Assembly (NCBI GenBank): GCA_934757865.1
Contig: CAKVLS010000001.1
Coordinates: 4,027 to 68,026 of the forward strand
Source of the DNA: an uncultured Clostridia bacterium
Lineage (GTDB): Bacteria > Bacillota > Clostridia > Christensenellales > UBA1242
Reading direction: 5' to 3'
DNA length: 64,000 nt
A program made the position numbers and the translations under genes. Of this stretch, positions 1-64,000 are shown piece after piece (within the stretch, counting starts at the first letter, position 1; each line of letters opens with the position of its first letter). The notes under the pieces were generated by a model, which worked only from the letters and a program-made list of their open reading frames with translations, searched no databases and was not told the origin of the DNA.

Positions 1-1
1 T

Positions 2-3000
2 TCTTATGTAGAAGTTCATGCTCAAATCTCTCCAGTTACAGCAACAGTTTATGGAGATGAAAGTGCAGTAACTTACAACCTAGTTAATAACAACGGCATT
101 CTTACTGAGGCTTCTGGCACAAAGGGTAGATACCAAGCTAAACTTCCAGAAGGCGTTAACGAAGCTACTGTTATGATAGTAGTAACAGTAAAAGAATATG
201 GCTCATCAGTAAGCCTTGTATGTAATGTAACTATCAAGAGAGCAACTCAAATAAAAGAAATCACAATAGATAACCTACCTAAACGTAATGGTGTTTATGT
301 GCTTGATATGAAAGAAGATGCTACTTTCAATCTAGAGATTACTTTATCTCCAGAAAAAGTATTTATCCAAGACTTATTCTTCATGATTTATGATGAAGAA
401 ATGACTCCAATCCATACCGGCACAATCGTTACTGTCAATGGCAAAGCTATTATTTCAAAAGCAGTTTTGCAAGACGCAGACCCTAATAGTGTATTTGTAA
501 GAGTATTTGCAAAAGACAGTATGACCGGAGAAGATTCAGGTTCTGTTTATGAGACAATTTTGGTAACAATCGAGAGAGGAACTCTTGAGAGTCCATACTT
601 AATAAACTCAGCTGATGATTTGCAGGCGATTAAAAATGCCCCAACTAAACACTATATGCTGGCAAGGGATATTGATCTTAACAGCAGAAGTTGGGAACCT
701 ATCGCAAACTTCTCAGGTTCACTAAATGGTTTGTATTACAGAAAAGCCGGCGGAACTGAGATTAAAAATCAATACAAAATAACCAACCTTTCTCTAGAAT
801 CAAGCGATGGAGAATATGTTGGACTATTTGCTAACATTGAGCTTACAGGTCTTGTTATGAACCTAGATGTTAGCGTATCTAGCGTAACAATTTCTAACAA
901 TAGAAACTTAAAAGCAGTAGGTACAATAGCCGCTTATAATAACGGTATCATTGTTAACTCTACCGTTTCAATTGGTAATAACTTTGTTGTAAGTACATCT
1001 GGTAACACCGCTCTTGGTGATGATATCTTCGTTGACATCGGTGGTATGGTAGGTACTAACAATGGTTGGGTATACAACTTTGTTCCTTATATCACAGATG
1101 TATTTGGTAATTACGGCAGAGCATATACAGCTTTTGACCTAAAAGACACAAGTATTCCTGATAAATATATAGAATTTGTTGCTGGTAAAGATTCATTCTT
1201 GTACTTTGCAGAGTTATACGCTGAGGGTGATAACCCAGCACATACAGCTGAGCAAGTAGCTATAATGATAGCTGAGAGCATCAGCGAAACACCAGTTCAT
1301 GGTAGGATCCAAGTTATGGATAGTATGACTTGTCCTATCAATGTTGGTGGTCTTGTTGGTAGAAACTTGCATGTTGTTAATGGTATATTTGGACTATACA
1401 ATGTTCAAGAAGAGATTTCTGGACTAGAGTCTGGAGATGGCGGAGATAACCAATTCTTAATTGATAGCGCAATTTCAGCTACTATCAATGATGCAGGTAG
1501 AGATTTTAGCGGTACAATCTATACAGGTGGTAGAGATCTTAATAAGTCATCATCAACAATAGGTGGTATCGTAGGTCTTAATACTAAAAATGCCGATAAC
1601 GAAGAGGCTAGAGTATACAATGTTGCAACTAGTGGCAGAGTAGAAGGCTATTACAATGTAGGTGGTATAGTTGGTAAATCAACTGGAGGCATCATCAATA
1701 CAATTAGTTCTTGTGCAAGAATTAGTGGTATTAACTATGTAGGTGGTGCAGTAGGTTATGCAGACAACACAACTATTCATCTAGCAAAAGTAGAAAACTA
1801 TCAAGAAACAACAGCCGGCGGAGATATCTTAATCAAAGGTATGATATATGTTGGCGGTATTGTAGGTTATATTGATAACAACTCAACGCTTGAGTTCGCG
1901 TATAGCGTATCATTTGTAGAAGAGAGCACTTTTACAGCTGGTGGTATATCTAACCAAACAGCTGATATATATGGAATTGGCAACTACATAGAAATGTACT
2001 TTGGTGGCGTAGCTGGTTATGTAGGTGTTAATACAGAGCTTGCTTATGTATACTCAACAATGTCAATTTATATGGCTCAAACAACTAACGGAGCTTATGC
2101 CGGTGGTATAGCTGGTTCGCTAGCTTATAGAGGCAAAATCCACGACGCATATTACCTAGGTAAATTTATTCGTGTAAGCGACACATCAACAGGTGTTGTT
2201 GTAGGTAAGATTGATTCTATGGGGCTTGCAACCGTAGAAGGCGTTGAAGGAATAATCAAAAACTTCTTCAGCAACAACTCAAGAAAGAAAGTTGGTGAAG
2301 ATACTGCTGGAGTATTTAATAATGGCGAAACAACAGTTATTAACAATGTAATTCAAGCACAACAACTAGCTCCATTTAAGACAGCTGTTGCAGGTTCTGC
2401 TAACTGGAATACAACCGATACTCTTAACACAAGAAACGGCGTTGCATTCCCAATTATCAAATACACTTCTGAACTAATCAAAAAGGAAGTATTCCTTCTA
2501 AAACAAACTCCAACAGCAGTTACAGCAGCTGTTACAGAGACTCCATCTAGCGATTATAAGAAGCTACAAAGTACAGTTTTACTTCTTACATACTCTGTTA
2601 ACGAGAGTAAGAATGTATATTCTCTAAATAGCCTTCTAAAATTCACATGGTCACCAGCAAGTATTAAGAGTTCTCAATTAAGAGTAACTTCATCTAATAC
2701 TAGCGTGGTATCTGTACAAGAGGGTGGCAAAATCGTTGTTCAAGATGTTTCATCTATGGGCGGTGTAGGCTATGCAACACTTACATTTACATCAGTTTTG
2801 AACCTTAATGCATATTGCACAGTAAATATTGTTGTTGTTCCTAAGGTAACAGATGTTAAATTGTTTAACGACTCTAACTTAACACAAGATATCTTAGAGA
2901 GTTCAAGTTTGAGCATGAAGAAGGGTACAACTCAGAAGTTATTCCCAACATTCTATGACACTGACGAAAATGGCAAACTTGTAAAAGTTAACGCAAACTA

Positions 3001-6000
3001 TGGCGTTCAATATTCTTACAAGACTCCAAACGAGTATTACGATATTGATGCCGCTTCAAACATTATTAGCGCTAAGAAAGAGACTTTGACAGAGGCAGAT
3101 GCAGATTATGCTAGCCAAAAAGAATTCTATGATATCTCATTTACTTCTAAACTAACATTTACTTATTCATTCGGTAATGATATCAAAACATTCAACTACA
3201 ATCCATTTGAGTCTCAAGCTCAATCTGGTAAGAGAACATTCTCAGTAAGCATTTATACAGGTGCTACAGACCTTATTGTTAGCCCAAACTCAGAGATTGA
3301 GGTTTCTGGATACATTCCACAAAGTTTACTAATCAATCTAGTATCTGATGCTAAGATTGATGGTGTAAAAGTAGTTATCACCGATGATAACGGCAACACA
3401 ATTTATAAGAGACACGAAGCTGGTGCAACAATGCTTTATATCAACAATGTTTCATACAATATGGACATTGCTGAAGAGAGAGAAAATGCCCAAAAGATTT
3501 TGGACGAGATAGGATTTGTACTAGATATAGATGTCTTAGAGACAGAATTTTTGATGACCCCAGGTAATTTGGAGAAACTACTTAATATCCAAATTGCTGA
3601 AGGCAAAGAATACATGATTAACCCTGTTGGTTATACATTTGAGTTTAGTGCAGTAACCAATACCGAAGTATCTTGCAGTGTAAGAGTTTTGGCAGTGCCA
3701 CAAGCATTACTTCACCTTGACACAGACTACAGAGTTTTAGAGGGCTCTGAAGTTAGCGGAGAGGGCAAGACTTCTTACATCTTTGACCCAACACCTAAGA
3801 ACAAACTTGTTCCTGGTAAGTTAGGACTTATTAGCATAGATACCAATCCTGTATTTGCTGGCGTTAAATATTTCAAAGTAGAGACAAGTGCTGAGGCTAT
3901 GAAATATGTAAGCTTAGCACAACTATACAAAGACACTTCAGCTGGCGCTTCTGGATTATCATATATCTTTGGAACAAACGCTGAAAAGATTGAAAATGGT
4001 ATTATCCTAAATAGAAAATCAAATTACTTAAAGACAATTTACACTTACAAAAACGGTGTAGAAAGTGATGTTCCTATTGAAGATTCTAACAACTACAACA
4101 ACGAGATAATCAAAGTTGAACAACAATATGATTATGACGGAAATCTTTATGTAGAAATTTTGACAGCAAGCAACATATATGAGATAGAATCATTCCCAAT
4201 ATATGTAACAGCTGTATTCGCAGACGGCAGCGAGCAAAAATACACTAGAGTATTTGAAACAACTTACATTCCTGCACTTTCACTAGAAGCTACAAGAAGA
4301 TATATTGCTTTAGGTAGCAGAGTAAATGAGGACGGCGCAGAGACAAAAGATAGTATTAAGGTAACTCCAATAGTTGATGGCGATTATGACATCTCTATGG
4401 ACATTACAGTACTTAATGCTGCAGGTACTGGCGAAGGCGTTGCAGTACTTACTAACGATGGTACATTGGTACTATCAAATAACGCTCAAATGGGCGATGT
4501 AATAAGAGTTACAGCTTCATACAGCATCACTGTAGAAGGTAGATCAGAATTAGTTTCTACAAGCATTGATATTTTGGTTGTAGAGGCAGTAATTGATGAG
4601 GTAAGTATTGATAAGATAGTTGATAACAAACTATTATTTACAATTTCAAGTTCTCAACAATTACAAGCAACCCTAAAAGGTTGTGCAGATCAAGAGCAAG
4701 GCGTTTTGAGTAGACTAGCTACAACATTGTCTAGACAAATGACTGACTCAAATGCTGTTGCTTATTGGAAATATGTATATAACAATGGCGAAGTAACTAA
4801 CCTTGATAACAAAGCTCTAAGCCTTCCATTTGGCATAGATGTTAAGAAAGTTGCATCAGGAACAGGCGATAACCTAGCTAGTGTATCACTTGTAGGTTCT
4901 ACAGTTTCTGGCAGTGCTAACTTAATGTTAAAGGCTTATATGTACTATACAGATGGCGGCGAACTAAAATTTGCAGAAATGGTTGACGAAACAGCTTATT
5001 TCCCTAGCCTAATAGAAGTTCCATTTGTTGCACAAGTTATGGTAGATTCTACCGATGACTTGCCAACACCTATCTATACAGTAAGCGAACTTATGAATAT
5101 GGTAGAGGGTGGCAATTATATCTTGATGAATGACCTAGATATAACAACTCCACACACTCCAATCACTACTGCAATAGGCAGCTTAGACGGTAACAACAAG
5201 ATTATTACTATTAGCAACTTTGCATACGACACAAGCACAGACGCTATATCTAGCGGAACAATTAACTTAGGACTATTTAGCACAATTAGTGCAGGCACTG
5301 TTATTAAGAATGTAATTATTGCATTACCTAATAATAAGACCAACCCAATGATGCTTAATAGTTATACCAATATCAACTATGGTGGACTAGCAGGTATCAA
5401 CTATGGTATTGTTACTAACTGCGAAGTAATCTCTGTATATGACAAAGATACTTATAATAATGCAAAAGACAATGCTACAGATACAAGCACAGATGAATAT
5501 CTATATCCATACATTAGCTATACCAATAATATCTATACAGCAGTTCAAGTAAATGGCACTGCAGTAACAGCTAATATCGGCGGACTAATTGGTACAAATA
5601 GCGAAACAGGTGTTATCACCAATAGCCGTGTTGGCAGAAACTATGTAGAATATGTAAGTATTCAAGCAGACGACTACAATGGTACTAACCCAGACTTAAA
5701 AGTATACGAGTACACAGCTCCAATAACTATTATGAAGCTAGAAGGTACTGGTAATGTTGGTGGATTCGTAGCGGTTAACGCAGGTATTATTAGTAGTTCA
5801 TATTTCAATAATGGACAATTAGAAATATCTTCTTATGGTTCTAACTATACAAGAACTGGTGGTTTTGTAGCTATCAACAGCGGTGCTGTATATAGCTCAT
5901 ATGCAGCAGGTTGGGAAGAAGAGAGCTATATCAAACTTATAGATGCAACTTCAGACCTATACGAGACATTGCTTGCAACCAACCCAGACGGAAATATTCA

Positions 6001-9000
6001 TTACCAAGTTAAGAGTTCTCAAACTAACCCAAATAGAAAACTTGGCGGCGGTATATTCTCTAATGGTAACATTGGCGGTTTCGTATTTAACAACTCAGGA
6101 TATATCCAAAATTCATATTCAAGCATTAGACTTGACGGCGACTTTACATTTGCAGCCAATAGACAAAATATCTCTAGCAACGCAAATCTAAACGAATACG
6201 GCAACCTAAATGCTGGCGGATTTGTATTCATCAATGATGAAGATTCTCAAATCAAAACTTCTTACACAATCAGTAAGATAAAATCTAATATAAGTACTCA
6301 TGGACCATTTGTTGGTGTATCACCATCATCTGGCGATGTTCAAAACAGCGGCGAAGTAAATAAATGTTATTACCTAGTTGAGAGCGGAGAGAGTATTTAT
6401 AGCAAAGTAGACCCTGCATATGATATTTCTCAAACTAGCGACTCAGAACTTGGCGAAGATGTCGCAAGTATTGGTAACGAGTTTGTTATCAAAGATACAT
6501 TTGCTGGATTTAGCTTTGACAACTCAAACTATGTAGATGGTATGACATCTGGCGCTGTTTGGGCAATGAAGATGGTAACAAGTTCATTTGCTACTGGTTC
6601 TAATGGTCAAGATAGCTATGGCTACCCAGAAATCGTTTCTGCTAACCAAATAGCAATTTCTGTAAGAGTTCTAAAACCTAGCGCAAGCGGTGAGGGACAA
6701 GCAGATTATTCATACATTTATGCTTTGGGATACGAAAAAGGCTCAAGCATTAACCCACAAATTATCACATCTGCTACAGATTACAACAAGGTATTTGAGA
6801 GTATTCTTGGTGTAACTACTAAGGTAGAGAATGTAAATGTTAAGTATACAGGTAACATGAGACTTGTTAACAACCTTGACTTTACAAGTTTGACTCCTAT
6901 GTCAACAAGCTTCGAATATACTTCTCCAGTTAATAGCTTGTCAGTATTTGATGGAAATAACCTTTCTATCTCTAATGTACTAATAAGTGATGACTCAGAA
7001 GAAAATACCGCTTTTGGTCTATTCAAAGTATTTAACGATGTAGGTGTTAAGAATATTACACTTTCTATAAGAGGCGTTGATTCTACTAACGGTATAGCTG
7101 TTGGTGCTTTGGCAGGTCTTGCAGTAGAGAGCGATATTAACAACATCAATGTTGTAGCCGCTATAGAAGGCGCAGAAGTTTCTGGTCAAAACTATGTTGG
7201 TGGTCTTGCCGGAATAGTTGTTTCTGGTGATGATTATACAATGCATTACATTAACAACATCAACTGCAATGTTTCAGTTTTGGCAGGCTATAACGGCGGC
7301 GAAAATACTCAAATTATTAAGCCTGGTGAGATTTGGTCACTAATTTGCCCACCTGCTAAGATTAACAAATACTCAACAGACTACAACCTAAGACTTCAAT
7401 ATTTGAAGAGCAATGTTTCATATGCTGGTGGCGTTGCGGGCGTTATAGACCTTGTTCAAGCCTTCAAGAGCTCTGGTGAGGACGCTTCTACCGATAGCTT
7501 AGACAATATCAACGCAAGAGCAATCAATGTTTCTAAACTTGATATATTCTATAATCCTAGCGATGTAGAAGTTTATGAAGACAATGTAATCAGTATTGAG
7601 GCTGCATATGCTGGCGGTTTATTTGGATTCGTTGGTAATGAAACATTTATAAGAGAGGCATCTTTTGTAGCTTACGAAATGAGCGAGAAGCACTATATCA
7701 TGGCGGATATCGCTGCTGGTGGTATTACTGCTATCAACTATGGTTTTATTGACCAAACTTCTGTAAGCTTCGATAAAGAAACTCAAGCAACTCTAGATAA
7801 TCAATTAGAAAATCTAGTTAAAGGTGCAACAAGTATAACTTGGGGCAACCAAAACCTATACACAGGAGCTCCAATATACCTAGGTGGTATAGCTGGTATC
7901 AATATCGGTGGTGCAGTAAAGAACACTGGTACTATCCAAAACAGCTATAACAGAGTTGATTTGATCAATGATAAAGCAACTCGTATAGGTGGTATAGCAG
8001 GTGCTTCACACATAGGTGCATTTGTTAACGACTACACAACAGCCAATGTAAAAGGCGATTTCAATCAAGAAAATAGTTATTTTGGTGCTGTTATTGGACA
8101 ACTTTTGAACAATGAGAACAATAGATACTATTCTATTTCTCTAAGCAAAGACCAAGAGAACAAGTACAACCTAGAAATAACTAACATCACAACAGCTATT
8201 CTTTGGAATCCAGAATATTATGATGAATATAAGAAATATACCAATGATTATGGTATGAAGTATTATGAGACATATAAGTCTGGCGAACCATATAGAGAAA
8301 CAGACCCAAGATATAATCCTGCTCAACCTACAAAAGAAGCAGAAGATGGACTATATGTACGCAAAGTATCTAGTGATACCGACAATAGGGTAGTATCTAA
8401 GATAGGTAGAATAGGTGCTATCTATGGAGCTCCAACTAAGGCTGACGAAACAAACCTAAGAGCAAGTGAGCTAGAAGGTGAGAGTGGTATAAATAATAAG
8501 AATAATTATTTCAACCCATATCTATGGTATGATCACTATGTTAACAAGTTCTCAGGTTCAAGCACAGTACTTGTAGATAAGATTTACAAGAGCTTTACAG
8601 CAAGTTCAGAAGAATATGTTGACCTATATACTGGAACACAACATCACGATGTAGACAAGATAGCTGCAGGCGTGACAAATGGCGACAAGTATGAAGTTTA
8701 CAAGAATTACAAGGGTAAAGAAGACTATGCTCTAAAAGAACCTGGCAACTTGTACTACTTCCTAAACTATGACGAAAGTCAATATGTTAACAACATCTTG
8801 TCAAAAGACGAATTGTATGACCTATACACTCTAGAAGTTGGTGCTGGTTCTAATGCAAAGGATAAGGCATTCTCTAAGAGCTACTGGTCTTCAAGAATTT
8901 GGAAATTTGACGATTCTGAGAGACTTATTACTCTAAACTTTGGTTATATCCCAAGCATTGCAAGAATTTACACTGCAGAAGATTACATTAGAGAAATTAA

Positions 9001-12000
9001 CGACTCTCCAGCTTCTAAGAAGTATTACTATATCATGAACGATATTGACTTTAGTACTTTGACCGGTAACAAAGACAAAGATTCAGTTATAGTAAGAGCT
9101 AACTTTAGAGGTACAGTAACTGGTATCAAACAATATAACGAAGATAGAACTAAGAGTAGATATCCTATTCTATATAACATAGAGCTTACAGATAAGTTAA
9201 GCGGCGACTCAGGTGGTACAGAGCTTAACGAGATGGCACTATTTGTTAATACAACTAATGCATCATTCTTTAACCTAAATATTGTTCTAAAGAGTTATAA
9301 AGAAAATGTACCAGGTACAGGAACTAGTGCATTTATTAAGAAATCAGCTGTTCTTATAGCTTCTTCTAATAACACAAGCATCAATAATATACATATCGGT
9401 TACAAACTAGCTGACTTTGCAGAGGGCTTCATAACAGAAGGTCCTGGCGGTGTAAGAGTAGTAAAAAGAGACAAAGATGTAGATGACGGCGGAAATCTTG
9501 ATAGCTTCAACTCATATATCAGTGCAAACTTTGTAAAAGGCGGACAAAGTAATGTAGTAATCAATACATTTGCTACATATTTTGGTGGACTAGTTGCAGA
9601 TAGTATTTCTACTAAGATAAGAGATTGTTCATTCAATATTCCTATCCAAGCTGGATACTATAATAGACTACTTCCTGCTGATAGCGAAGTTTACCTTGGC
9701 GGACTTGTTGGTAAATTACTTGGTAGCGTAACTACTTCATTTGTAACCAAGAAAATATCTGCAAGCGCAGCTACTGATAGCAATTCAACATTTAATAATG
9801 CAAAATATGTTTATATTGGTGGCGTAATTGGTTATGGCGCAGGCGATATTAGTAATATCGGTTACGGCAGACCTAGCGGCACAAATAATGATAATGCATT
9901 TATCAAGAGTTGGAAGAGACTTGCAGACAAAAATACTGTATTAGATAGTGGGCTACTAAATGTTTACACTAATGGTACTTATAGTATTGAAGCAAGATCT
10001 AAGACATATATTGGTGGTGTAATAGGACTATCTACAATACTTATTGATACAACATCAACTCTAGTATCATCAGTTTCATCAGCATACGCTTACAATGTAA
10101 CTATAATGGTTAATATTGGTAAGTCAGTCAATGTTGGTGGTGTAATTGGTAGAAATGAAATTTCTGTTACAAACCTACAATATAGAAGTAAAAAACTAAA
10201 CACTGACTATAAAGAAGTATTTGCAACTAACTATGCAAATGATAGCCACATCATGTTAATAGATGCAAATCAAAACACTGATTCTTCAATAGGTGGTGTT
10301 ATAGGTGACAATGGTAGCGATTCTAAGATAGAAAATGCTATGAACAATGTTACAATGTATGTAAAGAATGTTAATGGCACAACTGCTAATATCGGCGGTA
10401 TCTTAGGAACTACAAAAGGTTTATCTCTATACAAGAGCGTAAACGACGCTTATGGTATTAGAGTATTACAAAAGGGCAAGACAATTAGTGGCTTAACCAC
10501 TGAGGCTAGCACAAATATTGGTGGACTAGTTGGTCAATCAACTAATAGCGACTTGAGCCTAAATTATGTTCTATCTTCTGCATATATTGAGATAGAAGAT
10601 GGAAGCAGCGGCAGAACTAATGTCGGTGGTTTAATTGGTTACGGCAACAACAGTGGAGTTATTATCTACACAGTAGTATCTTTGGGCAATATTTATATAG
10701 CAAAAGATATTATTAGTGGCGGACTAAATGCTGGTGGTATTGCTGGTCAAGTAAGAAACTTCTCAAGAAATTCAACTGGATTTGGTAATGGCGCAGTAGT
10801 TGCTTGCAACATCAACTATAGAAACATTGGTTCAAGATCAACATTTAATATTGGTCAAATCCTTGGATCAATAGGCGGTTCTACAGTTCCAGGACAAGCT
10901 AACTTTAAGGATATATATTTCAGCGAAAACTTGTTTGGCCTATATATCAATAGCTACACTGGCGGAACTGCTTACAATGTAAATATGGAAGACCTTGCAG
11001 AAAAGATCGACTTCATTGCAAAATATGTGAGAGGCGATTCTTCCGACAATATCTTTAGAGACTACTTCAAACAATTTGCTGATACTAAGACAAATATTTA
11101 TGAGAGCAGTCTAGAAAAAATTATTTACTTTGACGGCACAGATTATAAGGGCTTTGAGGGTGGTAAAATCAACCCTAAAGTTCTAGGTGATAATCCAAAT
11201 GCTGAACTTGGTTCAACTACTTACACTTATTACAAATTAACTAAAGATGTTACTACATCAACAACTATAGATAGACTTAATAAAGGTAACTTTATTGATT
11301 GCAGAGGTTATACTATCAACAATGGTAAGACATTGTCAGTATTTGCAACAATAGATAGAGAAGCCTTTGTTGTAGGATTGCTAGTAGATGGTGCTAATGC
11401 AACTTCAAAACCAGGCACAAATACTGGTATTATTGCTGATATTAATAGTGGTACACTACTTGGTTGCGGAACATCAGGTAACCTAAATACTATCGGTGGT
11501 GTTTCTGGCGGTATTGTAGGTTGTAACTATGGTAATATTATTAACTGCTTTAGTATTGCCAATATTACAATTACAACAGATGGCAGCAAAGTTGGAGGAC
11601 TTGTAGGTTTCAACTTTGGTAACATTATTACTTCTTACTATACTGGTGTTATTGACCATACAATTGATTATAGTACAGCTACAGACTTACAGATTGGCGG
11701 TTTGGTACTAACTAATACTGGTAATATTACTAATAGTTATACTATGTCTAATATATTGGATGCTGGACTTGTAAAAGCCGTTGACTCTAATGTTATAGGT
11801 GCTATATATAGTACAGCTTCTAATACAAACTTAATAAATGTATACTATGATATTAACGCATACACAGGACCTACAGTATCTTATAAAGATAAGGGTAAGA
11901 CAACTGCTCAACTATCAACTCTAGGTACTCTAACAGGTATCCCAATAGCTGGTAACTGGTTCATTGCGGACAATAATGATATCAAGAAGCTATACATGAG

Positions 12001-15000
12001 AGAAAATACTGGAGAGCTTGAGAGCAGAATTTATGTAAACTCTTCATGGTTCAACTATAGCTATAGTATTGCTAATGTTAACGGAAACATTCCTACAGTT
12101 GCTGGTATTAAGAGATTTTTGAATATGCTATATACTGGTAATGGTAGAAAAGACGATGGTCAAAAGACAAACGGCTTTATCAATCAACCATTTAGAATTA
12201 CTAACGCCGGTATGATTGAAGCATACTTTAGAACAAGTAACGGTCAAGCTGAGACAAGTTATTACATTCTTCAAAATGATATTTCATTTAAGGCTTATGA
12301 TAACTGGTCAGAAGAGTGGGAAAAGGCTGAAGGCAACAAACAAATTATCTTCACAGGCGACTTTGATGGTAATGGCAAAACTATGTATGGCATCAAATAT
12401 TCTAAATACGGAATATTTAGAGCCCTAGGTAAGAATGCTAATATTTATAACTTTACAATAACTGATGCAAATTCAGAAACAGGACTTATTGCTGGCGGTA
12501 TGATAAGTGGTGCAAAGATAAATAATGTAACCATCAATTCAGTAGCTCCAAACAATAATAACGATGGAATTTGCTCAGTAATGCCAACAAGAGCAACTTC
12601 TCTTGGTCCAAATGTATACAACAACCTATTCGTTGGTGGTACATTACTTGGTTATATGAGCGGCGGCGAAATCACTAATATTACTTTATTAGGAAGTATA
12701 GAGGTTGGTGATTCTAGAGCTGATGATTCATATTCTGGAGGACTTGTTGGTTACGCAACAGGCGGTACAATAGATATCGCTGGTAATAACCAAACAGCAG
12801 AATGTAACCCATTCGCTAATATGACATCTGTAAGTGTTTCTGGTAAAGTTGTCGGCGGATTGATTGGATATTCAGAAATTGTTGTTAAGAATTATACAAT
12901 TGATGGAACAGTTTCATTATATTCAACAAGGACTGTAGGTGGCATTATAGGTAAGCAAACTGCATCTGCTACTGCGATAACTCTTGTTGGGCTAAAAAAC
13001 TCAGAGGCTAAAATATATACAGTAAGCGGTAGTAGTATCTTAGGTGGAATCGTTGGAGAGGTAAGTACTTCTTCATATTCTGCAAAAGTTACATTGCAAT
13101 CATGTGTTGTGGAAGGTATAACTATGAGTTCTACTACTTCAACAATAGGTGGTTTAGTCGGACTTGCTGATTTTGTAGCATTTAATGCTGGATCTGTAAA
13201 AAATACAAATCTTGATGGTTACATCGTAGGCGGATATATTGGTACTTCTACTGGTTATTTAGAATTTGTAGCACAAGATAAGGGTGACTATAATGAAGGT
13301 TGTGCATTCAAGGGTAGTACTGTCGGCGGTATAGCTGGTTTAGCCGCAAATGGTACTATATCTGGTACGGCTGCGAAACCTATTAATAATAAAGCTAAAA
13401 TTACAGTAAAATCAGGAACAGTGCAAAGAGGCGGAAATATCATAGGAACTATCAATACTCTAGATAATACAACTCTTGCTGATACATCTAAAAATATTGG
13501 AATAAAAATAAGTAATATTTCTGCAGACTTGAGTAACTTTGAGTCTTCAGCATCTGGATATGTCGGAGGAATTGTTGGATATGCAAAAGCCGTTAATGGT
13601 GCTGCTGTAAGTATTTTTGATAGCACAATAAGTGGTACAGGCATTTTAAGAAGTCAAAAATATGGTGGCGTAATTGGCTATGCAACTAACCTAGTTCTTA
13701 TAAGCAATATTAAAGGTGACATTTCGTTAGTTGGACAAGTATTGAATAGTAATTTCTATTTTGTTGGTGGTATTGTTGGACTATTTGAAAATGCAACAAC
13801 AACGACAACTAACCCATATAATATTAGTAACATTTCTGGATTAAAAGTTACTATTACAGAAATTACAGATGATAGTACATCTAGTGCAAGAGGAATGGTT
13901 GGTGGTATAGTCGGTTGTACAAGTAACGCAAAAATAAATAATGTATCATTAACCGTAGATATTAGATGTGAATATCTTGCAGCATCTGACTCTTACCTAG
14001 GTGGTGTTGTTGGCTACTTAGAAAGTAAAGATAATGTTATAGCTGAAATATCTAGTGCAACTGTTACAGTAATTAACCTAAAATGCGAACAAAATGATAA
14101 TTATTTCTATGCAGTTGGTGGTATTGTAGGATATAGCACAAGTTCATCTAGCGAAGTTAAAACTTTAATTAAAAAGAGTTCAGTAATTTTGAATGACGGT
14201 GCTGTGTTAGGTAATGGCAACAAAGTTGGAGGAATAGTTGGTATTGCTAATCAAACTAAGATCGCAGACACAACAACTGTTACATCTGCAGCAACAACAC
14301 AAGCCCCATCAATAATTTCTTTCATGGCTGATGCTTCTTCTGGTGGCATTATAGGTAGCGGAACAAATATTACTCTTGATAAAACAGAGTATAAAGTAAC
14401 TGCCAATACTTCTTGTTTGCCAGTAACAATTTCATCAACTATTAAAGCTGGCGGTATGGCTGGAGAAATTGCTTTAGCAGACATCATGGATAAAAATGTG
14501 AAATTTACATCTACAGCTACAGTAAATGCTGTTTCTGCAGGTGGTGTCTTCGGCCAAATTGCTGGCGGAGATATTGACGGGGCAGTCCTTACTGTCAATG
14601 GAGAGGTCAAAGGTGCTTCTGCTATGGGATATATTGCAGCGCTTTTATATACCCAAAACGATATTTCTATCAAAAATATTAGTATTAAGAAAAATACTGA
14701 TAATAGCATAAAGAATTTCAAAATGACTTCAACTGGATTCTCAGCTTCTGTTGGTAGTTTTATAGGTCAAATAAATGTTCTTGCAAATAGAAGTGCTTTA
14801 CTAGAATCTCTTACAAATAATAATGAAAGAATTTATGATGGAGAAGATGGAAACTTGATTGCGAGATTGGGTGGCATAGTTGGCAGTACAACTGTTGCTA
14901 AGAGTGGAAAATTGACTTTGAATTCTTGCAAAAACTATGCACAATTAACACTAAAAGCATCTGAACAAAATGACACCTCAACTAAATATGCTGGAGGATT

Positions 15001-17416
15001 AATAGGATATATTCCATCTGAGTCAACTGGGACTACGAACATAACAAATAGCGAAAATACTGCAGATATAGAAGGCTTTAGCTATACTGGAGGTATTGTA
15101 GGCTATGGAAGTTATGTGTATATTACCGATTGTACTAATAGTGGAGATATCTCTTCATGGTCTAATAGAAGTAGTAGTTATGCTGGAGGCATTCTTGGAT
15201 CTGCAGTAAGTAATGTGTCTATTCTTCAAACAAAGACTCTAACAACTGTTAAAGGTATTATAAGTGCATATTATGGGGCTGGAGGATTGGTTGGAGGAAA
15301 CTTTGGCTCATCTCTAACTAAATTAACTATTGAAGGCTCGACCGACAAAAAGATTCAATTCTCAGGAACTGTAAGTACATGGCGTTATGCAGGTGGTGTT
15401 GTAGGACATACTAATTTCGCAAGGACTTCGATTTCAAATGTTGATGTAAAAGCTGGCTCAACCATTTTAGCTGGCGAAATGTCTACTATTCGGAATGGTA
15501 GAGCTGGAGGAATCATTGGTTATGTATACAAAGGCTCTGGTAGTCAATCTGATCCAACCATAAAAATTTCTAATTGTTCTGTTACAGACACAACAATTAA
15601 GGGTGATGAAATTGTAGGCGGAGCTATAGGACTTTGCGACACAGTAGTCAATGTAGTTTTGGATAAAGTTGTTGTTAATGGTACTTCAAAGAATAAAATG
15701 AAAATATTACAGTTTTCTACAAAAGTTACAGGTATAATTAGTGGCGGTTTAATTGGTTATGTAGGTAGTTCTTCTGTAGAAGTAAGAAATAATTGCAAAG
15801 TTTCTAATTGTGAAATTGGAAATTCTAGTTATATATCATTTGCTGGTGGAATATTCGGCCGTTCATACTATTGCGATGGTTTGTATTTAAATTCTATTGA
15901 TGTTAGCAACAATACAATCTCTAGTAGTTTATATTCTGGAGGAATATTTGGTGATTTAGGATTGTCTCAAGCATTTGATTCTAGTTCTGGTATTAAAATA
16001 TCTTCTAACACTATAAATGTTACTTCTAGTACTGGCGGTGGTTCTGGAGGCTTCGCTGGACATTTAAGAATATATAACGAAAGCACCTCCTTACCAGAGA
16101 GCGAGTTAAAGGGGAATTCAATCCATGCGTGTGATTCTGCTGATAATGTTTCTGGAGCAGCTGGGGCAATTATTGGAGATTTGAGATCTGATAATTTGGC
16201 TCTATATTGTGCAAGAATAACTCTTAAGAGTTCTATTGATAATGAAATAAAAGGTTCTTACATGGGGGCTATAGGTTATGTGCTAAGTTGCGACGTTTCA
16301 AATATAAGCGATGAAAAAGGTGGCTTAAAATTCTGGTATGGTGATTTTGGAGACAGAGTTGTTATAATCGGCGGAGCTGTAGGTGCTATGTATTATTCTA
16401 AATTGTCTAGTTGTTCTATTAAGAGTTCATTAGGGGATTATTTTATTTATGGATATCGAAAAACTAATGATGAAAGAATTGGTGGCATTGTAGGATCTAT
16501 AACTAATTGTGTGATAGAAAGATGTAAATATTATGGATATGTAGAGGGCAGTAGCATTTATGGCGATGTCGGTGGCATTGTAGGAGCTGCTTTCAGTGAT
16601 AGTAATAATAAAATTAAAGATTGTTATGTTTATGGCTATGTTTGGTCTCATAAATATGCTGGAGGAATAGTTGGAGCTATATACTCAGGAACTATAGAGA
16701 TTTATAATAGCGACTTAAAAGAAGGGAATGTAAGTGTTACCCATAAACAAAATGATGGAAATGCTAATGTAGCAGCTGGAGGTATTGTTGGATTTATTAA
16801 TGGTACTGTAAATGCGACAATTAATTTGTGTTTTGCATGGAGATTAACATCTGTCGATGCTTCTTACGACAACTCTAATATATCTCGAGAGAGCTTCTCA
16901 AAGACATCAAATTCTTATTCTGATCTATTTACCAGTAAAGAAAGTGAGACATCATATGACAATGTCAAAGGCTATGCATTTGTTGGAGGTATTGTTGGTA
17001 AATGGGATGATGGAAGTGGTACTAAAAAAATGATTAGTTGCAGATCATATGCATCTGTATATACTACTTATTATCATCTTGATAGTGATAGAGGAAAGAC
17101 AACTAGTTATGGAAGACTTAAAATTATTGATGATAACTTTGCATGGGGTCTTGCTGTATGGTCAAAAACCTATATTACTGTTTATGCAGGTGCTATATTC
17201 GGGTATAGAGGTGCAGGTATTACGTGTTCGGCTGTAGATTATTACACAGGCTTAGCTCTAAGATATAGTTTGGCTGGAGGTTGTGGAGGTACATTCTATG
17301 GCGAAGGAAATAGTGCTTTTGGTAACTACGATAACTCAAGAGGTGCAGCAATCCAAAATGCATTTAGCCGTAGAACATCAGGAGATACTTCTGGTATTTC
17401 TACATTTACGGAATAA
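2..17416 (+). CDS. giant surface/secreted repeat protein, 5'-partial (N-terminus upstream of window); Ig-like (Big_2-like) stretches plus six GLUG-like beta-helix modules
   Basis: The frame of tracked ORF 173..17416 stays open back to nt 2 (57 further sense codons). There is no SD before ATG 173. TAA is at 17414-17416, giving 5,804 sense codons visible. The translation carries dozens of GG[LIV][VIA]G coils and recurring cap motifs (e.g. ESPYLINSADDLQAI...DIDL from ~587). An intrinsic terminator follows. Confidence 0.9.
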   Translation, partial: SYVEVHAQISPVTATVYGDESAVTYNLVNNNGILTEASGTKGRYQAKLPEGVNEATVMIVVTVKEYGSSVSLVCNVTIKRATQIKEITIDNLPKRNGVYVLDMKEDATFNLEITLSPEKVFIQDLFFMIYDEEMTPIHTGTIVTVNGKAIISKAVLQDADPNSVFVRVFAKDSMTGEDSGSVYETILVTIERGTLESPYLINSADDLQAIKNAPTKHYMLARDIDLNSRSWEPIANFSGSLNGLYYRKAGGTEIKNQYKITNLSLESSDGEYVGLFANIELTGLVMNLDVSVSSVTISNNRNLKAVGTIAAYNNGIIVNSTVSIGNNFVVSTSGNTALGDDIFVDIGGMVGTNNGWVYNFVPYITDVFGNYGRAYTAFDLKDTSIPDKYIEFVAGKDSFLYFAELYAEGDNPAHTAEQVAIMIAESISETPVHGRIQVMDSMTCPINVGGLVGRNLHVVNGIFGLYNVQEEISGLESGDGGDNQFLIDSAISATINDAGRDFSGTIYTGGRDLNKSSSTIGGIVGLNTKNADNEEARVYNVATSGRVEGYYNVGGIVGKSTGGIINTISSCARISGINYVGGAVGYADNTTIHLAKVENYQETTAGGDILIKGMIYVGGIVGYIDNNSTLEFAYSVSFVEESTFTAGGISNQTADIYGIGNYIEMYFGGVAGYVGVNTELAYVYSTMSIYMAQTTNGAYAGGIAGSLAYRGKIHDAYYLGKFIRVSDTSTGVVVGKIDSMGLATVEGVEGIIKNFFSNNSRKKVGEDTAGVFNNGETTVINNVIQAQQLAPFKTAVAGSANWNTTDTLNTRNGVAFPIIKYTSELIKKEVFLLKQTPTAVTAAVTETPSSDYKKLQSTVLLLTYSVNESKNVYSLNSLLKFTWSPASIKSSQLRVTSSNTSVVSVQEGGKIVVQDVSSMGGVGYATLTFTSVLNLNAYCTVNIVVVPKVTDVKLFNDSNLTQDILESSSLSMKKGTTQKLFPTFYDTDENGKLVKVNANYGVQYSYKTPNEYYDIDAASNIISAKKETLTEADADYASQKEFYDISFTSKLTFTYSFGNDIKTFNYNPFESQAQSGKRTFSVSIYTGATDLIVSPNSEIEVSGYIPQSLLINLVSDAKIDGVKVVITDDNGNTIYKRHEAGATMLYINNVSYNMDIAEERENAQKILDEIGFVLDIDVLETEFLMTPGNLEKLLNIQIAEGKEYMINPVGYTFEFSAVTNTEVSCSVRVLAVPQALLHLDTDYRVLEGSEVSGEGKTSYIFDPTPKNKLVPGKLGLISIDTNPVFAGVKYFKVETSAEAMKYVSLAQLYKDTSAGASGLSYIFGTNAEKIENGIILNRKSNYLKTIYTYKNGVESDVPIEDSNNYNNEIIKVEQQYDYDGNLYVEILTASNIYEIESFPIYVTAVFADGSEQKYTRVFETTYIPALSLEATRRYIALGSRVNEDGAETKDSIKVTPIVDGDYDISMDITVLNAAGTGEGVAVLTNDGTLVLSNNAQMGDVIRVTASYSITVEGRSELVSTSIDILVVEAVIDEVSIDKIVDNKLLFTISSSQQLQATLKGCADQEQGVLSRLATTLSRQMTDSNAVAYWKYVYNNGEVTNLDNKALSLPFGIDVKKVASGTGDNLASVSLVGSTVSGSANLMLKAYMYYTDGGELKFAEMVDETAYFPSLIEVPFVAQVMVDSTDDLPTPIYTVSELMNMVEGGNYILMNDLDITTPHTPITTAIGSLDGNNKIITISNFAYDTSTDAISSGTINLGLFSTISAGTVIKNVIIALPNNKTNPMMLNSYTNINYGGLAGINYGIVTNCEVISVYDKDTYNNAKDNATDTSTDEYLYPYISYTNNIYTAVQVNGTAVTANIGGLIGTNSETGVITNSRVGRNYVEYVSIQADDYNGTNPDLKVYEYTAPITIMKLEGTGNVGGFVAVNAGIISSSYFNNGQLEISSYGSNYTRTGGFVAINSGAVYSSYAAGWEEESYIKLIDATSDLYETLLATNPDGNIHYQVKSSQTNPNRKLGGGIFSNGNIGGFVFNNSGYIQNSYSSIRLDGDFTFAANRQNISSNANLNEYGNLNAGGFVFINDEDSQIKTSYTISKIKSNISTHGPFVGVSPSSGDVQNSGEVNKCYYLVESGESIYSKVDPAYDISQTSDSELGEDVASIGNEFVIKDTFAGFSFDNSNYVDGMTSGAVWAMKMVTSSFATGSNGQDSYGYPEIVSANQIAISVRVLKPSASGEGQADYSYIYALGYEKGSSINPQIITSATDYNKVFESILGVTTKVENVNVKYTGNMRLVNNLDFTSLTPMSTSFEYTSPVNSLSVFDGNNLSISNVLISDDSEENTAFGLFKVFNDVGVKNITLSIRGVDSTNGIAVGALAGLAVESDINNINVVAAIEGAEVSGQNYVGGLAGIVVSGDDYTMHYINNINCNVSVLAGYNGGENTQIIKPGEIWSLICPPAKINKYSTDYNLRLQYLKSNVSYAGGVAGVIDLVQAFKSSGEDASTDSLDNINARAINVSKLDIFYNPSDVEVYEDNVISIEAAYAGGLFGFVGNETFIREASFVAYEMSEKHYIMADIAAGGITAINYGFIDQTSVSFDKETQATLDNQLENLVKGATSITWGNQNLYTGAPIYLGGIAGINIGGAVKNTGTIQNSYNRVDLINDKATRIGGIAGASHIGAFVNDYTTANVKGDFNQENSYFGAVIGQLLNNENNRYYSISLSKDQENKYNLEITNITTAILWNPEYYDEYKKYTNDYGMKYYETYKSGEPYRETDPRYNPAQPTKEAEDGLYVRKVSSDTDNRVVSKIGRIGAIYGAPTKADETNLRASELEGESGINNKNNYFNPYLWYDHYVNKFSGSSTVLVDKIYKSFTASSEEYVDLYTGTQHHDVDKIAAGVTNGDKYEVYKNYKGKEDYALKEPGNLYYFLNYDESQYVNNILSKDELYDLYTLEVGAGSNAKDKAFSKSYWSSRIWKFDDSERLITLNFGYIPSIARIYTAEDYIREINDSPASKKYYYIMNDIDFSTLTGNKDKDSVIVRANFRGTVTGIKQYNEDRTKSRYPILYNIELTDKLSGDSGGTELNEMALFVNTTNASFFNLNIVLKSYKENVPGTGTSAFIKKSAVLIASSNNTSINNIHIGYKLADFAEGFITEGPGGVRVVKRDKDVDDGGNLDSFNSYISANFVKGGQSNVVINTFATYFGGLVADSISTKIRDCSFNIPIQAGYYNRLLPADSEVYLGGLVGKLLGSVTTSFVTKKISASAATDSNSTFNNAKYVYIGGVIGYGAGDISNIGYGRPSGTNNDNAFIKSWKRLADKNTVLDSGLLNVYTNGTYSIEARSKTYIGGVIGLSTILIDTTSTLVSSVSSAYAYNVTIMVNIGKSVNVGGVIGRNEISVTNLQYRSKKLNTDYKEVFATNYANDSHIMLIDANQNTDSSIGGVIGDNGSDSKIENAMNNVTMYVKNVNGTTANIGGILGTTKGLSLYKSVNDAYGIRVLQKGKTISGLTTEASTNIGGLVGQSTNSDLSLNYVLSSAYIEIEDGSSGRTNVGGLIGYGNNSGVIIYTVVSLGNIYIAKDIISGGLNAGGIAGQVRNFSRNSTGFGNGAVVACNINYRNIGSRSTFNIGQILGSIGGSTVPGQANFKDIYFSENLFGLYINSYTGGTAYNVNMEDLAEKIDFIAKYVRGDSSDNIFRDYFKQFADTKTNIYESSLEKIIYFDGTDYKGFEGGKINPKVLGDNPNAELGSTTYTYYKLTKDVTTSTTIDRLNKGNFIDCRGYTINNGKTLSVFATIDREAFVVGLLVDGANATSKPGTNTGIIADINSGTLLGCGTSGNLNTIGGVSGGIVGCNYGNIINCFSIANITITTDGSKVGGLVGFNFGNIITSYYTGVIDHTIDYSTATDLQIGGLVLTNTGNITNSYTMSNILDAGLVKAVDSNVIGAIYSTASNTNLINVYYDINAYTGPTVSYKDKGKTTAQLSTLGTLTGIPIAGNWFIADNNDIKKLYMRENTGELESRIYVNSSWFNYSYSIANVNGNIPTVAGIKRFLNMLYTGNGRKDDGQKTNGFINQPFRITNAGMIEAYFRTSNGQAETSYYILQNDISFKAYDNWSEEWEKAEGNKQIIFTGDFDGNGKTMYGIKYSKYGIFRALGKNANIYNFTITDANSETGLIAGGMISGAKINNVTINSVAPNNNNDGICSVMPTRATSLGPNVYNNLFVGGTLLGYMSGGEITNITLLGSIEVGDSRADDSYSGGLVGYATGGTIDIAGNNQTAECNPFANMTSVSVSGKVVGGLIGYSEIVVKNYTIDGTVSLYSTRTVGGIIGKQTASATAITLVGLKNSEAKIYTVSGSSILGGIVGEVSTSSYSAKVTLQSCVVEGITMSSTTSTIGGLVGLADFVAFNAGSVKNTNLDGYIVGGYIGTSTGYLEFVAQDKGDYNEGCAFKGSTVGGIAGLAANGTISGTAAKPINNKAKITVKSGTVQRGGNIIGTINTLDNTTLADTSKNIGIKISNISADLSNFESSASGYVGGIVGYAKAVNGAAVSIFDSTISGTGILRSQKYGGVIGYATNLVLISNIKGDISLVGQVLNSNFYFVGGIVGLFENATTTTTNPYNISNISGLKVTITEITDDSTSSARGMVGGIVGCTSNAKINNVSLTVDIRCEYLAASDSYLGGVVGYLESKDNVIAEISSATVTVINLKCEQNDNYFYAVGGIVGYSTSSSSEVKTLIKKSSVILNDGAVLGNGNKVGGIVGIANQTKIADTTTVTSAATTQAPSIISFMADASSGGIIGSGTNITLDKTEYKVTANTSCLPVTISSTIKAGGMAGEIALADIMDKNVKFTSTATVNAVSAGGVFGQIAGGDIDGAVLTVNGEVKGASAMGYIAALLYTQNDISIKNISIKKNTDNSIKNFKMTSTGFSASVGSFIGQINVLANRSALLESLTNNNERIYDGEDGNLIARLGGIVGSTTVAKSGKLTLNSCKNYAQLTLKASEQNDTSTKYAGGLIGYIPSESTGTTNITNSENTADIEGFSYTGGIVGYGSYVYITDCTNSGDISSWSNRSSSYAGGILGSAVSNVSILQTKTLTTVKGIISAYYGAGGLVGGNFGSSLTKLTIEGSTDKKIQFSGTVSTWRYAGGVVGHTNFARTSISNVDVKAGSTILAGEMSTIRNGRAGGIIGYVYKGSGSQSDPTIKISNCSVTDTTIKGDEIVGGAIGLCDTVVNVVLDKVVVNGTSKNKMKILQFSTKVTGIISGGLIGYVGSSSVEVRNNCKVSNCEIGNSSYISFAGGIFGRSYYCDGLYLNSIDVSNNTISSSLYSGGIFGDLGLSQAFDSSSGIKISSNTINVTSSTGGGSGGFAGHLRIYNESTSLPESELKGNSIHACDSADNVSGAAGAIIGDLRSDNLALYCARITLKSSIDNEIKGSYMGAIGYVLSCDVSNISDEKGGLKFWYGDFGDRVVIIGGAVGAMYYSKLSSCSIKSSLGDYFIYGYRKTNDERIGGIVGSITNCVIERCKYYGYVEGSSIYGDVGGIVGAAFSDSNNKIKDCYVYGYVWSHKYAGGIVGAIYSGTIEIYNSDLKEGNVSVTHKQNDGNANVAAGGIVGFINGTVNATINLCFAWRLTSVDASYDNSNISRESFSKTSNSYSDLFTSKESETSYDNVKGYAFVGGIVGKWDDGSGTKKMISCRSYASVYTTYYHLDSDRGKTTSYGRLKIIDDNFAWGLAVWSKTYITVYAGAIFGYRGAGITCSAVDYYTGLALRYSLAGGCGGTFYGEGNSAFGNYDNSRGAAIQNAFSRRTSGDTSGISTFTE

Positions 17417-17426
17417 TAATATTTCC

Positions 17427-17459
17427 AAAAAAAGAGAGATTTTTATCTCTCTTTTTTTG
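17427..17459 (+). terminator. rho-independent terminator of giant gene 1
   Basis: Perfect 10-bp stem aaagagagat (17431-17440) / atctctcttt (17445-17454), tttt loop, then a T-tract, 11 nt after the stop codon. Confidence 0.85.
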
Positions 17460-17640
17460 TTGCCTTTATTATTACCTTTTATTATTTAACTTTTTTTGTC
17501 ATTTATATTTAATATTTTTTCTTTGTGATTTTTATTGACTTATTTGCTATTTTTAAGTGGGCATTTTAGGTGAGTGAGAATAAAGTTTTTAAGAGGTTTT
17601 TGCCTATAATTTAACTATAATTTCTATGACTTTTCACCTA

Positions 17641-17826
17641 TTTTTTGAGTGCGTTTTTGGGGTGAAAATTGTTAATTTTTTAGTAAAAATAGGCGGATTA
17701 TTAGAGCATTTTTTGATGTTTTTTATTTGATTTTGGGAGGAGTTTTGCAGGTGTTTTTGGCTTAGTTTTTGTTGATTTTGAGATGGATTTTTGTTGTCTT
17801 TTTGAGAACAAAATTGATAATTTTTG
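17641..17826 (+). repeat. helically phased T-tracts (T4-6 then G, ~11 bp period) in the spacer between the giant genes
   Basis: T-runs start at 17709, 17719, 17731, 17743, 17754, 17766, 17776, 17788, 17799 and 17821, with spacings of 10-12 nt (one of 22). Earlier runs at 17641, 17654 and 17676 are roughly in register. No ORF or SD lies here. Confidence 0.6.
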
Positions 17827-18027
17827 AGAGGGGAAAATGATTATTTTTAACGCAAAATATTATGTAATTCTGGTGCTAAAATAGCTAATTTTTGACCAAT
17901 ATTTTTTGATTTTTATAGCGTTAATTTTGGGTTTTTGTTTATATTTTTTTACTTTATTTTGAGGGTAGATATGCGGACTTAATTTTTTATTATATATAAT
18001 ATATATTATAATATTTAGTATATTTAT

Positions 18028-18057
18028 TTGACTTATAAGGCGTGTTTTTTATATAAT
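18028..18057 (+). promoter_or_regulatory. sigma-70-type promoter of giant gene 2
   Basis: TTGACT (18028-18033), 18 nt, TATAAT (18052-18057), preceded by a TA-rich UP-like tract. AAGGA SD at 18095-18099 lies 9 nt before ATG 18109. Confidence 0.65.
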
Positions 18058-18108
18058 TATAGTTGTAAAATTGTATAGTGCTATTTTGGCAAAAAAGGAC
18101 TTAGTATT

Positions 18109-21100
18109 ATGAAAAAATTTTTCTCAATTTTATTTATATTCTGCCTAGGGTTTTTAGGGCTGCTTGCGGGCTGTAATGAGGACCGATATGGCAACCTTAC
18201 TATTACCATCGCAACAGAGCAAGAAAGAGCCGAAGATGGTAGTATAACTTTGTATGTAGGTGACGAGCCTGAGGACATCACGGTTACAATGGGTGGTATA
18301 CCTAGTAACTTCAATGTTGTGCCATCATTTAGTTTGTCAGAGAATATTGTTAAGATTGGTGAAGTTAACCATATGCTTGACAATGGTGTTAGAAAGACTA
18401 TTGAGGGTATAGCTCCTGGTTACACAGTACTTACTGCATACACTAGTGAAGGTCTAAAGTCCGCTTCACTAAAAATCAATGTAATCAAAAAAGCCGAGAG
18501 CATCAGTGCAAACAGCGATTACAAACTTGCAGTAATAAGAAGACCTGGCTTTTCAACAAAGATTGATACAAACGAAGCTATAAGTATTTTGCCAAAAGAT
18601 AGCAACCAAAACACAATCAAATATACACTTGCAACTGAAGGTTTGACTGACATAATCAGTTTGAGAGATAACACTATAACAGTTCTTGAAGGTGCTAACC
18701 TTTCTGCTGAGAAAGAGTTCCAAATCAAAGCCGAAGTAGTTAACCATAAGGGTGAAGTTAATGAAGATGTAGAACCAACATATTTGAATGTAAGAATACT
18801 TGATGATATCACGGAAGATAATATCAAACTATATCAATCACAAACACAAAACCCACCAGTAAACGCTTTGAATCCTATCGAAAATACTTTGATACTTTCA
18901 AAGAACTATGTAGAGAATAACATAACATATGTTTTCATTGCAGTTAAGACAACAGAGACAATAGGTGTAAGTGCTCCTGAGAACACTAACGCATCTCCAG
19001 TACTTGTAAGTTTTGTTCAAAAGTTCACAAGTGCAGGATATCAATTCTTTGAGTATAGATTGCAAGCTATAAGATATAGCCAAGAGACAACCCTTAAATT
19101 TGGAGTATATGTAGAAGGATATAGCGATGCGTATACATTTGAGACTGATATAAAAGTTGAATGCCAACTATACATTAAGAACTTTGCAGTTAATGATGTA
19201 ACGCTAGCAGACGGCGTAAAACACAGCATTACACTATATACCAATGAGCAAACTTCTGGCGCTAAACTAAAAATTGCAGTTTCTAACCCAAGAGAGATTT
19301 TGGCAAGCGATGCAAGATTTAGCGTAGCTCTATACAATGTAGAGACTGGCGAAATGGTAAATTATGACAACATATCTAACTATTTCTCAATCACTAACAT
19401 TGTTAACAACTCTCGTCTAAATGACGGCTGGTATATGAAAGAAGTAACTTTCAATGTAAGATTGCAAGCTGGTAACTTAGATGTAGATGATAGCGGAAAA
19501 TATGAACTCGTAATCACTTCAGAAAGACCTCTAATGTACGCAACCAAAGCTACAACATCAGTACTAATTAATATCGTAGAAGGTATTAAGAGTATAGATA
19601 ATATTAGCTATGACGGCGAAGTTCATGACAATGAGCCAATTAGATTAAGATACGAAAAAGACGCTGAGCCTCTAGAAGTTACACTTAACGCAACTCCAGA
19701 GAATGCAACAGCATTTGAGACTTTGTATGCGACATCTTCTAATAGCAGTATTGTAAGAGTAGAAAAAGTTGGTACATACTCAAATAAATTTAGAATTTAT
19801 CCAGTTAAAGTCGGCGAGGCTGATGTAGTATTCGGTAGCAAGAACTTAACATCAACTCTAATATATAGAGTATCAGTTTATGATGATATTGATGATTTTT
19901 ATGTATCTATTGATGAATTTTCTCAATCAAAATACATCGGCAAGAGCACAGTGAGTGGTTATAACCTAACAAGTGCCGTTATCAAAGTAAACGACGCTAG
20001 TTCAAGCTCAGCAGAGATTAGACTAAACATTAACGCAATCCCAGCGACAGCTCAGTACTATACTATAAAATATGAAGTTAAAAAAGTTGGACAAACTGAA
20101 AACTTAGCTAGTGACGGAACATACATTTATGATGATTACTTTAGGCTAAACACTAGAAAAAACACTTTCCAATTTATAAAACATAACGCAAATGATAAGT
20201 ATCTAGTAACAGTAACACTAGAAAATTATGACGGAAGCTTTACTACTAAACAATTTGAAGTTTCTTCTTATATACCTATCACTTACATCAATATGACTCT
20301 TACTCAAGATGTTTTGTACAATCCTAACAACCTAAGTTACTTCGACCTAAACAATGCAGCTAAGAGTTATACAAAAACTCAAGCAACTATCTCAGTTAAC
20401 AGAGATGCAACATACGGCTACAAAGAAAATATTTTCTACGAAGTAGTAGTTGATGGTGCAGTTAACGAGAACATTCTTCTTAGAACTGACAACTTATTTG
20501 AACTAAACAAAGATTTCAAAATTGACTCATATCCTAAGAAAGTTTATATCACAGCATATGCTCTTGAGTTTGGCGAAAAGAGAGTAGAAGTTACTAAACA
20601 AATAACTATTCACAACCCAGTCACTGTAGAAGATATGGCAGTTGAAGGAGATATCAATGGTGATATACTTTACTTCAAGCTTGGCGTAGATAATACAAAA
20701 GACATAAAAGTAACTGTTAACCCAAGTGTAAACTTATTTAATGGCAACATCAAATGGGTACAATACGCAGAGGGAACAACTACAGTTCTTGACTTTGCTG
20801 ACAACGGCAGCGGACTAATGACTGCTGTTGATACAGAGAATGCAATCTTTAGCGTAGAAGCGCATGGCAATAACAGATTTACAATATCTGCTAAAAAAGC
20901 CGGCAACGCAAGACTAATACTTATCCCTGAGGACAAAATCAAAGAAGTAAATGGTTCTAAATATATTTACAACTGGGATAAAGCTATTGAACTATTTGTT
21001 CAAGTGGCAGATGGTTCAAAAGAGAATCCATATCATGTAGCTAATTTACAAGATTTTAGAGCAATCCAAAATGCTATGGACAAGTACTATGTACTAACAT

Positions 21101-24100
21101 CTAACATCGTAGCTGAGGACAACTGGTCACCTCTAGGACTAGATACTTTGACTCCACTTACTGGTGGTATAAAAGGTCTATACTCAAGAGTAATTGATGC
21201 AGCTGCTGGTACAAAATATACCGTTCAATACGAGATAAGCAATGTATCTTACGCAACTTCAATGCCAACAGGACAACAATACTTTGGATTAATTTATCAA
21301 CTAGGTAGTGTTGATGCTTTGGATGCAGAACTTGACCATATCGTTGTAAATTATAGCTATATTCAAGCAGAATTCAATTCTAACTTAACATTTGGCGGAC
21401 TTGTAGCTGTCAACTATGGCAATATACTAAACTCTAAAGTTACAATGAACAATATTGCTGTTGGTATTAGTGGACTAGCTACTGATTTTGGCGGATTGGT
21501 TGGTAAAAACTACGGAACAATAGATAACAGCGAAGTAGATAATAGTGTTAACCTAAACGCAACAATAACTATCAAAAATGGTGTAACACCAGTTAATATA
21601 ATTGCACTTAATATTGGCGGTCTAGTTGGTAATGCAGTAAGTGGCACACTTAACGGTTGCCAAAAAGATTATACAGAGAATATCGCAAGAAATGTAAGTT
21701 TTGGCGATCAAGGATATGACATCAATGTATCTATCAAAGTTTTGGCTGAGGATACTCTAGATGTTAGCCTAAAAGATAAAATCGCCGTTGGTGGTGTATG
21801 TGGAAAAATCACTAACACCAATAGCACTAAAGTATTTGTTAATGACTTTGCAGTAACAGGCAGCATTACAGCAGATACAGCTAACAATGTCGGCGGTATC
21901 GTAGGTAAGATAAGTGCTGAAAAATACAAGGACAAGACAGAAGAGAGTATTGGTGTTAATTTGTTTAACTGCCTAAGCAATGCAAGAGTAACAGGTTATA
22001 TCAATGTCGGCGGAGTTGTAGGTTATGCAATCAATGCTAACATTAGCTACTGCTCAGCAGAAAATTACAGAGACACCCAAACAACAAGAAGACCATTTGT
22101 TACAGGTTCTAGCTATGTAGGTGGTTTTGCAGGTTATGTAGGTAGCTCTAATATTGACCACAGCTACTTTGTAACATATTTCGAAAATGCCGAAGGCTTT
22201 AATAGTGATAGCGTTAGCGAAAATAACAGCGATATCATAGCTACAGGCGATGCAGCTTTTGTAGGTGGATTTATAGCATCTATAGAGCTTTCTGATGAGA
22301 ATATCATTACAAGTGCAGCATTTATTGGTAATATTTATGTACAAACAGCAGACAAGAGTAACACTTCAGGATTTGTTGGTTGGTACAATGGTACAGGTCA
22401 AATTACTAACATAGTAGTTAGAGGCTGGGGTAGCCAAGGTATATCATCAACTCGTGGCACTTCATCAGCAGTAATTACTGGAAATTATTATTCAACATTT
22501 AACAACCCAACAGTTGTAGCATCTATTAATGAGGTATTTGACAAAAATGGTTCATTTACAGATGAATCTATCTGGAAGACAACAAGAACAATCAATAACA
22601 ATCTTCCATACCTAATTGATGGACAAGGCAATATACTATTTGCTTTCTTACCAATTAACATCAATGTAGACATTATCAAAAACGGCGAGGGACTAACTCC
22701 TGACAAAGAAGATTCTATCCGTAACGATGGATATATTGCACTTGATGATCCTAACAAAGTTGTTGTTTTGTATCTAAACGAGCTAAATAGTGGAGCACTT
22801 ACAGCTGAGCAACTTTTGGCACTTAATACATACAAGATAACAAGCTTTGCACATATCACAATTGATCCTCTTACTCTTAAGACTTTGAGATTGACTATCT
22901 CTTCTAACAACAACACAGTAGTTAGAATAGAGAATGACAAACTAATAGTTTTGAAAGAGGGATATGCAAGAATTACTATCGCATCAAAACTTAACGCTGA
23001 TTATAAAGCAGAGTTTATTGTAGTTGTAAAGCGTGGATTTAATGATTATGGCTTATACGAGTCAAGCAATATGACTGCTGAGACTATCGTAAAAGATAAT
23101 ATCGATGAGCCAGTAAAAATCATTGTAAACAAAGTACAAGCTTTGTACGAAAAAGCAAGTTATGACAGAACAGTAGATGGCAATAAATATTCTCTAATCA
23201 CTTCAAGTGATGTATATGTAAAATATACTCTAGAAAGTGATGATTATGTAGATGCATTTATTATCAATACTAACTGGCAAAGAACTGACGGCAACCCATA
23301 TACAGAAGTCCATATCAATAATTTAACTTCTATCTTTGCAAAAGCTGTTTTGAAAAAGAGAAACGCACAAGGACAGGATGTTAATGTAGGGCCTATCAAA
23401 GTTACAGCTGTACCATTTGTTAACTATACATATTTTGGTACAACTTACACTTATGTATATGATTACCTAACTTATAACTTCTATGTTGAGATATTTAACG
23501 GTGCTTCAAATATTTCATTTGAGAGCAACTCAACCAATGTAGAAATTACTCAACTTCAAAGTTTCATCTATGGCGTTATCATGGATACAGATACCATAGA
23601 GGACGAGATTAAGTACTATGTAGAGTATAATGGTAAGATTGTTGACCTTAACGCTTCAACCGAAGAGTCAATGATTAACCTAACAAAGAATGCCGTAACT
23701 AACGAAACAATTTTTGGTGAGGACGGCATCAGCGTAAAAGGTAAATATAACAAGTTTACCGTAAGCTTTGAGAATTCAACTGAGGTTATCAAAGAAAACA
23801 AAGTATTTAAGATTATATATTATAGTGCATTAGTTCCTACTATTAAGGCAACTATGACAATCACAGTTGTACCTCAAAATATCGTTAGTGCAGACATTGG
23901 ACTATATAGTAACAAAGATACTTACAACAAGAATAAAGATGGCACAGAGACATTTATATTCAATGCTCAAGTAGCATTACTTACTGTTGAGATTTATCCA
24001 GACTTTAGTAAGTTTGATAGATTTGACATTACATACACATCAAGTAACGGAACATCTTTAAGTATTAACCAACTAAAATATAACAAAAACGCAACCGAAA

Positions 24101-27100
24101 CTGATGACCCATTTACCGATTATAAGGACTCTGGTTCTCAATACATAATTGGTTATGGTATGAAGGTAGCCAAAGCATCTGGTCAAGAGCCACTACTTGG
24201 TAGCGATTCTGGTATATATTCTTATAGCAAGATTTATTACTTTAGTTTGCTTATCGGTTCTAATGTTCCTGACCTTACAGTTTATACTGTTAACCTAACA
24301 TTCTTCAGTGACAATGAGGTAGTAGAGCCAAGGAATATTAGCTATACATTTAGATCACTTTCAGCTCCAACTTTGAGCCTAGGTGTTAAAGATGAGAGTC
24401 TAAAAGGTTTACTTCCACTAGGAACTAAGAATGAGCTTAATGTTATCGCTAGCAACTTTACAGGAGATATAGAGTGGAAAGCTGAGATAGAGGTTGGAAA
24501 TTCTAGTGCTCCTATCAAGTGCGCAGATGGTGAAAACTGCGGCAAATGTATTACTTGCCTAAACAAAAATTATGCATTGTTAGAGAGTTTGATTCCTACA
24601 CAAGATGCTGATGGCAAGTATTATCTAACAATTCCTGCAGATAACTTCGAACTTATCGGCAAGAGAATTAAAATAACTGCCTCTATAACTAAGAGCGAAA
24701 ATAACGAGACATTTAACAAGACAGAGAGTATGTTTGTTGATGTTACATTATTTACTGTTACTGGTATGGAAGTAGAGGGCTTGAGTCAAGATATGCTTAA
24801 ACTTCCTATCTACACTCCATATGCTCTAAAGACAACTTTGAGTGCAGTTTATAGCGAAGATGTAAAATATGAAAACTATGCAGGAAATACTGGTAACTAC
24901 ACTATAGCTAACCTAATCGCTAAGCTAAAAGAACAAATCAGTATGGCAGATGTATGGAATTTGGTACTTGAGAGCTCAACTGACGAAGAAGAAACTCCAA
25001 GCACCCTTCAAAAACTAGTAAAGAATAGCTCAATTCTATATAACGCAGCATTTGAGTGCATAAGTTACGGAGATTACTTTGCACTATATGGCAGCACAGT
25101 TGATATTATTTCAACTCTAAGAGCTGTAGCAAATATCACTTATGTTGATGGTATTCCTACATTTGTAACAGACGGCACAGGAACTACTTATTCTAAACAA
25201 TTTAACTGTGCATTCACTTACCAAAACGACATCAAGAATCCAATCCCTATTTCTAGCCAAGAAGAATTTGAGGCTATGGAAGAGGGCAAAGATTATAGAC
25301 TTGTAAAAGATATTTTACTAAAAGACTATACACCTCTTGATACAAGAATACTAAGCCTAGACGGCAACGGATATACAATCTATATCTCAAGTTTTGCAGA
25401 TGATTTAGTAACTACTAATATTGGACTATTTAGTGCTATTCAAGCAGCAGATTCTACACAAGAAGCTACTATGATATACAATGTAAAAGTTTACTACCTA
25501 CAAAATACAGTAGTAACAGAAACAGTAGCTGAGGGTGGCAATATTGTTGAGAGCTATTCAGTTCCTAATATTAGAAACCATGTAGAGCTTAATATACTAG
25601 CACATAGCTCATATAACTTTGGTGGTATTGCTGGTGTTAATAACGGTATAATCACCAATTGCGAAGTTAATGGCTTGATTGTTATCAATATTGACAATGA
25701 TATTTTGACAGAGTCTTATGTTGGTGGACTTGCTGGCCAAAACGCAGGATATATCACTAACAGCAAAGTTTATGACTTTTCTTTGTCAGCTGCTGGTAAC
25801 ATCGGCGGCGTAGCTGGTATCAATACTAAGACTATTTCATCAACATTTACTGATGAGATTGACATTAACAACTATTCTACCAATACACAACTATTCTACA
25901 CAGGTGGTTTTGTATGTGAAAATGATGACGATGCTTTGATTTTGGAATGCTACACACAAGGTAGAAGAAGTGAAAGAGATGTAACTTTTGTTAACACTTA
26001 TAACAGCTTAGTAACAAGTGGTACTGCTGGTGGTTTTGCTTATAGAAACTCAGGCAAGATTACTGATTGCTATTCTAATATTTGTATCAATGCATCAGCA
26101 TTCTCTGCAGGATTTATTTTCCTTAACGAAGACGATGCTGTGATTGATAAATGTTACTCAATTTCAAGAGTTGCTTTCAATAGTAGAGCAGCATCTCCAT
26201 TTACTGGTATCGGTAAATCTGGTGGTGTAACAGTTTCTTATAGCGGTACAATTTCTAACTGCTACTTCTTAACAGATAGATACAATGTATTCTCTAACGA
26301 ACCTGCTAGCCCACTTTCTCAAAGAGAATTTAACTCTTCATCTTCATTTAATGGATACAACTTTAGATACAATACATCTGATCCAAAAGAAGCTGAGGGT
26401 TATACTTGGTATATCGCAGAAGGTAGACCAAGACTTGCTCAAACAGATATAGCTACTTATAGCAGATATATCTATGCGGGCAAGAGCAAAAACTATGTTG
26501 CAAATAGCGAAGTTTATTTCAAGTACAAAGAAGACGCACATAAATGGTATGCATACAACGCTCAAACAGGCTATGACACATCTAAAGAGATGGTTATCAG
26601 CAGAAGAGCTACAACTATTTTCTACGAAAAAGTTAAAGGCACAGATGTCCTAAGATACTATTTCAAAAAGGCTTTGGGCGCTGATGGCAAACAACTATAC
26701 AAAGAAGATAACGGCGTACAATATGCTTTGTACGAAATTGATGACCCAGACCTAACAGGTAATACATATTTCCTAAACAGCGACAAGACAAGAATGCTAT
26801 ACAACGGCGTTGGAGTTGATGTTGTTGATAAAGCAATAGATATAACACTTGCTTGCTATGACGAAATATACACCGAAGAGAATGGTAATGTTCAAGTTGG
26901 AACAGATGGTGGCGAAGGCAAGAGCTTGTGGAAAAATATTTCTACAGATGAAATTTGCTACTACATCAATGATTCTAAACGTCCATACATTACACCTAAC
27001 GAAGGCAGTATAGCTACAGATTCTATAAGATACATTGATAGTATTGATATTATTTCTGTACTTTATAAAGATGGAGATAGCTCAAGCCTAGTTGACCTAA

Positions 27101-30100
27101 GTGTAGATGACAACGGACAATGCGACTTTACTTATATCAAGACTGCAGATGAGCTTGGTATTGCAGCAAGTGGCACAGTTCCTTATATTAACCTATACTA
27201 TGGCGGCGGATATAGTTATCGCAAGCTTGATAGCGTAATTTATAAATACGCTAATGGCGATGGCGAAGTAATGGGCTCTAAGACTAACCCATACCTAATC
27301 TATGACACAGTTAGCTACAATACTTATTTCAAAGATAAGTTTAATGGTAACACTTCACTTAGCGATGCTAATAGAAGAGAGTATTATAGATTAGTTGCTG
27401 ATATTGATTTTGGTTTCAAACAAATTTCTACTTCTAACCGCATTTTGTTTGGTTATGTTGAAGGAAATGGCATGACTATCAAAAACATCACTTTGACTTA
27501 TGTTTCAGGTGATGAAGAAACTACTGCTTTTGGTCTATTTGCTGAGAGCTTTGATAGTATTGTTAACAACCTAACTCTTAATATCATTGAGATTGCAAGC
27601 TCTGCACATACATATGTAGGCGGACTTGTAGGTAGAGCAAGAACAGATTATACAACTATAGATAGCAAGGCTATGTTTAATGGTTATGAGATTCAAAACT
27701 TTGATGGCGTTCCTAGTTATCTAAAACGTAACTATTTTAACAATATAGTTATTTCAAAAGTTGATGAAAATTCTACAACTCTTACAAACACCGGGCTTGT
27801 TCTTGGTAGAAACTTTGTAGGCGGACTTGTAGGTTTCATGACTGGCAATACAAGAATCAATAACATTGATGTTAATATCAATGTAAACTCTGTATATGTT
27901 CAAGACGCAACAACTGCTGGTAAGTACAATACTTACCAAAGATTAGAAGATGGTGATGATTCTTCAAATATCAAAGCATTATTTGATAACACAGAAGACC
28001 TAAACGGTAAGAATAATGAAGAGGTTAATTACTATCTAAATAGAAGATTGTCTTATGCTGGACTTGTTGTTGGTGTATTAGACACTGACGCTCCAACAAA
28101 CGAAGACAAAGGCAATATTGAAGGCTATAATGCAAATGCACTATTTGTTCATGACAAATTCACAGCTGCTGGATTTGTAATAGGTGGTGTAATTGGACTA
28201 ATAGCTAACGATTATAATATTGTTCAAAACATCAATGTAACTCTTGAAGAAGAGCAATCAATAAGAGGAACATTGTATACAGGTGGTCTAGTAGGTGAGA
28301 ATAGAGGTCAAATAACAACTTCTACAATCGCATACGAGACAGACAAAGAGAACGAAATTGCACCTGTATCTTCAGCTCGTGTTAATACTACATTCTTTAA
28401 CAACAATATGCCAACTGTAGCTATTGGTGGACTTGTAGGATTTAACAATGGCGGAAAGATTTATAGTAGCATTTCACATGTTGATGTTCGTAACCCACTT
28501 GCAACAATAGCTGGTGGTGCTGTTGGTAGAAGTATCAAAGGCGAATACAACAAAGTATTAGTATCTGGCTCTGTAAGAGCAAAATCTATCATGGGCGGAT
28601 TTACTGGAACAGTTAACTCATCTAGCATCTATACTGGCAAGACTGGTATCGGCAGAAAAGAGCAAGCTGATGTATATCCAAATGATGGATCAGATATAGG
28701 CGAAGACAAATGGGTTCCAATAAACTCAACAATCGCTGATGTTTATGTATCATGTATCGCTGCTAACAACTGGCTTCTTGATGATTATCCATATCTAACC
28801 GAGAAGAAGAGTGTTAAGAGAGTAGCCGGTGGATTCATAGGCTCTGAAGCTTTGACTACAGAGTACTTTAGAAACTTAGATAATACTGATATTAAGATAG
28901 CTGCTATCAAGACTGAATTTACTAAGATATATAGTTCAATTACTGGTAGTTTCTATACATATTCTTTGTACTATGGTAGTACCGGAGAGACTGTAGCTCC
29001 TGCATCTTATATGCCAGTAGCTTATATCTCAGCTTTTGATGATGTAAAATTATTTACAAGCAAGTACGACGAGAACGAAGAAAACTATGATATGTATCAA
29101 TACCTATATCCATACCTTGCTGTTAATACACTTAACAGAAGTGATGCAAATACTTTGGTTGGTATGACCCACTATGAGATTGCTTATGGTACAGTGACAG
29201 AATACACTGGAGATAATTTAACTCTAAACAATGAAACTACTCCAACTACAGCAAAATATAAAATAGGTTTGGAAACTGATTTTGATGTTAAGTCTAATCA
29301 ATATATCAATAGAATATCAAAAACTTATGCAAATAAAGCACTTACAGAAAATCGAACAACCAATACTTTGTATTATGAATACACAGGACTAAAAGAAAAT
29401 GCTCGTCAAAATGCTACAACCCTAATCATTGAGCGTGATGATTTAGGCAAAATAACTTCTAAAAAATTAGAAGTTGTAGAGAAATACAACATTTACTCTG
29501 CATTTGCAAGTGACGATGACTTTGATATCAATGCAGATACATTCTACAATAGCTTATCAAGCGAAACTCGTAGTATGTATCCTAAGATTAAGATCAATAC
29601 TGTTGGCTTGTCTTGGAACAACTATGCAGGTACTGAGTTTAGTAAAGATGAAGAAGGCTACTTCTTAATCGAAAGCGCTAAAGACTTAGCAACTCTTGCA
29701 TCGGCTGTTAATGGCAGCAAAACATATACAGAAGAAGGCTCAACTAAGAGTTATAGCACTGCAAAATATAGATTAGTTAGTGACATTGATATCTCTGGTA
29801 AAGAGTGGACTGCAATAGGTGGAAATGGAATTTCATTTGGCGGAGAATTTGATGGTAACTACCATACAATCCGTGGTGTATTGTCTAACAAAATCAGTAC
29901 ATTCATATATTCAGGCATCTTTGGATATGTAAAAGATGCTACAATAAAGAACCTAACTTGTGTAGGCGGTACTGTTACAGGTGATTTTGTTGGCGGCATT
30001 ATTGGATCAGCAGAGAATTCTAAGATTATAGGTTGTACTAACAGCAATACTGTAATAGGTAATTACTCAGCTGGTGGTATCGTTGGACTTAGCTTTGAAT

Positions 30101-33100
30101 CTGTTATAACTAACTGTTATAACAGAGGTAAAATCTCTATCAATGAAAAAGATACTACATATACTGATTCTTATGTTGGTGGTATAGTAGGAAAATCATC
30201 AAAAGATACAATAACTTACTCAGGAGTTTTAGACAACGCAAAAGTAGTAAACTCTGGCGATATTGAAGTAACTAATAATAAGACTTCTTATACTTCTTCT
30301 ATAGAGAAAAAAGGTTCTATCTTTGTAGGTGGATTTGTTGGATATATGAATGGAGGCTCATTCAATGTAAGCTCTAAACAATATATCTACAATGAAGGCA
30401 ATATCACAGTAGATAGCAATGCTCACAAGATGTATATAGGTGGCGCATTTGGTAGAATGATAACTGCAGGATTTGAAACTGCAATATCTACTGATTATGG
30501 CGTAGCTTATATTCGTAACAATGGCAATATCACAGTAGATGATAGCAATGTATTTACAACTTCTAATAGTAGTGATTATTATGTAACTAAACTAGAAGGC
30601 AGAAGTGGCACAGAGAGCGATCTTGCGATAGCTTATGTTGGTATAGGTGGCGTAATCGGTAGCTATTACTTTACATCTGCTGTTAATAAAGAATTTGGCA
30701 GAGTTGGCTTGCTAGCTAACAACGGAGATATATTCTTCGACAACCAAAAATCTTCTAAGTGTATTGGTGGCGTAGGTGGTGTTATTGGTAGTATCGATAG
30801 CATCAAAACTTATATTGATCAAAGCTACAACACTGGTAAAGTAGAAGTTCGTGTTAATGCTGGTAAGACTAATATCAACCTAGGAGTAGGTGGTATATTA
30901 GGATTTGCTCTAGGCGAAAAAGGAATGAGTGCTCTAAATATTAGCAGCATTTCAAACTGTTACAATATGGGTAACATTTCAAGCAACGGAAATGGCGGCG
31001 TTTGGTCTGGTGGTATCTTTGGTTTAGCCGGTACTACTAGCGATGGACAATATGTTCTTGGCGATGGCGGAGAAATTTTGTCTAACGATGCTTCATATAC
31101 ACTTGCAGATTTAACTGTTGTAGATGTAAGTTATTGTTACAATACTGGCAGCATTACTGGTGCAAATGATAACTTGTATGGTAAAGGCGCACTATTAGGT
31201 TATGGCGCAGGAGTAAACTGCGGCGAATCAGGTTCAGCTCACTATAACTATTATCTAGTAGGTTCTGCAGATTATGCATTTGCTACCTTTGCTAAAAATA
31301 TTGATGCTTCAACTGGCGTAGAGACTGAGACTTCTAATTATAGAGTAGATGCTCCTAACAACTATAGCCAAAGAACATCTAATACTCTAAAACTAGATGA
31401 AGAAAATGTAGGTGTAGGATATCTATTAGAGAATGGAGTATGGATTCAAGAAGTAACTACTTGGTACCCAACACTAAAAGCAAACTACGAAGTACTATAT
31501 TGGAATGATAATTATGAGCCACTATCTGTTGAGGGCGAAAGCTTCATAATAGATAGCGCAGAAAAATTAGCATATCTATCTTATGCCGTAAACAAAGGTA
31601 TTTTGAGTACTCAAAATGCAAAATTTGTCCTAAAAGACAATATTGATATGGCTAATAGATACTTTACTCCAATAGGTAATACAGACTTTGCATTTAGAGG
31701 AGAGTTTAATGGTAGCGGATATTCTATCAAGAATATTACTATCAATGCAGGCTCTGCACTTAATATAACTGACAGTGAAAATATTGATAATCAACTAAGC
31801 ATTGGTTCATTGTTTGGATTTATAAATGGTGGTAAGATTAAAAATACTGGTCTTGTATCACCAATAATTAGCGATGTTGATTATGCTAGTGGATTTGCTT
31901 ATAGCATGTCTAATGGCAGCGAAATGCAATATTGCTACTTAGATTCATTTGAGATAACAGACCCTGATGCTGTAAAAGCATTGAAAGGTTCTAATAGTGT
32001 TAAATTGTATAAAGAAGGCAATATTTCAGGTTATAAGATGGTTGCTGGATTTGCTAATATGCTAAACAGCAGCAACATCTCTCGTAGCTATGTAAATGTT
32101 AATATCGGTACAAGAGTTGGCAACTCTGGCAGTTACAAAGGTTATCTTGCTGGTTTTGTTAACGAAGTCACAGACTCTATGATACAAGACTCTTATGTTG
32201 GTCAAGGTATCAACAATGACTCTTTGTATTCATATGAAACAACAGATAACTTAGTAAGCTCAGATATAACATCTTCTTATATGTTTAATAAAACTATTAA
32301 CAAAGAGAATGGAAGATTGATAACAAGTAACGGCTTAATCGTTGGAGGAGACTCAGGCGAAGCATGTACCTCTGTTGTTCATACCTTCAACCTATCTCCT
32401 ACAATTTATGTAAGAGGTTACAATAGTTCTTACGAAAACATCAATAGTTCGACAGCTAGCGTTTCTACAAGTATCTCTAACACAACTAATATCTCTCCAA
32501 CTTCTGACAACCTAGAAAAAGATGGTTGGGATGTAATCAATGTTTGGAGCTATGAATATAGCTTGTTAGGCGATATCAGTGGTAACGATGAGTACCCAGC
32601 AACTATTAGAGGCTTGGGACAAAACTGGTATAACACAGAGTGTGTTGACCTAGATCTAAAGAACGTTGTAGGCGATTCTATCACAAAGAGAGATAGTGTA
32701 GATATTACAGGTAATAGAAGCTTGTTCATTTACTACGAAGTATCTACTCCTGAGCAACTAGCTTGGATTTCGAGAATGGTTAATACCGGTAAACTAAATG
32801 GCAAAGATTCAGCCGGCAATCAATATGTAATCAAACTAATGAATGATATTGATTTGCAGGGTAGAACTTGGACCCCAATAGGTACCTTGGATTATCCATT
32901 TGGTTGCAAATTTGATTTCAATGGTTATGACATAAGCAATTTGATTATGGATACAACTAATATCAACTTTGCAGGATTGTTTGGTTACACCAATGGCGCA
33001 TATATCACTGGTGGATCAATCAGTAACGAATACATCAATATTGAATTTACTGATGAAGATGCTAACAATCAAGCTATTATTAAGAGCTTGTATGTAGGTG

Positions 33101-34455
33101 GTCTAGTTGGTAGAGGACACAATACTCAAATAGCTGATGTTACAGTAGAAGCTAATATGGTAGGCTATTCTAGATATAACTGCTATGTTGGTGGTATAGC
33201 TGGAAGCTTGACTTATGGTAAAGCAAGCGAGAACGAAGGTTTGACAGCTTCTGTAACTAATGTAAAAGTTATTACAAAAGAGTCTCAAGGAACAGAAAGC
33301 TCTGAAGTCTTGATTCCTAAAGAATATCGTTTAGAAAACGGCTTTGGACTTGACGAAGTTCTAACAGGCGCTACACAAGATAATGCTATAGGCGTTAATA
33401 TTGGTGGCTTCTCTAATGCAGGCAATAGCTATGTCGGTGGTATCGTTGGTTATATTGCTGGTAAATATACTAAGACATACCAAACTCAAGCTGTTATCCG
33501 CAAGGCTTTGAATAGAGCAAATGTTGTATCTTATACACATAGCGATATATCTAGAACATATAATGGCGGTATCGCAGGTTATATGACAGAGAACTCACTT
33601 CTAGAAATAACCGAAAACATTGGCAGACTAAAATCTGCAACTTACGGATTTGATTATATCGGTGGTATAGCTGGTATGGTAGACGGCGGTTCTGAGATAA
33701 TCAACTCTGTAAACAAAGGCGAATTAGAGTGTAGCCAATTTGCATCAGTACTATCTTATAGCGGTGGTATCGGTGGATATTTGAGAGGCGGTTCTAATGT
33801 TTCTTATAGTGCCAATGTTGGTACATCTTATAAGAATGTAGATTCTACTAAGATATTCTCAGCAGGAGCATTTGGATATGTAGAAAAAGATGTTACAGGT
33901 ACAATGCCAGTTGTTAAGTATGTAGTATTTAGCGATAATACTGATTGCTACAAGTTTGATGGCGAAAATTCTATCGGCTACTATGGTGATGGAGAACTTA
34001 CTCCAGCCGAAGAAGGTCAATTTACTATACTATGTATTACAAGCATGCAAGATACTACTATTGCAGGTATATTTGATACAAGCATCTGGAACTTAGTAAC
34101 TCAAGATGTTGACTATAACACTAGATACTCTCTAGAGTTTGACGCAACACTTCTAGCAGCTTACTATGTACAAGAAACAGATGGTATTAAATCATACGCT
34201 CCAATAGGCCCTGGTGCTAGCTTACCTGTTGGTACAGAGATTATCCTTGTTATCAAGTCAAACGACGACTTGGCTAATAAGCGTATAGTTATAAAAGTTG
34301 ACGGCGTAGATGTAGCTCGTGAGGCAACACTATGTGCAGTTATCGGTGGAGGAACTATTACTATAGATACTTCTGAAGGCGCAGTTAATAATGCTATTAG
34401 CATTAGATTGCCAGCTAACGGAATGACTGACATCTCTGTTACAACAAAAGCTTAA
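18109..34455 (+). CDS. giant lipoprotein (5,448 aa): N-terminal lipobox, Ig-like domains, six GLUG-like beta-helix modules, small C-terminal beta-rich domain
   Basis: Uninterrupted ORF with SD and promoter. N-terminus MKKFFSILFIFCLGFLGLLAGC is a signal peptide plus L-A-G-C lipobox (Cys22 = nt 18172-18174). It has recurring cap motifs and GG-x-x-G coils. TAA at 34453-34455 is followed by a terminator. Confidence 0.93.
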   Translation: MKKFFSILFIFCLGFLGLLAGCNEDRYGNLTITIATEQERAEDGSITLYVGDEPEDITVTMGGIPSNFNVVPSFSLSENIVKIGEVNHMLDNGVRKTIEGIAPGYTVLTAYTSEGLKSASLKINVIKKAESISANSDYKLAVIRRPGFSTKIDTNEAISILPKDSNQNTIKYTLATEGLTDIISLRDNTITVLEGANLSAEKEFQIKAEVVNHKGEVNEDVEPTYLNVRILDDITEDNIKLYQSQTQNPPVNALNPIENTLILSKNYVENNITYVFIAVKTTETIGVSAPENTNASPVLVSFVQKFTSAGYQFFEYRLQAIRYSQETTLKFGVYVEGYSDAYTFETDIKVECQLYIKNFAVNDVTLADGVKHSITLYTNEQTSGAKLKIAVSNPREILASDARFSVALYNVETGEMVNYDNISNYFSITNIVNNSRLNDGWYMKEVTFNVRLQAGNLDVDDSGKYELVITSERPLMYATKATTSVLINIVEGIKSIDNISYDGEVHDNEPIRLRYEKDAEPLEVTLNATPENATAFETLYATSSNSSIVRVEKVGTYSNKFRIYPVKVGEADVVFGSKNLTSTLIYRVSVYDDIDDFYVSIDEFSQSKYIGKSTVSGYNLTSAVIKVNDASSSSAEIRLNINAIPATAQYYTIKYEVKKVGQTENLASDGTYIYDDYFRLNTRKNTFQFIKHNANDKYLVTVTLENYDGSFTTKQFEVSSYIPITYINMTLTQDVLYNPNNLSYFDLNNAAKSYTKTQATISVNRDATYGYKENIFYEVVVDGAVNENILLRTDNLFELNKDFKIDSYPKKVYITAYALEFGEKRVEVTKQITIHNPVTVEDMAVEGDINGDILYFKLGVDNTKDIKVTVNPSVNLFNGNIKWVQYAEGTTTVLDFADNGSGLMTAVDTENAIFSVEAHGNNRFTISAKKAGNARLILIPEDKIKEVNGSKYIYNWDKAIELFVQVADGSKENPYHVANLQDFRAIQNAMDKYYVLTSNIVAEDNWSPLGLDTLTPLTGGIKGLYSRVIDAAAGTKYTVQYEISNVSYATSMPTGQQYFGLIYQLGSVDALDAELDHIVVNYSYIQAEFNSNLTFGGLVAVNYGNILNSKVTMNNIAVGISGLATDFGGLVGKNYGTIDNSEVDNSVNLNATITIKNGVTPVNIIALNIGGLVGNAVSGTLNGCQKDYTENIARNVSFGDQGYDINVSIKVLAEDTLDVSLKDKIAVGGVCGKITNTNSTKVFVNDFAVTGSITADTANNVGGIVGKISAEKYKDKTEESIGVNLFNCLSNARVTGYINVGGVVGYAINANISYCSAENYRDTQTTRRPFVTGSSYVGGFAGYVGSSNIDHSYFVTYFENAEGFNSDSVSENNSDIIATGDAAFVGGFIASIELSDENIITSAAFIGNIYVQTADKSNTSGFVGWYNGTGQITNIVVRGWGSQGISSTRGTSSAVITGNYYSTFNNPTVVASINEVFDKNGSFTDESIWKTTRTINNNLPYLIDGQGNILFAFLPININVDIIKNGEGLTPDKEDSIRNDGYIALDDPNKVVVLYLNELNSGALTAEQLLALNTYKITSFAHITIDPLTLKTLRLTISSNNNTVVRIENDKLIVLKEGYARITIASKLNADYKAEFIVVVKRGFNDYGLYESSNMTAETIVKDNIDEPVKIIVNKVQALYEKASYDRTVDGNKYSLITSSDVYVKYTLESDDYVDAFIINTNWQRTDGNPYTEVHINNLTSIFAKAVLKKRNAQGQDVNVGPIKVTAVPFVNYTYFGTTYTYVYDYLTYNFYVEIFNGASNISFESNSTNVEITQLQSFIYGVIMDTDTIEDEIKYYVEYNGKIVDLNASTEESMINLTKNAVTNETIFGEDGISVKGKYNKFTVSFENSTEVIKENKVFKIIYYSALVPTIKATMTITVVPQNIVSADIGLYSNKDTYNKNKDGTETFIFNAQVALLTVEIYPDFSKFDRFDITYTSSNGTSLSINQLKYNKNATETDDPFTDYKDSGSQYIIGYGMKVAKASGQEPLLGSDSGIYSYSKIYYFSLLIGSNVPDLTVYTVNLTFFSDNEVVEPRNISYTFRSLSAPTLSLGVKDESLKGLLPLGTKNELNVIASNFTGDIEWKAEIEVGNSSAPIKCADGENCGKCITCLNKNYALLESLIPTQDADGKYYLTIPADNFELIGKRIKITASITKSENNETFNKTESMFVDVTLFTVTGMEVEGLSQDMLKLPIYTPYALKTTLSAVYSEDVKYENYAGNTGNYTIANLIAKLKEQISMADVWNLVLESSTDEEETPSTLQKLVKNSSILYNAAFECISYGDYFALYGSTVDIISTLRAVANITYVDGIPTFVTDGTGTTYSKQFNCAFTYQNDIKNPIPISSQEEFEAMEEGKDYRLVKDILLKDYTPLDTRILSLDGNGYTIYISSFADDLVTTNIGLFSAIQAADSTQEATMIYNVKVYYLQNTVVTETVAEGGNIVESYSVPNIRNHVELNILAHSSYNFGGIAGVNNGIITNCEVNGLIVINIDNDILTESYVGGLAGQNAGYITNSKVYDFSLSAAGNIGGVAGINTKTISSTFTDEIDINNYSTNTQLFYTGGFVCENDDDALILECYTQGRRSERDVTFVNTYNSLVTSGTAGGFAYRNSGKITDCYSNICINASAFSAGFIFLNEDDAVIDKCYSISRVAFNSRAASPFTGIGKSGGVTVSYSGTISNCYFLTDRYNVFSNEPASPLSQREFNSSSSFNGYNFRYNTSDPKEAEGYTWYIAEGRPRLAQTDIATYSRYIYAGKSKNYVANSEVYFKYKEDAHKWYAYNAQTGYDTSKEMVISRRATTIFYEKVKGTDVLRYYFKKALGADGKQLYKEDNGVQYALYEIDDPDLTGNTYFLNSDKTRMLYNGVGVDVVDKAIDITLACYDEIYTEENGNVQVGTDGGEGKSLWKNISTDEICYYINDSKRPYITPNEGSIATDSIRYIDSIDIISVLYKDGDSSSLVDLSVDDNGQCDFTYIKTADELGIAASGTVPYINLYYGGGYSYRKLDSVIYKYANGDGEVMGSKTNPYLIYDTVSYNTYFKDKFNGNTSLSDANRREYYRLVADIDFGFKQISTSNRILFGYVEGNGMTIKNITLTYVSGDEETTAFGLFAESFDSIVNNLTLNIIEIASSAHTYVGGLVGRARTDYTTIDSKAMFNGYEIQNFDGVPSYLKRNYFNNIVISKVDENSTTLTNTGLVLGRNFVGGLVGFMTGNTRINNIDVNINVNSVYVQDATTAGKYNTYQRLEDGDDSSNIKALFDNTEDLNGKNNEEVNYYLNRRLSYAGLVVGVLDTDAPTNEDKGNIEGYNANALFVHDKFTAAGFVIGGVIGLIANDYNIVQNINVTLEEEQSIRGTLYTGGLVGENRGQITTSTIAYETDKENEIAPVSSARVNTTFFNNNMPTVAIGGLVGFNNGGKIYSSISHVDVRNPLATIAGGAVGRSIKGEYNKVLVSGSVRAKSIMGGFTGTVNSSSIYTGKTGIGRKEQADVYPNDGSDIGEDKWVPINSTIADVYVSCIAANNWLLDDYPYLTEKKSVKRVAGGFIGSEALTTEYFRNLDNTDIKIAAIKTEFTKIYSSITGSFYTYSLYYGSTGETVAPASYMPVAYISAFDDVKLFTSKYDENEENYDMYQYLYPYLAVNTLNRSDANTLVGMTHYEIAYGTVTEYTGDNLTLNNETTPTTAKYKIGLETDFDVKSNQYINRISKTYANKALTENRTTNTLYYEYTGLKENARQNATTLIIERDDLGKITSKKLEVVEKYNIYSAFASDDDFDINADTFYNSLSSETRSMYPKIKINTVGLSWNNYAGTEFSKDEEGYFLIESAKDLATLASAVNGSKTYTEEGSTKSYSTAKYRLVSDIDISGKEWTAIGGNGISFGGEFDGNYHTIRGVLSNKISTFIYSGIFGYVKDATIKNLTCVGGTVTGDFVGGIIGSAENSKIIGCTNSNTVIGNYSAGGIVGLSFESVITNCYNRGKISINEKDTTYTDSYVGGIVGKSSKDTITYSGVLDNAKVVNSGDIEVTNNKTSYTSSIEKKGSIFVGGFVGYMNGGSFNVSSKQYIYNEGNITVDSNAHKMYIGGAFGRMITAGFETAISTDYGVAYIRNNGNITVDDSNVFTTSNSSDYYVTKLEGRSGTESDLAIAYVGIGGVIGSYYFTSAVNKEFGRVGLLANNGDIFFDNQKSSKCIGGVGGVIGSIDSIKTYIDQSYNTGKVEVRVNAGKTNINLGVGGILGFALGEKGMSALNISSISNCYNMGNISSNGNGGVWSGGIFGLAGTTSDGQYVLGDGGEILSNDASYTLADLTVVDVSYCYNTGSITGANDNLYGKGALLGYGAGVNCGESGSAHYNYYLVGSADYAFATFAKNIDASTGVETETSNYRVDAPNNYSQRTSNTLKLDEENVGVGYLLENGVWIQEVTTWYPTLKANYEVLYWNDNYEPLSVEGESFIIDSAEKLAYLSYAVNKGILSTQNAKFVLKDNIDMANRYFTPIGNTDFAFRGEFNGSGYSIKNITINAGSALNITDSENIDNQLSIGSLFGFINGGKIKNTGLVSPIISDVDYASGFAYSMSNGSEMQYCYLDSFEITDPDAVKALKGSNSVKLYKEGNISGYKMVAGFANMLNSSNISRSYVNVNIGTRVGNSGSYKGYLAGFVNEVTDSMIQDSYVGQGINNDSLYSYETTDNLVSSDITSSYMFNKTINKENGRLITSNGLIVGGDSGEACTSVVHTFNLSPTIYVRGYNSSYENINSSTASVSTSISNTTNISPTSDNLEKDGWDVINVWSYEYSLLGDISGNDEYPATIRGLGQNWYNTECVDLDLKNVVGDSITKRDSVDITGNRSLFIYYEVSTPEQLAWISRMVNTGKLNGKDSAGNQYVIKLMNDIDLQGRTWTPIGTLDYPFGCKFDFNGYDISNLIMDTTNINFAGLFGYTNGAYITGGSISNEYINIEFTDEDANNQAIIKSLYVGGLVGRGHNTQIADVTVEANMVGYSRYNCYVGGIAGSLTYGKASENEGLTASVTNVKVITKESQGTESSEVLIPKEYRLENGFGLDEVLTGATQDNAIGVNIGGFSNAGNSYVGGIVGYIAGKYTKTYQTQAVIRKALNRANVVSYTHSDISRTYNGGIAGYMTENSLLEITENIGRLKSATYGFDYIGGIAGMVDGGSEIINSVNKGELECSQFASVLSYSGGIGGYLRGGSNVSYSANVGTSYKNVDSTKIFSAGAFGYVEKDVTGTMPVVKYVVFSDNTDCYKFDGENSIGYYGDGELTPAEEGQFTILCITSMQDTTIAGIFDTSIWNLVTQDVDYNTRYSLEFDATLLAAYYVQETDGIKSYAPIGPGASLPVGTEIILVIKSNDDLANKRIVIKVDGVDVAREATLCAVIGGGTITIDTSEGAVNNAISIRLPANGMTDISVTTKA

Positions 34456-34492
34456 CTTTTGATAGCTTATTGTTAAACTAAATGTTTAATAA

Positions 34493-34524
34493 AAAAAGAC
34501 ACAAGAAATTGTGTCTTTTTTTTG
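34493..34524 (+). terminator. rho-independent terminator of giant gene 2
   Basis: Stem aagacacaa (34496-34504) / ttgtgtctt (34509-34517), gaaa loop, T6 tract, flanked upstream by an A-tract. Confidence 0.85.
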
Positions 34525-34943
34525 TTTCAATTTTAATTTCAATTCTTATATTTATTTCTATTTTATAAGTTGCCAATTAAATGCGGTATTATCTTGCTAT
34601 CATCTGTACGGATACATATATAACAGCTATATAAACAATAGCCATCTTTATATAAGATAAATAATATATATTATATAATATTATATATAGTATTTGTTAA
34701 CGGCTGAGAGTTTTTAACTGTTATAAGTATTATAAATTTTTTGACGGCTGAACAAATAGATGCCACTTAGTCTTAATAGAGGAGTGGTAGGGCTATTGAT
34801 ATTTTATGCGTCTTTAATTGGTTTTGCGGCGTGCTATAACAAAATTTGGCAATAAAAAACCGCCTATTTGTGTGGGCGGCTAAAGTATTTTGTAATTTGT
34901 CAAGCAAAATGGGTAAAATTGTCAAAAAAATATGAAAAAATCA

Positions 34944-34972
34944 TTGACTTATTGACATATAGATGCTAAAAT
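34944..34972 (+). promoter_or_regulatory. candidate rpoBC promoter (extended -10)
   Basis: TTGACT (34944-34949), 17 nt, TGcTAAAAT (TG 34964-34965, hexamer 34967-34972). This implies a ~180-nt leader before rpoB. Confidence 0.5.
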
Positions 34973-35154
34973 AAAGCTTGCATTATATTGGATAATTGTC
35001 TTTATGGGCATTTTTCTTGAAATTTTACTTGTAAGTAATATTACAATATCATACTTTTGGAGTAGCTGGCAAGTATTTTTAAGATGTTTTATAAAAATTT
35101 TCACAAAGACCACTTATTCAACAAATACAATTTAATATGATTAAAGGAGCCTAT

Positions 35155-38100
35155 ATGGTACAGTCTAAACCTAGCATTAAAAATGTTATGTACGGTAAAG
35201 TAGAAAGAAAGAACTTTGCGAAAATCTCAGAGCCTATTGAGATGCCTTATCTACTTGATGTACAAAAAGAAGCCTACAAACAATTTTTGGAAAAAGGCAT
35301 CGGCGAAATCCTAGAGGAGTTTTCACCAATTACTGATTATAGTAACAAGGCAGAGATTTATTTTACCAATTATACCCTAGACCAAACTAGCAAATATACT
35401 CGTGAGGAGTGTATTAGAAAGGGTGTTACATATTCAGTAGCTCTAAAAGCAAGAGCAAGACTAGTAAGAAAAGAGGACGGAGAAGTAATCGAGCAAGATG
35501 TATTCCTTGGCGATGTTCCTCTTATGACTGAAGAAGGCTCTTTTATTTTTAACGGTATCCAAAGAGTAGTTGTCAGCCAAATCGTAAGATCTCCATCAGC
35601 TTACTTTGAGACAGAGCAAGATGATAAGACTGGTAAATGGCTATACAAAGGCACTATCATACCTACAAGAGGTACTTGGATCGAAGTAGAGCAAAATGTT
35701 AACGATTTACTAAAAGTAGTTGTTGATAGAAGTGCAAAAGTATCTTTTGGTGTATTCCTAAAGTGCTTTGGCTACAACGCTGTAGAAATTGCAGAGATGT
35801 TTGGTAACGATCCACTTGTTATCAATACTTTGTCAAAAGAAACTCAACTTACTCAAGAAGACGCTTTGATTGAGTTTGCTAAAAAGACAAGACCTGCAGA
35901 TATCCCATCAGCAGAAGCTACTCGTACATTTATTAACGATTTGTTCTTCTCACATAGATATTATAACCTAGCTCGTGTTGGTAGATACAAACTTGACAAA
36001 AAGCTATCTATCGCAACAAGAATCACTGGCGAAACTGCATTTAACGACATCGTAATAGGCAAAAAAGTCGTTGTTGCAAAAGGCGAAAGAATTGAAGCCG
36101 ATGTAGCTAGACAAATCCAAGAAGCTGGTATCAACGAAGTATGGGTAAGAGCAAGAGATAACAAAGGCGCTTTCCGTACAGAAGGTACAGAGTTCGTTGG
36201 ACACAAAGTTGTTGGTAACAACAGAGTTCATTTGTCATCTTTCTTTAAGTGTGACGAAGAGGCTCTTGGTATCAAAGAGATGGTTCACTATCCAACTTTG
36301 CAAAAGATTTTGAAAGAGAACAAAACTCAAGAAGAAAGAGAAGATGCTATAAGAGAGAATGCAAAGGCTCTTATGAGCATGCAACTTACAATGGACGATA
36401 TTATAGCTACATTTAGCTATCACCTAGGACTAAACAATGGTATAGGTCAAATAGATAATATCGACCACCTAGCTAATAGAAGAATAGCTTCTGTCGGCGA
36501 ACTAATGGCAGGAGCATTTAGAAGTGGTGTTAACAAGCTAGCAAGTGTTATCAAAGAGACTTTGCAAGCACAAGACTTGTCAACAATCAACCCATCTTCA
36601 ATCATCAATGCAAGACCTATCAACAAGGCTTTGAAAGATTTCTTAGCAAGTTCACAGTTGTCACAACTTATGGATCAAGTTAACCCAATCAGTGAGTTAA
36701 CTCAAAAGAGAAAAATGTCAGCCGTAGGTCCTGGCGGTGTTAAGAAAGAAAGAGCAACTGCAGAAGTTCGTGATATTCACTATTCACACTATGGCAGAAT
36801 CTGCGCACTAGAAACACCAGAAGGCCAAGGTATCGGTCTTATCACTTCTATTGCAACTTATGCAAAAATTAATGAATACGGTTTCCTTCTATCTCCATAT
36901 AGAGTAGTAGACAAAGAAAAAGGTGTTGTAACTGATAAAGTTGTTTACCTAATGGCCGATGAAGAAGAAAATTGCTATATGGCACAAGCTATTGAGCCAC
37001 TTGACGAAGAGGGCAGATTTATCAATAAGAGAATTATTTGCCGTCACAGAGATACTGTTGTAGAAGTTCCTTCTAGCCAAATCGACTATGTCGATGTCAG
37101 CCCAAGACAATTTATCTCTGCCGCTACATGCCTAATCCCATTCCTAGCTAACGACGATACAGCCCGTGCAATGATGGGTTCTAACATGCAACGTCAGGCA
37201 GTGCCTCTACTAACTACCGAGTCACCTATGATTGGTACTGGTATTGAGTACAAGATCGCAGTTGATAGCGGTGCTATGATCCTTGCAAAAAATCCTGGTT
37301 TCGTTTCTTATGTTTCAGGTACTGAAATAAGAGTTAAGAACGATAACGGAGATACAGATACATATAGACTTACTAAGTTTGCAAAAACTAACCAAGATAC
37401 ATGTATCAACCAAAAACCTGCTGTAGTTAAAGGTCAAAGAGTAGAAAAAGGCGACACAATCGCAGATGGTTTCTCTACCCAAAACGGCGAACTTGCCCTA
37501 GGTAAAAATATGGTTATCGCATATATGAACTGGGAAGGTTACAACTACGAGGACGCTATTCTAATTTCTGAAAGAATAGTTAAAGAAGATATATTTACTT
37601 CTATCACTTTGAAGGTAGAAGATATCAAAGCTAGAGCAACTAAACTTGGTGATGAAGAGATTACAAGAGATATCCCTAACCTAAGTGAAGATGCTCTTAA
37701 GAACCTAGACGAAAATGGTATCATTAGAGTTGGTGCTGAAGTAAGACCTGGCGATATCCTTGTTGGTAAAGTTACTCCAAAGGGCGAAACAGAGCTTACC
37801 CCAGAAGAAAGACTACTAAGAGCTATCTTTGGCGAAAAGGCTAGAGAAGTAAGAGATACATCACTTCGTGTACAACACGGACATGGCGGTATAGTTGTTG
37901 ATGTTCAAGTATTTACAAGAAAGAACAAAGACGAACTAGAGCCAGGCGTTAACACTATGGTAAAAGTCTTTGTTGCTCAAAAGCGTAAGCTTTCTGTCGG
38001 CGATAAAATGGCTGGACGTCATGGTAACAAAGGTGTTGTTTCTAGAGTATTACCAGAAGCTGATATGCCATTTATGGGCAACGGCAGACCTGTAGATATC

Positions 38101-38907
38101 GTTCTTAACCCACTAGGTATCCCTAGCCGTATGAACGTAGGACAGGTTCTAGAAGTTCTACTTGGCAAAGTAGCAAAAGCTCTTGATTGGAAGGTTGCAG
38201 TTCCAGTATTCGACTGCGCTAACGAAAAAGATATTTTTGCTTTGCTTAACGAATATAAACCAGAAATTGATGCTTGCTACGGAAAAGATACAACTGATGT
38301 TGTAGATGGCAAGATGACATTATATGATGGCAGAACAGGTGAGCCATTTGAAAACCGTGTTACAGTCGGCGTAATGTATATGATTAAGCTAGACCACATG
38401 GTTGATAGTAAGATGCATGCTCGTTCTACCGGACCTTACTCACTAGTTACTCAACAACCTCTTGGCGGTAAAGCTATGTTTGGTGGTCAAAGATTTGGTG
38501 AGATGGAAGTTTGGGCGCTAGAAGCATACGGCGTATCTAAACTACTACAAGAGATGCTAACTGTAAAATCTGATGATGTTACAGGCAGAAATAGAACATA
38601 CGAAGCAATCGTAAAAGGTCAACCTATTGTTGAACCTGGCGTTCCAGAGTCATTTAAGGTACTTGTAAAAGAGCTTCAAAGTTTGTGTCTAGATATTAGA
38701 ATTCTTAACGAGAACAAACAAGAGATACCTATCGATGACCTTAACAAAGATTACGATGAGCCTGTTCCTTTCAATCCTCCAAAAGAAAAAGTGGACGAAG
38801 GTGAAGAAATAGACATTGTTCCAGAAACCGAAGAAACTGAAGAGTCAAATGACGAAGTATTCGAGAACTTTGACGAAGACAGTTTGTTTGATGATATTGA
38901 TGAATAA
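35155..38907 (+). CDS. rpoB: DNA-directed RNA polymerase subunit beta
   Basis: Unmistakable RpoB translation along its whole length. AAAGGAG SD at 35143-35149 favours ATG 35155 over the tracked upstream ATG 35137. Acidic C-terminal tail. Confidence 0.97.
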   Translation: MVQSKPSIKNVMYGKVERKNFAKISEPIEMPYLLDVQKEAYKQFLEKGIGEILEEFSPITDYSNKAEIYFTNYTLDQTSKYTREECIRKGVTYSVALKARARLVRKEDGEVIEQDVFLGDVPLMTEEGSFIFNGIQRVVVSQIVRSPSAYFETEQDDKTGKWLYKGTIIPTRGTWIEVEQNVNDLLKVVVDRSAKVSFGVFLKCFGYNAVEIAEMFGNDPLVINTLSKETQLTQEDALIEFAKKTRPADIPSAEATRTFINDLFFSHRYYNLARVGRYKLDKKLSIATRITGETAFNDIVIGKKVVVAKGERIEADVARQIQEAGINEVWVRARDNKGAFRTEGTEFVGHKVVGNNRVHLSSFFKCDEEALGIKEMVHYPTLQKILKENKTQEEREDAIRENAKALMSMQLTMDDIIATFSYHLGLNNGIGQIDNIDHLANRRIASVGELMAGAFRSGVNKLASVIKETLQAQDLSTINPSSIINARPINKALKDFLASSQLSQLMDQVNPISELTQKRKMSAVGPGGVKKERATAEVRDIHYSHYGRICALETPEGQGIGLITSIATYAKINEYGFLLSPYRVVDKEKGVVTDKVVYLMADEEENCYMAQAIEPLDEEGRFINKRIICRHRDTVVEVPSSQIDYVDVSPRQFISAATCLIPFLANDDTARAMMGSNMQRQAVPLLTTESPMIGTGIEYKIAVDSGAMILAKNPGFVSYVSGTEIRVKNDNGDTDTYRLTKFAKTNQDTCINQKPAVVKGQRVEKGDTIADGFSTQNGELALGKNMVIAYMNWEGYNYEDAILISERIVKEDIFTSITLKVEDIKARATKLGDEEITRDIPNLSEDALKNLDENGIIRVGAEVRPGDILVGKVTPKGETELTPEERLLRAIFGEKAREVRDTSLRVQHGHGGIVVDVQVFTRKNKDELEPGVNTMVKVFVAQKRKLSVGDKMAGRHGNKGVVSRVLPEADMPFMGNGRPVDIVLNPLGIPSRMNVGQVLEVLLGKVAKALDWKVAVPVFDCANEKDIFALLNEYKPEIDACYGKDTTDVVDGKMTLYDGRTGEPFENRVTVGVMYMIKLDHMVDSKMHARSTGPYSLVTQQPLGGKAMFGGQRFGEMEVWALEAYGVSKLLQEMLTVKSDDVTGRNRTYEAIVKGQPIVEPGVPESFKVLVKELQSLCLDIRILNENKQEIPIDDLNKDYDEPVPFNPPKEKVDEGEEIDIVPETEETEESNDEVFENFDEDSLFDDIDE

Positions 38908-38921
38908 GGAGAAAAGTTTAG

Positions 38922-41900
38922 ATGTTTGAATTAAACAATTTTGATTCAATGAAAATCGGTATAGCTTCACCAGAAAAGATTAGAGAGTGGAGTTATGGCG
39001 AAGTAACCAAACCTGAAACAATTAACTACCGTACACAAAAGCCAGAAAGAGATGGTCTATTCTGCGAAAGAATATTTGGACCTCGCAAAAACTGGGAGTG
39101 TCATTGCGGTAAGTACAAAAGAGTTCGTTATAAAGGTGTTGTCTGCGACAAGTGTGGCGTAGAAGTTACTCACTCAAAAGTTCGTAGAGAGAGAATGGGA
39201 CACATCGAACTTGCTACTCCTGTTTCACATATTTGGTTCTTTAGAGGAGTACCATCTAGAATAGGTTCTATTCTAGATATCACTCCTAAGGCTCTAGAGC
39301 AAGTATTATACTATGTTAACTACATTGTTCTAGACCCAAAAGATACTATATTCCAATACAAGCAAGTAATTACTGATAAAGAATATAGAGATGCTGTAGA
39401 AGAGTATGGCCCAGAAAAAGCCCCAAGAGTTGGTATGGGTGCTGAGGCTATCAAAGAGCTTCTAAAAGCTATTGACCTTAAAAAAGATGACGAAGAATTA
39501 AAAGAAATCGTTAAGACTTCTAAGGGTCAAAAGAGACTAAAAGCTATCAAGAGACTAGAGATTGTTGAAGCTTTCCTTAAGAGCGAAAACAAGCCTGAGT
39601 GGATGATTTTGGATGTTATTCCAGTACTTCCACCAGACCTAAGACCTATGGTACAACTTGATGGTGGTAGATTCGCAACTAGCGACCTAAACGATCTATA
39701 CAGAAGAGTTATCAACCGTAACAACCGTTTGAAAAAACTTGTTGAGCTTGGTGCTCCTGATGTAATCATTAGAAACGAGAAGAGAATGCTTCAAGAAGCA
39801 GTAGACGCCCTTATCGAAAACGGTAAGCGTGGTAAAGCTGTTCAAGGTCCAAAACAAAGAGACCTAAAGAGCTTGACTGCTATGCTTAGAGGTAAACAAG
39901 GTCGTTTCCGTCAAAACCTACTTGGTAAGCGTGTTGACTACTCTGGCCGTTCAGTTATCGTCGTAGGACCTGAACTTAAGATTTATCAATGCGGTGTTCC
40001 AAAGGAAATGGCACTAGAGCTATTCAAGCCTTTCATTATGAAAAAGCTTGTTGAGCAAAATCAAACTTACAATATCAAAACTGCTAAGAGAATAATCGAA
40101 AGAGAAAAACCAATTGTTTGGGATGTGCTTGATGAGGTTATCAAAGACCACCCAGTACTTCTAAACCGTGCGCCTACACTTCACAGACTAGGTGTACAAG
40201 CTTTCGAACCAGTTTTGGTTGAGGGTAGAGCTATCAAACTTCACCCACTAGTTTGCGTAGGATTCAACGCCGACTTCGATGGTGACCAAATGCCTATCCA
40301 CGTTCCTCTATCACTAGAGGCTAGAACAGAAGCTAGAATGATTATGCTATCATCTAACAACGTTCTAAAACCAGCTGATGGTAAGCCAGTTATGACACCA
40401 GCTCAAGATATTGTCCTTGGTTGTTATTACCTAACTATCGACAAACCAGGAGCTAAGAACGAAGGCTCTTGCTACATCGATGAAGAAGAAGCTTTGATGG
40501 CTTATCAAACTAAAAACCTTGAACTTCAATCTAAGATTTATGTTAGAAGAAGCGCAGAGTTTAATGGCAAAACAATTACTGGCAGAGTAAGTACTACTGT
40601 TGGTAGAATTCTATTTAACCGTTGTATCCCTCAAGATACAGGTATGGTTGATAGAACAAAAGAAGAAAATGTTCTAAAATACGAAGTAGATTACAAAGTA
40701 GGTAAAAAAGAACTTGGTAATATCGTTAGTGCAGTTTACGACAAGTTTGGTGCAACTCCAACAGTTGTAATGCTAGATAAGATTAAGGAACTTGGTTACA
40801 AGTATTCTACTATCGCTGCTATCACAATCAACGTCTTCGATATGAAAGAGCCACCAGAAAAAGCTCAAATCGTTGCTGAAGCTGATGCAAAAGTTTTGGA
40901 AAACGAAAAAGCATATAGACGTGGTATCATGTCACTAGACGAAAAAATTAACAAAAACGTAACTATCTGGAACGAAACAACTAACAAAGTTAAAGATGCC
41001 GTTCTAGCTAACCTAGGAGACCTAAACCCAATCAAGATGATGGCCGTATCAGGTGCCCGTGGTAACCCAGGACAGATCAACCAGCTATGTGGTATGCGTG
41101 GTGTTATGGCGAGTGCATCAGGTCAAAAGATTGATATTCCGGTTAAGTCATGCTTTAGATCAGGACTTACACCTCTAGACTACTTCCTATCATCTCGTGG
41201 TGGACGTAAAGGTCTTGCCGATACAGCTCTTAAGACAGCTGACTCTGGTTACCTAACTCGTAGACTTGTCGATGTAGCACAAGATGTTGTTATCAATGAA
41301 GAAGACTGCTTTGCTACACTTGGCGAAAAAGTAAGAGGTATGAAAGTAACAGACCTAGTTGAAGATGGAACTGTAATCGAAACTCTAGAAGATAGAATCT
41401 CTGGCCGTGTAGCCGTAGATAATATTTATAATCCAACTACAAAAGAACTTCTTGCAGCTGCTAATGAAATGATTACTCCAAAACAAGCAAAAGCAATCGT
41501 TAATGCAGGTATCAAAGAGGTAGAAATTAGAACAGCTCTTACATGTAAATCAAGACATGGCGTTTGTGCTAAGTGTTACGGCAGAAATATGGCTAATAAC
41601 AGTATGGTACAAATTGGTGAGGCTGTTGGTACAATCGCAGCTCAATCAATTGGTGAGCCAGGTACTCAGCTTACAATGAGAACCTTCCACACCGGTGGTG
41701 TTGCTACAGCTGCCGATATCACTAAGGGTCTTCCTCGTGTAGAAGAAATCTTTGAGGCAAGAAGACCAAAAGGTGAGGCTATCATCTCTGAAGTTGCTGG
41801 TAAAGTAAAAGTAGAGGAAGATGGCGAAATCTATAAGATTACTGTTGCTTCTAGCGATGGCGACATCGAGTACAAGACTCCACCTAAGAACAAGACCGTT

Positions 41901-42503
41901 CTTGCTGTTAAGACTGGAGACGTTGTAGAAGTTGGTCAATGCTTGACATCTGGTTCTATTTACCCTAACGATATCCTAAGAGTAAGAGGACTAAAAGGTG
42001 TTCAAGAATACCTTCTAAAAGAAGTTCTATCAGTATATAGGCTACAAGATGTTAGAATCAATGCTAAACACATTGAGATTATCATTAGACAAATGTTAAG
42101 AAATGTAAGGATTGAAGATCCAGGCGATACTGATCTATTGCCAGGCGACCTAGTAGACCTTGCAAGACTAGAAGAAGCTAACAATGAAGTATTAGCAAAG
42201 GGCGGAGTTCCAGCTGTTGCTAAGAGAATACTTCTTGGTATCACAAAAGCTTCACTTTCTGTTGAATCATTCTTGTCAGCAGCATCTTTCCAAGAGACTT
42301 CAAGTGTCCTAACAGAAGCTGCTATTAAGGGTAAAGTAGACCCACTTATCGGTCTAAAAGAAAATATCATTATCGGTAAGAGAATACCTGCTGGTACTGG
42401 TATGAAGTGCTACAAGAACATTTATCCAGAAGTTGTTAAACAAGACAATGTATACGAAAATGTTAACGAAGCATTAGAAAATATGAACCCAGAAGAAGTT
42501 TAA
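38922..42503 (+). CDS. rpoC: DNA-directed RNA polymerase subunit beta'
   Basis: RpoC hallmarks including the NADFDGD catalytic motif ([10 protein letters not shown]) and the N-terminal zinc-binding Cys cluster. AAGGAGAAAAG SD upstream; start lies 14 nt after the rpoB stop. Confidence 0.98.
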
Positions 42504-42510
42504 TAGTATA

Positions 42511-42543
42511 AAAAACAAGAGCTAAATAGCTCTTGTTTTTTTA
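42511..42543 (+). terminator. rho-independent terminator after rpoC
   Basis: 9-bp stem acaagagct (42515-42523) / agctcttgt (42528-42536), 4-nt loop, T-tract. Confidence 0.85.
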
Positions 42544-42724
42544 TTTCTTTTTATCATAAAAATATTAAAATTTTACTATTTACAAAGCCAAAAAACTATA
42601 GTACAATATATGCAGATAAGAGCATATATTGATATTTTAGTTTTTATCAAAAAGTGCCCTAAAATGCCAGAAAATACGGCGTTTTTTAGCAAAAAAATAA
42701 TAAAAAATATTTTCAAAAAAGGTA

Positions 42725-42753
42725 TTTACAAATGCTAAAAAATATGTTATTAT
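42725..42753 (+). promoter_or_regulatory. candidate promoter of the 46-aa ORF
   Basis: TTTACA (42725-42730), 17 nt, TGtTATTAT (hexamer 42748-42753). Confidence 0.4.
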
Positions 42754-42823
42754 TAGGCATACAAATAAATAATACTGAATTATAAATTGTATAGTTCGTG
42801 ACCTTAAAAAAGGAGAATATTTT

Positions 42824-42964
42824 ATGATAGTATTAACTGATGGAAACAATGTAAAAGATTATGTTAGCAGAATAGAAGAGCTAGGCGGAGTAGTTACTCC
42901 AGAAGTAAAAGAGGCTGTTAATATCAAACTTAACCAAGAGAGCGAAGAAGTTCAATCTATGTAG
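42824..42964 (+). CDS. hypothetical acidic 46-aa protein (below ORF-track cutoff)
   Basis: AAAGGAGAA SD 6 nt before ATG 42824. Translation is MIVLTDGNNVKDYVSRIEELGGVVTPEVKEAVNIKLNQESEEVQSM, ending at TAG 42962-42964. It has its own promoter-like motif and a downstream terminator. No family recognised. Confidence 0.5.
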   Translation: MIVLTDGNNVKDYVSRIEELGGVVTPEVKEAVNIKLNQESEEVQSM

Positions 42965-42984
42965 TTTTTGACTATTAGTTATTA

Positions 42985-43016
42985 AAAAGGCAATGGGGTA
43001 TTGTTGCCTTTTTTTA
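42985..43016 (+). terminator. rho-independent terminator after the 46-aa ORF
   Basis: aaggcaa (42987-42993) / ttgcctt (43004-43010) stem followed by a T-run. Confidence 0.6.
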
Positions 43017-43261
43017 TTTTTTTGAGTTTGTTTAGTCTTAAGTTTAAGTGAAGATTTCTGCTATTTGCTCAGAGCATACTTTCTTTGTAACACTTACAAA
43101 AATAGATATAAACAAAAATAAGTAAAAGTAATTAAAATCTATATAATTAAAATTATATACAATTAATAATACAAATTAACAAAAATATGGATTGATATAA
43201 AACTCAAAAAAATATCAAATAAAAATAAATCAAATTAAAATTAAATATAACTATAAATAAA

Positions 43262-43292
43262 AAAAGAGTAGGCATATTTGCCTACCTTTTTT
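43262..43292 (-). terminator. bidirectional hairpin, terminator of the HicB-like gene
   Basis: gtaggca (43268-43274) / tgcctac (43279-43285) stem with a 4-nt loop. It is flanked by an A-run on one side and a T-run on the other, and lies 25 nt beyond the minus-strand stop. Confidence 0.7.
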
Positions 43293-43316
43293 TGTTTAAT
43301 TAAGTTTGTGTTTTTA

Positions 43317-43598
43317 TTATTTGTTTTCGGTAACTTTTAGCTCTACATCTACAAGTAGTACGAAGCCTTTACCTTTTTTGTGAAATTCTACTGATTGTTC
43401 GTAAGTTCTTGGTTTTTCCAAAACTTCGCCATATTCTTCAAAAGAAAGTTTAACATAATCTTTTAGCAATTTCTTTGCAGCCAAAAATGCACCTTCGACT
43501 GTGCTATCTGAACAAAAAACAGCAATATCATCAAAGGCTACAATATATGTATTTTCTTCTGGGTCTTTTATAAATAATGCAGGGTAAATAAAGTTCAT
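43317..43598 (-). CDS. HicB-like antitoxin-fold (UPF0150-type) protein, no DNA-binding extension
   Basis: Translation MNFIYPALFIKDPEENTYIVAFDDIAVFCSDSTVEGAFLAAKKLLKDYV... fits the YPA.F...y.v.F.D....G.t.EeA...A...L pattern of HicB N-domains. GGAG SD precedes ATG 43598; the tracked start 43610 is a GTG inside that SD region. Confidence 0.6.
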   Translation of the reverse strand: MNFIYPALFIKDPEENTYIVAFDDIAVFCSDSTVEGAFLAAKKLLKDYVKLSFEEYGEVLEKPRTYEQSVEFHKKGKGFVLLVDVELKVTENK

Positions 43599-43727
43599 GA
43601 TTATCTCCACAAATAATTTTACATTATAACTATATCACAAAAAAATCTATTTTGTAAAATAAATTAAGCGGTTTTTTATTTTGATGACACAAAAACTATT
43701 CATTTGGGCTAAATTTAGTATAAATAT

Positions 43728-43756
43728 TTGCAAAAAATGTAGAATTTGGGTATAAT
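43728..43756 (+). promoter_or_regulatory. candidate promoter of the 185-aa ORF
   Basis: TTGCAA (43728-43733), 17 nt, TATAAT (43751-43756). AGGAGAA SD precedes ATG 43776. Confidence 0.55.
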
Positions 43757-43775
43757 ACACATATAGGAGAAAAGT

Positions 43776-44333
43776 ATGGGACTTTTTAGCAAACCAAAAG
43801 AAGAGCAAATAGTTGATATTTTTAATGGCAAAGCATTTGACGGATACAAAAGACTTTTGCATGTATATGTTATCAACAACGAACAATGTTTCATTAGACT
43901 TAACAGCTTTGACGCACTAGAAAATAGAAGCTTATTTGACGCCCCAATTATTAAAGAGATACCAAATGGCGAGAGCTATTTTGAGACTTTTTTGAGAGCT
44001 TACAAAGAATACACTGGCTTTTCTTATAAACAAGTCCAAAATGACAAAAATGAAGTCGCTCAGCCTAGAGTTTTTGTTGATACTCTAAAAAAGACTTTGA
44101 TATATATCCTAGTTATCAAAGATACTGAGACTATCGACACCGCTCGTTTAACTCAGGTAAAATTTGTTTATGACTGGCTTTCAATATCTGACTTTGTTAA
44201 GACAATTTCTTCTGACAAATTTGTAAATTATGGCAAAGAGTACAATGACTTTGTGGTGCTTTCTATGTGTGAACTTTTCAATATGGAAGACTGCATTAAG
44301 AGCCTAAAATACACCTCTAAACAAGATATTTAA
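43776..44333 (+). CDS. hypothetical protein (185 aa), no family recognised
   Basis: ORF with good SD, promoter and terminator, and non-repetitive globular-looking composition. Confidence 0.7.
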   Translation: MGLFSKPKEEQIVDIFNGKAFDGYKRLLHVYVINNEQCFIRLNSFDALENRSLFDAPIIKEIPNGESYFETFLRAYKEYTGFSYKQVQNDKNEVAQPRVFVDTLKKTLIYILVIKDTETIDTARLTQVKFVYDWLSISDFVKTISSDKFVNYGKEYNDFVVLSMCELFNMEDCIKSLKYTSKQDI

Positions 44334-44412
44334 TTTGTGACATTTTAGGGGCTTTGTGGGTTGATGCTAAATTTTGAAAAGTCGTTAAAAACCTAATAAA
44401 TCATACCAAAAA

Positions 44413-44445
44413 CTGTGATTTTTTGTGCAAAATCGCAGTTTTTTA
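44413..44445 (+). terminator. rho-independent terminator of the 185-aa ORF
   Basis: 10-bp stem ctgtgatttt / aaaatcgcag (one G-U), 6-nt loop, T6 tract. Confidence 0.75.
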
Positions 44446-44482
44446 TTTTCAAAAAAATACTAGAAAAATTTTGTATAAAGCA

Positions 44483-44511
44483 TTGACAACTAGGGCACAT
44501 TTTGGTAAAAT
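44483..44511 (+). promoter_or_regulatory. promoter of the L7Ae-rpsL-rpsG-fusA(-tuf) operon
   Basis: TTGACA (44483-44488), 17 nt, TGgTAAAAT (hexamer 44506-44511): consensus -35 plus extended -10. Confidence 0.7.
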
Positions 44512-44532
44512 ATGTTCGTTATACAACTGGTG

Positions 44533-44568
44533 TTATGCCTTGACTTGTCATAGGCATAATTATTTTGT
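44533..44568 (+). promoter_or_regulatory. terminator-like hairpin in the 5' leader of the ribosomal-protein operon (candidate attenuator or protein-binding site)
   Basis: 8-bp stem ttatgcct (44533-44540) / aggcataa (44552-44559), 11-nt loop, then ttattttgtg. It lies between the predicted TSS (~44518) and SD AAGGAA (44575-44580). Confidence 0.45.
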
Positions 44569-44586
44569 GTAAAAAAGGAAAATCTT

Positions 44587-44853
44587 ATGTCAAACAACAT
44601 TGAAGAAGATTTGTCTAAGCTACTAGCAAGAAGCTCTAAGACCTTAGGGTATAGAGAGACTTCCAAGGCTATTAGCAAGGGTACTATAAATTTGGTTATA
44701 GTATCGACAAATATTGATGCTGCACTCGAGAAGGTGATACTAACAGAATGCTCTAATAACAACATTTCTGTTAAGAGAGCATTTACCAAACAAGAACTCG
44801 GCAAATTGGTCGGTCTTGAGGTATCTTGTGCGTGCGTTGGTATTTTGAGATAG
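44587..44853 (+). CDS. ribosomal protein L7Ae/L30e family protein (YbxF-like)
   Basis: 88-aa translation with the L7Ae-family pattern (...G..ET.KAI..G...LV..S.N.d....). It occupies the rpoC-rpsL position typical of Bacillus-type str operons. Confidence 0.85.
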   Translation: MSNNIEEDLSKLLARSSKTLGYRETSKAISKGTINLVIVSTNIDAALEKVILTECSNNNISVKRAFTKQELGKLVGLEVSCACVGILR

Positions 44854-44921
44854 TTTATCTCGCTCCGTGATTTCCCCTAATAAGGAAGTTCACACCAAAA
44901 ATCTATGAAGGAGGAAACAGT

Positions 44922-45293
44922 ATGCCTACAATTAACCAATTAGTTAGACACGGTAGAAAACAAGTAGAGAAAAAATCACAAGCTCCTATTTTGAACGAAT
45001 GTCCTCAAAAGAGAGGAGTTTGCCTTTCTGTTACTACTACATCACCTAAAAAGCCAAACTCAGCTTTAAGAAAAATCGCAAGAGTTCGTCTCTCTTCTGG
45101 TGCAGAAGGTACAACTTATATCCCTGGCGAAGGTCACAACCTTCAAGAGCACAGTGTTGTACTTATCCGTGGTGGTAAGGTTAAAGACTTGCCAGGTGTA
45201 AGATACCATATAGTTCGTGGTACACTAGACACCGCAGCAGTTGCTAAGAGAAAGCAAGCCCGTTCTAAGTACGGTGCTAAAAAACCTAAGTAA
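44922..45293 (+). CDS. rpsL: 30S ribosomal protein S12
   Basis: [13 protein letters not shown]...[10 protein letters not shown]...; GGAGG SD. Confidence 0.98.
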
Positions 45294-45346
45294 TCATCCT
45301 TCCAAGATTTTTGGATGAGCTTTATATATTTTAAGAGGAGGAAATT

Positions 45347-45820
45347 ATGCCTAGAAGAAAATGCTCTGCAAAGAGAGAAGTTTTGCCAGATCCAATTTAT
45401 AACTCAACAGTTGTAACAAAACTTATCAATCAAGTAATGGTTGACGGCAAAAGAGGAATTGCACAAAACATCGTTTATGATGCTTTTGATATATTAAAAG
45501 AAAAAACTGGCGAAGATGCTATGACAGTATTTACTCAAGCAGTAGAAAATGTTAAGCCTATGCTAGAGACAAAAGCTCGTAGGGTTGGTGGTGCTACATA
45601 CCAAGTTCCTATGGAAATCAGACCTGACAGAAGACAAACACTAGCTATTAGATGGATTGTTATGTTTGCTCGTAAGAGAGGCGGCGAAAAGGATATGAAC
45701 AAAAAACTTGCTGCTGAACTTCTTGATGCTTACAACAATGCTGGTGGCGCTGTTAAGAGAAAAGACGAAATGCACAGAATGGCAGAGGCTAACAAAGCTT
45801 TCGCACACTATAAATGGTAA
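45347..45820 (+). CDS. rpsG: 30S ribosomal protein S7
   Basis: MPRR...[23 protein letters not shown]... ending ...AFAHYKW; GAGGAGG SD. Confidence 0.98.
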
Positions 45821-45856
45821 TATTATTACTAAACCAAATATTATAAGGAGAAAATT

Positions 45857-47938
45857 ATGCCAAGATTATACCCAATCGAAAAATACAGAAACATTGGTAT
45901 TATGGCACACATCGATGCTGGTAAAACTACAACAACCGAAAGAATTTTGTACTATACTGGCCGTGTTCATAAGATTGGTGAAGTTCACGATGGCGCTGCT
46001 ACTATGGACTGGATGGTTCAAGAGCAAGAAAGAGGTATCACTATAACTAGTGCCTGCACCACTGCTAAGTGGAAAGGTCACTGTATCAACATTATCGATA
46101 CCCCAGGACACGTTGACTTTACAGTTGAGGTAGAAAGAAGCTTGAAAGTTCTTGACGGTGCAGTTACTGTACTTTGCGCAAGAGGCGGTGTTCAACCACA
46201 AACTGAAACAGTTTGGAAACAAGCTAATAAATACCATGTTCCAAGAATGGCTTATGTTAACAAGATGGACATCAACGATGCTAACTTCTATAGAGTAGTT
46301 AAGATGATGAAAGAAAGACTTAAGACTAATGCCGTTCCTATCCAACTACCTATTGGCGAATCTAGCACTTTCAAAGGTATCATCGACCTAGTAGAAATGA
46401 ACGCTACTATATATAAAGATGACCTAGGAAAAGACTTTGAGGTTATAGACATCCCAGAGGATATGAAAGAGCTTGCTAATAAGTATCATGAAGAGCTAAT
46501 TGAGCATGTTGCAGAAACTGATGATGCTTTACTTGAAAAATTCTTCAATGGTGAACAACTTACTATTGATGAGATCAAAAAAGGTATCCGTACTGCTACA
46601 TTAAATCTAAAGATGACTCCAGTAGTTTGCGGTACATCTTTCAAAAACAAAGGTGTTCAAAAACTTCTTGACGCTATCGTAGATTACATGCCATCTCCAG
46701 TAGATGTTCCTCATATCAAAGGAACTATCCCTGGTACAGACAAAGAGGAAGAGAGAGAGTCAAGTGATACAGCTCCATTTGCTGGTCTTGCATTCAAAGT
46801 TGCAACTGACCCATATGTTGGTAAAATCACATTCTTCCGTGTATACAGCGGCGTACTAAAAACTGGTACTTATGTATACAACTCAACAAAAGATGAAAAA
46901 GAAAGAATTGGTCGTCTTCTTAAGATGCACGCAAACAACAGAGAAGATGTAGATGAGCTATATGCTGGTGATATCGCAGCTATCGTTGGTCTAAAAGACA
47001 CAACTACTGGTGATACACTATGCGCAGAAAACGCTCCAATCCTTCTTGAGAGTATGGAATTCCCAGAGCCAGTTATCAAAGTTGCTATCGAACCTACTTC
47101 AAAGGCTAGCCAAGAGAAGATGGTTAACGCACTTATCAAACTTGCTGAAGAGGACCCAACTTTCAAAACATACACAGACCAAGAAACTGGTCAAACTATC
47201 ATCGCTGGTATGGGTGAGCTTCACCTAGACATTATCGTTGATAGACTTAGAAGAGAGTTCAAGGTAGAGGCCAATGTTGGTGCTCCACAAGTAAGTTACA
47301 GAGAGACTATCCGTAAAACTGTTGAGGCTGAAGGTAAGTTTATCCGTCAATCTGGTGGTAAAGGTCAATATGGTCACTGCTGGATTAAGATGGAACCACT
47401 TCCAGCTGGTTCAGGATATCAATTTGAGGATAAGACTGTTGGTGGTTGTATCCCTAAAGAATATATCCAACCTATTAACAATGGTATCCAAGAAGCTAAA
47501 CAAAATGGTGTTGTAGCTGGATACGAAACTGTTGACTTCAAGGTAACTGTTTTTGATGGTTCTTACCACGATGTCGACTCTTCAGAAATGGCCTTCAAGA
47601 TTGCCGGTTCTATGGCATTCAAAGAAGCTGCTAAGAAAGCAGACCCAGTACTTATGGAGCCTATCATGAAAGTTCAAGTAGAGCTTCCAGACGAGTACCT
47701 AGGCAATGTTATGGGAAACCTAACAAGCCGTAGAGGTATGCTACAAGGAACAGAGGCAGAGCATGGTAGCACTATCATCAATGCAGAAGTTCCACTTTCA
47801 GAAATGTTTGGTTATGCAACTGACCTAAGATCTGCTACTCAAGGTAGAGGTATCTTCAATATGGAGTTCTCTCACTACGCAGAAGTTCCTAAGTTTGTTG
47901 CTGATAAGATCATCGGCGAAAGAACTAAAAAAGCATAA
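45857..47938 (+). CDS. fusA: elongation factor G
   Basis: [34 protein letters not shown] and full-length EF-G similarity; AAGGAG SD. Confidence 0.98.
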
Positions 47939-47968
47939 AATGTAGATTTTTTACAAAAATTATAAAAA

Positions 47969-48029
47969 TGCTTTGCAAACTTTAATTTATTTGGTATAAT
48001 GCTTATGTTTAATTAAAGTTTGCAGAGCA
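47969..48029 (+). promoter_or_regulatory. 19-bp inverted repeat enclosing an internal tuf promoter
   Basis: Arms 47969-47987 and 48011-48029 are complementary (one T/G position). Inside are TTGCAA (47973-47978), 16 nt, TGgTATAAT (hexamer 47995-48000). Confidence 0.6.
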
Positions 48030-48078
48030 AATAATAAAAAAACTAAATCAATTATATATTTTTAGGAGGATTTTAATT

Positions 48079-49281
48079 ATGGCAAAAGCTAAATTTGATA
48101 GAAGCAAGCCACACATTAACATTGGTACAATCGGACACGTTGACCATGGTAAGACAACTTTAACTGCCGCTATTACTATGTGGGCAGCTGCAAAAGGTTT
48201 TGCAGAAAAAATGAGATACGAAGATATCGATAAGGCTCCAGAAGAGAGAGCAAGAGGTATCACAATCAACACAGCTCACGTTGAGTATCAAACTGAGAAA
48301 AGACACTATGCACACGTAGACTGCCCAGGACACGCAGACTATGTTAAAAACATGATTACTGGTGCTGCACAAATGGACGGTGCTATCCTAGTAGTTGCTG
48401 CTACTGATGGTGTTATGCCTCAAACAAGAGAGCACATTCTTCTTGCTCGTCAAGTAGGTGTTCCTTACATCGTAGTATTTATGAACAAAGTAGACCAAGT
48501 AGACGATCCTGAGCTACTTGACCTAGTAGAGATGGAAATCAGAGAAATCCTTAACGAGTATGGATTCCCTGGTGACACAACTCCTATTATCAAAGGTTCA
48601 GCTCTAAAAGCTCTTGAAGCTGCTCAAGCTGGTCGTGTTGATGATCCTGCATGCAAATGCATCGAAGAGCTTATGAACGCTGTTGATACATGGATTCCAG
48701 AGCCAAAGAGAGCTACTGATCAACCATTCTTGATGCCTATCGAAGACGTATTCACAATCACTGGTCGTGGTACTGTTGCTACTGGTAGAGTAGAGAGAGG
48801 TGTTGTAAAAGTTGGTGACGTTGTTGATATCGTAGGTATGGGTTCTAACAAGAACACTACAATCACAGGCGTTGAAATGTTTAGAAAACTTCTTGACCAA
48901 GCTCAAGCTGGTGATAACATCGGTGTTCTACTTCGTGGTATCCAAAGAAACGAAGTTGAGCGTGGACAAGTTCTTGCTAAACCAGGTTCAATCAAACCTC
49001 ACACAAAATTCACAGCAGAAGTTTACGTTCTAAAGAAAGAAGAGGGTGGCCGTCATACTCCATTCTTCAATGGTTACAGACCACAATTCTACTTCAGAAC
49101 AACTGACGTTACTGGTTCAATCGAGCTTCCAAAGGGCGTTGAGATGGTAATGCCTGGTGATAACATCACTATGACTATCGACCTAATCACTCCAATCGCT
49201 ATTGAGCAAGGTCTTCGTTTCGCTATCCGTGAAGGTGGCAGAACTGTTGGTTCAGGCGTTGTTTCTGCAATCATCGAATAA
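48079..49281 (+). CDS. tuf: elongation factor Tu
   Basis: [33 protein letters not shown]...; AGGAGG SD. Confidence 0.99.
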
Positions 49282-49291
49282 TTTTGATTAC

Positions 49292-49323
49292 AAAAAACTC
49301 ACACATTTGTGTGAGTTTTTTTA
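49292..49323 (+). terminator. rho-independent terminator after tuf
   Basis: actcacac (49297-49304) / gtgtgagt (49309-49316) stem, attt loop, T-run. Confidence 0.85.
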
Positions 49324-49382
49324 TTTTTTACATATCCATAATAATTTGCTATTATTTGCAAAATTTTTTATTAAAAAATAAT

Positions 49383-49410
49383 AAGACATTTTTTATCTTT
49401 ATGCTATAAT
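49383..49410 (+). promoter_or_regulatory. candidate promoter of the AI-2E transporter gene
   Basis: AAGACA, 16 nt, TGcTATAAT (hexamer 49405-49410). A 14-bp perfect palindrome cttttggccaaaag (49440-49453) lies in the predicted leader. Confidence 0.4.
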
Positions 49411-49554
49411 GAAATTGTAAATTAGTTATAAGAACTTATCTTTTGGCCAAAAGTTTAACTAAATGCATATAATCTTTTATGCAAAATGTAACTTTTGACA
49501 ATAATATAAGGTCTTATAATGTGTATTAGATTATTAGTTGATAAGGAAAAAGTT

Positions 49555-51006
49555 ATGAAGAATTTTAACTTTAATCGAAAAAATAGCAGGGTTTGGCCTC
49601 TAATAATTATCTGCGTTATTCTTGCCTTTGCCATAGTGTTTGGCTGGGGTAAAGATATTGGTCATGCTTTGGGGCTTTTGCTTGCGGGAGCAACACCAGC
49701 ACTAATAGGAGCATTACTTGCTTTTATGTTCTATAGGTTTGTTAACCTCATCGAACAGAAACTTTTGAAAAACGCTTTCAAAAATAGCAAGCACGCTTTT
49801 GGTATCAAAAGAACAATATCTATAATTGTTGTTTTGATCATTATTCTTGGGCTTGCAGCATTTTTGATTTATCTATTTATTCCTAAGATGGTAGAGCTTA
49901 TCACTGAACTATACACCAATAGAAGCGAATATATTATCAAAACAAAAGATCAACTATCTACTTTCGTTAATGGCATTTTTGGTGCAGACCTTAGCCAAAG
50001 TGTAGTCGACTTTGTCGATAGAGTAGTAGATGCTATCAGCAATGTCTATAATAACGCATTGCCTAAACTTCTAGAGATTTCTACAACAGCTCTTAGCGTT
50101 GTAGGTATAGGTATCATTAGTATACTTCTTACCGTTTGGTTCATTAAGGACAAAGAAAAAATCTCAGGTTTCTACAAGAGATATGTATATTCTATATGCT
50201 CTAATGAGCAAGCTGATAAAGTTATGCACATAACTCAAAAATCAGATGAAATTCTATTTAACTACTTTATTAGTAAATTTATTGAAGTTGCAATACTTAT
50301 TGTACTTACAGGCTTCTTATATATGATCTTAGGTGTTCCTTACACTTGGGAACTTGCAATTATTATATCAGTATTTAACTTTATTCCTTATGTCGGCGTA
50401 TTCATTGGACTTGTTCCTGTTGTACTTATCACAATCATATTTACAACTATCGGCACAGCAATATATACAGTTATCTTCACAGCCCTAATATTCGCTTTAG
50501 TTACTGGCGTTGTTACACCATTTATTATTGGCTCAAAAATCAATATTAGCGGACTTGTCGTTGGTATTTCTATACTTTTAGGTGGAGCAGTGTTTGGTAT
50601 CCCTGGTATGCTATTCGCACCACCAGTAGTTGCAATCCTTGGTGTAATACTAGAAGAAAATATGAAAGAGCGTGAAAGACAAAAAGCACTTTTGGCAGAG
50701 CAAAATATCGCGATGTCAGGAGCTCCAAATGGCAAAACTGTTAGCGCTCAAACTGACACTTCAAAGCCTCAAGAAGAGAATAAAGAATCTCAAAAACTAG
50801 AGTTATCAAATAACGAAACTTTAGAAACTCAAAATCAAAATGCTGAGCCTAAGAAGAGAGCAAAAGCTGCCACAAAAACTTCTAAAAAGTCCGCATCACA
50901 AGCTAAGCCAAAAACAAATACAAGCAAGACAACAACTAAAAATGCATCTACAAAAACGGCTAAAAATAAGAGCCAAAAAGAAGAACCTCAAGAAGTGAAC
51001 AAATAG
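49555..51006 (+). CDS. AI-2E family transporter (PerM/YtvI-like) with Lys/Thr/Ser-rich C-terminal tail
   Basis: Multi-TM translation with the family-typical ...FNFIPYVG... and G.PG....P segments. AAGGAAA SD favours ATG 49555 (MKNFNF...) over the tracked ATG 49519. Confidence 0.85.
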   Translation: MKNFNFNRKNSRVWPLIIICVILAFAIVFGWGKDIGHALGLLLAGATPALIGALLAFMFYRFVNLIEQKLLKNAFKNSKHAFGIKRTISIIVVLIIILGLAAFLIYLFIPKMVELITELYTNRSEYIIKTKDQLSTFVNGIFGADLSQSVVDFVDRVVDAISNVYNNALPKLLEISTTALSVVGIGIISILLTVWFIKDKEKISGFYKRYVYSICSNEQADKVMHITQKSDEILFNYFISKFIEVAILIVLTGFLYMILGVPYTWELAIIISVFNFIPYVGVFIGLVPVVLITIIFTTIGTAIYTVIFTALIFALVTGVVTPFIIGSKINISGLVVGISILLGGAVFGIPGMLFAPPVVAILGVILEENMKERERQKALLAEQNIAMSGAPNGKTVSAQTDTSKPQEENKESQKLELSNNETLETQNQNAEPKKRAKAATKTSKKSASQAKPKTNTSKTTTKNASTKTAKNKSQKEEPQEVNK

Positions 51007-51168
51007 TCTCATTATATCAATATGTCGCTTTTAGGCACATTTAACGGCTCAAAATCGTGGATTTTATACTACTAGCTTCATTATATATTTATATTTATCA
51101 AAAGTCTTCACTACTTGTGAGCTAATATGAGGCAAAAAGATATTATTATTTAGAGTTATTAAATAAAC

Positions 51169-51202
51169 AAAAAAGAACTGATTATAGGCAGTTCTTTTTT
51201 GT
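51169..51202. terminator. bidirectional terminator hairpin, copy 1 of a 34-nt palindromic repeat
   Basis: 12-bp perfect stem aaaaaagaactg / cagttctttttt with an 8-nt loop, lying between convergent genes. The acyltransferase stop codon (51182-51184) sits in the loop. Confidence 0.8.
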
Positions 51203-52243
51203 AAGTCTTTGATATAGCTTATTAACAATGGTAGACATAATTATTACAACGGTAAGGCTAGTCAAAGTATATAGAAATTGATTGCTAATTATTCCAAAAA
51301 ATATCTCTTGAATTAGTCCGTGAAGCAAATATATTTCGAGACTAATGTTGCCAAGGAAGTCAAGTGTTGGACTTGACAAAGTAATCTTTTGGTTGATAGT
51401 TAATATTAGTGTCATAATCAAAATAGGCAACAAAAACTCTTTTATAATTGTAAATAAAATTTGTCCTTCACTAAGTGGCATTTGAATATCAATAAGCAGA
51501 ATAACAGTTACGACTATAATACCAATAAAATACCAAAAGTATTTGCTTAAAAAGTTGTTTATTTTTTGAGAAAGGTAGAAGTAAAGTATCCCAAAGAACA
51601 AACAATATATTGCTCGTATGTATAAAGAAACTTCTTCAAACTTATAGCTAAAAGCAAATAAAAAAGTTGCAAATGTAATTATAGTAAATATAGAAAATAT
51701 GGTAAAAAATACTTTTTCACTTTTGTTATATTTTTTGCAGATGATATGCGTTATGGCAAATATAAAATATATTATTAAAATGCTAGTTATGTACCATGAG
51801 TTGCTGTTGGCTCGTACAAAATCGTTGAAGGCATCTAGTCCAAGTCCTGCTGTGATGAATGTAATCGCATCATAAGATATTCCACGAGTAATGTCAGCTA
51901 TTATGTATAGTAGATTGATAAAAACATGTAATAGATACAACTTTGGGATTTTACTTTTTAGCAGATTTTTTGCATATCCCGGCCTTTTGCGGCTAATCAT
52001 GAGCCCATAGCCGGAGATGAAAAAAAACACCCCAACGCCAATACTACCAATATCATTAAGTATAAGACTAAGTACAGGTAAAGAACTAAAGGCATTATAT
52101 TTATAAGATATATGGTGCAAAAATATAAGTATAGCAAAAAGTCCTTTCAGTCCGTTTGTATCAGATTTTGTAAATGGTGCTACTGAGTTCGTTTTTGCGG
52201 CATTAGTCAGCAGTCCAATAATCAGCAGTGGATATATTAACAT
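51182..52243 (-). CDS. acyltransferase family 3 membrane protein (OatA/O-acetyltransferase-like, no SGNH domain)
   Basis: ~10 TM segments with the N-terminal ...GLFAILIFLHH... and ...VGVFFFISGYG... signatures of PF01757-type acyltransferases. AAGAGG SD before ATG 52243. Confidence 0.85.
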   Translation of the reverse strand: MLIYPLLIIGLLTNAAKTNSVAPFTKSDTNGLKGLFAILIFLHHISYKYNAFSSLPVLSLILNDIGSIGVGVFFFISGYGLMISRKRPGYAKNLLKSKIPKLYLLHVFINLLYIIADITRGISYDAITFITAGLGLDAFNDFVRANSNSWYITSILIIYFIFAITHIICKKYNKSEKVFFTIFSIFTIITFATFLFAFSYKFEEVSLYIRAIYCLFFGILYFYLSQKINNFLSKYFWYFIGIIVVTVILLIDIQMPLSEGQILFTIIKEFLLPILIMTLILTINQKITLSSPTLDFLGNISLEIYLLHGLIQEIFFGIISNQFLYTLTSLTVVIIMSTIVNKLYQRLTKKNCL

Positions 52244-52272
52244 ACGAAACCTCTTTATATTTAGAGTGTATC

Positions 52273-52310
52273 ACAAGAATACTTGTATTTGCAAATAAAA
52301 TACAAGAATA
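52273..52310. promoter_or_regulatory. operator-like inverted/direct repeats between the divergent acyltransferase and XRE genes
   Basis: 9-bp inverted repeat cttgtattt (52282-52290) / aaatacaag (52298-52306). acaagaata occurs twice (52273-52281, 52302-52310). Confidence 0.5.
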
Positions 52311-52326
52311 ATTGTATACTAACTAT

Positions 52327-52533
52327 ATGAAAAATTATTTTAGTGAAAATTTGAAATTATATAGAAAGCAACTAAAATTAAGTCAGTTAGAACTTGCGAC
52401 AAGAGTAGGCGTAACTCAGCAGTGTGTATCTGAGTGGGAAAATGGCAAAATAGAGCCAACGCTTACTTGCTTGTGGAAACTTGCTGATATTTTTGATATG
52501 CCTATTGATGAGCTTGTTGGTAGAGACGGCTAA
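52327..52533 (+). CDS. XRE-family helix-turn-helix transcriptional regulator
   Basis: ...LKLSQLELATRVGVTQQCVSEWENGKIEPTLTCLWKLADIF... is a classical Cro/C1 HTH. ATG 52327 is preferred over the tracked TTG 52312. No SD; TATACT lies exactly 6 nt upstream (possible leaderless mRNA). Confidence 0.85.
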   Translation: MKNYFSENLKLYRKQLKLSQLELATRVGVTQQCVSEWENGKIEPTLTCLWKLADIFDMPIDELVGRDG

Positions 52534-52654
52534 ATGATATTCAAAAAAAGTTGTATAAGAATAGATAATATTTATTGATTTTGTTAATAATTTGATTAAA
52601 ATTTTTTAATCAAAAAAATATGCAAATATTTTAATTTGAATAATGAATAGACAA

Positions 52655-52688
52655 AAAAAAGAACTGATTATAGTCAGTTCTTTTTTGT
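52655..52688. terminator. bidirectional terminator hairpin, copy 2 of the 34-nt palindromic repeat
   Basis: Identical to 51169-51202 except one loop base (t vs g). It lies between the convergent XRE gene and the 59-aa micro-ORF. Confidence 0.75.
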
Positions 52689-52805
52689 TGCCTAATGTTT
52701 ATTTTTATTTTGTTATTATATTTGCTATTTATTTTTTATTCTATAATTGATAGCAAGTTTTTTATGGCAATTTTGGCTGTCTTTTGTAATAATCTTTTTT
52801 TTGTA

Positions 52806-52985
52806 CTAGAATACTCTGTTGTTGCATGAGCAAGAGTTACAACCTTGAGGGTAGTCGTACCCAAAACCGCCTAGTGCAAGTAGGAGTAGTAGCAAGAAAT
52901 TAGTATTGGTGTTTAGGTTAGTGTCTGTTGCTGATGTGAAGATAGAGATGAGTAACACTAGTAGTATGTAAAGTTGATTATTCAT
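52806..52985 (-). CDS. hypothetical 59-aa membrane micro-protein with Cys-rich C-terminus (not in ORF track)
   Basis: GGAGG SD (52989-52993, minus strand) 3 nt before ATG 52985. Hand translation is MNNQLYILLVLLISIFTSATDTNLNTNTNFLLLLLLALGGFGYDYPQGCNSCSCNNRVF, ending at TAG 52806-52808. It has two hydrophobic segments and a downstream terminator (copy 2 hairpin). Confidence 0.5.
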   Translation of the reverse strand: MNNQLYILLVLLISIFTSATDTNLNTNTNFLLLLLLALGGFGYDYPQGCNSCSCNNRVF

Positions 52986-52993
52986 AAAACCTC

Positions 52994-53010
52994 CAAATAT
53001 AACATATTTG
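52994..53010. promoter_or_regulatory. 7-3-7 palindrome, candidate ArsR-family operator
   Basis: caaatat-aac-atatttg abuts the micro-ORF SD, within the divergent intergenic region shared with the ArsR gene. Confidence 0.4.
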
Positions 53011-53115
53011 TTTGTTTTTAGAGCATTTTCTACATTGTTTTCTTATATGATTATTTGAGCATATTTTGATTTTGTAAGATAATTAGTGTGTTAATATATT
53101 TTTTTGGGGGTAAAT

Positions 53116-53460
53116 ATGAACAACACTAAACTTATGACAATAAACGAAAATGACTATTCAAACTTAAAGTATTATATGCCGAGCGTAGAGGTTTTGCAAC
53201 AAATGGCAAATTATTTTAGCATTTTTTCGGACTCTACTAGGCTAAAAATTTTGTCTGCGCTATCTATAAAATCTATGTGTGTAGGCGACTTAGCTGCTGT
53301 GCTTAGTGCCAATCAGTCAACTATTAGTCATCAGCTAAAAGGTCTAAAAGCACTAAATGTAGTGAGAGATGTAAGACAAGGCAAAATTATTTTTTATGAA
53401 ATAAGCGACCAAAATATCAACGAAATTTTGCTTAACGGCGTTAATTATTTGATGTCCTAA
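53116..53460 (+). CDS. ArsR/SmtB-family transcriptional regulator
   Basis: ...FSIFSDSTRLKILSALSIKSMCVGDLAAVLSANQSTISHQLKGLKALNVV... is a winged-HTH ArsR signature. ATG 53116 is preferred over the tracked TTG 53104. No CXC (alpha3N) or His-rich alpha5 metal site is visible. Confidence 0.85.
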   Translation: MNNTKLMTINENDYSNLKYYMPSVEVLQQMANYFSIFSDSTRLKILSALSIKSMCVGDLAAVLSANQSTISHQLKGLKALNVVRDVRQGKIIFYEISDQNINEILLNGVNYLMS

Positions 53461-53520
53461 GCCAAAATATTTGCTAAAAATGTCCTTATGTGTTACCATA
53501 TAAATGGAGATGTGTGATAT

Positions 53521-54735
53521 ATGGAACAAAAAGACAAAAAATTAACTATCGCTGAGATGACAGATACTTTTTATCCAATAGTTAACGGCGTAGTAACTGT
53601 TGTTGATAAACTTACAACTGCACTGAACAAAACAGACAATGCGTTTGTTTGCACAACTCGTGGCGGAACTAAAAAGGGTAGAACAACTAAGACTTTCCCA
53701 TACGAGCTATACACATGCAGAGGATTCTTTGTCCCTGTCCAAAAAGACGGCTGGTCTTGTATTTCACTTGACCGCAAGTTTAGAAAAGCTGTCATGGCAA
53801 AAGATATTGATGTTATTCATTGCCATACAATTTTTAGACAGTTTGCCTTTGCTAAAAAGATAGCTAAGAAAAAACATGTTCCTATTATCATAACAGTACA
53901 CACACAATCTCATTATGACCTTAAAAAGTTTTTGAAGTTTGATTGCTTGGTAAAATCTGCTATGAAAAAACTTGTTAGAACATATAACCAAGCAGACCAA
54001 ATTTGGGCGCTTAACGAAGGTGTTAAACAATACCTAATCGGTTGGGGAGCAGACGAGAGCAAGATAAGAATCTTTGGCAATGCCTGTGATATAGTAGTGC
54101 CAGACAATAGAGAAGAGTTAATAAATAAGGTAAATAATTTACATGGACTAGCCGGACAAGAAAATGTATTCCTATATACCGGTAGACTAATGGAGTACAA
54201 AAATATATTTTTGATAGCAGATAGCCTAAAAATATTAAAAGACAAAGGTGTTAACTTCAAGATGATATATGTTGGCGATGGTTTAGATAGACCAAAGCTA
54301 GAACAAAAAATTAAAGACCTAGGTCTTGAAGAAAATGTTATCTTCACAGGTATGGTAACTGACAGAAATATGATGATAGGTTACTACCTAAGAGCTGACT
54401 TATTCTTATTCCCATCAGTATACGATACTGACGGACTAGTTAAGGCAGAGGCAGCTATATGCGACACCCCATCTGTTATGATAGAGGGGTCTATGGCAGC
54501 ATTAGGATTTAAGGATAGACAAGATATTTATACATGCAAAGAAGACGCACAAAGTTTTGCAGATAAGGTATATGAGATAATAAATGACAAAGAAAACTTT
54601 GAATTTGTTAAGAAAAATGCCAAAAACGCCCTATACAAGACTTGGGATCAAAATGCAAAGCGTGCGGTACAGATGTACAAAGACGCAATAAAAGAGTATA
54701 ACGAAAAGCATACAAGCGAAAAGGAGCATAAATAA
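53521..54735 (+). CDS. glycosyltransferase family 4 (GT-B, group 1)
   Basis: N-terminal ...TDTFYPIVNGVV... and C-terminal ...PSVYDTDGLVKAEAAICDTPSVM... (E-x7-E-like region) are typical of GT4 enzymes. Confidence 0.85.
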   Translation: MEQKDKKLTIAEMTDTFYPIVNGVVTVVDKLTTALNKTDNAFVCTTRGGTKKGRTTKTFPYELYTCRGFFVPVQKDGWSCISLDRKFRKAVMAKDIDVIHCHTIFRQFAFAKKIAKKKHVPIIITVHTQSHYDLKKFLKFDCLVKSAMKKLVRTYNQADQIWALNEGVKQYLIGWGADESKIRIFGNACDIVVPDNREELINKVNNLHGLAGQENVFLYTGRLMEYKNIFLIADSLKILKDKGVNFKMIYVGDGLDRPKLEQKIKDLGLEENVIFTGMVTDRNMMIGYYLRADLFLFPSVYDTDGLVKAEAAICDTPSVMIEGSMAALGFKDRQDIYTCKEDAQSFADKVYEIINDKENFEFVKKNAKNALYKTWDQNAKRAVQMYKDAIKEYNEKHTSEKEHK

Positions 54736-54737
54736 TT

Positions 54738-55505
54738 ATGATTGTTGATGACCTAAAATACAAAAGCATTTTGCCTTATAACAAAAAATACAACTATTAT
54801 ACACAGTTAGAGAGTATCGCAAGGTATCAATTTGCACTTGATTTTTTGAAGTCTAAGGGACTAAAAGATGTCCTTGATGTTGGCTGCTATAACGGCTTTG
54901 GGTGCGAGATTATGGCGGAAGGTGCTGAGAGTGTACATGGACTTGATATTAACAAAAGATATATCAATCTAGCCAACCTTTATAAAGAAAAGTTAAACTT
55001 AACCAACACTACTTTTGAGAGACTAGATGTCGGCAAAGAGAATATGCAAACTGACAAAAAGTTTGACCTTATTACATGCTTTGATACACTAGCACATGTA
55101 GATGACGACAAGGGTCTAATCAAAAGAATCTACAATAGACTAACAGATGACGGATATGCACTAATATCTGTTCCTTGCGAGAGATTTGAGCCTATGAAGC
55201 CAGACGGGACATCAGCTGTTGCTGGACACAAACATTTTTATGAAGCGCCTAAAATCAAAAAGATGTTTGTAGAAGAGGGCTTTGAGGTTGTAGACAGACT
55301 AGGACAAGCTACATCTAATGTACTACTTAACCTAGAGAATTTCATTATAAGAAGATATGACTATCCAGAAAGAAAAGTAAAGAGTTACCATGTGTACGAA
55401 AAGGAAAATATGCAGTACTTTGCTAGACTAATAGCATATCCTAATACGAGAGATATAGAAGATAGCTATAGCATATTCTTGATAGTCAAAAAAGCTAAGA
55501 AATAA
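54738..55505 (+). CDS. class I SAM-dependent methyltransferase
   Basis: Motif I VLDVGCYNGFG and post-I HGLDIN; motif II-like FDLITCFDTLAHV. Start lies 2 nt after the GT4 stop. Confidence 0.85.
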   Translation: MIVDDLKYKSILPYNKKYNYYTQLESIARYQFALDFLKSKGLKDVLDVGCYNGFGCEIMAEGAESVHGLDINKRYINLANLYKEKLNLTNTTFERLDVGKENMQTDKKFDLITCFDTLAHVDDDKGLIKRIYNRLTDDGYALISVPCERFEPMKPDGTSAVAGHKHFYEAPKIKKMFVEEGFEVVDRLGQATSNVLLNLENFIIRRYDYPERKVKSYHVYEKENMQYFARLIAYPNTRDIEDSYSIFLIVKKAKK

Positions 55506-55511
55506 TAATAA

Positions 55512-55542
55512 AAAAAGTCACTATATTTAGTGGCTTTTTTCT
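55512..55542 (+). terminator. rho-independent terminator after the methyltransferase gene
   Basis: agtcacta / tagtggct stem (one G-U), 4-nt loop, T6 tract. Confidence 0.75.
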
Positions 55543-55576
55543 TTTATAAAATATCACTTAGGTGTATAATAAAAAT

Positions 55577-57373
55577 ATGAATTTGCAAGAAAAGATAAAA
55601 AATCTACCACAAAATAGTGGTGTGTATATAATGAAAGACCTAAACGGCACAGTCATATATGTGGGCAAAGCCAAAGTCCTAAAAAACCGTGTTAGTCAGT
55701 ATTTCAATGGCTCAAAAAAGCTCCCAAAAGTTGCCGCAATGGTTAGCAAAATTGCAGACTTTGAGTACATAATAACTAATAGCGAACTTGATGCTTTAGT
55801 CTTAGAATGCAATCTTATCAAAAAATACCAGCCACATTATAATATCCTTTTGAAGGACGGCAAGAACTATTCTTATATAAGGATAGACACAAGAGATGAG
55901 TTTCCAAGATTAGAGGCTGTAAGGCATATCAAAAAAGACGGAGCTAAATACTTCGGACCTTACTTCAATGGAATAACTGCCAAAGAGCTAATCAAACTAA
56001 TATATTTTGCTTATCCTATAAGACAATGCACAACATTTTTTAGCAGCACCAAACACCTAAAAAGAGCATGTCTTAACTACTCAATGGGTCTATGTTGTGC
56101 GCCATGTATAGGCAATGTCACCAGCACAGAATATCATAGACATATAAATGAAATAATAGGCTTCCTTAACGGAAAAGACAACGCCGTATATGATATCATA
56201 AAAAATAAAATGACCAAAGCCGCAGAGCTTGAAAACTTCGAACTTGCAATCAAATTAAGAGATAAACTTTTACTTCTTGATAAACTAAATGACAAAGCTG
56301 TCAATGCCCAGACCAAAGAAAAAGATATGGATATTGTCGGTTCGCATTTTGATGAAGAAAATATCGTTATCACACTAATGGTAATTCGTAGTGGAAAAAT
56401 GATAGGCTCTACTAACTACTTATTTGACAATATGGACAAGAGCTACGAAGACACAATGTCTAGCTTTTTGATTAACTATTACACCGAGAACCCTGTATAC
56501 CCAAAAATTCTACTTTTGGAGCAAGAACTACCTGAGGAGCTTACGAATTTCTTTGAGTCCAAGTCAACAAAAATTGTAGTACCTAAGAGGGGAGAAAAGA
56601 CCCTTCTTATTAAGCAAGCCCAAAAGAACGCAACAGACTTCTTTATCAACAACACCAATAGGCTAAAAAAGAAGCAAAAAGAAACAATAGGTGCTATGCA
56701 AGACTTGCAAGAAAAACTGCATTTGCGTAATTTACCTATGCGCATAGAAGCATATGATATATCTAACACTAGCGGTACTAACTCTGTTGCTAGTATGGTA
56801 GTATTCATAGGCGGCGAAAAGGCAAGTAAAAATTATCGTAAGTTTAAGATTAAGACAGTTGTAGGGCCTAACGACTTTGCATCACTTCATGAGGTTGTGG
56901 GCAGGAGATTAGAAGAACTAAATGGCACAGATATTAGCTTTTCATCTGTTCCTAGCCTAATGCTTATAGATGGTGGTAAAGGCCAGGTATCTGCTACCCG
57001 TGAGCTTATCAAGTCGTACAATCAAGACATAGATGTTATAGGTCTTGCCAAACAAGAAGAAGAGGTCTTTGTTGAAGGTAGTCTTGAGTCTATCAAACTC
57101 CCAAAAGGCTCTTATGCACTTAGACTTTTGCAAGCGGTTAGAGATGAAGCTCATAGATTTGCTATTACCTTCCATAGAAGCATTAGAACAAAAAAACAAA
57201 CCGAAAGTGTTTTAGACAATATCCCAGGTGTAGGAAAAACTAGAAAAAGACAACTAATCGAAAAGTTTGGAAACGTTAACCGTATCAAAAAATGCACTAT
57301 ATATGACTTGATGCGTATATCAGGCATAACCGAAACTATCGCCCAAAATATTCTAAATACTCTAAATAAATAG
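55577..57373 (+). CDS. uvrC: excinuclease ABC subunit C
   Basis: GIY-YIG N-terminus (LPQNSGVYIMKD..G.VIYVGKAK.LKNRVSQYF), UvrBC-binding region, RNase H-like endonuclease domain and C-terminal (HhH)2. ATG 55577 is preferred over the tracked GTG 55562. Confidence 0.93.
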   Translation: MNLQEKIKNLPQNSGVYIMKDLNGTVIYVGKAKVLKNRVSQYFNGSKKLPKVAAMVSKIADFEYIITNSELDALVLECNLIKKYQPHYNILLKDGKNYSYIRIDTRDEFPRLEAVRHIKKDGAKYFGPYFNGITAKELIKLIYFAYPIRQCTTFFSSTKHLKRACLNYSMGLCCAPCIGNVTSTEYHRHINEIIGFLNGKDNAVYDIIKNKMTKAAELENFELAIKLRDKLLLLDKLNDKAVNAQTKEKDMDIVGSHFDEENIVITLMVIRSGKMIGSTNYLFDNMDKSYEDTMSSFLINYYTENPVYPKILLLEQELPEELTNFFESKSTKIVVPKRGEKTLLIKQAQKNATDFFINNTNRLKKKQKETIGAMQDLQEKLHLRNLPMRIEAYDISNTSGTNSVASMVVFIGGEKASKNYRKFKIKTVVGPNDFASLHEVVGRRLEELNGTDISFSSVPSLMLIDGGKGQVSATRELIKSYNQDIDVIGLAKQEEEVFVEGSLESIKLPKGSYALRLLQAVRDEAHRFAITFHRSIRTKKQTESVLDNIPGVGKTRKRQLIEKFGNVNRIKKCTIYDLMRISGITETIAQNILNTLNK

Positions 57374-57379
57374 ACTATA

Positions 57380-57413
57380 CTTCTGCATATATTACATTAT
57401 GCAGAAGTTTTTT
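57380..57413 (+). terminator. hairpin plus T-tract after uvrC that contains the next ORF's start codon
   Basis: cttctgcat (57380-57388) / atgcagaag (57399-57407) perfect 9-bp stem, then T6 (57408-57413). Confidence 0.6.
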
Positions 57414-58364
57414 ATTAGACTAAAAGTTATATTCTCAATAATAGCCTCAGTTTTGGTTGGACTATATATTTTTGCTTTTCCTATTATAGTTTCGAGACTC
57501 AAAAAGCAAAACCCCATAGACAATATATACGGCACTCACTCATCGCCCGTTGTCCTTGATTTGTGGCATGTAGAAACTTTTGAGGGCGGAACTACTAGCC
57601 GAAAAAGTTTTTTGGAAGATTGCGTCAAGAGTTTCACTAGACAAAATAGCGGAGTGTATATCTCAGTTACCGTTATGACAAGAGAGCAATACAACCTAAA
57701 TATTAAGGGTAGCTCGCCAGATATTGTGTCTTTTAGTGATGGAAATATTAGAAGCAGTCTTGTTGACCTTGCTAGAATAGATAGAGTAGTTAAATATATA
57801 GATGACCTAAAATATGACGGCGACATAGTGTGCTATCCGTATATGCTAGGTAGATATGCTATTATAAGTAGAGAAGAGATAAGTGGAGACTTGCCTAATG
57901 AGATTATCAAACAAAAGAAGCGTACAATATATCCTTTTGGCTACTCAAAAGATGTAAATGGACATATGTACCTAGAAGAAAATGGCTATACATTGCCAAG
58001 TAATAGCAAAGTCTATAATACTCAGTATGAATTATATACGGCTTTTTTGAAAGGCGAAGTTACGGCTATGCTTGGCTCTCAAAGAGATGTTCATAGACTC
58101 AAATCTCGTGAAGAAAAAGGCACAATAGACGCCTTACATTATATTTATCTAGGCGGGACTACCGACCTTGTCCAATATATAGGTGTGACAAAAAGCAGTA
58201 AGGATATAGATGGCGCAAAGATATTTTGCCAGTACCTTGTAGAGAAATGTGACGAAAAAGTCAAAAAATGTGGTATGTTTTCGCCATTTGAATGTATTTA
58301 TGAGGACTCATATATGCAAGAGTGGGAAAAGCAAATTAAATATACAAGGTTAGGTAATGTATGA
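57399..58364 (+). CDS. hypothetical membrane-anchored protein (N-terminal TM; weak solute-binding-protein-like N-terminal pattern)
   Basis: 321-codon ORF with one N-terminal hydrophobic helix. ...VVLDLWHVETFEGG...PDIVSFSDG... is reminiscent of family-1 SBPs. Its stop overlaps the murB start (ATGA). No SD. Confidence 0.65.
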   Translation: MQKFFIRLKVIFSIIASVLVGLYIFAFPIIVSRLKKQNPIDNIYGTHSSPVVLDLWHVETFEGGTTSRKSFLEDCVKSFTRQNSGVYISVTVMTREQYNLNIKGSSPDIVSFSDGNIRSSLVDLARIDRVVKYIDDLKYDGDIVCYPYMLGRYAIISREEISGDLPNEIIKQKKRTIYPFGYSKDVNGHMYLEENGYTLPSNSKVYNTQYELYTAFLKGEVTAMLGSQRDVHRLKSREEKGTIDALHYIYLGGTTDLVQYIGVTKSSKDIDGAKIFCQYLVEKCDEKVKKCGMFSPFECIYEDSYMQEWEKQIKYTRLGNV

Positions 58365-59293
58365 AAAAATTTGTAAAACAATTTTGTAAAGAGGCAAAAG
58401 AAAGTACCCTTACGCTTAATAAAAGTCTAAAAAATCTCAACACCTTCAAGATAGATTGCACAGCGAGCGTATATATTGAGATAGGTAGTTTTAGAGACCT
58501 TATGATAATGACTAGACTTGCTAAACTATATAATATAGAGTGTTTTTGTTTAGGTGGCGGGAGTAAAGTGCTTTTGCCTAATAAGTTAAAGTGCGTTGTA
58601 TATACTCTAAGAGGTAAGTTTGAGAGTATAGAGAGATTAGATAACTTACTTATAGTTGGTGGCGGAACAAAAATGCAGACACTTTGCGACTATACAGCAA
58701 GAAATAACTTATTATGCGTAGAGTGGGGTCTTGGTATCCCATGTAGAGTTGCCGGCGGAGTGTATATGAATGCCGGCTGCTTTGGTAAGTCGTTTAGTGA
58801 TATTGTCGTCAAAGTCATCTACACTGACGGCGAAAAAATTATGTCAAAAGAGTCTAAAGATTGCGAGTTTGGATATAGAAAGAGCTTTTTTAGTGGCAAA
58901 AGTTATACGATTTTGTATGTAATATTAAGGACAAGCCCGGGCGAAAATGTTAGGGAGTCTATGATAGATATGTTTAGATGTAAGACAAGCAAACAGCCGT
59001 ATAACTTAGGCTCTTGCGGAAGTATTTTCAAAAAAAGCGTACTTCCGGCGCCACTTTTTATAGAGAGTGCGGGGCTTAAAGGCTTGAGAGTAGGGGATGC
59101 TGAGGTGTCTACCAAACATTGCGGATTTGTCGTTAACAAAAAAAATTGCACTCAAAGGCAAGTTTTGAAAATAATTTATAAAATAAAAAGGACAGTTTGG
59201 AAAAAACATGCTATACTATTACATAATGAAGTAATAGTGCTAGGAGGAAGAAATGGCATATTTAGGAGATTATCACACACACACCGTTTATAG
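58361..59293 (+). CDS. murB: UDP-N-acetylenolpyruvoylglucosamine reductase
   Basis: FAD-binding N-domain, ...GIPCRVAGGVYMNAG..., ...FGYRKS..., ...GSCGSIFKK..., ...ESAGLKGLRVGDAEVSTKHCGFVVN.... Confidence 0.9.
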   Translation: MKKFVKQFCKEAKESTLTLNKSLKNLNTFKIDCTASVYIEIGSFRDLMIMTRLAKLYNIECFCLGGGSKVLLPNKLKCVVYTLRGKFESIERLDNLLIVGGGTKMQTLCDYTARNNLLCVEWGLGIPCRVAGGVYMNAGCFGKSFSDIVVKVIYTDGEKIMSKESKDCEFGYRKSFFSGKSYTILYVILRTSPGENVRESMIDMFRCKTSKQPYNLGSCGSIFKKSVLPAPLFIESAGLKGLRVGDAEVSTKHCGFVVNKKNCTQRQVLKIIYKIKRTVWKKHAILLHNEVIVLGGRNGIFRRLSHTHRL

Positions 59294-60038
59294 CAAAAAA
59301 AAGTGGCTCCCATATAAGCATGGCAAAAACACCGTAGAAGAAAATGTCGAGAGAGCATCAGAGCTAGGACTAAAAGAAATTGCAATAACAGACCATGGCT
59401 TTGCTCACAAGACTTATGGTACTAATATAAAAAATATCATGGCAATCAACGCCCAAAAGCCAGAACTAGAAAAGAAATATAAAATCAATGTTTTGACTGG
59501 CGTTGAAGCTAACATTATATCTCGTGACGGAGATATAGACATTAGCCTTGATGAGATAAAAAATCTTGACATCTTAGTATGTGGATTTCACACAATGGCA
59601 AGAGGCAAGACTTTTAAGGATAGATGGCTTATGTTTACTTGCAATAGTTTTGCTAAACTATTCCATGTAAGAAGCAAAAAGAATATTGAACGTAACACTA
59701 ACGCATATATCAAGATGCTTAACAAGTATCCTATAGATATTATAGCTCATATCAATCACGGCATCGCCAAAGTTGACGCCCTAAGAGTAGCAGAAGAAGC
59801 TGTTAAGACCAATACTTATGTAGAGCTTAACTGCAAGCGTATCAACTTCACAGGGGACGAGATTAAGAAGATGGTAGAGATGGGCGTTATGTTTATAGTA
59901 GATTCTGACGCACACTCTGTCGACAGAATTGCAGATTTTAATCTTGCGAGAAAGGTTATAAAAGAGTATAATATACCAGAAAAAAATATTGCCAACCTAA
60001 ACAAGTTGCCAGTATTCAAAAATTACAAAAGGAAGTAG
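59253..60038 (+). CDS. PHP-domain metal-dependent phosphoesterase
   Basis: N-terminal GDYHTHT..., ...IAITDHG..., ...GVEANI..., ...AHINH..., ...DSDAH... His/Asp ligand pattern of PHP/histidinol-phosphatase-type folds. AGGAGG SD. It overlaps the murB 3' end by 41 nt. Confidence 0.8.
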   Translation: MAYLGDYHTHTVYSKKKWLPYKHGKNTVEENVERASELGLKEIAITDHGFAHKTYGTNIKNIMAINAQKPELEKKYKINVLTGVEANIISRDGDIDISLDEIKNLDILVCGFHTMARGKTFKDRWLMFTCNSFAKLFHVRSKKNIERNTNAYIKMLNKYPIDIIAHINHGIAKVDALRVAEEAVKTNTYVELNCKRINFTGDEIKKMVEMGVMFIVDSDAHSVDRIADFNLARKVIKEYNIPEKNIANLNKLPVFKNYKRK

Positions 60039-60041
60039 TCA

Positions 60042-61061
60042 ATGTCATTTGCATACGAAGCAAAACAAGAGGTCTTAGCTGCTCCTTGCGAAAATGAGTG
60101 TTGCAAACTTGCAGAGCTATCTGCGATTATTCACTCATGTGGCGAGCTAGGAATAAAAAATGGTCAAATGTACATACAAGTGCGTACCGACCTAAAAGAA
60201 CTTTTTAATATAATATATGACGGAATATTGAGATTATATGGCGTCAAACTAGAACTTAGAGTGGACCCAAACAAGAGTATTAACAAAGCTACTAAGTATT
60301 TAATTGACTTTCCTGTGGAGATATCTAGACAGGTTATGTTTGATTGTGGCCTCGCTAAACTTGACACAGAGGGCAATTTTGAGCTTATAAGAGGCATAGA
60401 TGAGCATATTGTAGAGAGTCCATGCTGCGCTATTTCGTATATCAAAGGTATTTTCTTAACAAGTGCAACAACCAATATTATAATAGACGATAGCTTAGAT
60501 AAAGTAAGTCGTACATTTAGCGGCTACCACCTAGAATTTGTTTTTAGTAGTGAAGTTTTTGCGGACGACTTTTCAAGTCTTTTGTCTCAGCAGGGCATCA
60601 GCAGTAAAGTAACTATGAGAAAAAAAGTTTATGCTCTTTATATTAAAGAGGCTGAGCAAGTTAGTGATTTACTTGTCATTGTCGGCGCAGTTAAGAGTAT
60701 GTTAAAACTCCAAAACGAAATTTCGCTAAGACAAGTTAGAAACAATGTCAATATACAAAATAACTGCATCAACGCCAATATCACTAAGACTGTTAACGCA
60801 AGCCTTAACCAAATACAAGCGATAGAAAAATTAAAGGCAACTGGAAAGTTCGAGAGTTTAGATAAAGAGTTAAAAGAAATTTGCGAGTTAAGAGTAGAGC
60901 ACCCAGAAGATAGCCTTGATAGTTTAACTAAACTTGCTAGTTTCCCTATCACCAAGAGCGGTATCAATCATAAATTTAGAAAGGTCATTAGACTTGCTGG
61001 CAAGCTAAGTGACTTAGAAAATAAAGAACCTCAAGATGCTGAAAACAGCACTCAAGAATAA
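60042..61061 (+). CDS. whiA: DNA-binding protein WhiA
   Basis: MSFAYEAKQEVL....CCKLAELSAIIH..GEL... N-terminus, degenerate LAGLIDADG-like middle region, C-terminal HTH. Confidence 0.9.
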   Translation: MSFAYEAKQEVLAAPCENECCKLAELSAIIHSCGELGIKNGQMYIQVRTDLKELFNIIYDGILRLYGVKLELRVDPNKSINKATKYLIDFPVEISRQVMFDCGLAKLDTEGNFELIRGIDEHIVESPCCAISYIKGIFLTSATTNIIIDDSLDKVSRTFSGYHLEFVFSSEVFADDFSSLLSQQGISSKVTMRKKVYALYIKEAEQVSDLLVIVGAVKSMLKLQNEISLRQVRNNVNIQNNCINANITKTVNASLNQIQAIEKLKATGKFESLDKELKEICELRVEHPEDSLDSLTKLASFPITKSGINHKFRKVIRLAGKLSDLENKEPQDAENSTQE

Positions 61062-61081
61062 ATAATTAAAAGGATTAACAA

Positions 61082-64000
61082 ATGAAGGATTTTGTTCACT
61101 TACATGTGCATACAGAGTATAGTTTGCTAGATGGCTGCTGCCGTATAGGTAAGTATGTCGAAAAAGTCAAAGCTTGCGGCGGAAAGGCTGCTGCTATTAC
61201 TGACCATGGCAATATGGCAGGTGCATTGGCGTTTTATGCTGAGTGCTACAAAAATGGCATCAAACCTATTCTAGGCTGTGAGTTCTATGTATGTTTTGAC
61301 AGACACCAAAGAGCCGGAAAAGCAGATATGGGGCACCTTATTCTTCTTGCTAAGAATAACGAGGGTTATCACAATTTGCTTAAACTTAACGGCATAGCAG
61401 CAACAGAAGGCTTTTATTACAAGCCAAGAATTGACTATGAAGTGCTAAAAGAGCACTCAAAAGGTCTTATCTGTCTATCTGCATGTCTTGCTGGACATAT
61501 TCCACAATTTTTACTTCAACATAGATATGACGAGGCCAAAGACCTAGCTATCAAACTTAGAGATATGTTTGAGCCGGGAGACTTTTATATTGAGCTCCAA
61601 AATCACTATTTGCCAGAGCAATTAGAGATATTAGAGCCTCTTAACAAACTAGCCAAAGATATAGGCGTCAAGACAGTTGCGACCAATGACGCTCACTATA
61701 TCAACAAAGATGACGCCGAGATGCAAGATGTGCTTTTGTGCGTCCAAACTGGCAGATACCTTGACGAAACTAATAGAATGCACTTTGCTACTCAAGAATT
61801 TTATCTTAAGACTCGTGAGGAGATGGAAGAAGTACTTGGGGCATATCCTGAGGCTCTTGACACCACTAATGAGATTGCAGATAAGTGTTTTGTGACTATT
61901 AAGTCAAAAGCTCACGCAGACATACCAGGTATGCCAGAGGGCACAACACTTAGAGCTAACGAAAACTTTATCCCAAAATACGAACCTGCTGACGGCTCAA
62001 CTCCATATGAGTTTCTAGAAAGACTATGTGAAGAGGGCTTGAAGAAAAAATATAAAGTTATAACCCCAGAGATTAGAAAGAGAGCAGACGAAGAGCTTTC
62101 TATTATCAAAGAGCAAGGCTTCGTTGAGTACTTCCTTGTTGTTTGGGATTATATCAACTACGCTAGAGAAAATGGTATCCCAGTAGGACCAGGTAGAGGT
62201 AGTGGTGCGGGTAGTATTGTAGCTTACACATCAGGTATTACCAATGTTGACCCTATCAAGTATGATTTGCTTTTTGAGCGTTTTATTCATAGAGAAAGAG
62301 TTTCAATGCCCGACTTTGACGTAGACTTTTGTTACGATAGACGAAACGAAGTTATCGAATACGCTAAGCGTAAGTACCATCCAGAAAATGTATCATACAT
62401 AGGAACATTTGGTACTATGGCGGCAAAAAACGCCATAAGAGATGTTGGCAGAGTAATGAGACTCCCTCTACCTGATGTTAACAAAGTATGTAAGGAAATT
62501 CCTGCTAAACTTCCAGAAGGTATAAAAAAACCACCAGTTTTGAAATATTACTTTGGAACAACTGGCAAAGAAGAAAATGAAAAATATATTATTCCAGCCC
62601 TTCGCAAAATGTATGACGAAGACCCAGCTATTAAGAGAGTTATTGATATGTCTATCAAACTTGAAGGTATGCCAAGACAGACTTCTACACATGCGTGCGG
62701 AATACTTATTGCACCAGAGCCAGTAGACGAATATGTTCCACTAGCAAGAAATGGCGATGAAATAGCAACTCAATACAGTATGATAGAGCTTGAAGCTTTG
62801 GGACTTCTAAAAATGGACTTCTTGGGACTAAGAACTCTAACTGATATTGATAAAGCTCTTAAACTTATCAAAAAAGACTGGGGCAAAGATATAGACTTTT
62901 ATGATATGGAATACGATGACCAAAATGTTTACAACTTGATTGGTACAGGCAACACAGTTACTATATTCCAGCTCGAGAGTCCAGGTTTCCAGAGATTCAT
63001 GAAGAACCTAAAACCAACTTGCCTTGAAGATATCATAGCCGGTATATCACTATATAGACCGGGACCTATGCAATATATAGATGACTATGTAAGAAATAAG
63101 CATAACCCAGACAAGATTGTCTACGACCACGAGTGTCTAAAACCTATACTAGAATCAACTTATGGTATAATAGTTTACCAAGAGCAAGTTATGAAGATAG
63201 TTCAGGTTATGGCGGGCTATACCCTAGGACAAGCGGACAATGTTAGACGTATCATGGGTAAGAAAAAAGTCGAGAAGATGGCAGCCGAGAGAGAGAAGTT
63301 TATCAACGGCTGGAAAGACCCAGAAGGCAAAAAGTCAATACCGGGTGCTCTTGCACTAGGTATCCCTGAGGCAACCGCAAGAAAAGTCTTTGCCGATATG
63401 GAAAACTTTGCTAAATACGCCTTCAATAAATCACACGCTGCAGCATACGCATACCTTGCGTACCAAACAGCATATCTAAAATGTTATTACCCAAGAGAGT
63501 TTTTGGCGGCGGTTTTGAATAACCGTATAACTTCTGCGGACGAAATCAAAAAATATGTTATCTATGCTAAGAGTCAAAAGATTGAAGTCTTAAAGCCAGA
63601 TGTAAACAAGAGTGATACATACTTTAGTGTTGAGGGCGACAAACTAAGATTTGGACTAGCCGCACTAAAAAATGTTGGTATAAATGTTTGCGAGAGCATA
63701 GTTGCCGAGAGAGAAAAACACGGCGAGTACAAGAGTTTAGAAGATTTGATAGCTCGTACAGACCCAGCAGTTATTAACAAGCGTTGGGTTGAAGCTATGA
63801 TTTTGAGCGGAGCATTTGACTGCTTTGGAGTTCATAGATCACAGATGCGTAATGTATTTGAGCTTGTTATTGAGCGTAATGCTAAGGACAAGCGTGGATC
63901 TGCCGGCGGACAATTTTCAATGTTTGGAGATATGCTAGATGTTGGCTTTGATAAAGTCGAATACCCTAATATCAAAGAGTATGACGACCAGACAAAATTA
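61082..64000 (+). CDS. dnaE: DNA polymerase III subunit alpha, 3'-partial (runs off the window)
   Basis: Not in the ORF track because there is no stop in the window. Hand translation from ATG 61082 (AAAGGA SD) gives MKDFVHLHVHTEYSLLDG (PHP domain), ...GPGRGSGAGSIVAYTSGITNVDP..YDLLFERF...R.SMPDFDVDF... and ...STHACGILI.... The frame is open for all 973 codons to nt 64000. Confidence 0.93.
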   Translation, partial: MKDFVHLHVHTEYSLLDGCCRIGKYVEKVKACGGKAAAITDHGNMAGALAFYAECYKNGIKPILGCEFYVCFDRHQRAGKADMGHLILLAKNNEGYHNLLKLNGIAATEGFYYKPRIDYEVLKEHSKGLICLSACLAGHIPQFLLQHRYDEAKDLAIKLRDMFEPGDFYIELQNHYLPEQLEILEPLNKLAKDIGVKTVATNDAHYINKDDAEMQDVLLCVQTGRYLDETNRMHFATQEFYLKTREEMEEVLGAYPEALDTTNEIADKCFVTIKSKAHADIPGMPEGTTLRANENFIPKYEPADGSTPYEFLERLCEEGLKKKYKVITPEIRKRADEELSIIKEQGFVEYFLVVWDYINYARENGIPVGPGRGSGAGSIVAYTSGITNVDPIKYDLLFERFIHRERVSMPDFDVDFCYDRRNEVIEYAKRKYHPENVSYIGTFGTMAAKNAIRDVGRVMRLPLPDVNKVCKEIPAKLPEGIKKPPVLKYYFGTTGKEENEKYIIPALRKMYDEDPAIKRVIDMSIKLEGMPRQTSTHACGILIAPEPVDEYVPLARNGDEIATQYSMIELEALGLLKMDFLGLRTLTDIDKALKLIKKDWGKDIDFYDMEYDDQNVYNLIGTGNTVTIFQLESPGFQRFMKNLKPTCLEDIIAGISLYRPGPMQYIDDYVRNKHNPDKIVYDHECLKPILESTYGIIVYQEQVMKIVQVMAGYTLGQADNVRRIMGKKKVEKMAAEREKFINGWKDPEGKKSIPGALALGIPEATARKVFADMENFAKYAFNKSHAAAYAYLAYQTAYLKCYYPREFLAAVLNNRITSADEIKKYVIYAKSQKIEVLKPDVNKSDTYFSVEGDKLRFGLAALKNVGINVCESIVAEREKHGEYKSLEDLIARTDPAVINKRWVEAMILSGAFDCFGVHRSQMRNVFELVIERNAKDKRGSAGGQFSMFGDMLDVGFDKVEYPNIKEYDDQTKL

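Follow-up and report, generated by a model that had tools for sequence, protein, structure and literature searches.

The stretch of DNA analysed here (64,000 nt, hereafter the window) raises the question of what is encoded by two consecutive giant genes, which together take up 52.8% of the 64-kb window. A first-pass annotation had described them as a tandem pair of GLUG-like beta-helix surface proteins that fill about 53% of the window directly upstream of rpoBC. That placement holds, as the downstream genes match the NCBIfam equivalog models for rpoB (35137–38907) and rpoC (38922–42503). All features given below are on the forward (+) strand.

Gene 1 (2–17416), encoding a predicted giant lipoprotein of the g1 type, is open throughout, with its first stop codon at 17414–17416. 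The window thus contains the C-terminal 5,804 codons and the stop, and the N-terminus lies outside it, as annotated before. As a close relative shows that approximately 756 N-terminal codons are located upstream of the window, the full protein is estimated at approximately 6,560 aa. Contig L011 carries a gene-1 orthologue with a called length of 6,555 aa and 85% nucleotide identity to positions 1–6856 of the window, and the orthologue in L005 is collinear across residues 1–3853 with 54% identity. Gene 2 (18109–34455), encoding a predicted giant lipoprotein of the g2 type, is complete and forms the uninterrupted frame of 5,448 codons that had been reported. Each gene is followed by its own terminator-like hairpin with a T-run, at 17426–17459 (15-pair stem) and 34491–34522 (14-pair stem), within 1–2 nt of the terminators annotated previously. 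The proposed TTGACT-18-TATAAT promoter of gene 2 is seen as a sigma-70-type promoter-like site at 18028–18057, identified by its match to the consensus (11/12 positions).

The arrangement of a giant gene adjacent to rpoBC is common to contigs L001–L003, L006–L009, and L012, and a giant gene upstream of rpoB is found in three lineages. The tandem arrangement was established in the window, and would extend to the L012 lineage. Upstream of the giant pair, close relatives carry spoIIID, which is preceded by cell-wall genes; the genes in this upstream region comprise spoIIID, an ACP-like gene, genes for an M23 peptidase, a deacetylase, an LPG-synthase-like and a PrsA-like protein, mfd and pth. The idea that the giant frames are inserted between rplL and rpoB is ruled out by these neighbors. 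In L010, a g2-type relative at a greater distance, another gene occupies the upstream position. Scans of metagenome contigs with the N-terminal family alignment and with the giant-gene fragment of L006 gave no matches.

Within both proteins we readily identified the glycine-rich repeats that had been assigned to the GLUG type (PF07581-like). For the motif G[GA][LIVFM][LIVAFMT][GA], we counted 67 occurrences in gene 1, against 2.2 expected from shuffled sequences, and 32 in gene 2, against 1.2; the most frequent spacing is approximately 30–40 residues. When the proteins were searched in chunks of approximately 550–580 aa, PF07581 scored above its gathering cut-off of 20.5 bits in both, at 23.3, 25.8, and 34.6 bits in gene 1 and at 49.6, 27.0, 28.4, and 30.7 bits in gene 2. 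Scanned as halves, gene 2 reached 52.8 and 26.7 bits, and gene 1 (halves of 2,900 aa) gave no match. Each protein contains six GLUG beta-helix modules. The module consensus opens with a canonical GLUG cap and continues in VGGIVG coils.

The parallel beta-helix fold expected from these repeats was recovered in an AlphaFold model of one gene-2 module (module 4; residues 3845–4465), with a pTM of 0.84 and a pLDDT of at least 70 in 413 of 621 residues. The top PDB match of this model is BACOVA_03286 (3n6z; E 3e-4, TM 0.57 normalized to the target), and the further best solved matches in Foldseek are the beta-helix-containing IgA1 proteases 7jgj, 7uvk, and 6xja. At the sequence level, module 4 has 212 relatives with 26–46% identity, whose partner domains (SLH, dockerin, T9SS-tail, Flg_new, Big_2, and prepilin) all represent secreted or surface contexts. 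A sequence search of the PDB with 4,999 aa of each protein and an NCBIfam search with both giant proteins yielded no match.

In gene 2, the signal peptide (18109–18174) is followed by a membrane-proximal region (aa 23–970; 18175–21018) with a mean identity of 0.39 within the family and without a match in Pfam or NCBIfam. By analogy with aa 1501–2374, this region is probably a string of beta-sandwich domains. Module 1 (aa 971–1500; 21019–22608) contains the strongest Glug match of the protein (49.6 bits, E = 3e-13) and a cap recognized by a cap HMM at aa 972–1079, and precedes the Ig-like domain string (aa 1501–2374; 22609–25230). Modules 2 (aa 2375–2780) and 3 (aa 3058–3560) are located at 25231–29655 (Glug 27.0 bits), together with the variable inserts A (aa 2781–3057) and B (aa 3561–3849), which comprise approximately 570 residues. 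Conservation across the family is highest in modules 2 (0.48) and 3 (0.43), and is among the lowest in inserts A (0.24) and B (0.25). The distal modules 4 (aa 3850–4465), 5 (aa 4466–4860), and 6 (aa 4861–5340) have canonical caps (29656–34128; Glug 28.4 and 30.7 bits). The protein ends in a C-terminal domain of approximately 108 aa (34129–34452) that lacks a family match and has the lowest conservation in the family (0.21). A homology search with the N-terminal 1,000 aa returned no match, not even the query protein itself; the index probably does not contain very long proteins, and this negative carries little weight.

The layout of gene 1 is similar. Module 1 (aa 196–830; 587–2491) was recognized by the cap HMM (aa 196–297) and by its GG[IV][IV]G coils, and is followed by a spacer (aa 831–1688; 2492–5065) paralogous to the Ig-like string of gene 2. 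Modules 2–5 with their inserts (5066–12001) start at approximately aa 1689, 2250, 2985, and 3730; the cap HMM matches at aa 1681 (E 4.5e-4) and aa 2999 (E 0.065), positions 2250 and 3730 were read off the translation, and Glug exceeds its threshold in two chunks of this region (4 and 6). This region shows collinear blastp matches to modules 2 and 3 of gene 2. Module 6 (aa 4066–5804; 12197–17413; cap HMM at aa 4062–4180) is an unbroken run of coils of approximately 1,740 aa that continues up to the C-terminus, with 35 GG[IV][IV]G-type motifs between aa 4246 and 5730 and a Glug score of 34.6 bits (chunk 9).

The Ig-like beta-sandwich stretches noted in the first-pass annotation have no Pfam family match, and were corroborated for gene 2 by structural modeling. 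The AlphaFold model of residues 1500–2375 (pLDDT 73) is almost entirely beta strand and matches strings of Ig-like domains with a Foldseek probability of 1.0, including those of protocadherins, titin I65–I70, SbsC, Sap, and the Ig-like domains of PrgB. The corresponding sequence (aa 1501–2374) has eight matches among 1.84 billion representative proteins. When the non-GLUG regions were compared in windows with both proteins using phmmer, no internal sequence repeats and a single paralogous stretch between the two genes (g1 869–966 with g2 1571–1663) were found; the Ig-like domains are therefore too diverged to be counted by sequence. This stretch falls within the gene-1 spacer, a region that also aligns with gene 2, and based on the gene-2 model the spacer is predicted to adopt an Ig-like fold.

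An anchor had gone unnoticed in the first-pass annotation: the N-terminus of gene 2 is a lipoprotein signal (MKKFFSILFIFCLGFLGLLAG followed by C) with the lipobox L-A-G-C and the cysteine at position 22. We used a PROSITE-PS51257-like pattern for lipoprotein signals, in which K/R in the n-region and a hydrophobic core precede a lipobox [LVI..][AST..][GAS]-C whose cysteine falls at approximately position 15–35. It was matched by nine of nine N-termini: gene 2, the homologues P0151–P0155, and the g1-type proteins of L004, L005, and L011, the latter three being the orthologues in which the signal of gene 1 is seen. G21 and C22 are invariant in an alignment of seven g1- and g2-type N-termini. No hydrophobic segment beyond the signal peptide was found in either protein, the top hydrophobicity windows being the signal peptide alone. 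The absence of LPXTG and SLH anchors, on the other hand, stands: neither protein has an LP.[TSA][GAN] motif, a C-terminal hydrophobic segment, or a Pfam match to SLH (PF00395) at E ≤ 1.

Together, these features lead us to propose that genes 1 and 2 are paralogues encoding giant surface lipoproteins of an uncultured human-gut Clostridia bacterium, which act as a fibrillar adhesin and/or coat, a reading that we consider reasonably likely; the host lineage probably falls within the Christensenellales. Lipidation of a conserved cysteine with cleavage of the signal peptide is the usual route of bacterial lipoproteins. The giant proteins would be exported via Sec and, judging from their N-terminal sequences, lipidated at the invariant cysteine, so that after cleavage the N-terminus would remain in the outer leaflet of the cytoplasmic membrane. 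The remaining chain would extend outward as a semi-rigid fiber, consisting of an Ig-like string and then six right-handed GLUG-type beta-helix modules set apart by further Ig-like or variable spacers. Such a fiber may be exposed on the surface and reach approximately 100 nm or more, and would present its distal modules on the cell-wall surface or farther out, either as non-enzymatic binding surfaces (adhesin), as a fibrillar coat, or as both. The most divergent part of gene 2 between close lineages is residues 3623–4830 (64–71% identity, dN/dS 0.16–0.24), and the fastest divergence would be expected in the part that is most exposed.

A purely protective role would be the nearest alternative. 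In that case, the proteins would form a dense fibrillar layer that replaces an S-layer or capsule and shields the wall from phage, host enzymes, and IgA, without a specific ligand. The very large size and rigid modular design would suit such a layer, as would the conservation of location and architecture throughout the clade. The Ig-like string resembles, at the level of the fold, S-layer proteins such as SbsC, Sap, and EA1, no lectin, CBM, or other recognized binding domain was found in Pfam and NCBIfam searches, and the fast divergence of the distal modules is also compatible with escape from phage or antibodies. However, the proteins contain no SLH or other wall-binding module and show no sign of self-assembly, the single gene copy and ordinary promoter are uninformative on abundance, and the roles of adhesin and coat can coexist. 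We regard a coat instead of an adhesin as rather unlikely.

Alternatively, the beta-helix modules could be enzymes (polysaccharide lyases or hydrolases resembling tailspikes and enzymes of the pectate-lyase fold), or substrate-gating parts of a protease as in the M26 IgA1 proteases, with a catalytic partner that went undetected or is encoded elsewhere. Foldseek lists tailspikes, the K1 capsule lyase, GH28, GH87, PL6, and phage depolymerases, IgA1 proteases are among the closest solved folds, and Peptidase_M26_N is present in some relatives of the modules. Inserts A and B of gene 2, its C-terminal domain, and its first 970 residues could hide an activity. However, the matches to enzymes are weak (E 0.03–1, probability 0.02–0.54, TM 0.1–0.25), suggesting that only the solenoid topology is shared, and the PDB sequence search did not return any enzyme. 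The first-pass annotation saw no HEXXH or other catalytic site, and our motif, Pfam, and NCBIfam searches agree: HExxH is absent from both proteins, and no match to Peptidase_M26_C (PF07580), Peptidase_M26_N (PF05342), or a GH or PL family was found at E ≤ 1. Given the lack of HExxH and of M26 domains, a protease identity was rejected. Moreover, the single beta-helix of the pneumococcal IgA1 protease is itself non-catalytic, and gates the catalytic site instead of acting as an adhesin (PMC7695701). An enzymatic role is thus improbable.

The giant beta-helical build is also typical of CdiA- or FHA-type proteins, and conservation across the family is lowest in the C-terminal ~108 aa of gene 2, which might suggest contact-dependent effector filaments (of the CdiA or polymorphic toxin type) with a C-terminal toxin. 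We consider this highly improbable. Consistent with the earlier observation that there is no toxin-like end, Pfam and NCBIfam searches of both proteins found no toxin, pre-toxin, or immunity family, and downstream of gene 2 lie a terminator and rpoB instead of a small immunity gene. The last ~600 residues of gene 2 (aa 4833–5432 in the comparison with L012) are 85–90% identical, compared to 64–71% in the mid-distal modules, the reverse of the pattern of polymorphic toxins, and an N-terminal lipid anchor would hold the protein on the cell that produces it. Given the conservation pattern of gene 2 and the lack of an immunity gene, a polymorphic toxin was rejected.

As for the integrity of the locus, a blastn self-comparison of nt 1–35000 (E ≤ 1e-5) revealed no DNA self-similarity; the genes therefore cannot be aligned as DNA, as the first-pass annotation had judged by eye, and there are no long repeats for an assembly to collapse. 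At the protein level they are collinear, with 24–33% identity, supporting the suggestion that they are old paralogues and not the result of a collapsed or duplicated assembly. Independent Hadza and MERR22 contigs are 99.98–100% identical to the window, with the 5,448-aa product called there as well. Homologues P0151–P0154 are full-length and collinear with gene 2, with 32–53% identity and the same architecture. Compared with close lineages, gene 1 has a dN/dS of 0.08 and gene 2 one of 0.14; both genes are under purifying selection, intact, and selectively maintained. That the locus is an assembly artefact or a pair of decaying pseudogenes is hardly credible. The sequence was assembled from a metagenome, and genes rich in repeats readily collapse in assembly. 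However, three further assemblies, each made from another sample, contain an identical or 99.98% identical sequence, which together with the absence of DNA repeats rules out collapse. In addition, orthologues in other lineages are full-length (5,331–6,555 aa), and the low dN/dS holds over thousands of codons.

Synonymous divergence of the giant genes is 6–9 times that of the adjacent rpoBC, although this excess may in part stem from strong codon bias in rpoBC, fusA, and rpsG, and may be only approximately 2- to 3-fold over a neutral baseline given the dS of 0.39 for the non-ribosomal orf185. The rise starts inside the spacer between gene 2 and rpoB. Because of this pattern, it is conceivable, and we put it forward tentatively, that the pair represents an undescribed and clade-restricted class of giant lipid-anchored fibrils forming the outermost layer of certain uncultured gut Christensenellales-like bacteria, with distal GLUG modules that are exchanged or diversified between strains, making them strain-specific determinants of the interaction with host mucus or IgA, phages, and partner microbes.

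The membrane-tethered fiber proposed here can be compared to several known systems. The repeat and module layout is shared with GLUG surface proteins (PF07581), such as BACOVA_03286 of Bacteroides ovatus (3n6z), and includes the cap '..DIDL...W.PIG..F.G.FDGNG..I', the VGGIVG coils, and the closing 'W....YP.L'. Among the matches listed, these relatives are 373–1,084 residues long and typically have 1–3 modules where phmmer resolved them, sizes that may reflect a limit of the index. They are anchored via SLH, dockerin, T9SS, or other means, whereas the giants have a lipoprotein anchor, six modules with Ig-like strings in between, and lengths of 5,448 to approximately 6,560 residues; the single coil run of ~1,740 aa in gene-1 module 6 likewise sets them apart. 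To our knowledge, no ligand has been demonstrated for a GLUG helix.

The next-best fold after 3n6z is the N-terminal beta-helix of the M26 IgA1 proteases of Streptococcus pneumoniae and Gemella haemolysans (7jgj, 6xja, 7uvk; PMC7695701). In contrast to these proteases, the giants have no HExxH, M26 catalytic or M26_N domain, G5, or LPXTG, and no catalytic partner.

Tandem genes for giant surface proteins of 3,000–8,000 aa occur in Apilactobacillus kunkeei (PMC12863079). These proteins, Giant1–5 (PMC12863079; PMC4494060), resemble the pair described here in being extracellular proteins encoded by consecutive genes in a small Bacillota genome, in combining beta-solenoids with long rod-like regions, in their rapid divergence, and in the role in adhesion proposed for both. 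The kunkeei proteins have one N-terminal SRRP-like solenoid, rods of alpha-helical repeats, a C-terminal SH3b-like domain, and an apparently loose attachment, whereas the giants combine six GLUG helices with Ig-like spacers and are predicted to be lipid-anchored at the N-terminus; no sequence relationship between the two was found. Clostridia proteins of 10,000–30,000 aa have been reported from mammalian gut metagenomes (10.1101/2023.11.21.568195), and share with the giants the bacterial class, the habitat, and a presumed role in adhesion. The domains reported for them are RCC1, Listeria-Bacteroides repeat, YG repeat, dockerin, and LRR, whereas GLUG repeats and a lipoprotein anchor are not mentioned in the available part of that report (10.1101/2023.11.21.568195). 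In the light of these tandem 3,000–8,000-aa and 10,000–30,000-aa proteins, the description of the locus as extraordinary was overstated.

The family is undescribed, narrow, and lineage-restricted, and in kind belongs with the known giant bacterial surface adhesin or coat proteins. It does not constitute a new category, as Bacillota are already known to have giant surface proteins of the beta-solenoid and Ig-like kinds, also in tandem arrays. If our interpretation is correct, this gut bacterium devotes approximately 36 kb of its small genome to two membrane-tethered fibers, and these would dominate how an uncultured, human-associated Clostridia lineage meets its host, phages, and neighbors. The family thereby provides a compact test case for the ligands of GLUG beta-helices, for the export and lipid anchoring of a protein of ~6,500 residues in a Bacillota cell, and for the diversification of giant surface genes beside the most conserved genes of the chromosome.

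Both giant open reading frames described in the first-pass annotation were recovered. Gene 1 is an uninterrupted forward-strand frame of 5,804 codons from nt 2 to its stop codon at 17414-17416, and gene 2 is a complete ORF of 5,448 codons on the same strand (18109-34455); together they occupy 52.8% of the window, in agreement with the earlier figure of about 53%. The regulatory signals and the location proposed at that stage were likewise found: terminator-like hairpins 3' of gene 1 (17426-17459) and of gene 2 (34491-34522), a near-consensus TTGACT-18-TATAAT promoter-like site 5' of gene 2 (18028-18057), and rpoB (35137-38907) and rpoC (38922-42503) directly downstream of the pair, followed by L7Ae-like, rpsL, rpsG, fusA and tuf genes.

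The spacer between the two genes (17460-18027; ~650 bp) contains no ORF longer than 68 aa on either strand. Within 17460-17960, T makes up 51% of the + strand and TTTTTG occurs 13 times, and local skew is strong at 16001-18000 (GC skew +0.34, AT skew -0.125). A 17-nt alternating-AT palindromic stretch is common to this spacer (17993-18009) and the spacer 3' of gene 2 (34661-34677); it is of low complexity and may be shared by chance. The rpoC-rpsG interval (42504-45346) is unusually AT-rich (28.5% GC in 42001-44000) and includes, before the L7Ae-like gene and rpsL, a conserved 185-aa ORF (orf185, 43776-44333) that matched no Pfam or NCBIfam model. Its homologue in contig L012 is 94% identical, and the corresponding ORF of L006, whose lineage has an additional DUF6273 gene after rpoC, is 187 aa long. 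Further downstream, 49519-61061 is ordinary housekeeping sequence (AI-2E/YtvI-like transporter, GT4 glycosyltransferase, methyltransferase, uvrC, murB, PHP-domain protein, whiA), with an acyltransferase_3 gene on the minus strand.

Three contigs from other samples, found via the window rpoB (L001, Hadza; L002, MERR22; L003), match it at 99.98-100% identity across 12.9-18.8 kb, and a product of exactly 5,448 aa was independently called on two of the three. A blastn comparison of nt 1-35000 with itself gave no match; hence genes 1 and 2 lack DNA-level similarity, as had been judged by eye, and there are no repeats liable to assembly collapse. Contigs L011 and L012 represent a close lineage: in gene 1, L011 matches window 1-6856 at 85% nucleotide identity, and the rpoB of L012 is 99.6% identical in amino acids. 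They are treated as one because an identical M23 peptidase (P0167) occurs on both. Relative to this lineage dN/dS is 0.08 for gene 1 (2,284 codons) and 0.14 for gene 2 (3,016 codons). The identical contigs and these ratios rule out an artefact or pseudogene status, and both are functional coding genes. The contigs originate in human gut metagenomes, the GTDB genomes carrying relatives are 'Clostridia bacterium' MAGs, and the representative of the EF-Tu cluster (>=90%) is a 'Christensenellaceae bacterium' MAG protein; the organism probably belongs to an uncultured Clostridia lineage, tentatively placed in the Christensenellales.

Genes 1 and 2 encode collinear paralogues: in blastp, four segments match in the same order (24-33% identity), displaced by ~770 residues, which upholds the earlier view of an old duplication. 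A full-length gene 1-type orthologue in L005 is 54% identical to gene 1 over residues 1-3853 and aligns in register with gene 2 (23-29%). The gene 1-type gene of L011, called at 6,555 aa, starts 756 codons before window nt 2, from which a length of ~6,560 aa follows for the full gene 1. Each protein contains six modules, opened by a cap (PY.I.....L........Y.L..DIDL....W.PIG...F.G.FDGNG..I), continued by coils with GG[IV][IV]G and closed by W....YP.L. Modules start at residues 972, 2375, 3058, 3850, 4478 and 4873 of gene 2 and at residues 196, 1689, 2250, 2985, 3730 and 4066 of gene 1, mostly with cap HMM support (2250 and 3730 of gene 1 from translation only); module 6 of gene 1 is a single run of ~1,740 residues extending to the C-terminus. 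The glycine-rich coil motif occurs 67 times in gene 1 (2.2 expected) and 32 times in gene 2 (1.2 expected).

The modules belong to the GLUG family, as first proposed. Four gene 2 chunks and three gene 1 chunks scored above the gathering threshold of Pfam Glug (PF07581). This family was not reported when gene 1 was scanned as two halves of ~2,900 aa (2-8701 and 8702-17413, E<=0.01), and emerged in 3 of 10 chunks of ~580 aa, a sensitivity effect: families of short motifs can be missed in long queries rich in repeats. Module 4 of gene 2 has 212 relatives (26-46% identity). Glug was detected in nearly all of them, and the domains that accompany it (SLH, dockerin, T9SS tail, Flg_new, Big_2, prepilin, Peptidase_M26_N) are typical of secreted or surface proteins. 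An AlphaFold model of module 4 (50-row alignment) reached a pTM of 0.84, with pLDDT >=70 in 413 of 621 residues. Its top solved match in Foldseek was BACOVA_03286 (3n6z, E 3e-4), and the beta-helix-containing IgA1 proteases 7jgj, 7uvk and 6xja were also among the top solved matches; tailspikes and polysaccharide lyases scored weakly, at the level of topology only. The matches in the viral library were also right-handed beta-helices, among them a phage protein labelled 'putative IgA1 protease'.

Neither Pfam nor NCBIfam has a model that matched the spacers of either protein. When 1.84 billion representative proteins were scanned exhaustively with HMMER for gene 2 residues 1500-2375, only eight matched. 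Five of the eight are collinear giants: P0151 (5,491 aa, 53%), P0152 (5,331 aa), P0153 (5,503 aa), P0154 (5,490 aa) and, as a fragment, P0155. Modeled with these relatives, the segment is nearly all beta strand (pLDDT 73) and matches, at probability 1.0, Ig-like strings of NUP210, protocadherins, titin I65-I70, SbsC, Sap (S-layer) and PrgB. The 'Ig-like stretches' of the first-pass annotation are thus borne out by fold, but not by family. Inside this string lies a cysteine cluster, CADGENCGKCITC (window 24520-24558, gene 2 residues 2138-2150), which has a larger form in P0151, is absent in P0152-P0154 and could be a small metal- or disulfide-stabilized insert.

An anchor had been thought to be missing, a claim that holds for LPXTG and SLH but has to be abandoned otherwise. 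The N-terminus of gene 2, MKKFFSILFIFCLGFLGLLAGC, is of a type shared with P0151-P0155 and the gene 1-type genes of L004, L005 and L011; the lipoprotein-signal pattern fits 9/9 N-termini, and G21 and C22 are invariant in a seven-sequence alignment (A4). Neither giant protein contains a second hydrophobic segment, LPxTG or SLH. Bacterial lipoproteins are processed by Lgt and then Lsp. The mature protein would be tethered by its lipidated N-terminal cysteine to the outer face of the cytoplasmic membrane, with the C-terminal modules as its distal end. As in the first-pass annotation, no catalytic site or toxin-like end was found: there is no HExxH, no M26, GH or PL family in Pfam/NCBIfam, no PDB sequence match and no recognised toxin feature, and the C-terminus of gene 2 is not polymorphic. 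An M26 protease, an LPXTG adhesin, an SLH protein and a CdiA-like toxin were each rejected, because the defining features of each, when tested, were not found.

A gene 2-type gene lies immediately 5' of rpoB in the window lineage and in two others, L012 (5,464 aa) and L006-L008 (5,752-5,760 aa). Between L006 and the window, identity is 48% for the gene 2-type giant but 93% for rpoB. The tandem arrangement is not universal, as the gene upstream of a distant gene 2-type fragment (L010) is a different one. Genes 5' of the gene 1-type gene in relatives are spoIIID, ACP-like, M23 peptidase, polysaccharide deacetylase, LPG-synthase-like, PrsA-like lipoprotein, mfd and pth; rplL is absent among them, contrary to the rplL-rpoB placement first assumed. 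The envelope-related members (peptidase, deacetylase, LPG-synthase-like membrane protein, PrsA-like lipoprotein) lie just 5' of the giant at L011 10001-11291 and L005 4634-6917, and in L011 the ACP-like gene and spoIIID are immediately 5' of it. Speculatively, the PrsA-like foldase might be relevant to folding of a giant exported protein.

Gene 2-type proteins align over their full length at 32-53% identity, best in modules 2 and 3 and least in inserts A (residues 2781-3057) and B (3561-3849) and the C-terminal domain (108 residues in gene 2). Measured against the L011/L012 lineage, dS is 0.75 for gene 1, 1.07 for gene 2, 0.39 for orf185, 0.12 for rpoB, 0.10 for rpoC and for the 5' part of tuf, 0.07 for fusA and 0.03 for rpsG, a contrast inflated by codon bias in the translation genes. 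The high values of the giant genes may reflect allele exchange at their locus, codon-bias suppression of dS in translation genes, or both. In the gene 2-rpoB spacer only the rpoB-proximal 244 bp are alignable (95% identity). The most divergent part of gene 2 is residues 3623-4830 (64-71% identity, dN/dS 0.16-0.24), and several other stretches have dN/dS of 0.05-0.09; this pattern is consistent with fastest change at the exposed end.

Among described systems, the closest in function is the Apilactobacillus kunkeei Giant1-5 array (PMC12863079), and Clostridia gut proteins larger than these have also been reported (10.1101/2023.11.21.568195). No description of the giant family was found in the open-access papers searched, only four of which mention the GLUG motif or domain. 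New are the family itself, which among 1.84 billion representatives comprises only about five clusters at 50% identity, its design of six modules, the predicted N-terminal lipid anchoring at such a protein size, and the conserved location adjoining rpoBC.

In the best-supported reading, the giant proteins would be exported by Sec, anchored by lipid and extended as surface fibres, whose modules would present flat beta-helix faces for binding. A beta-helix coil rises ~0.48 nm and an Ig-like domain spans ~3.5-4 nm; the at least 67 coils of gene 1 alone would form at least 30 nm of helix. For helices and non-helix regions together we can only infer, because the Ig-like domains are uncountable, an order-of-magnitude length of at least 100 nm for either protein if fully extended. 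Such giant fibres may be specific adhesins or may form a protective coat.
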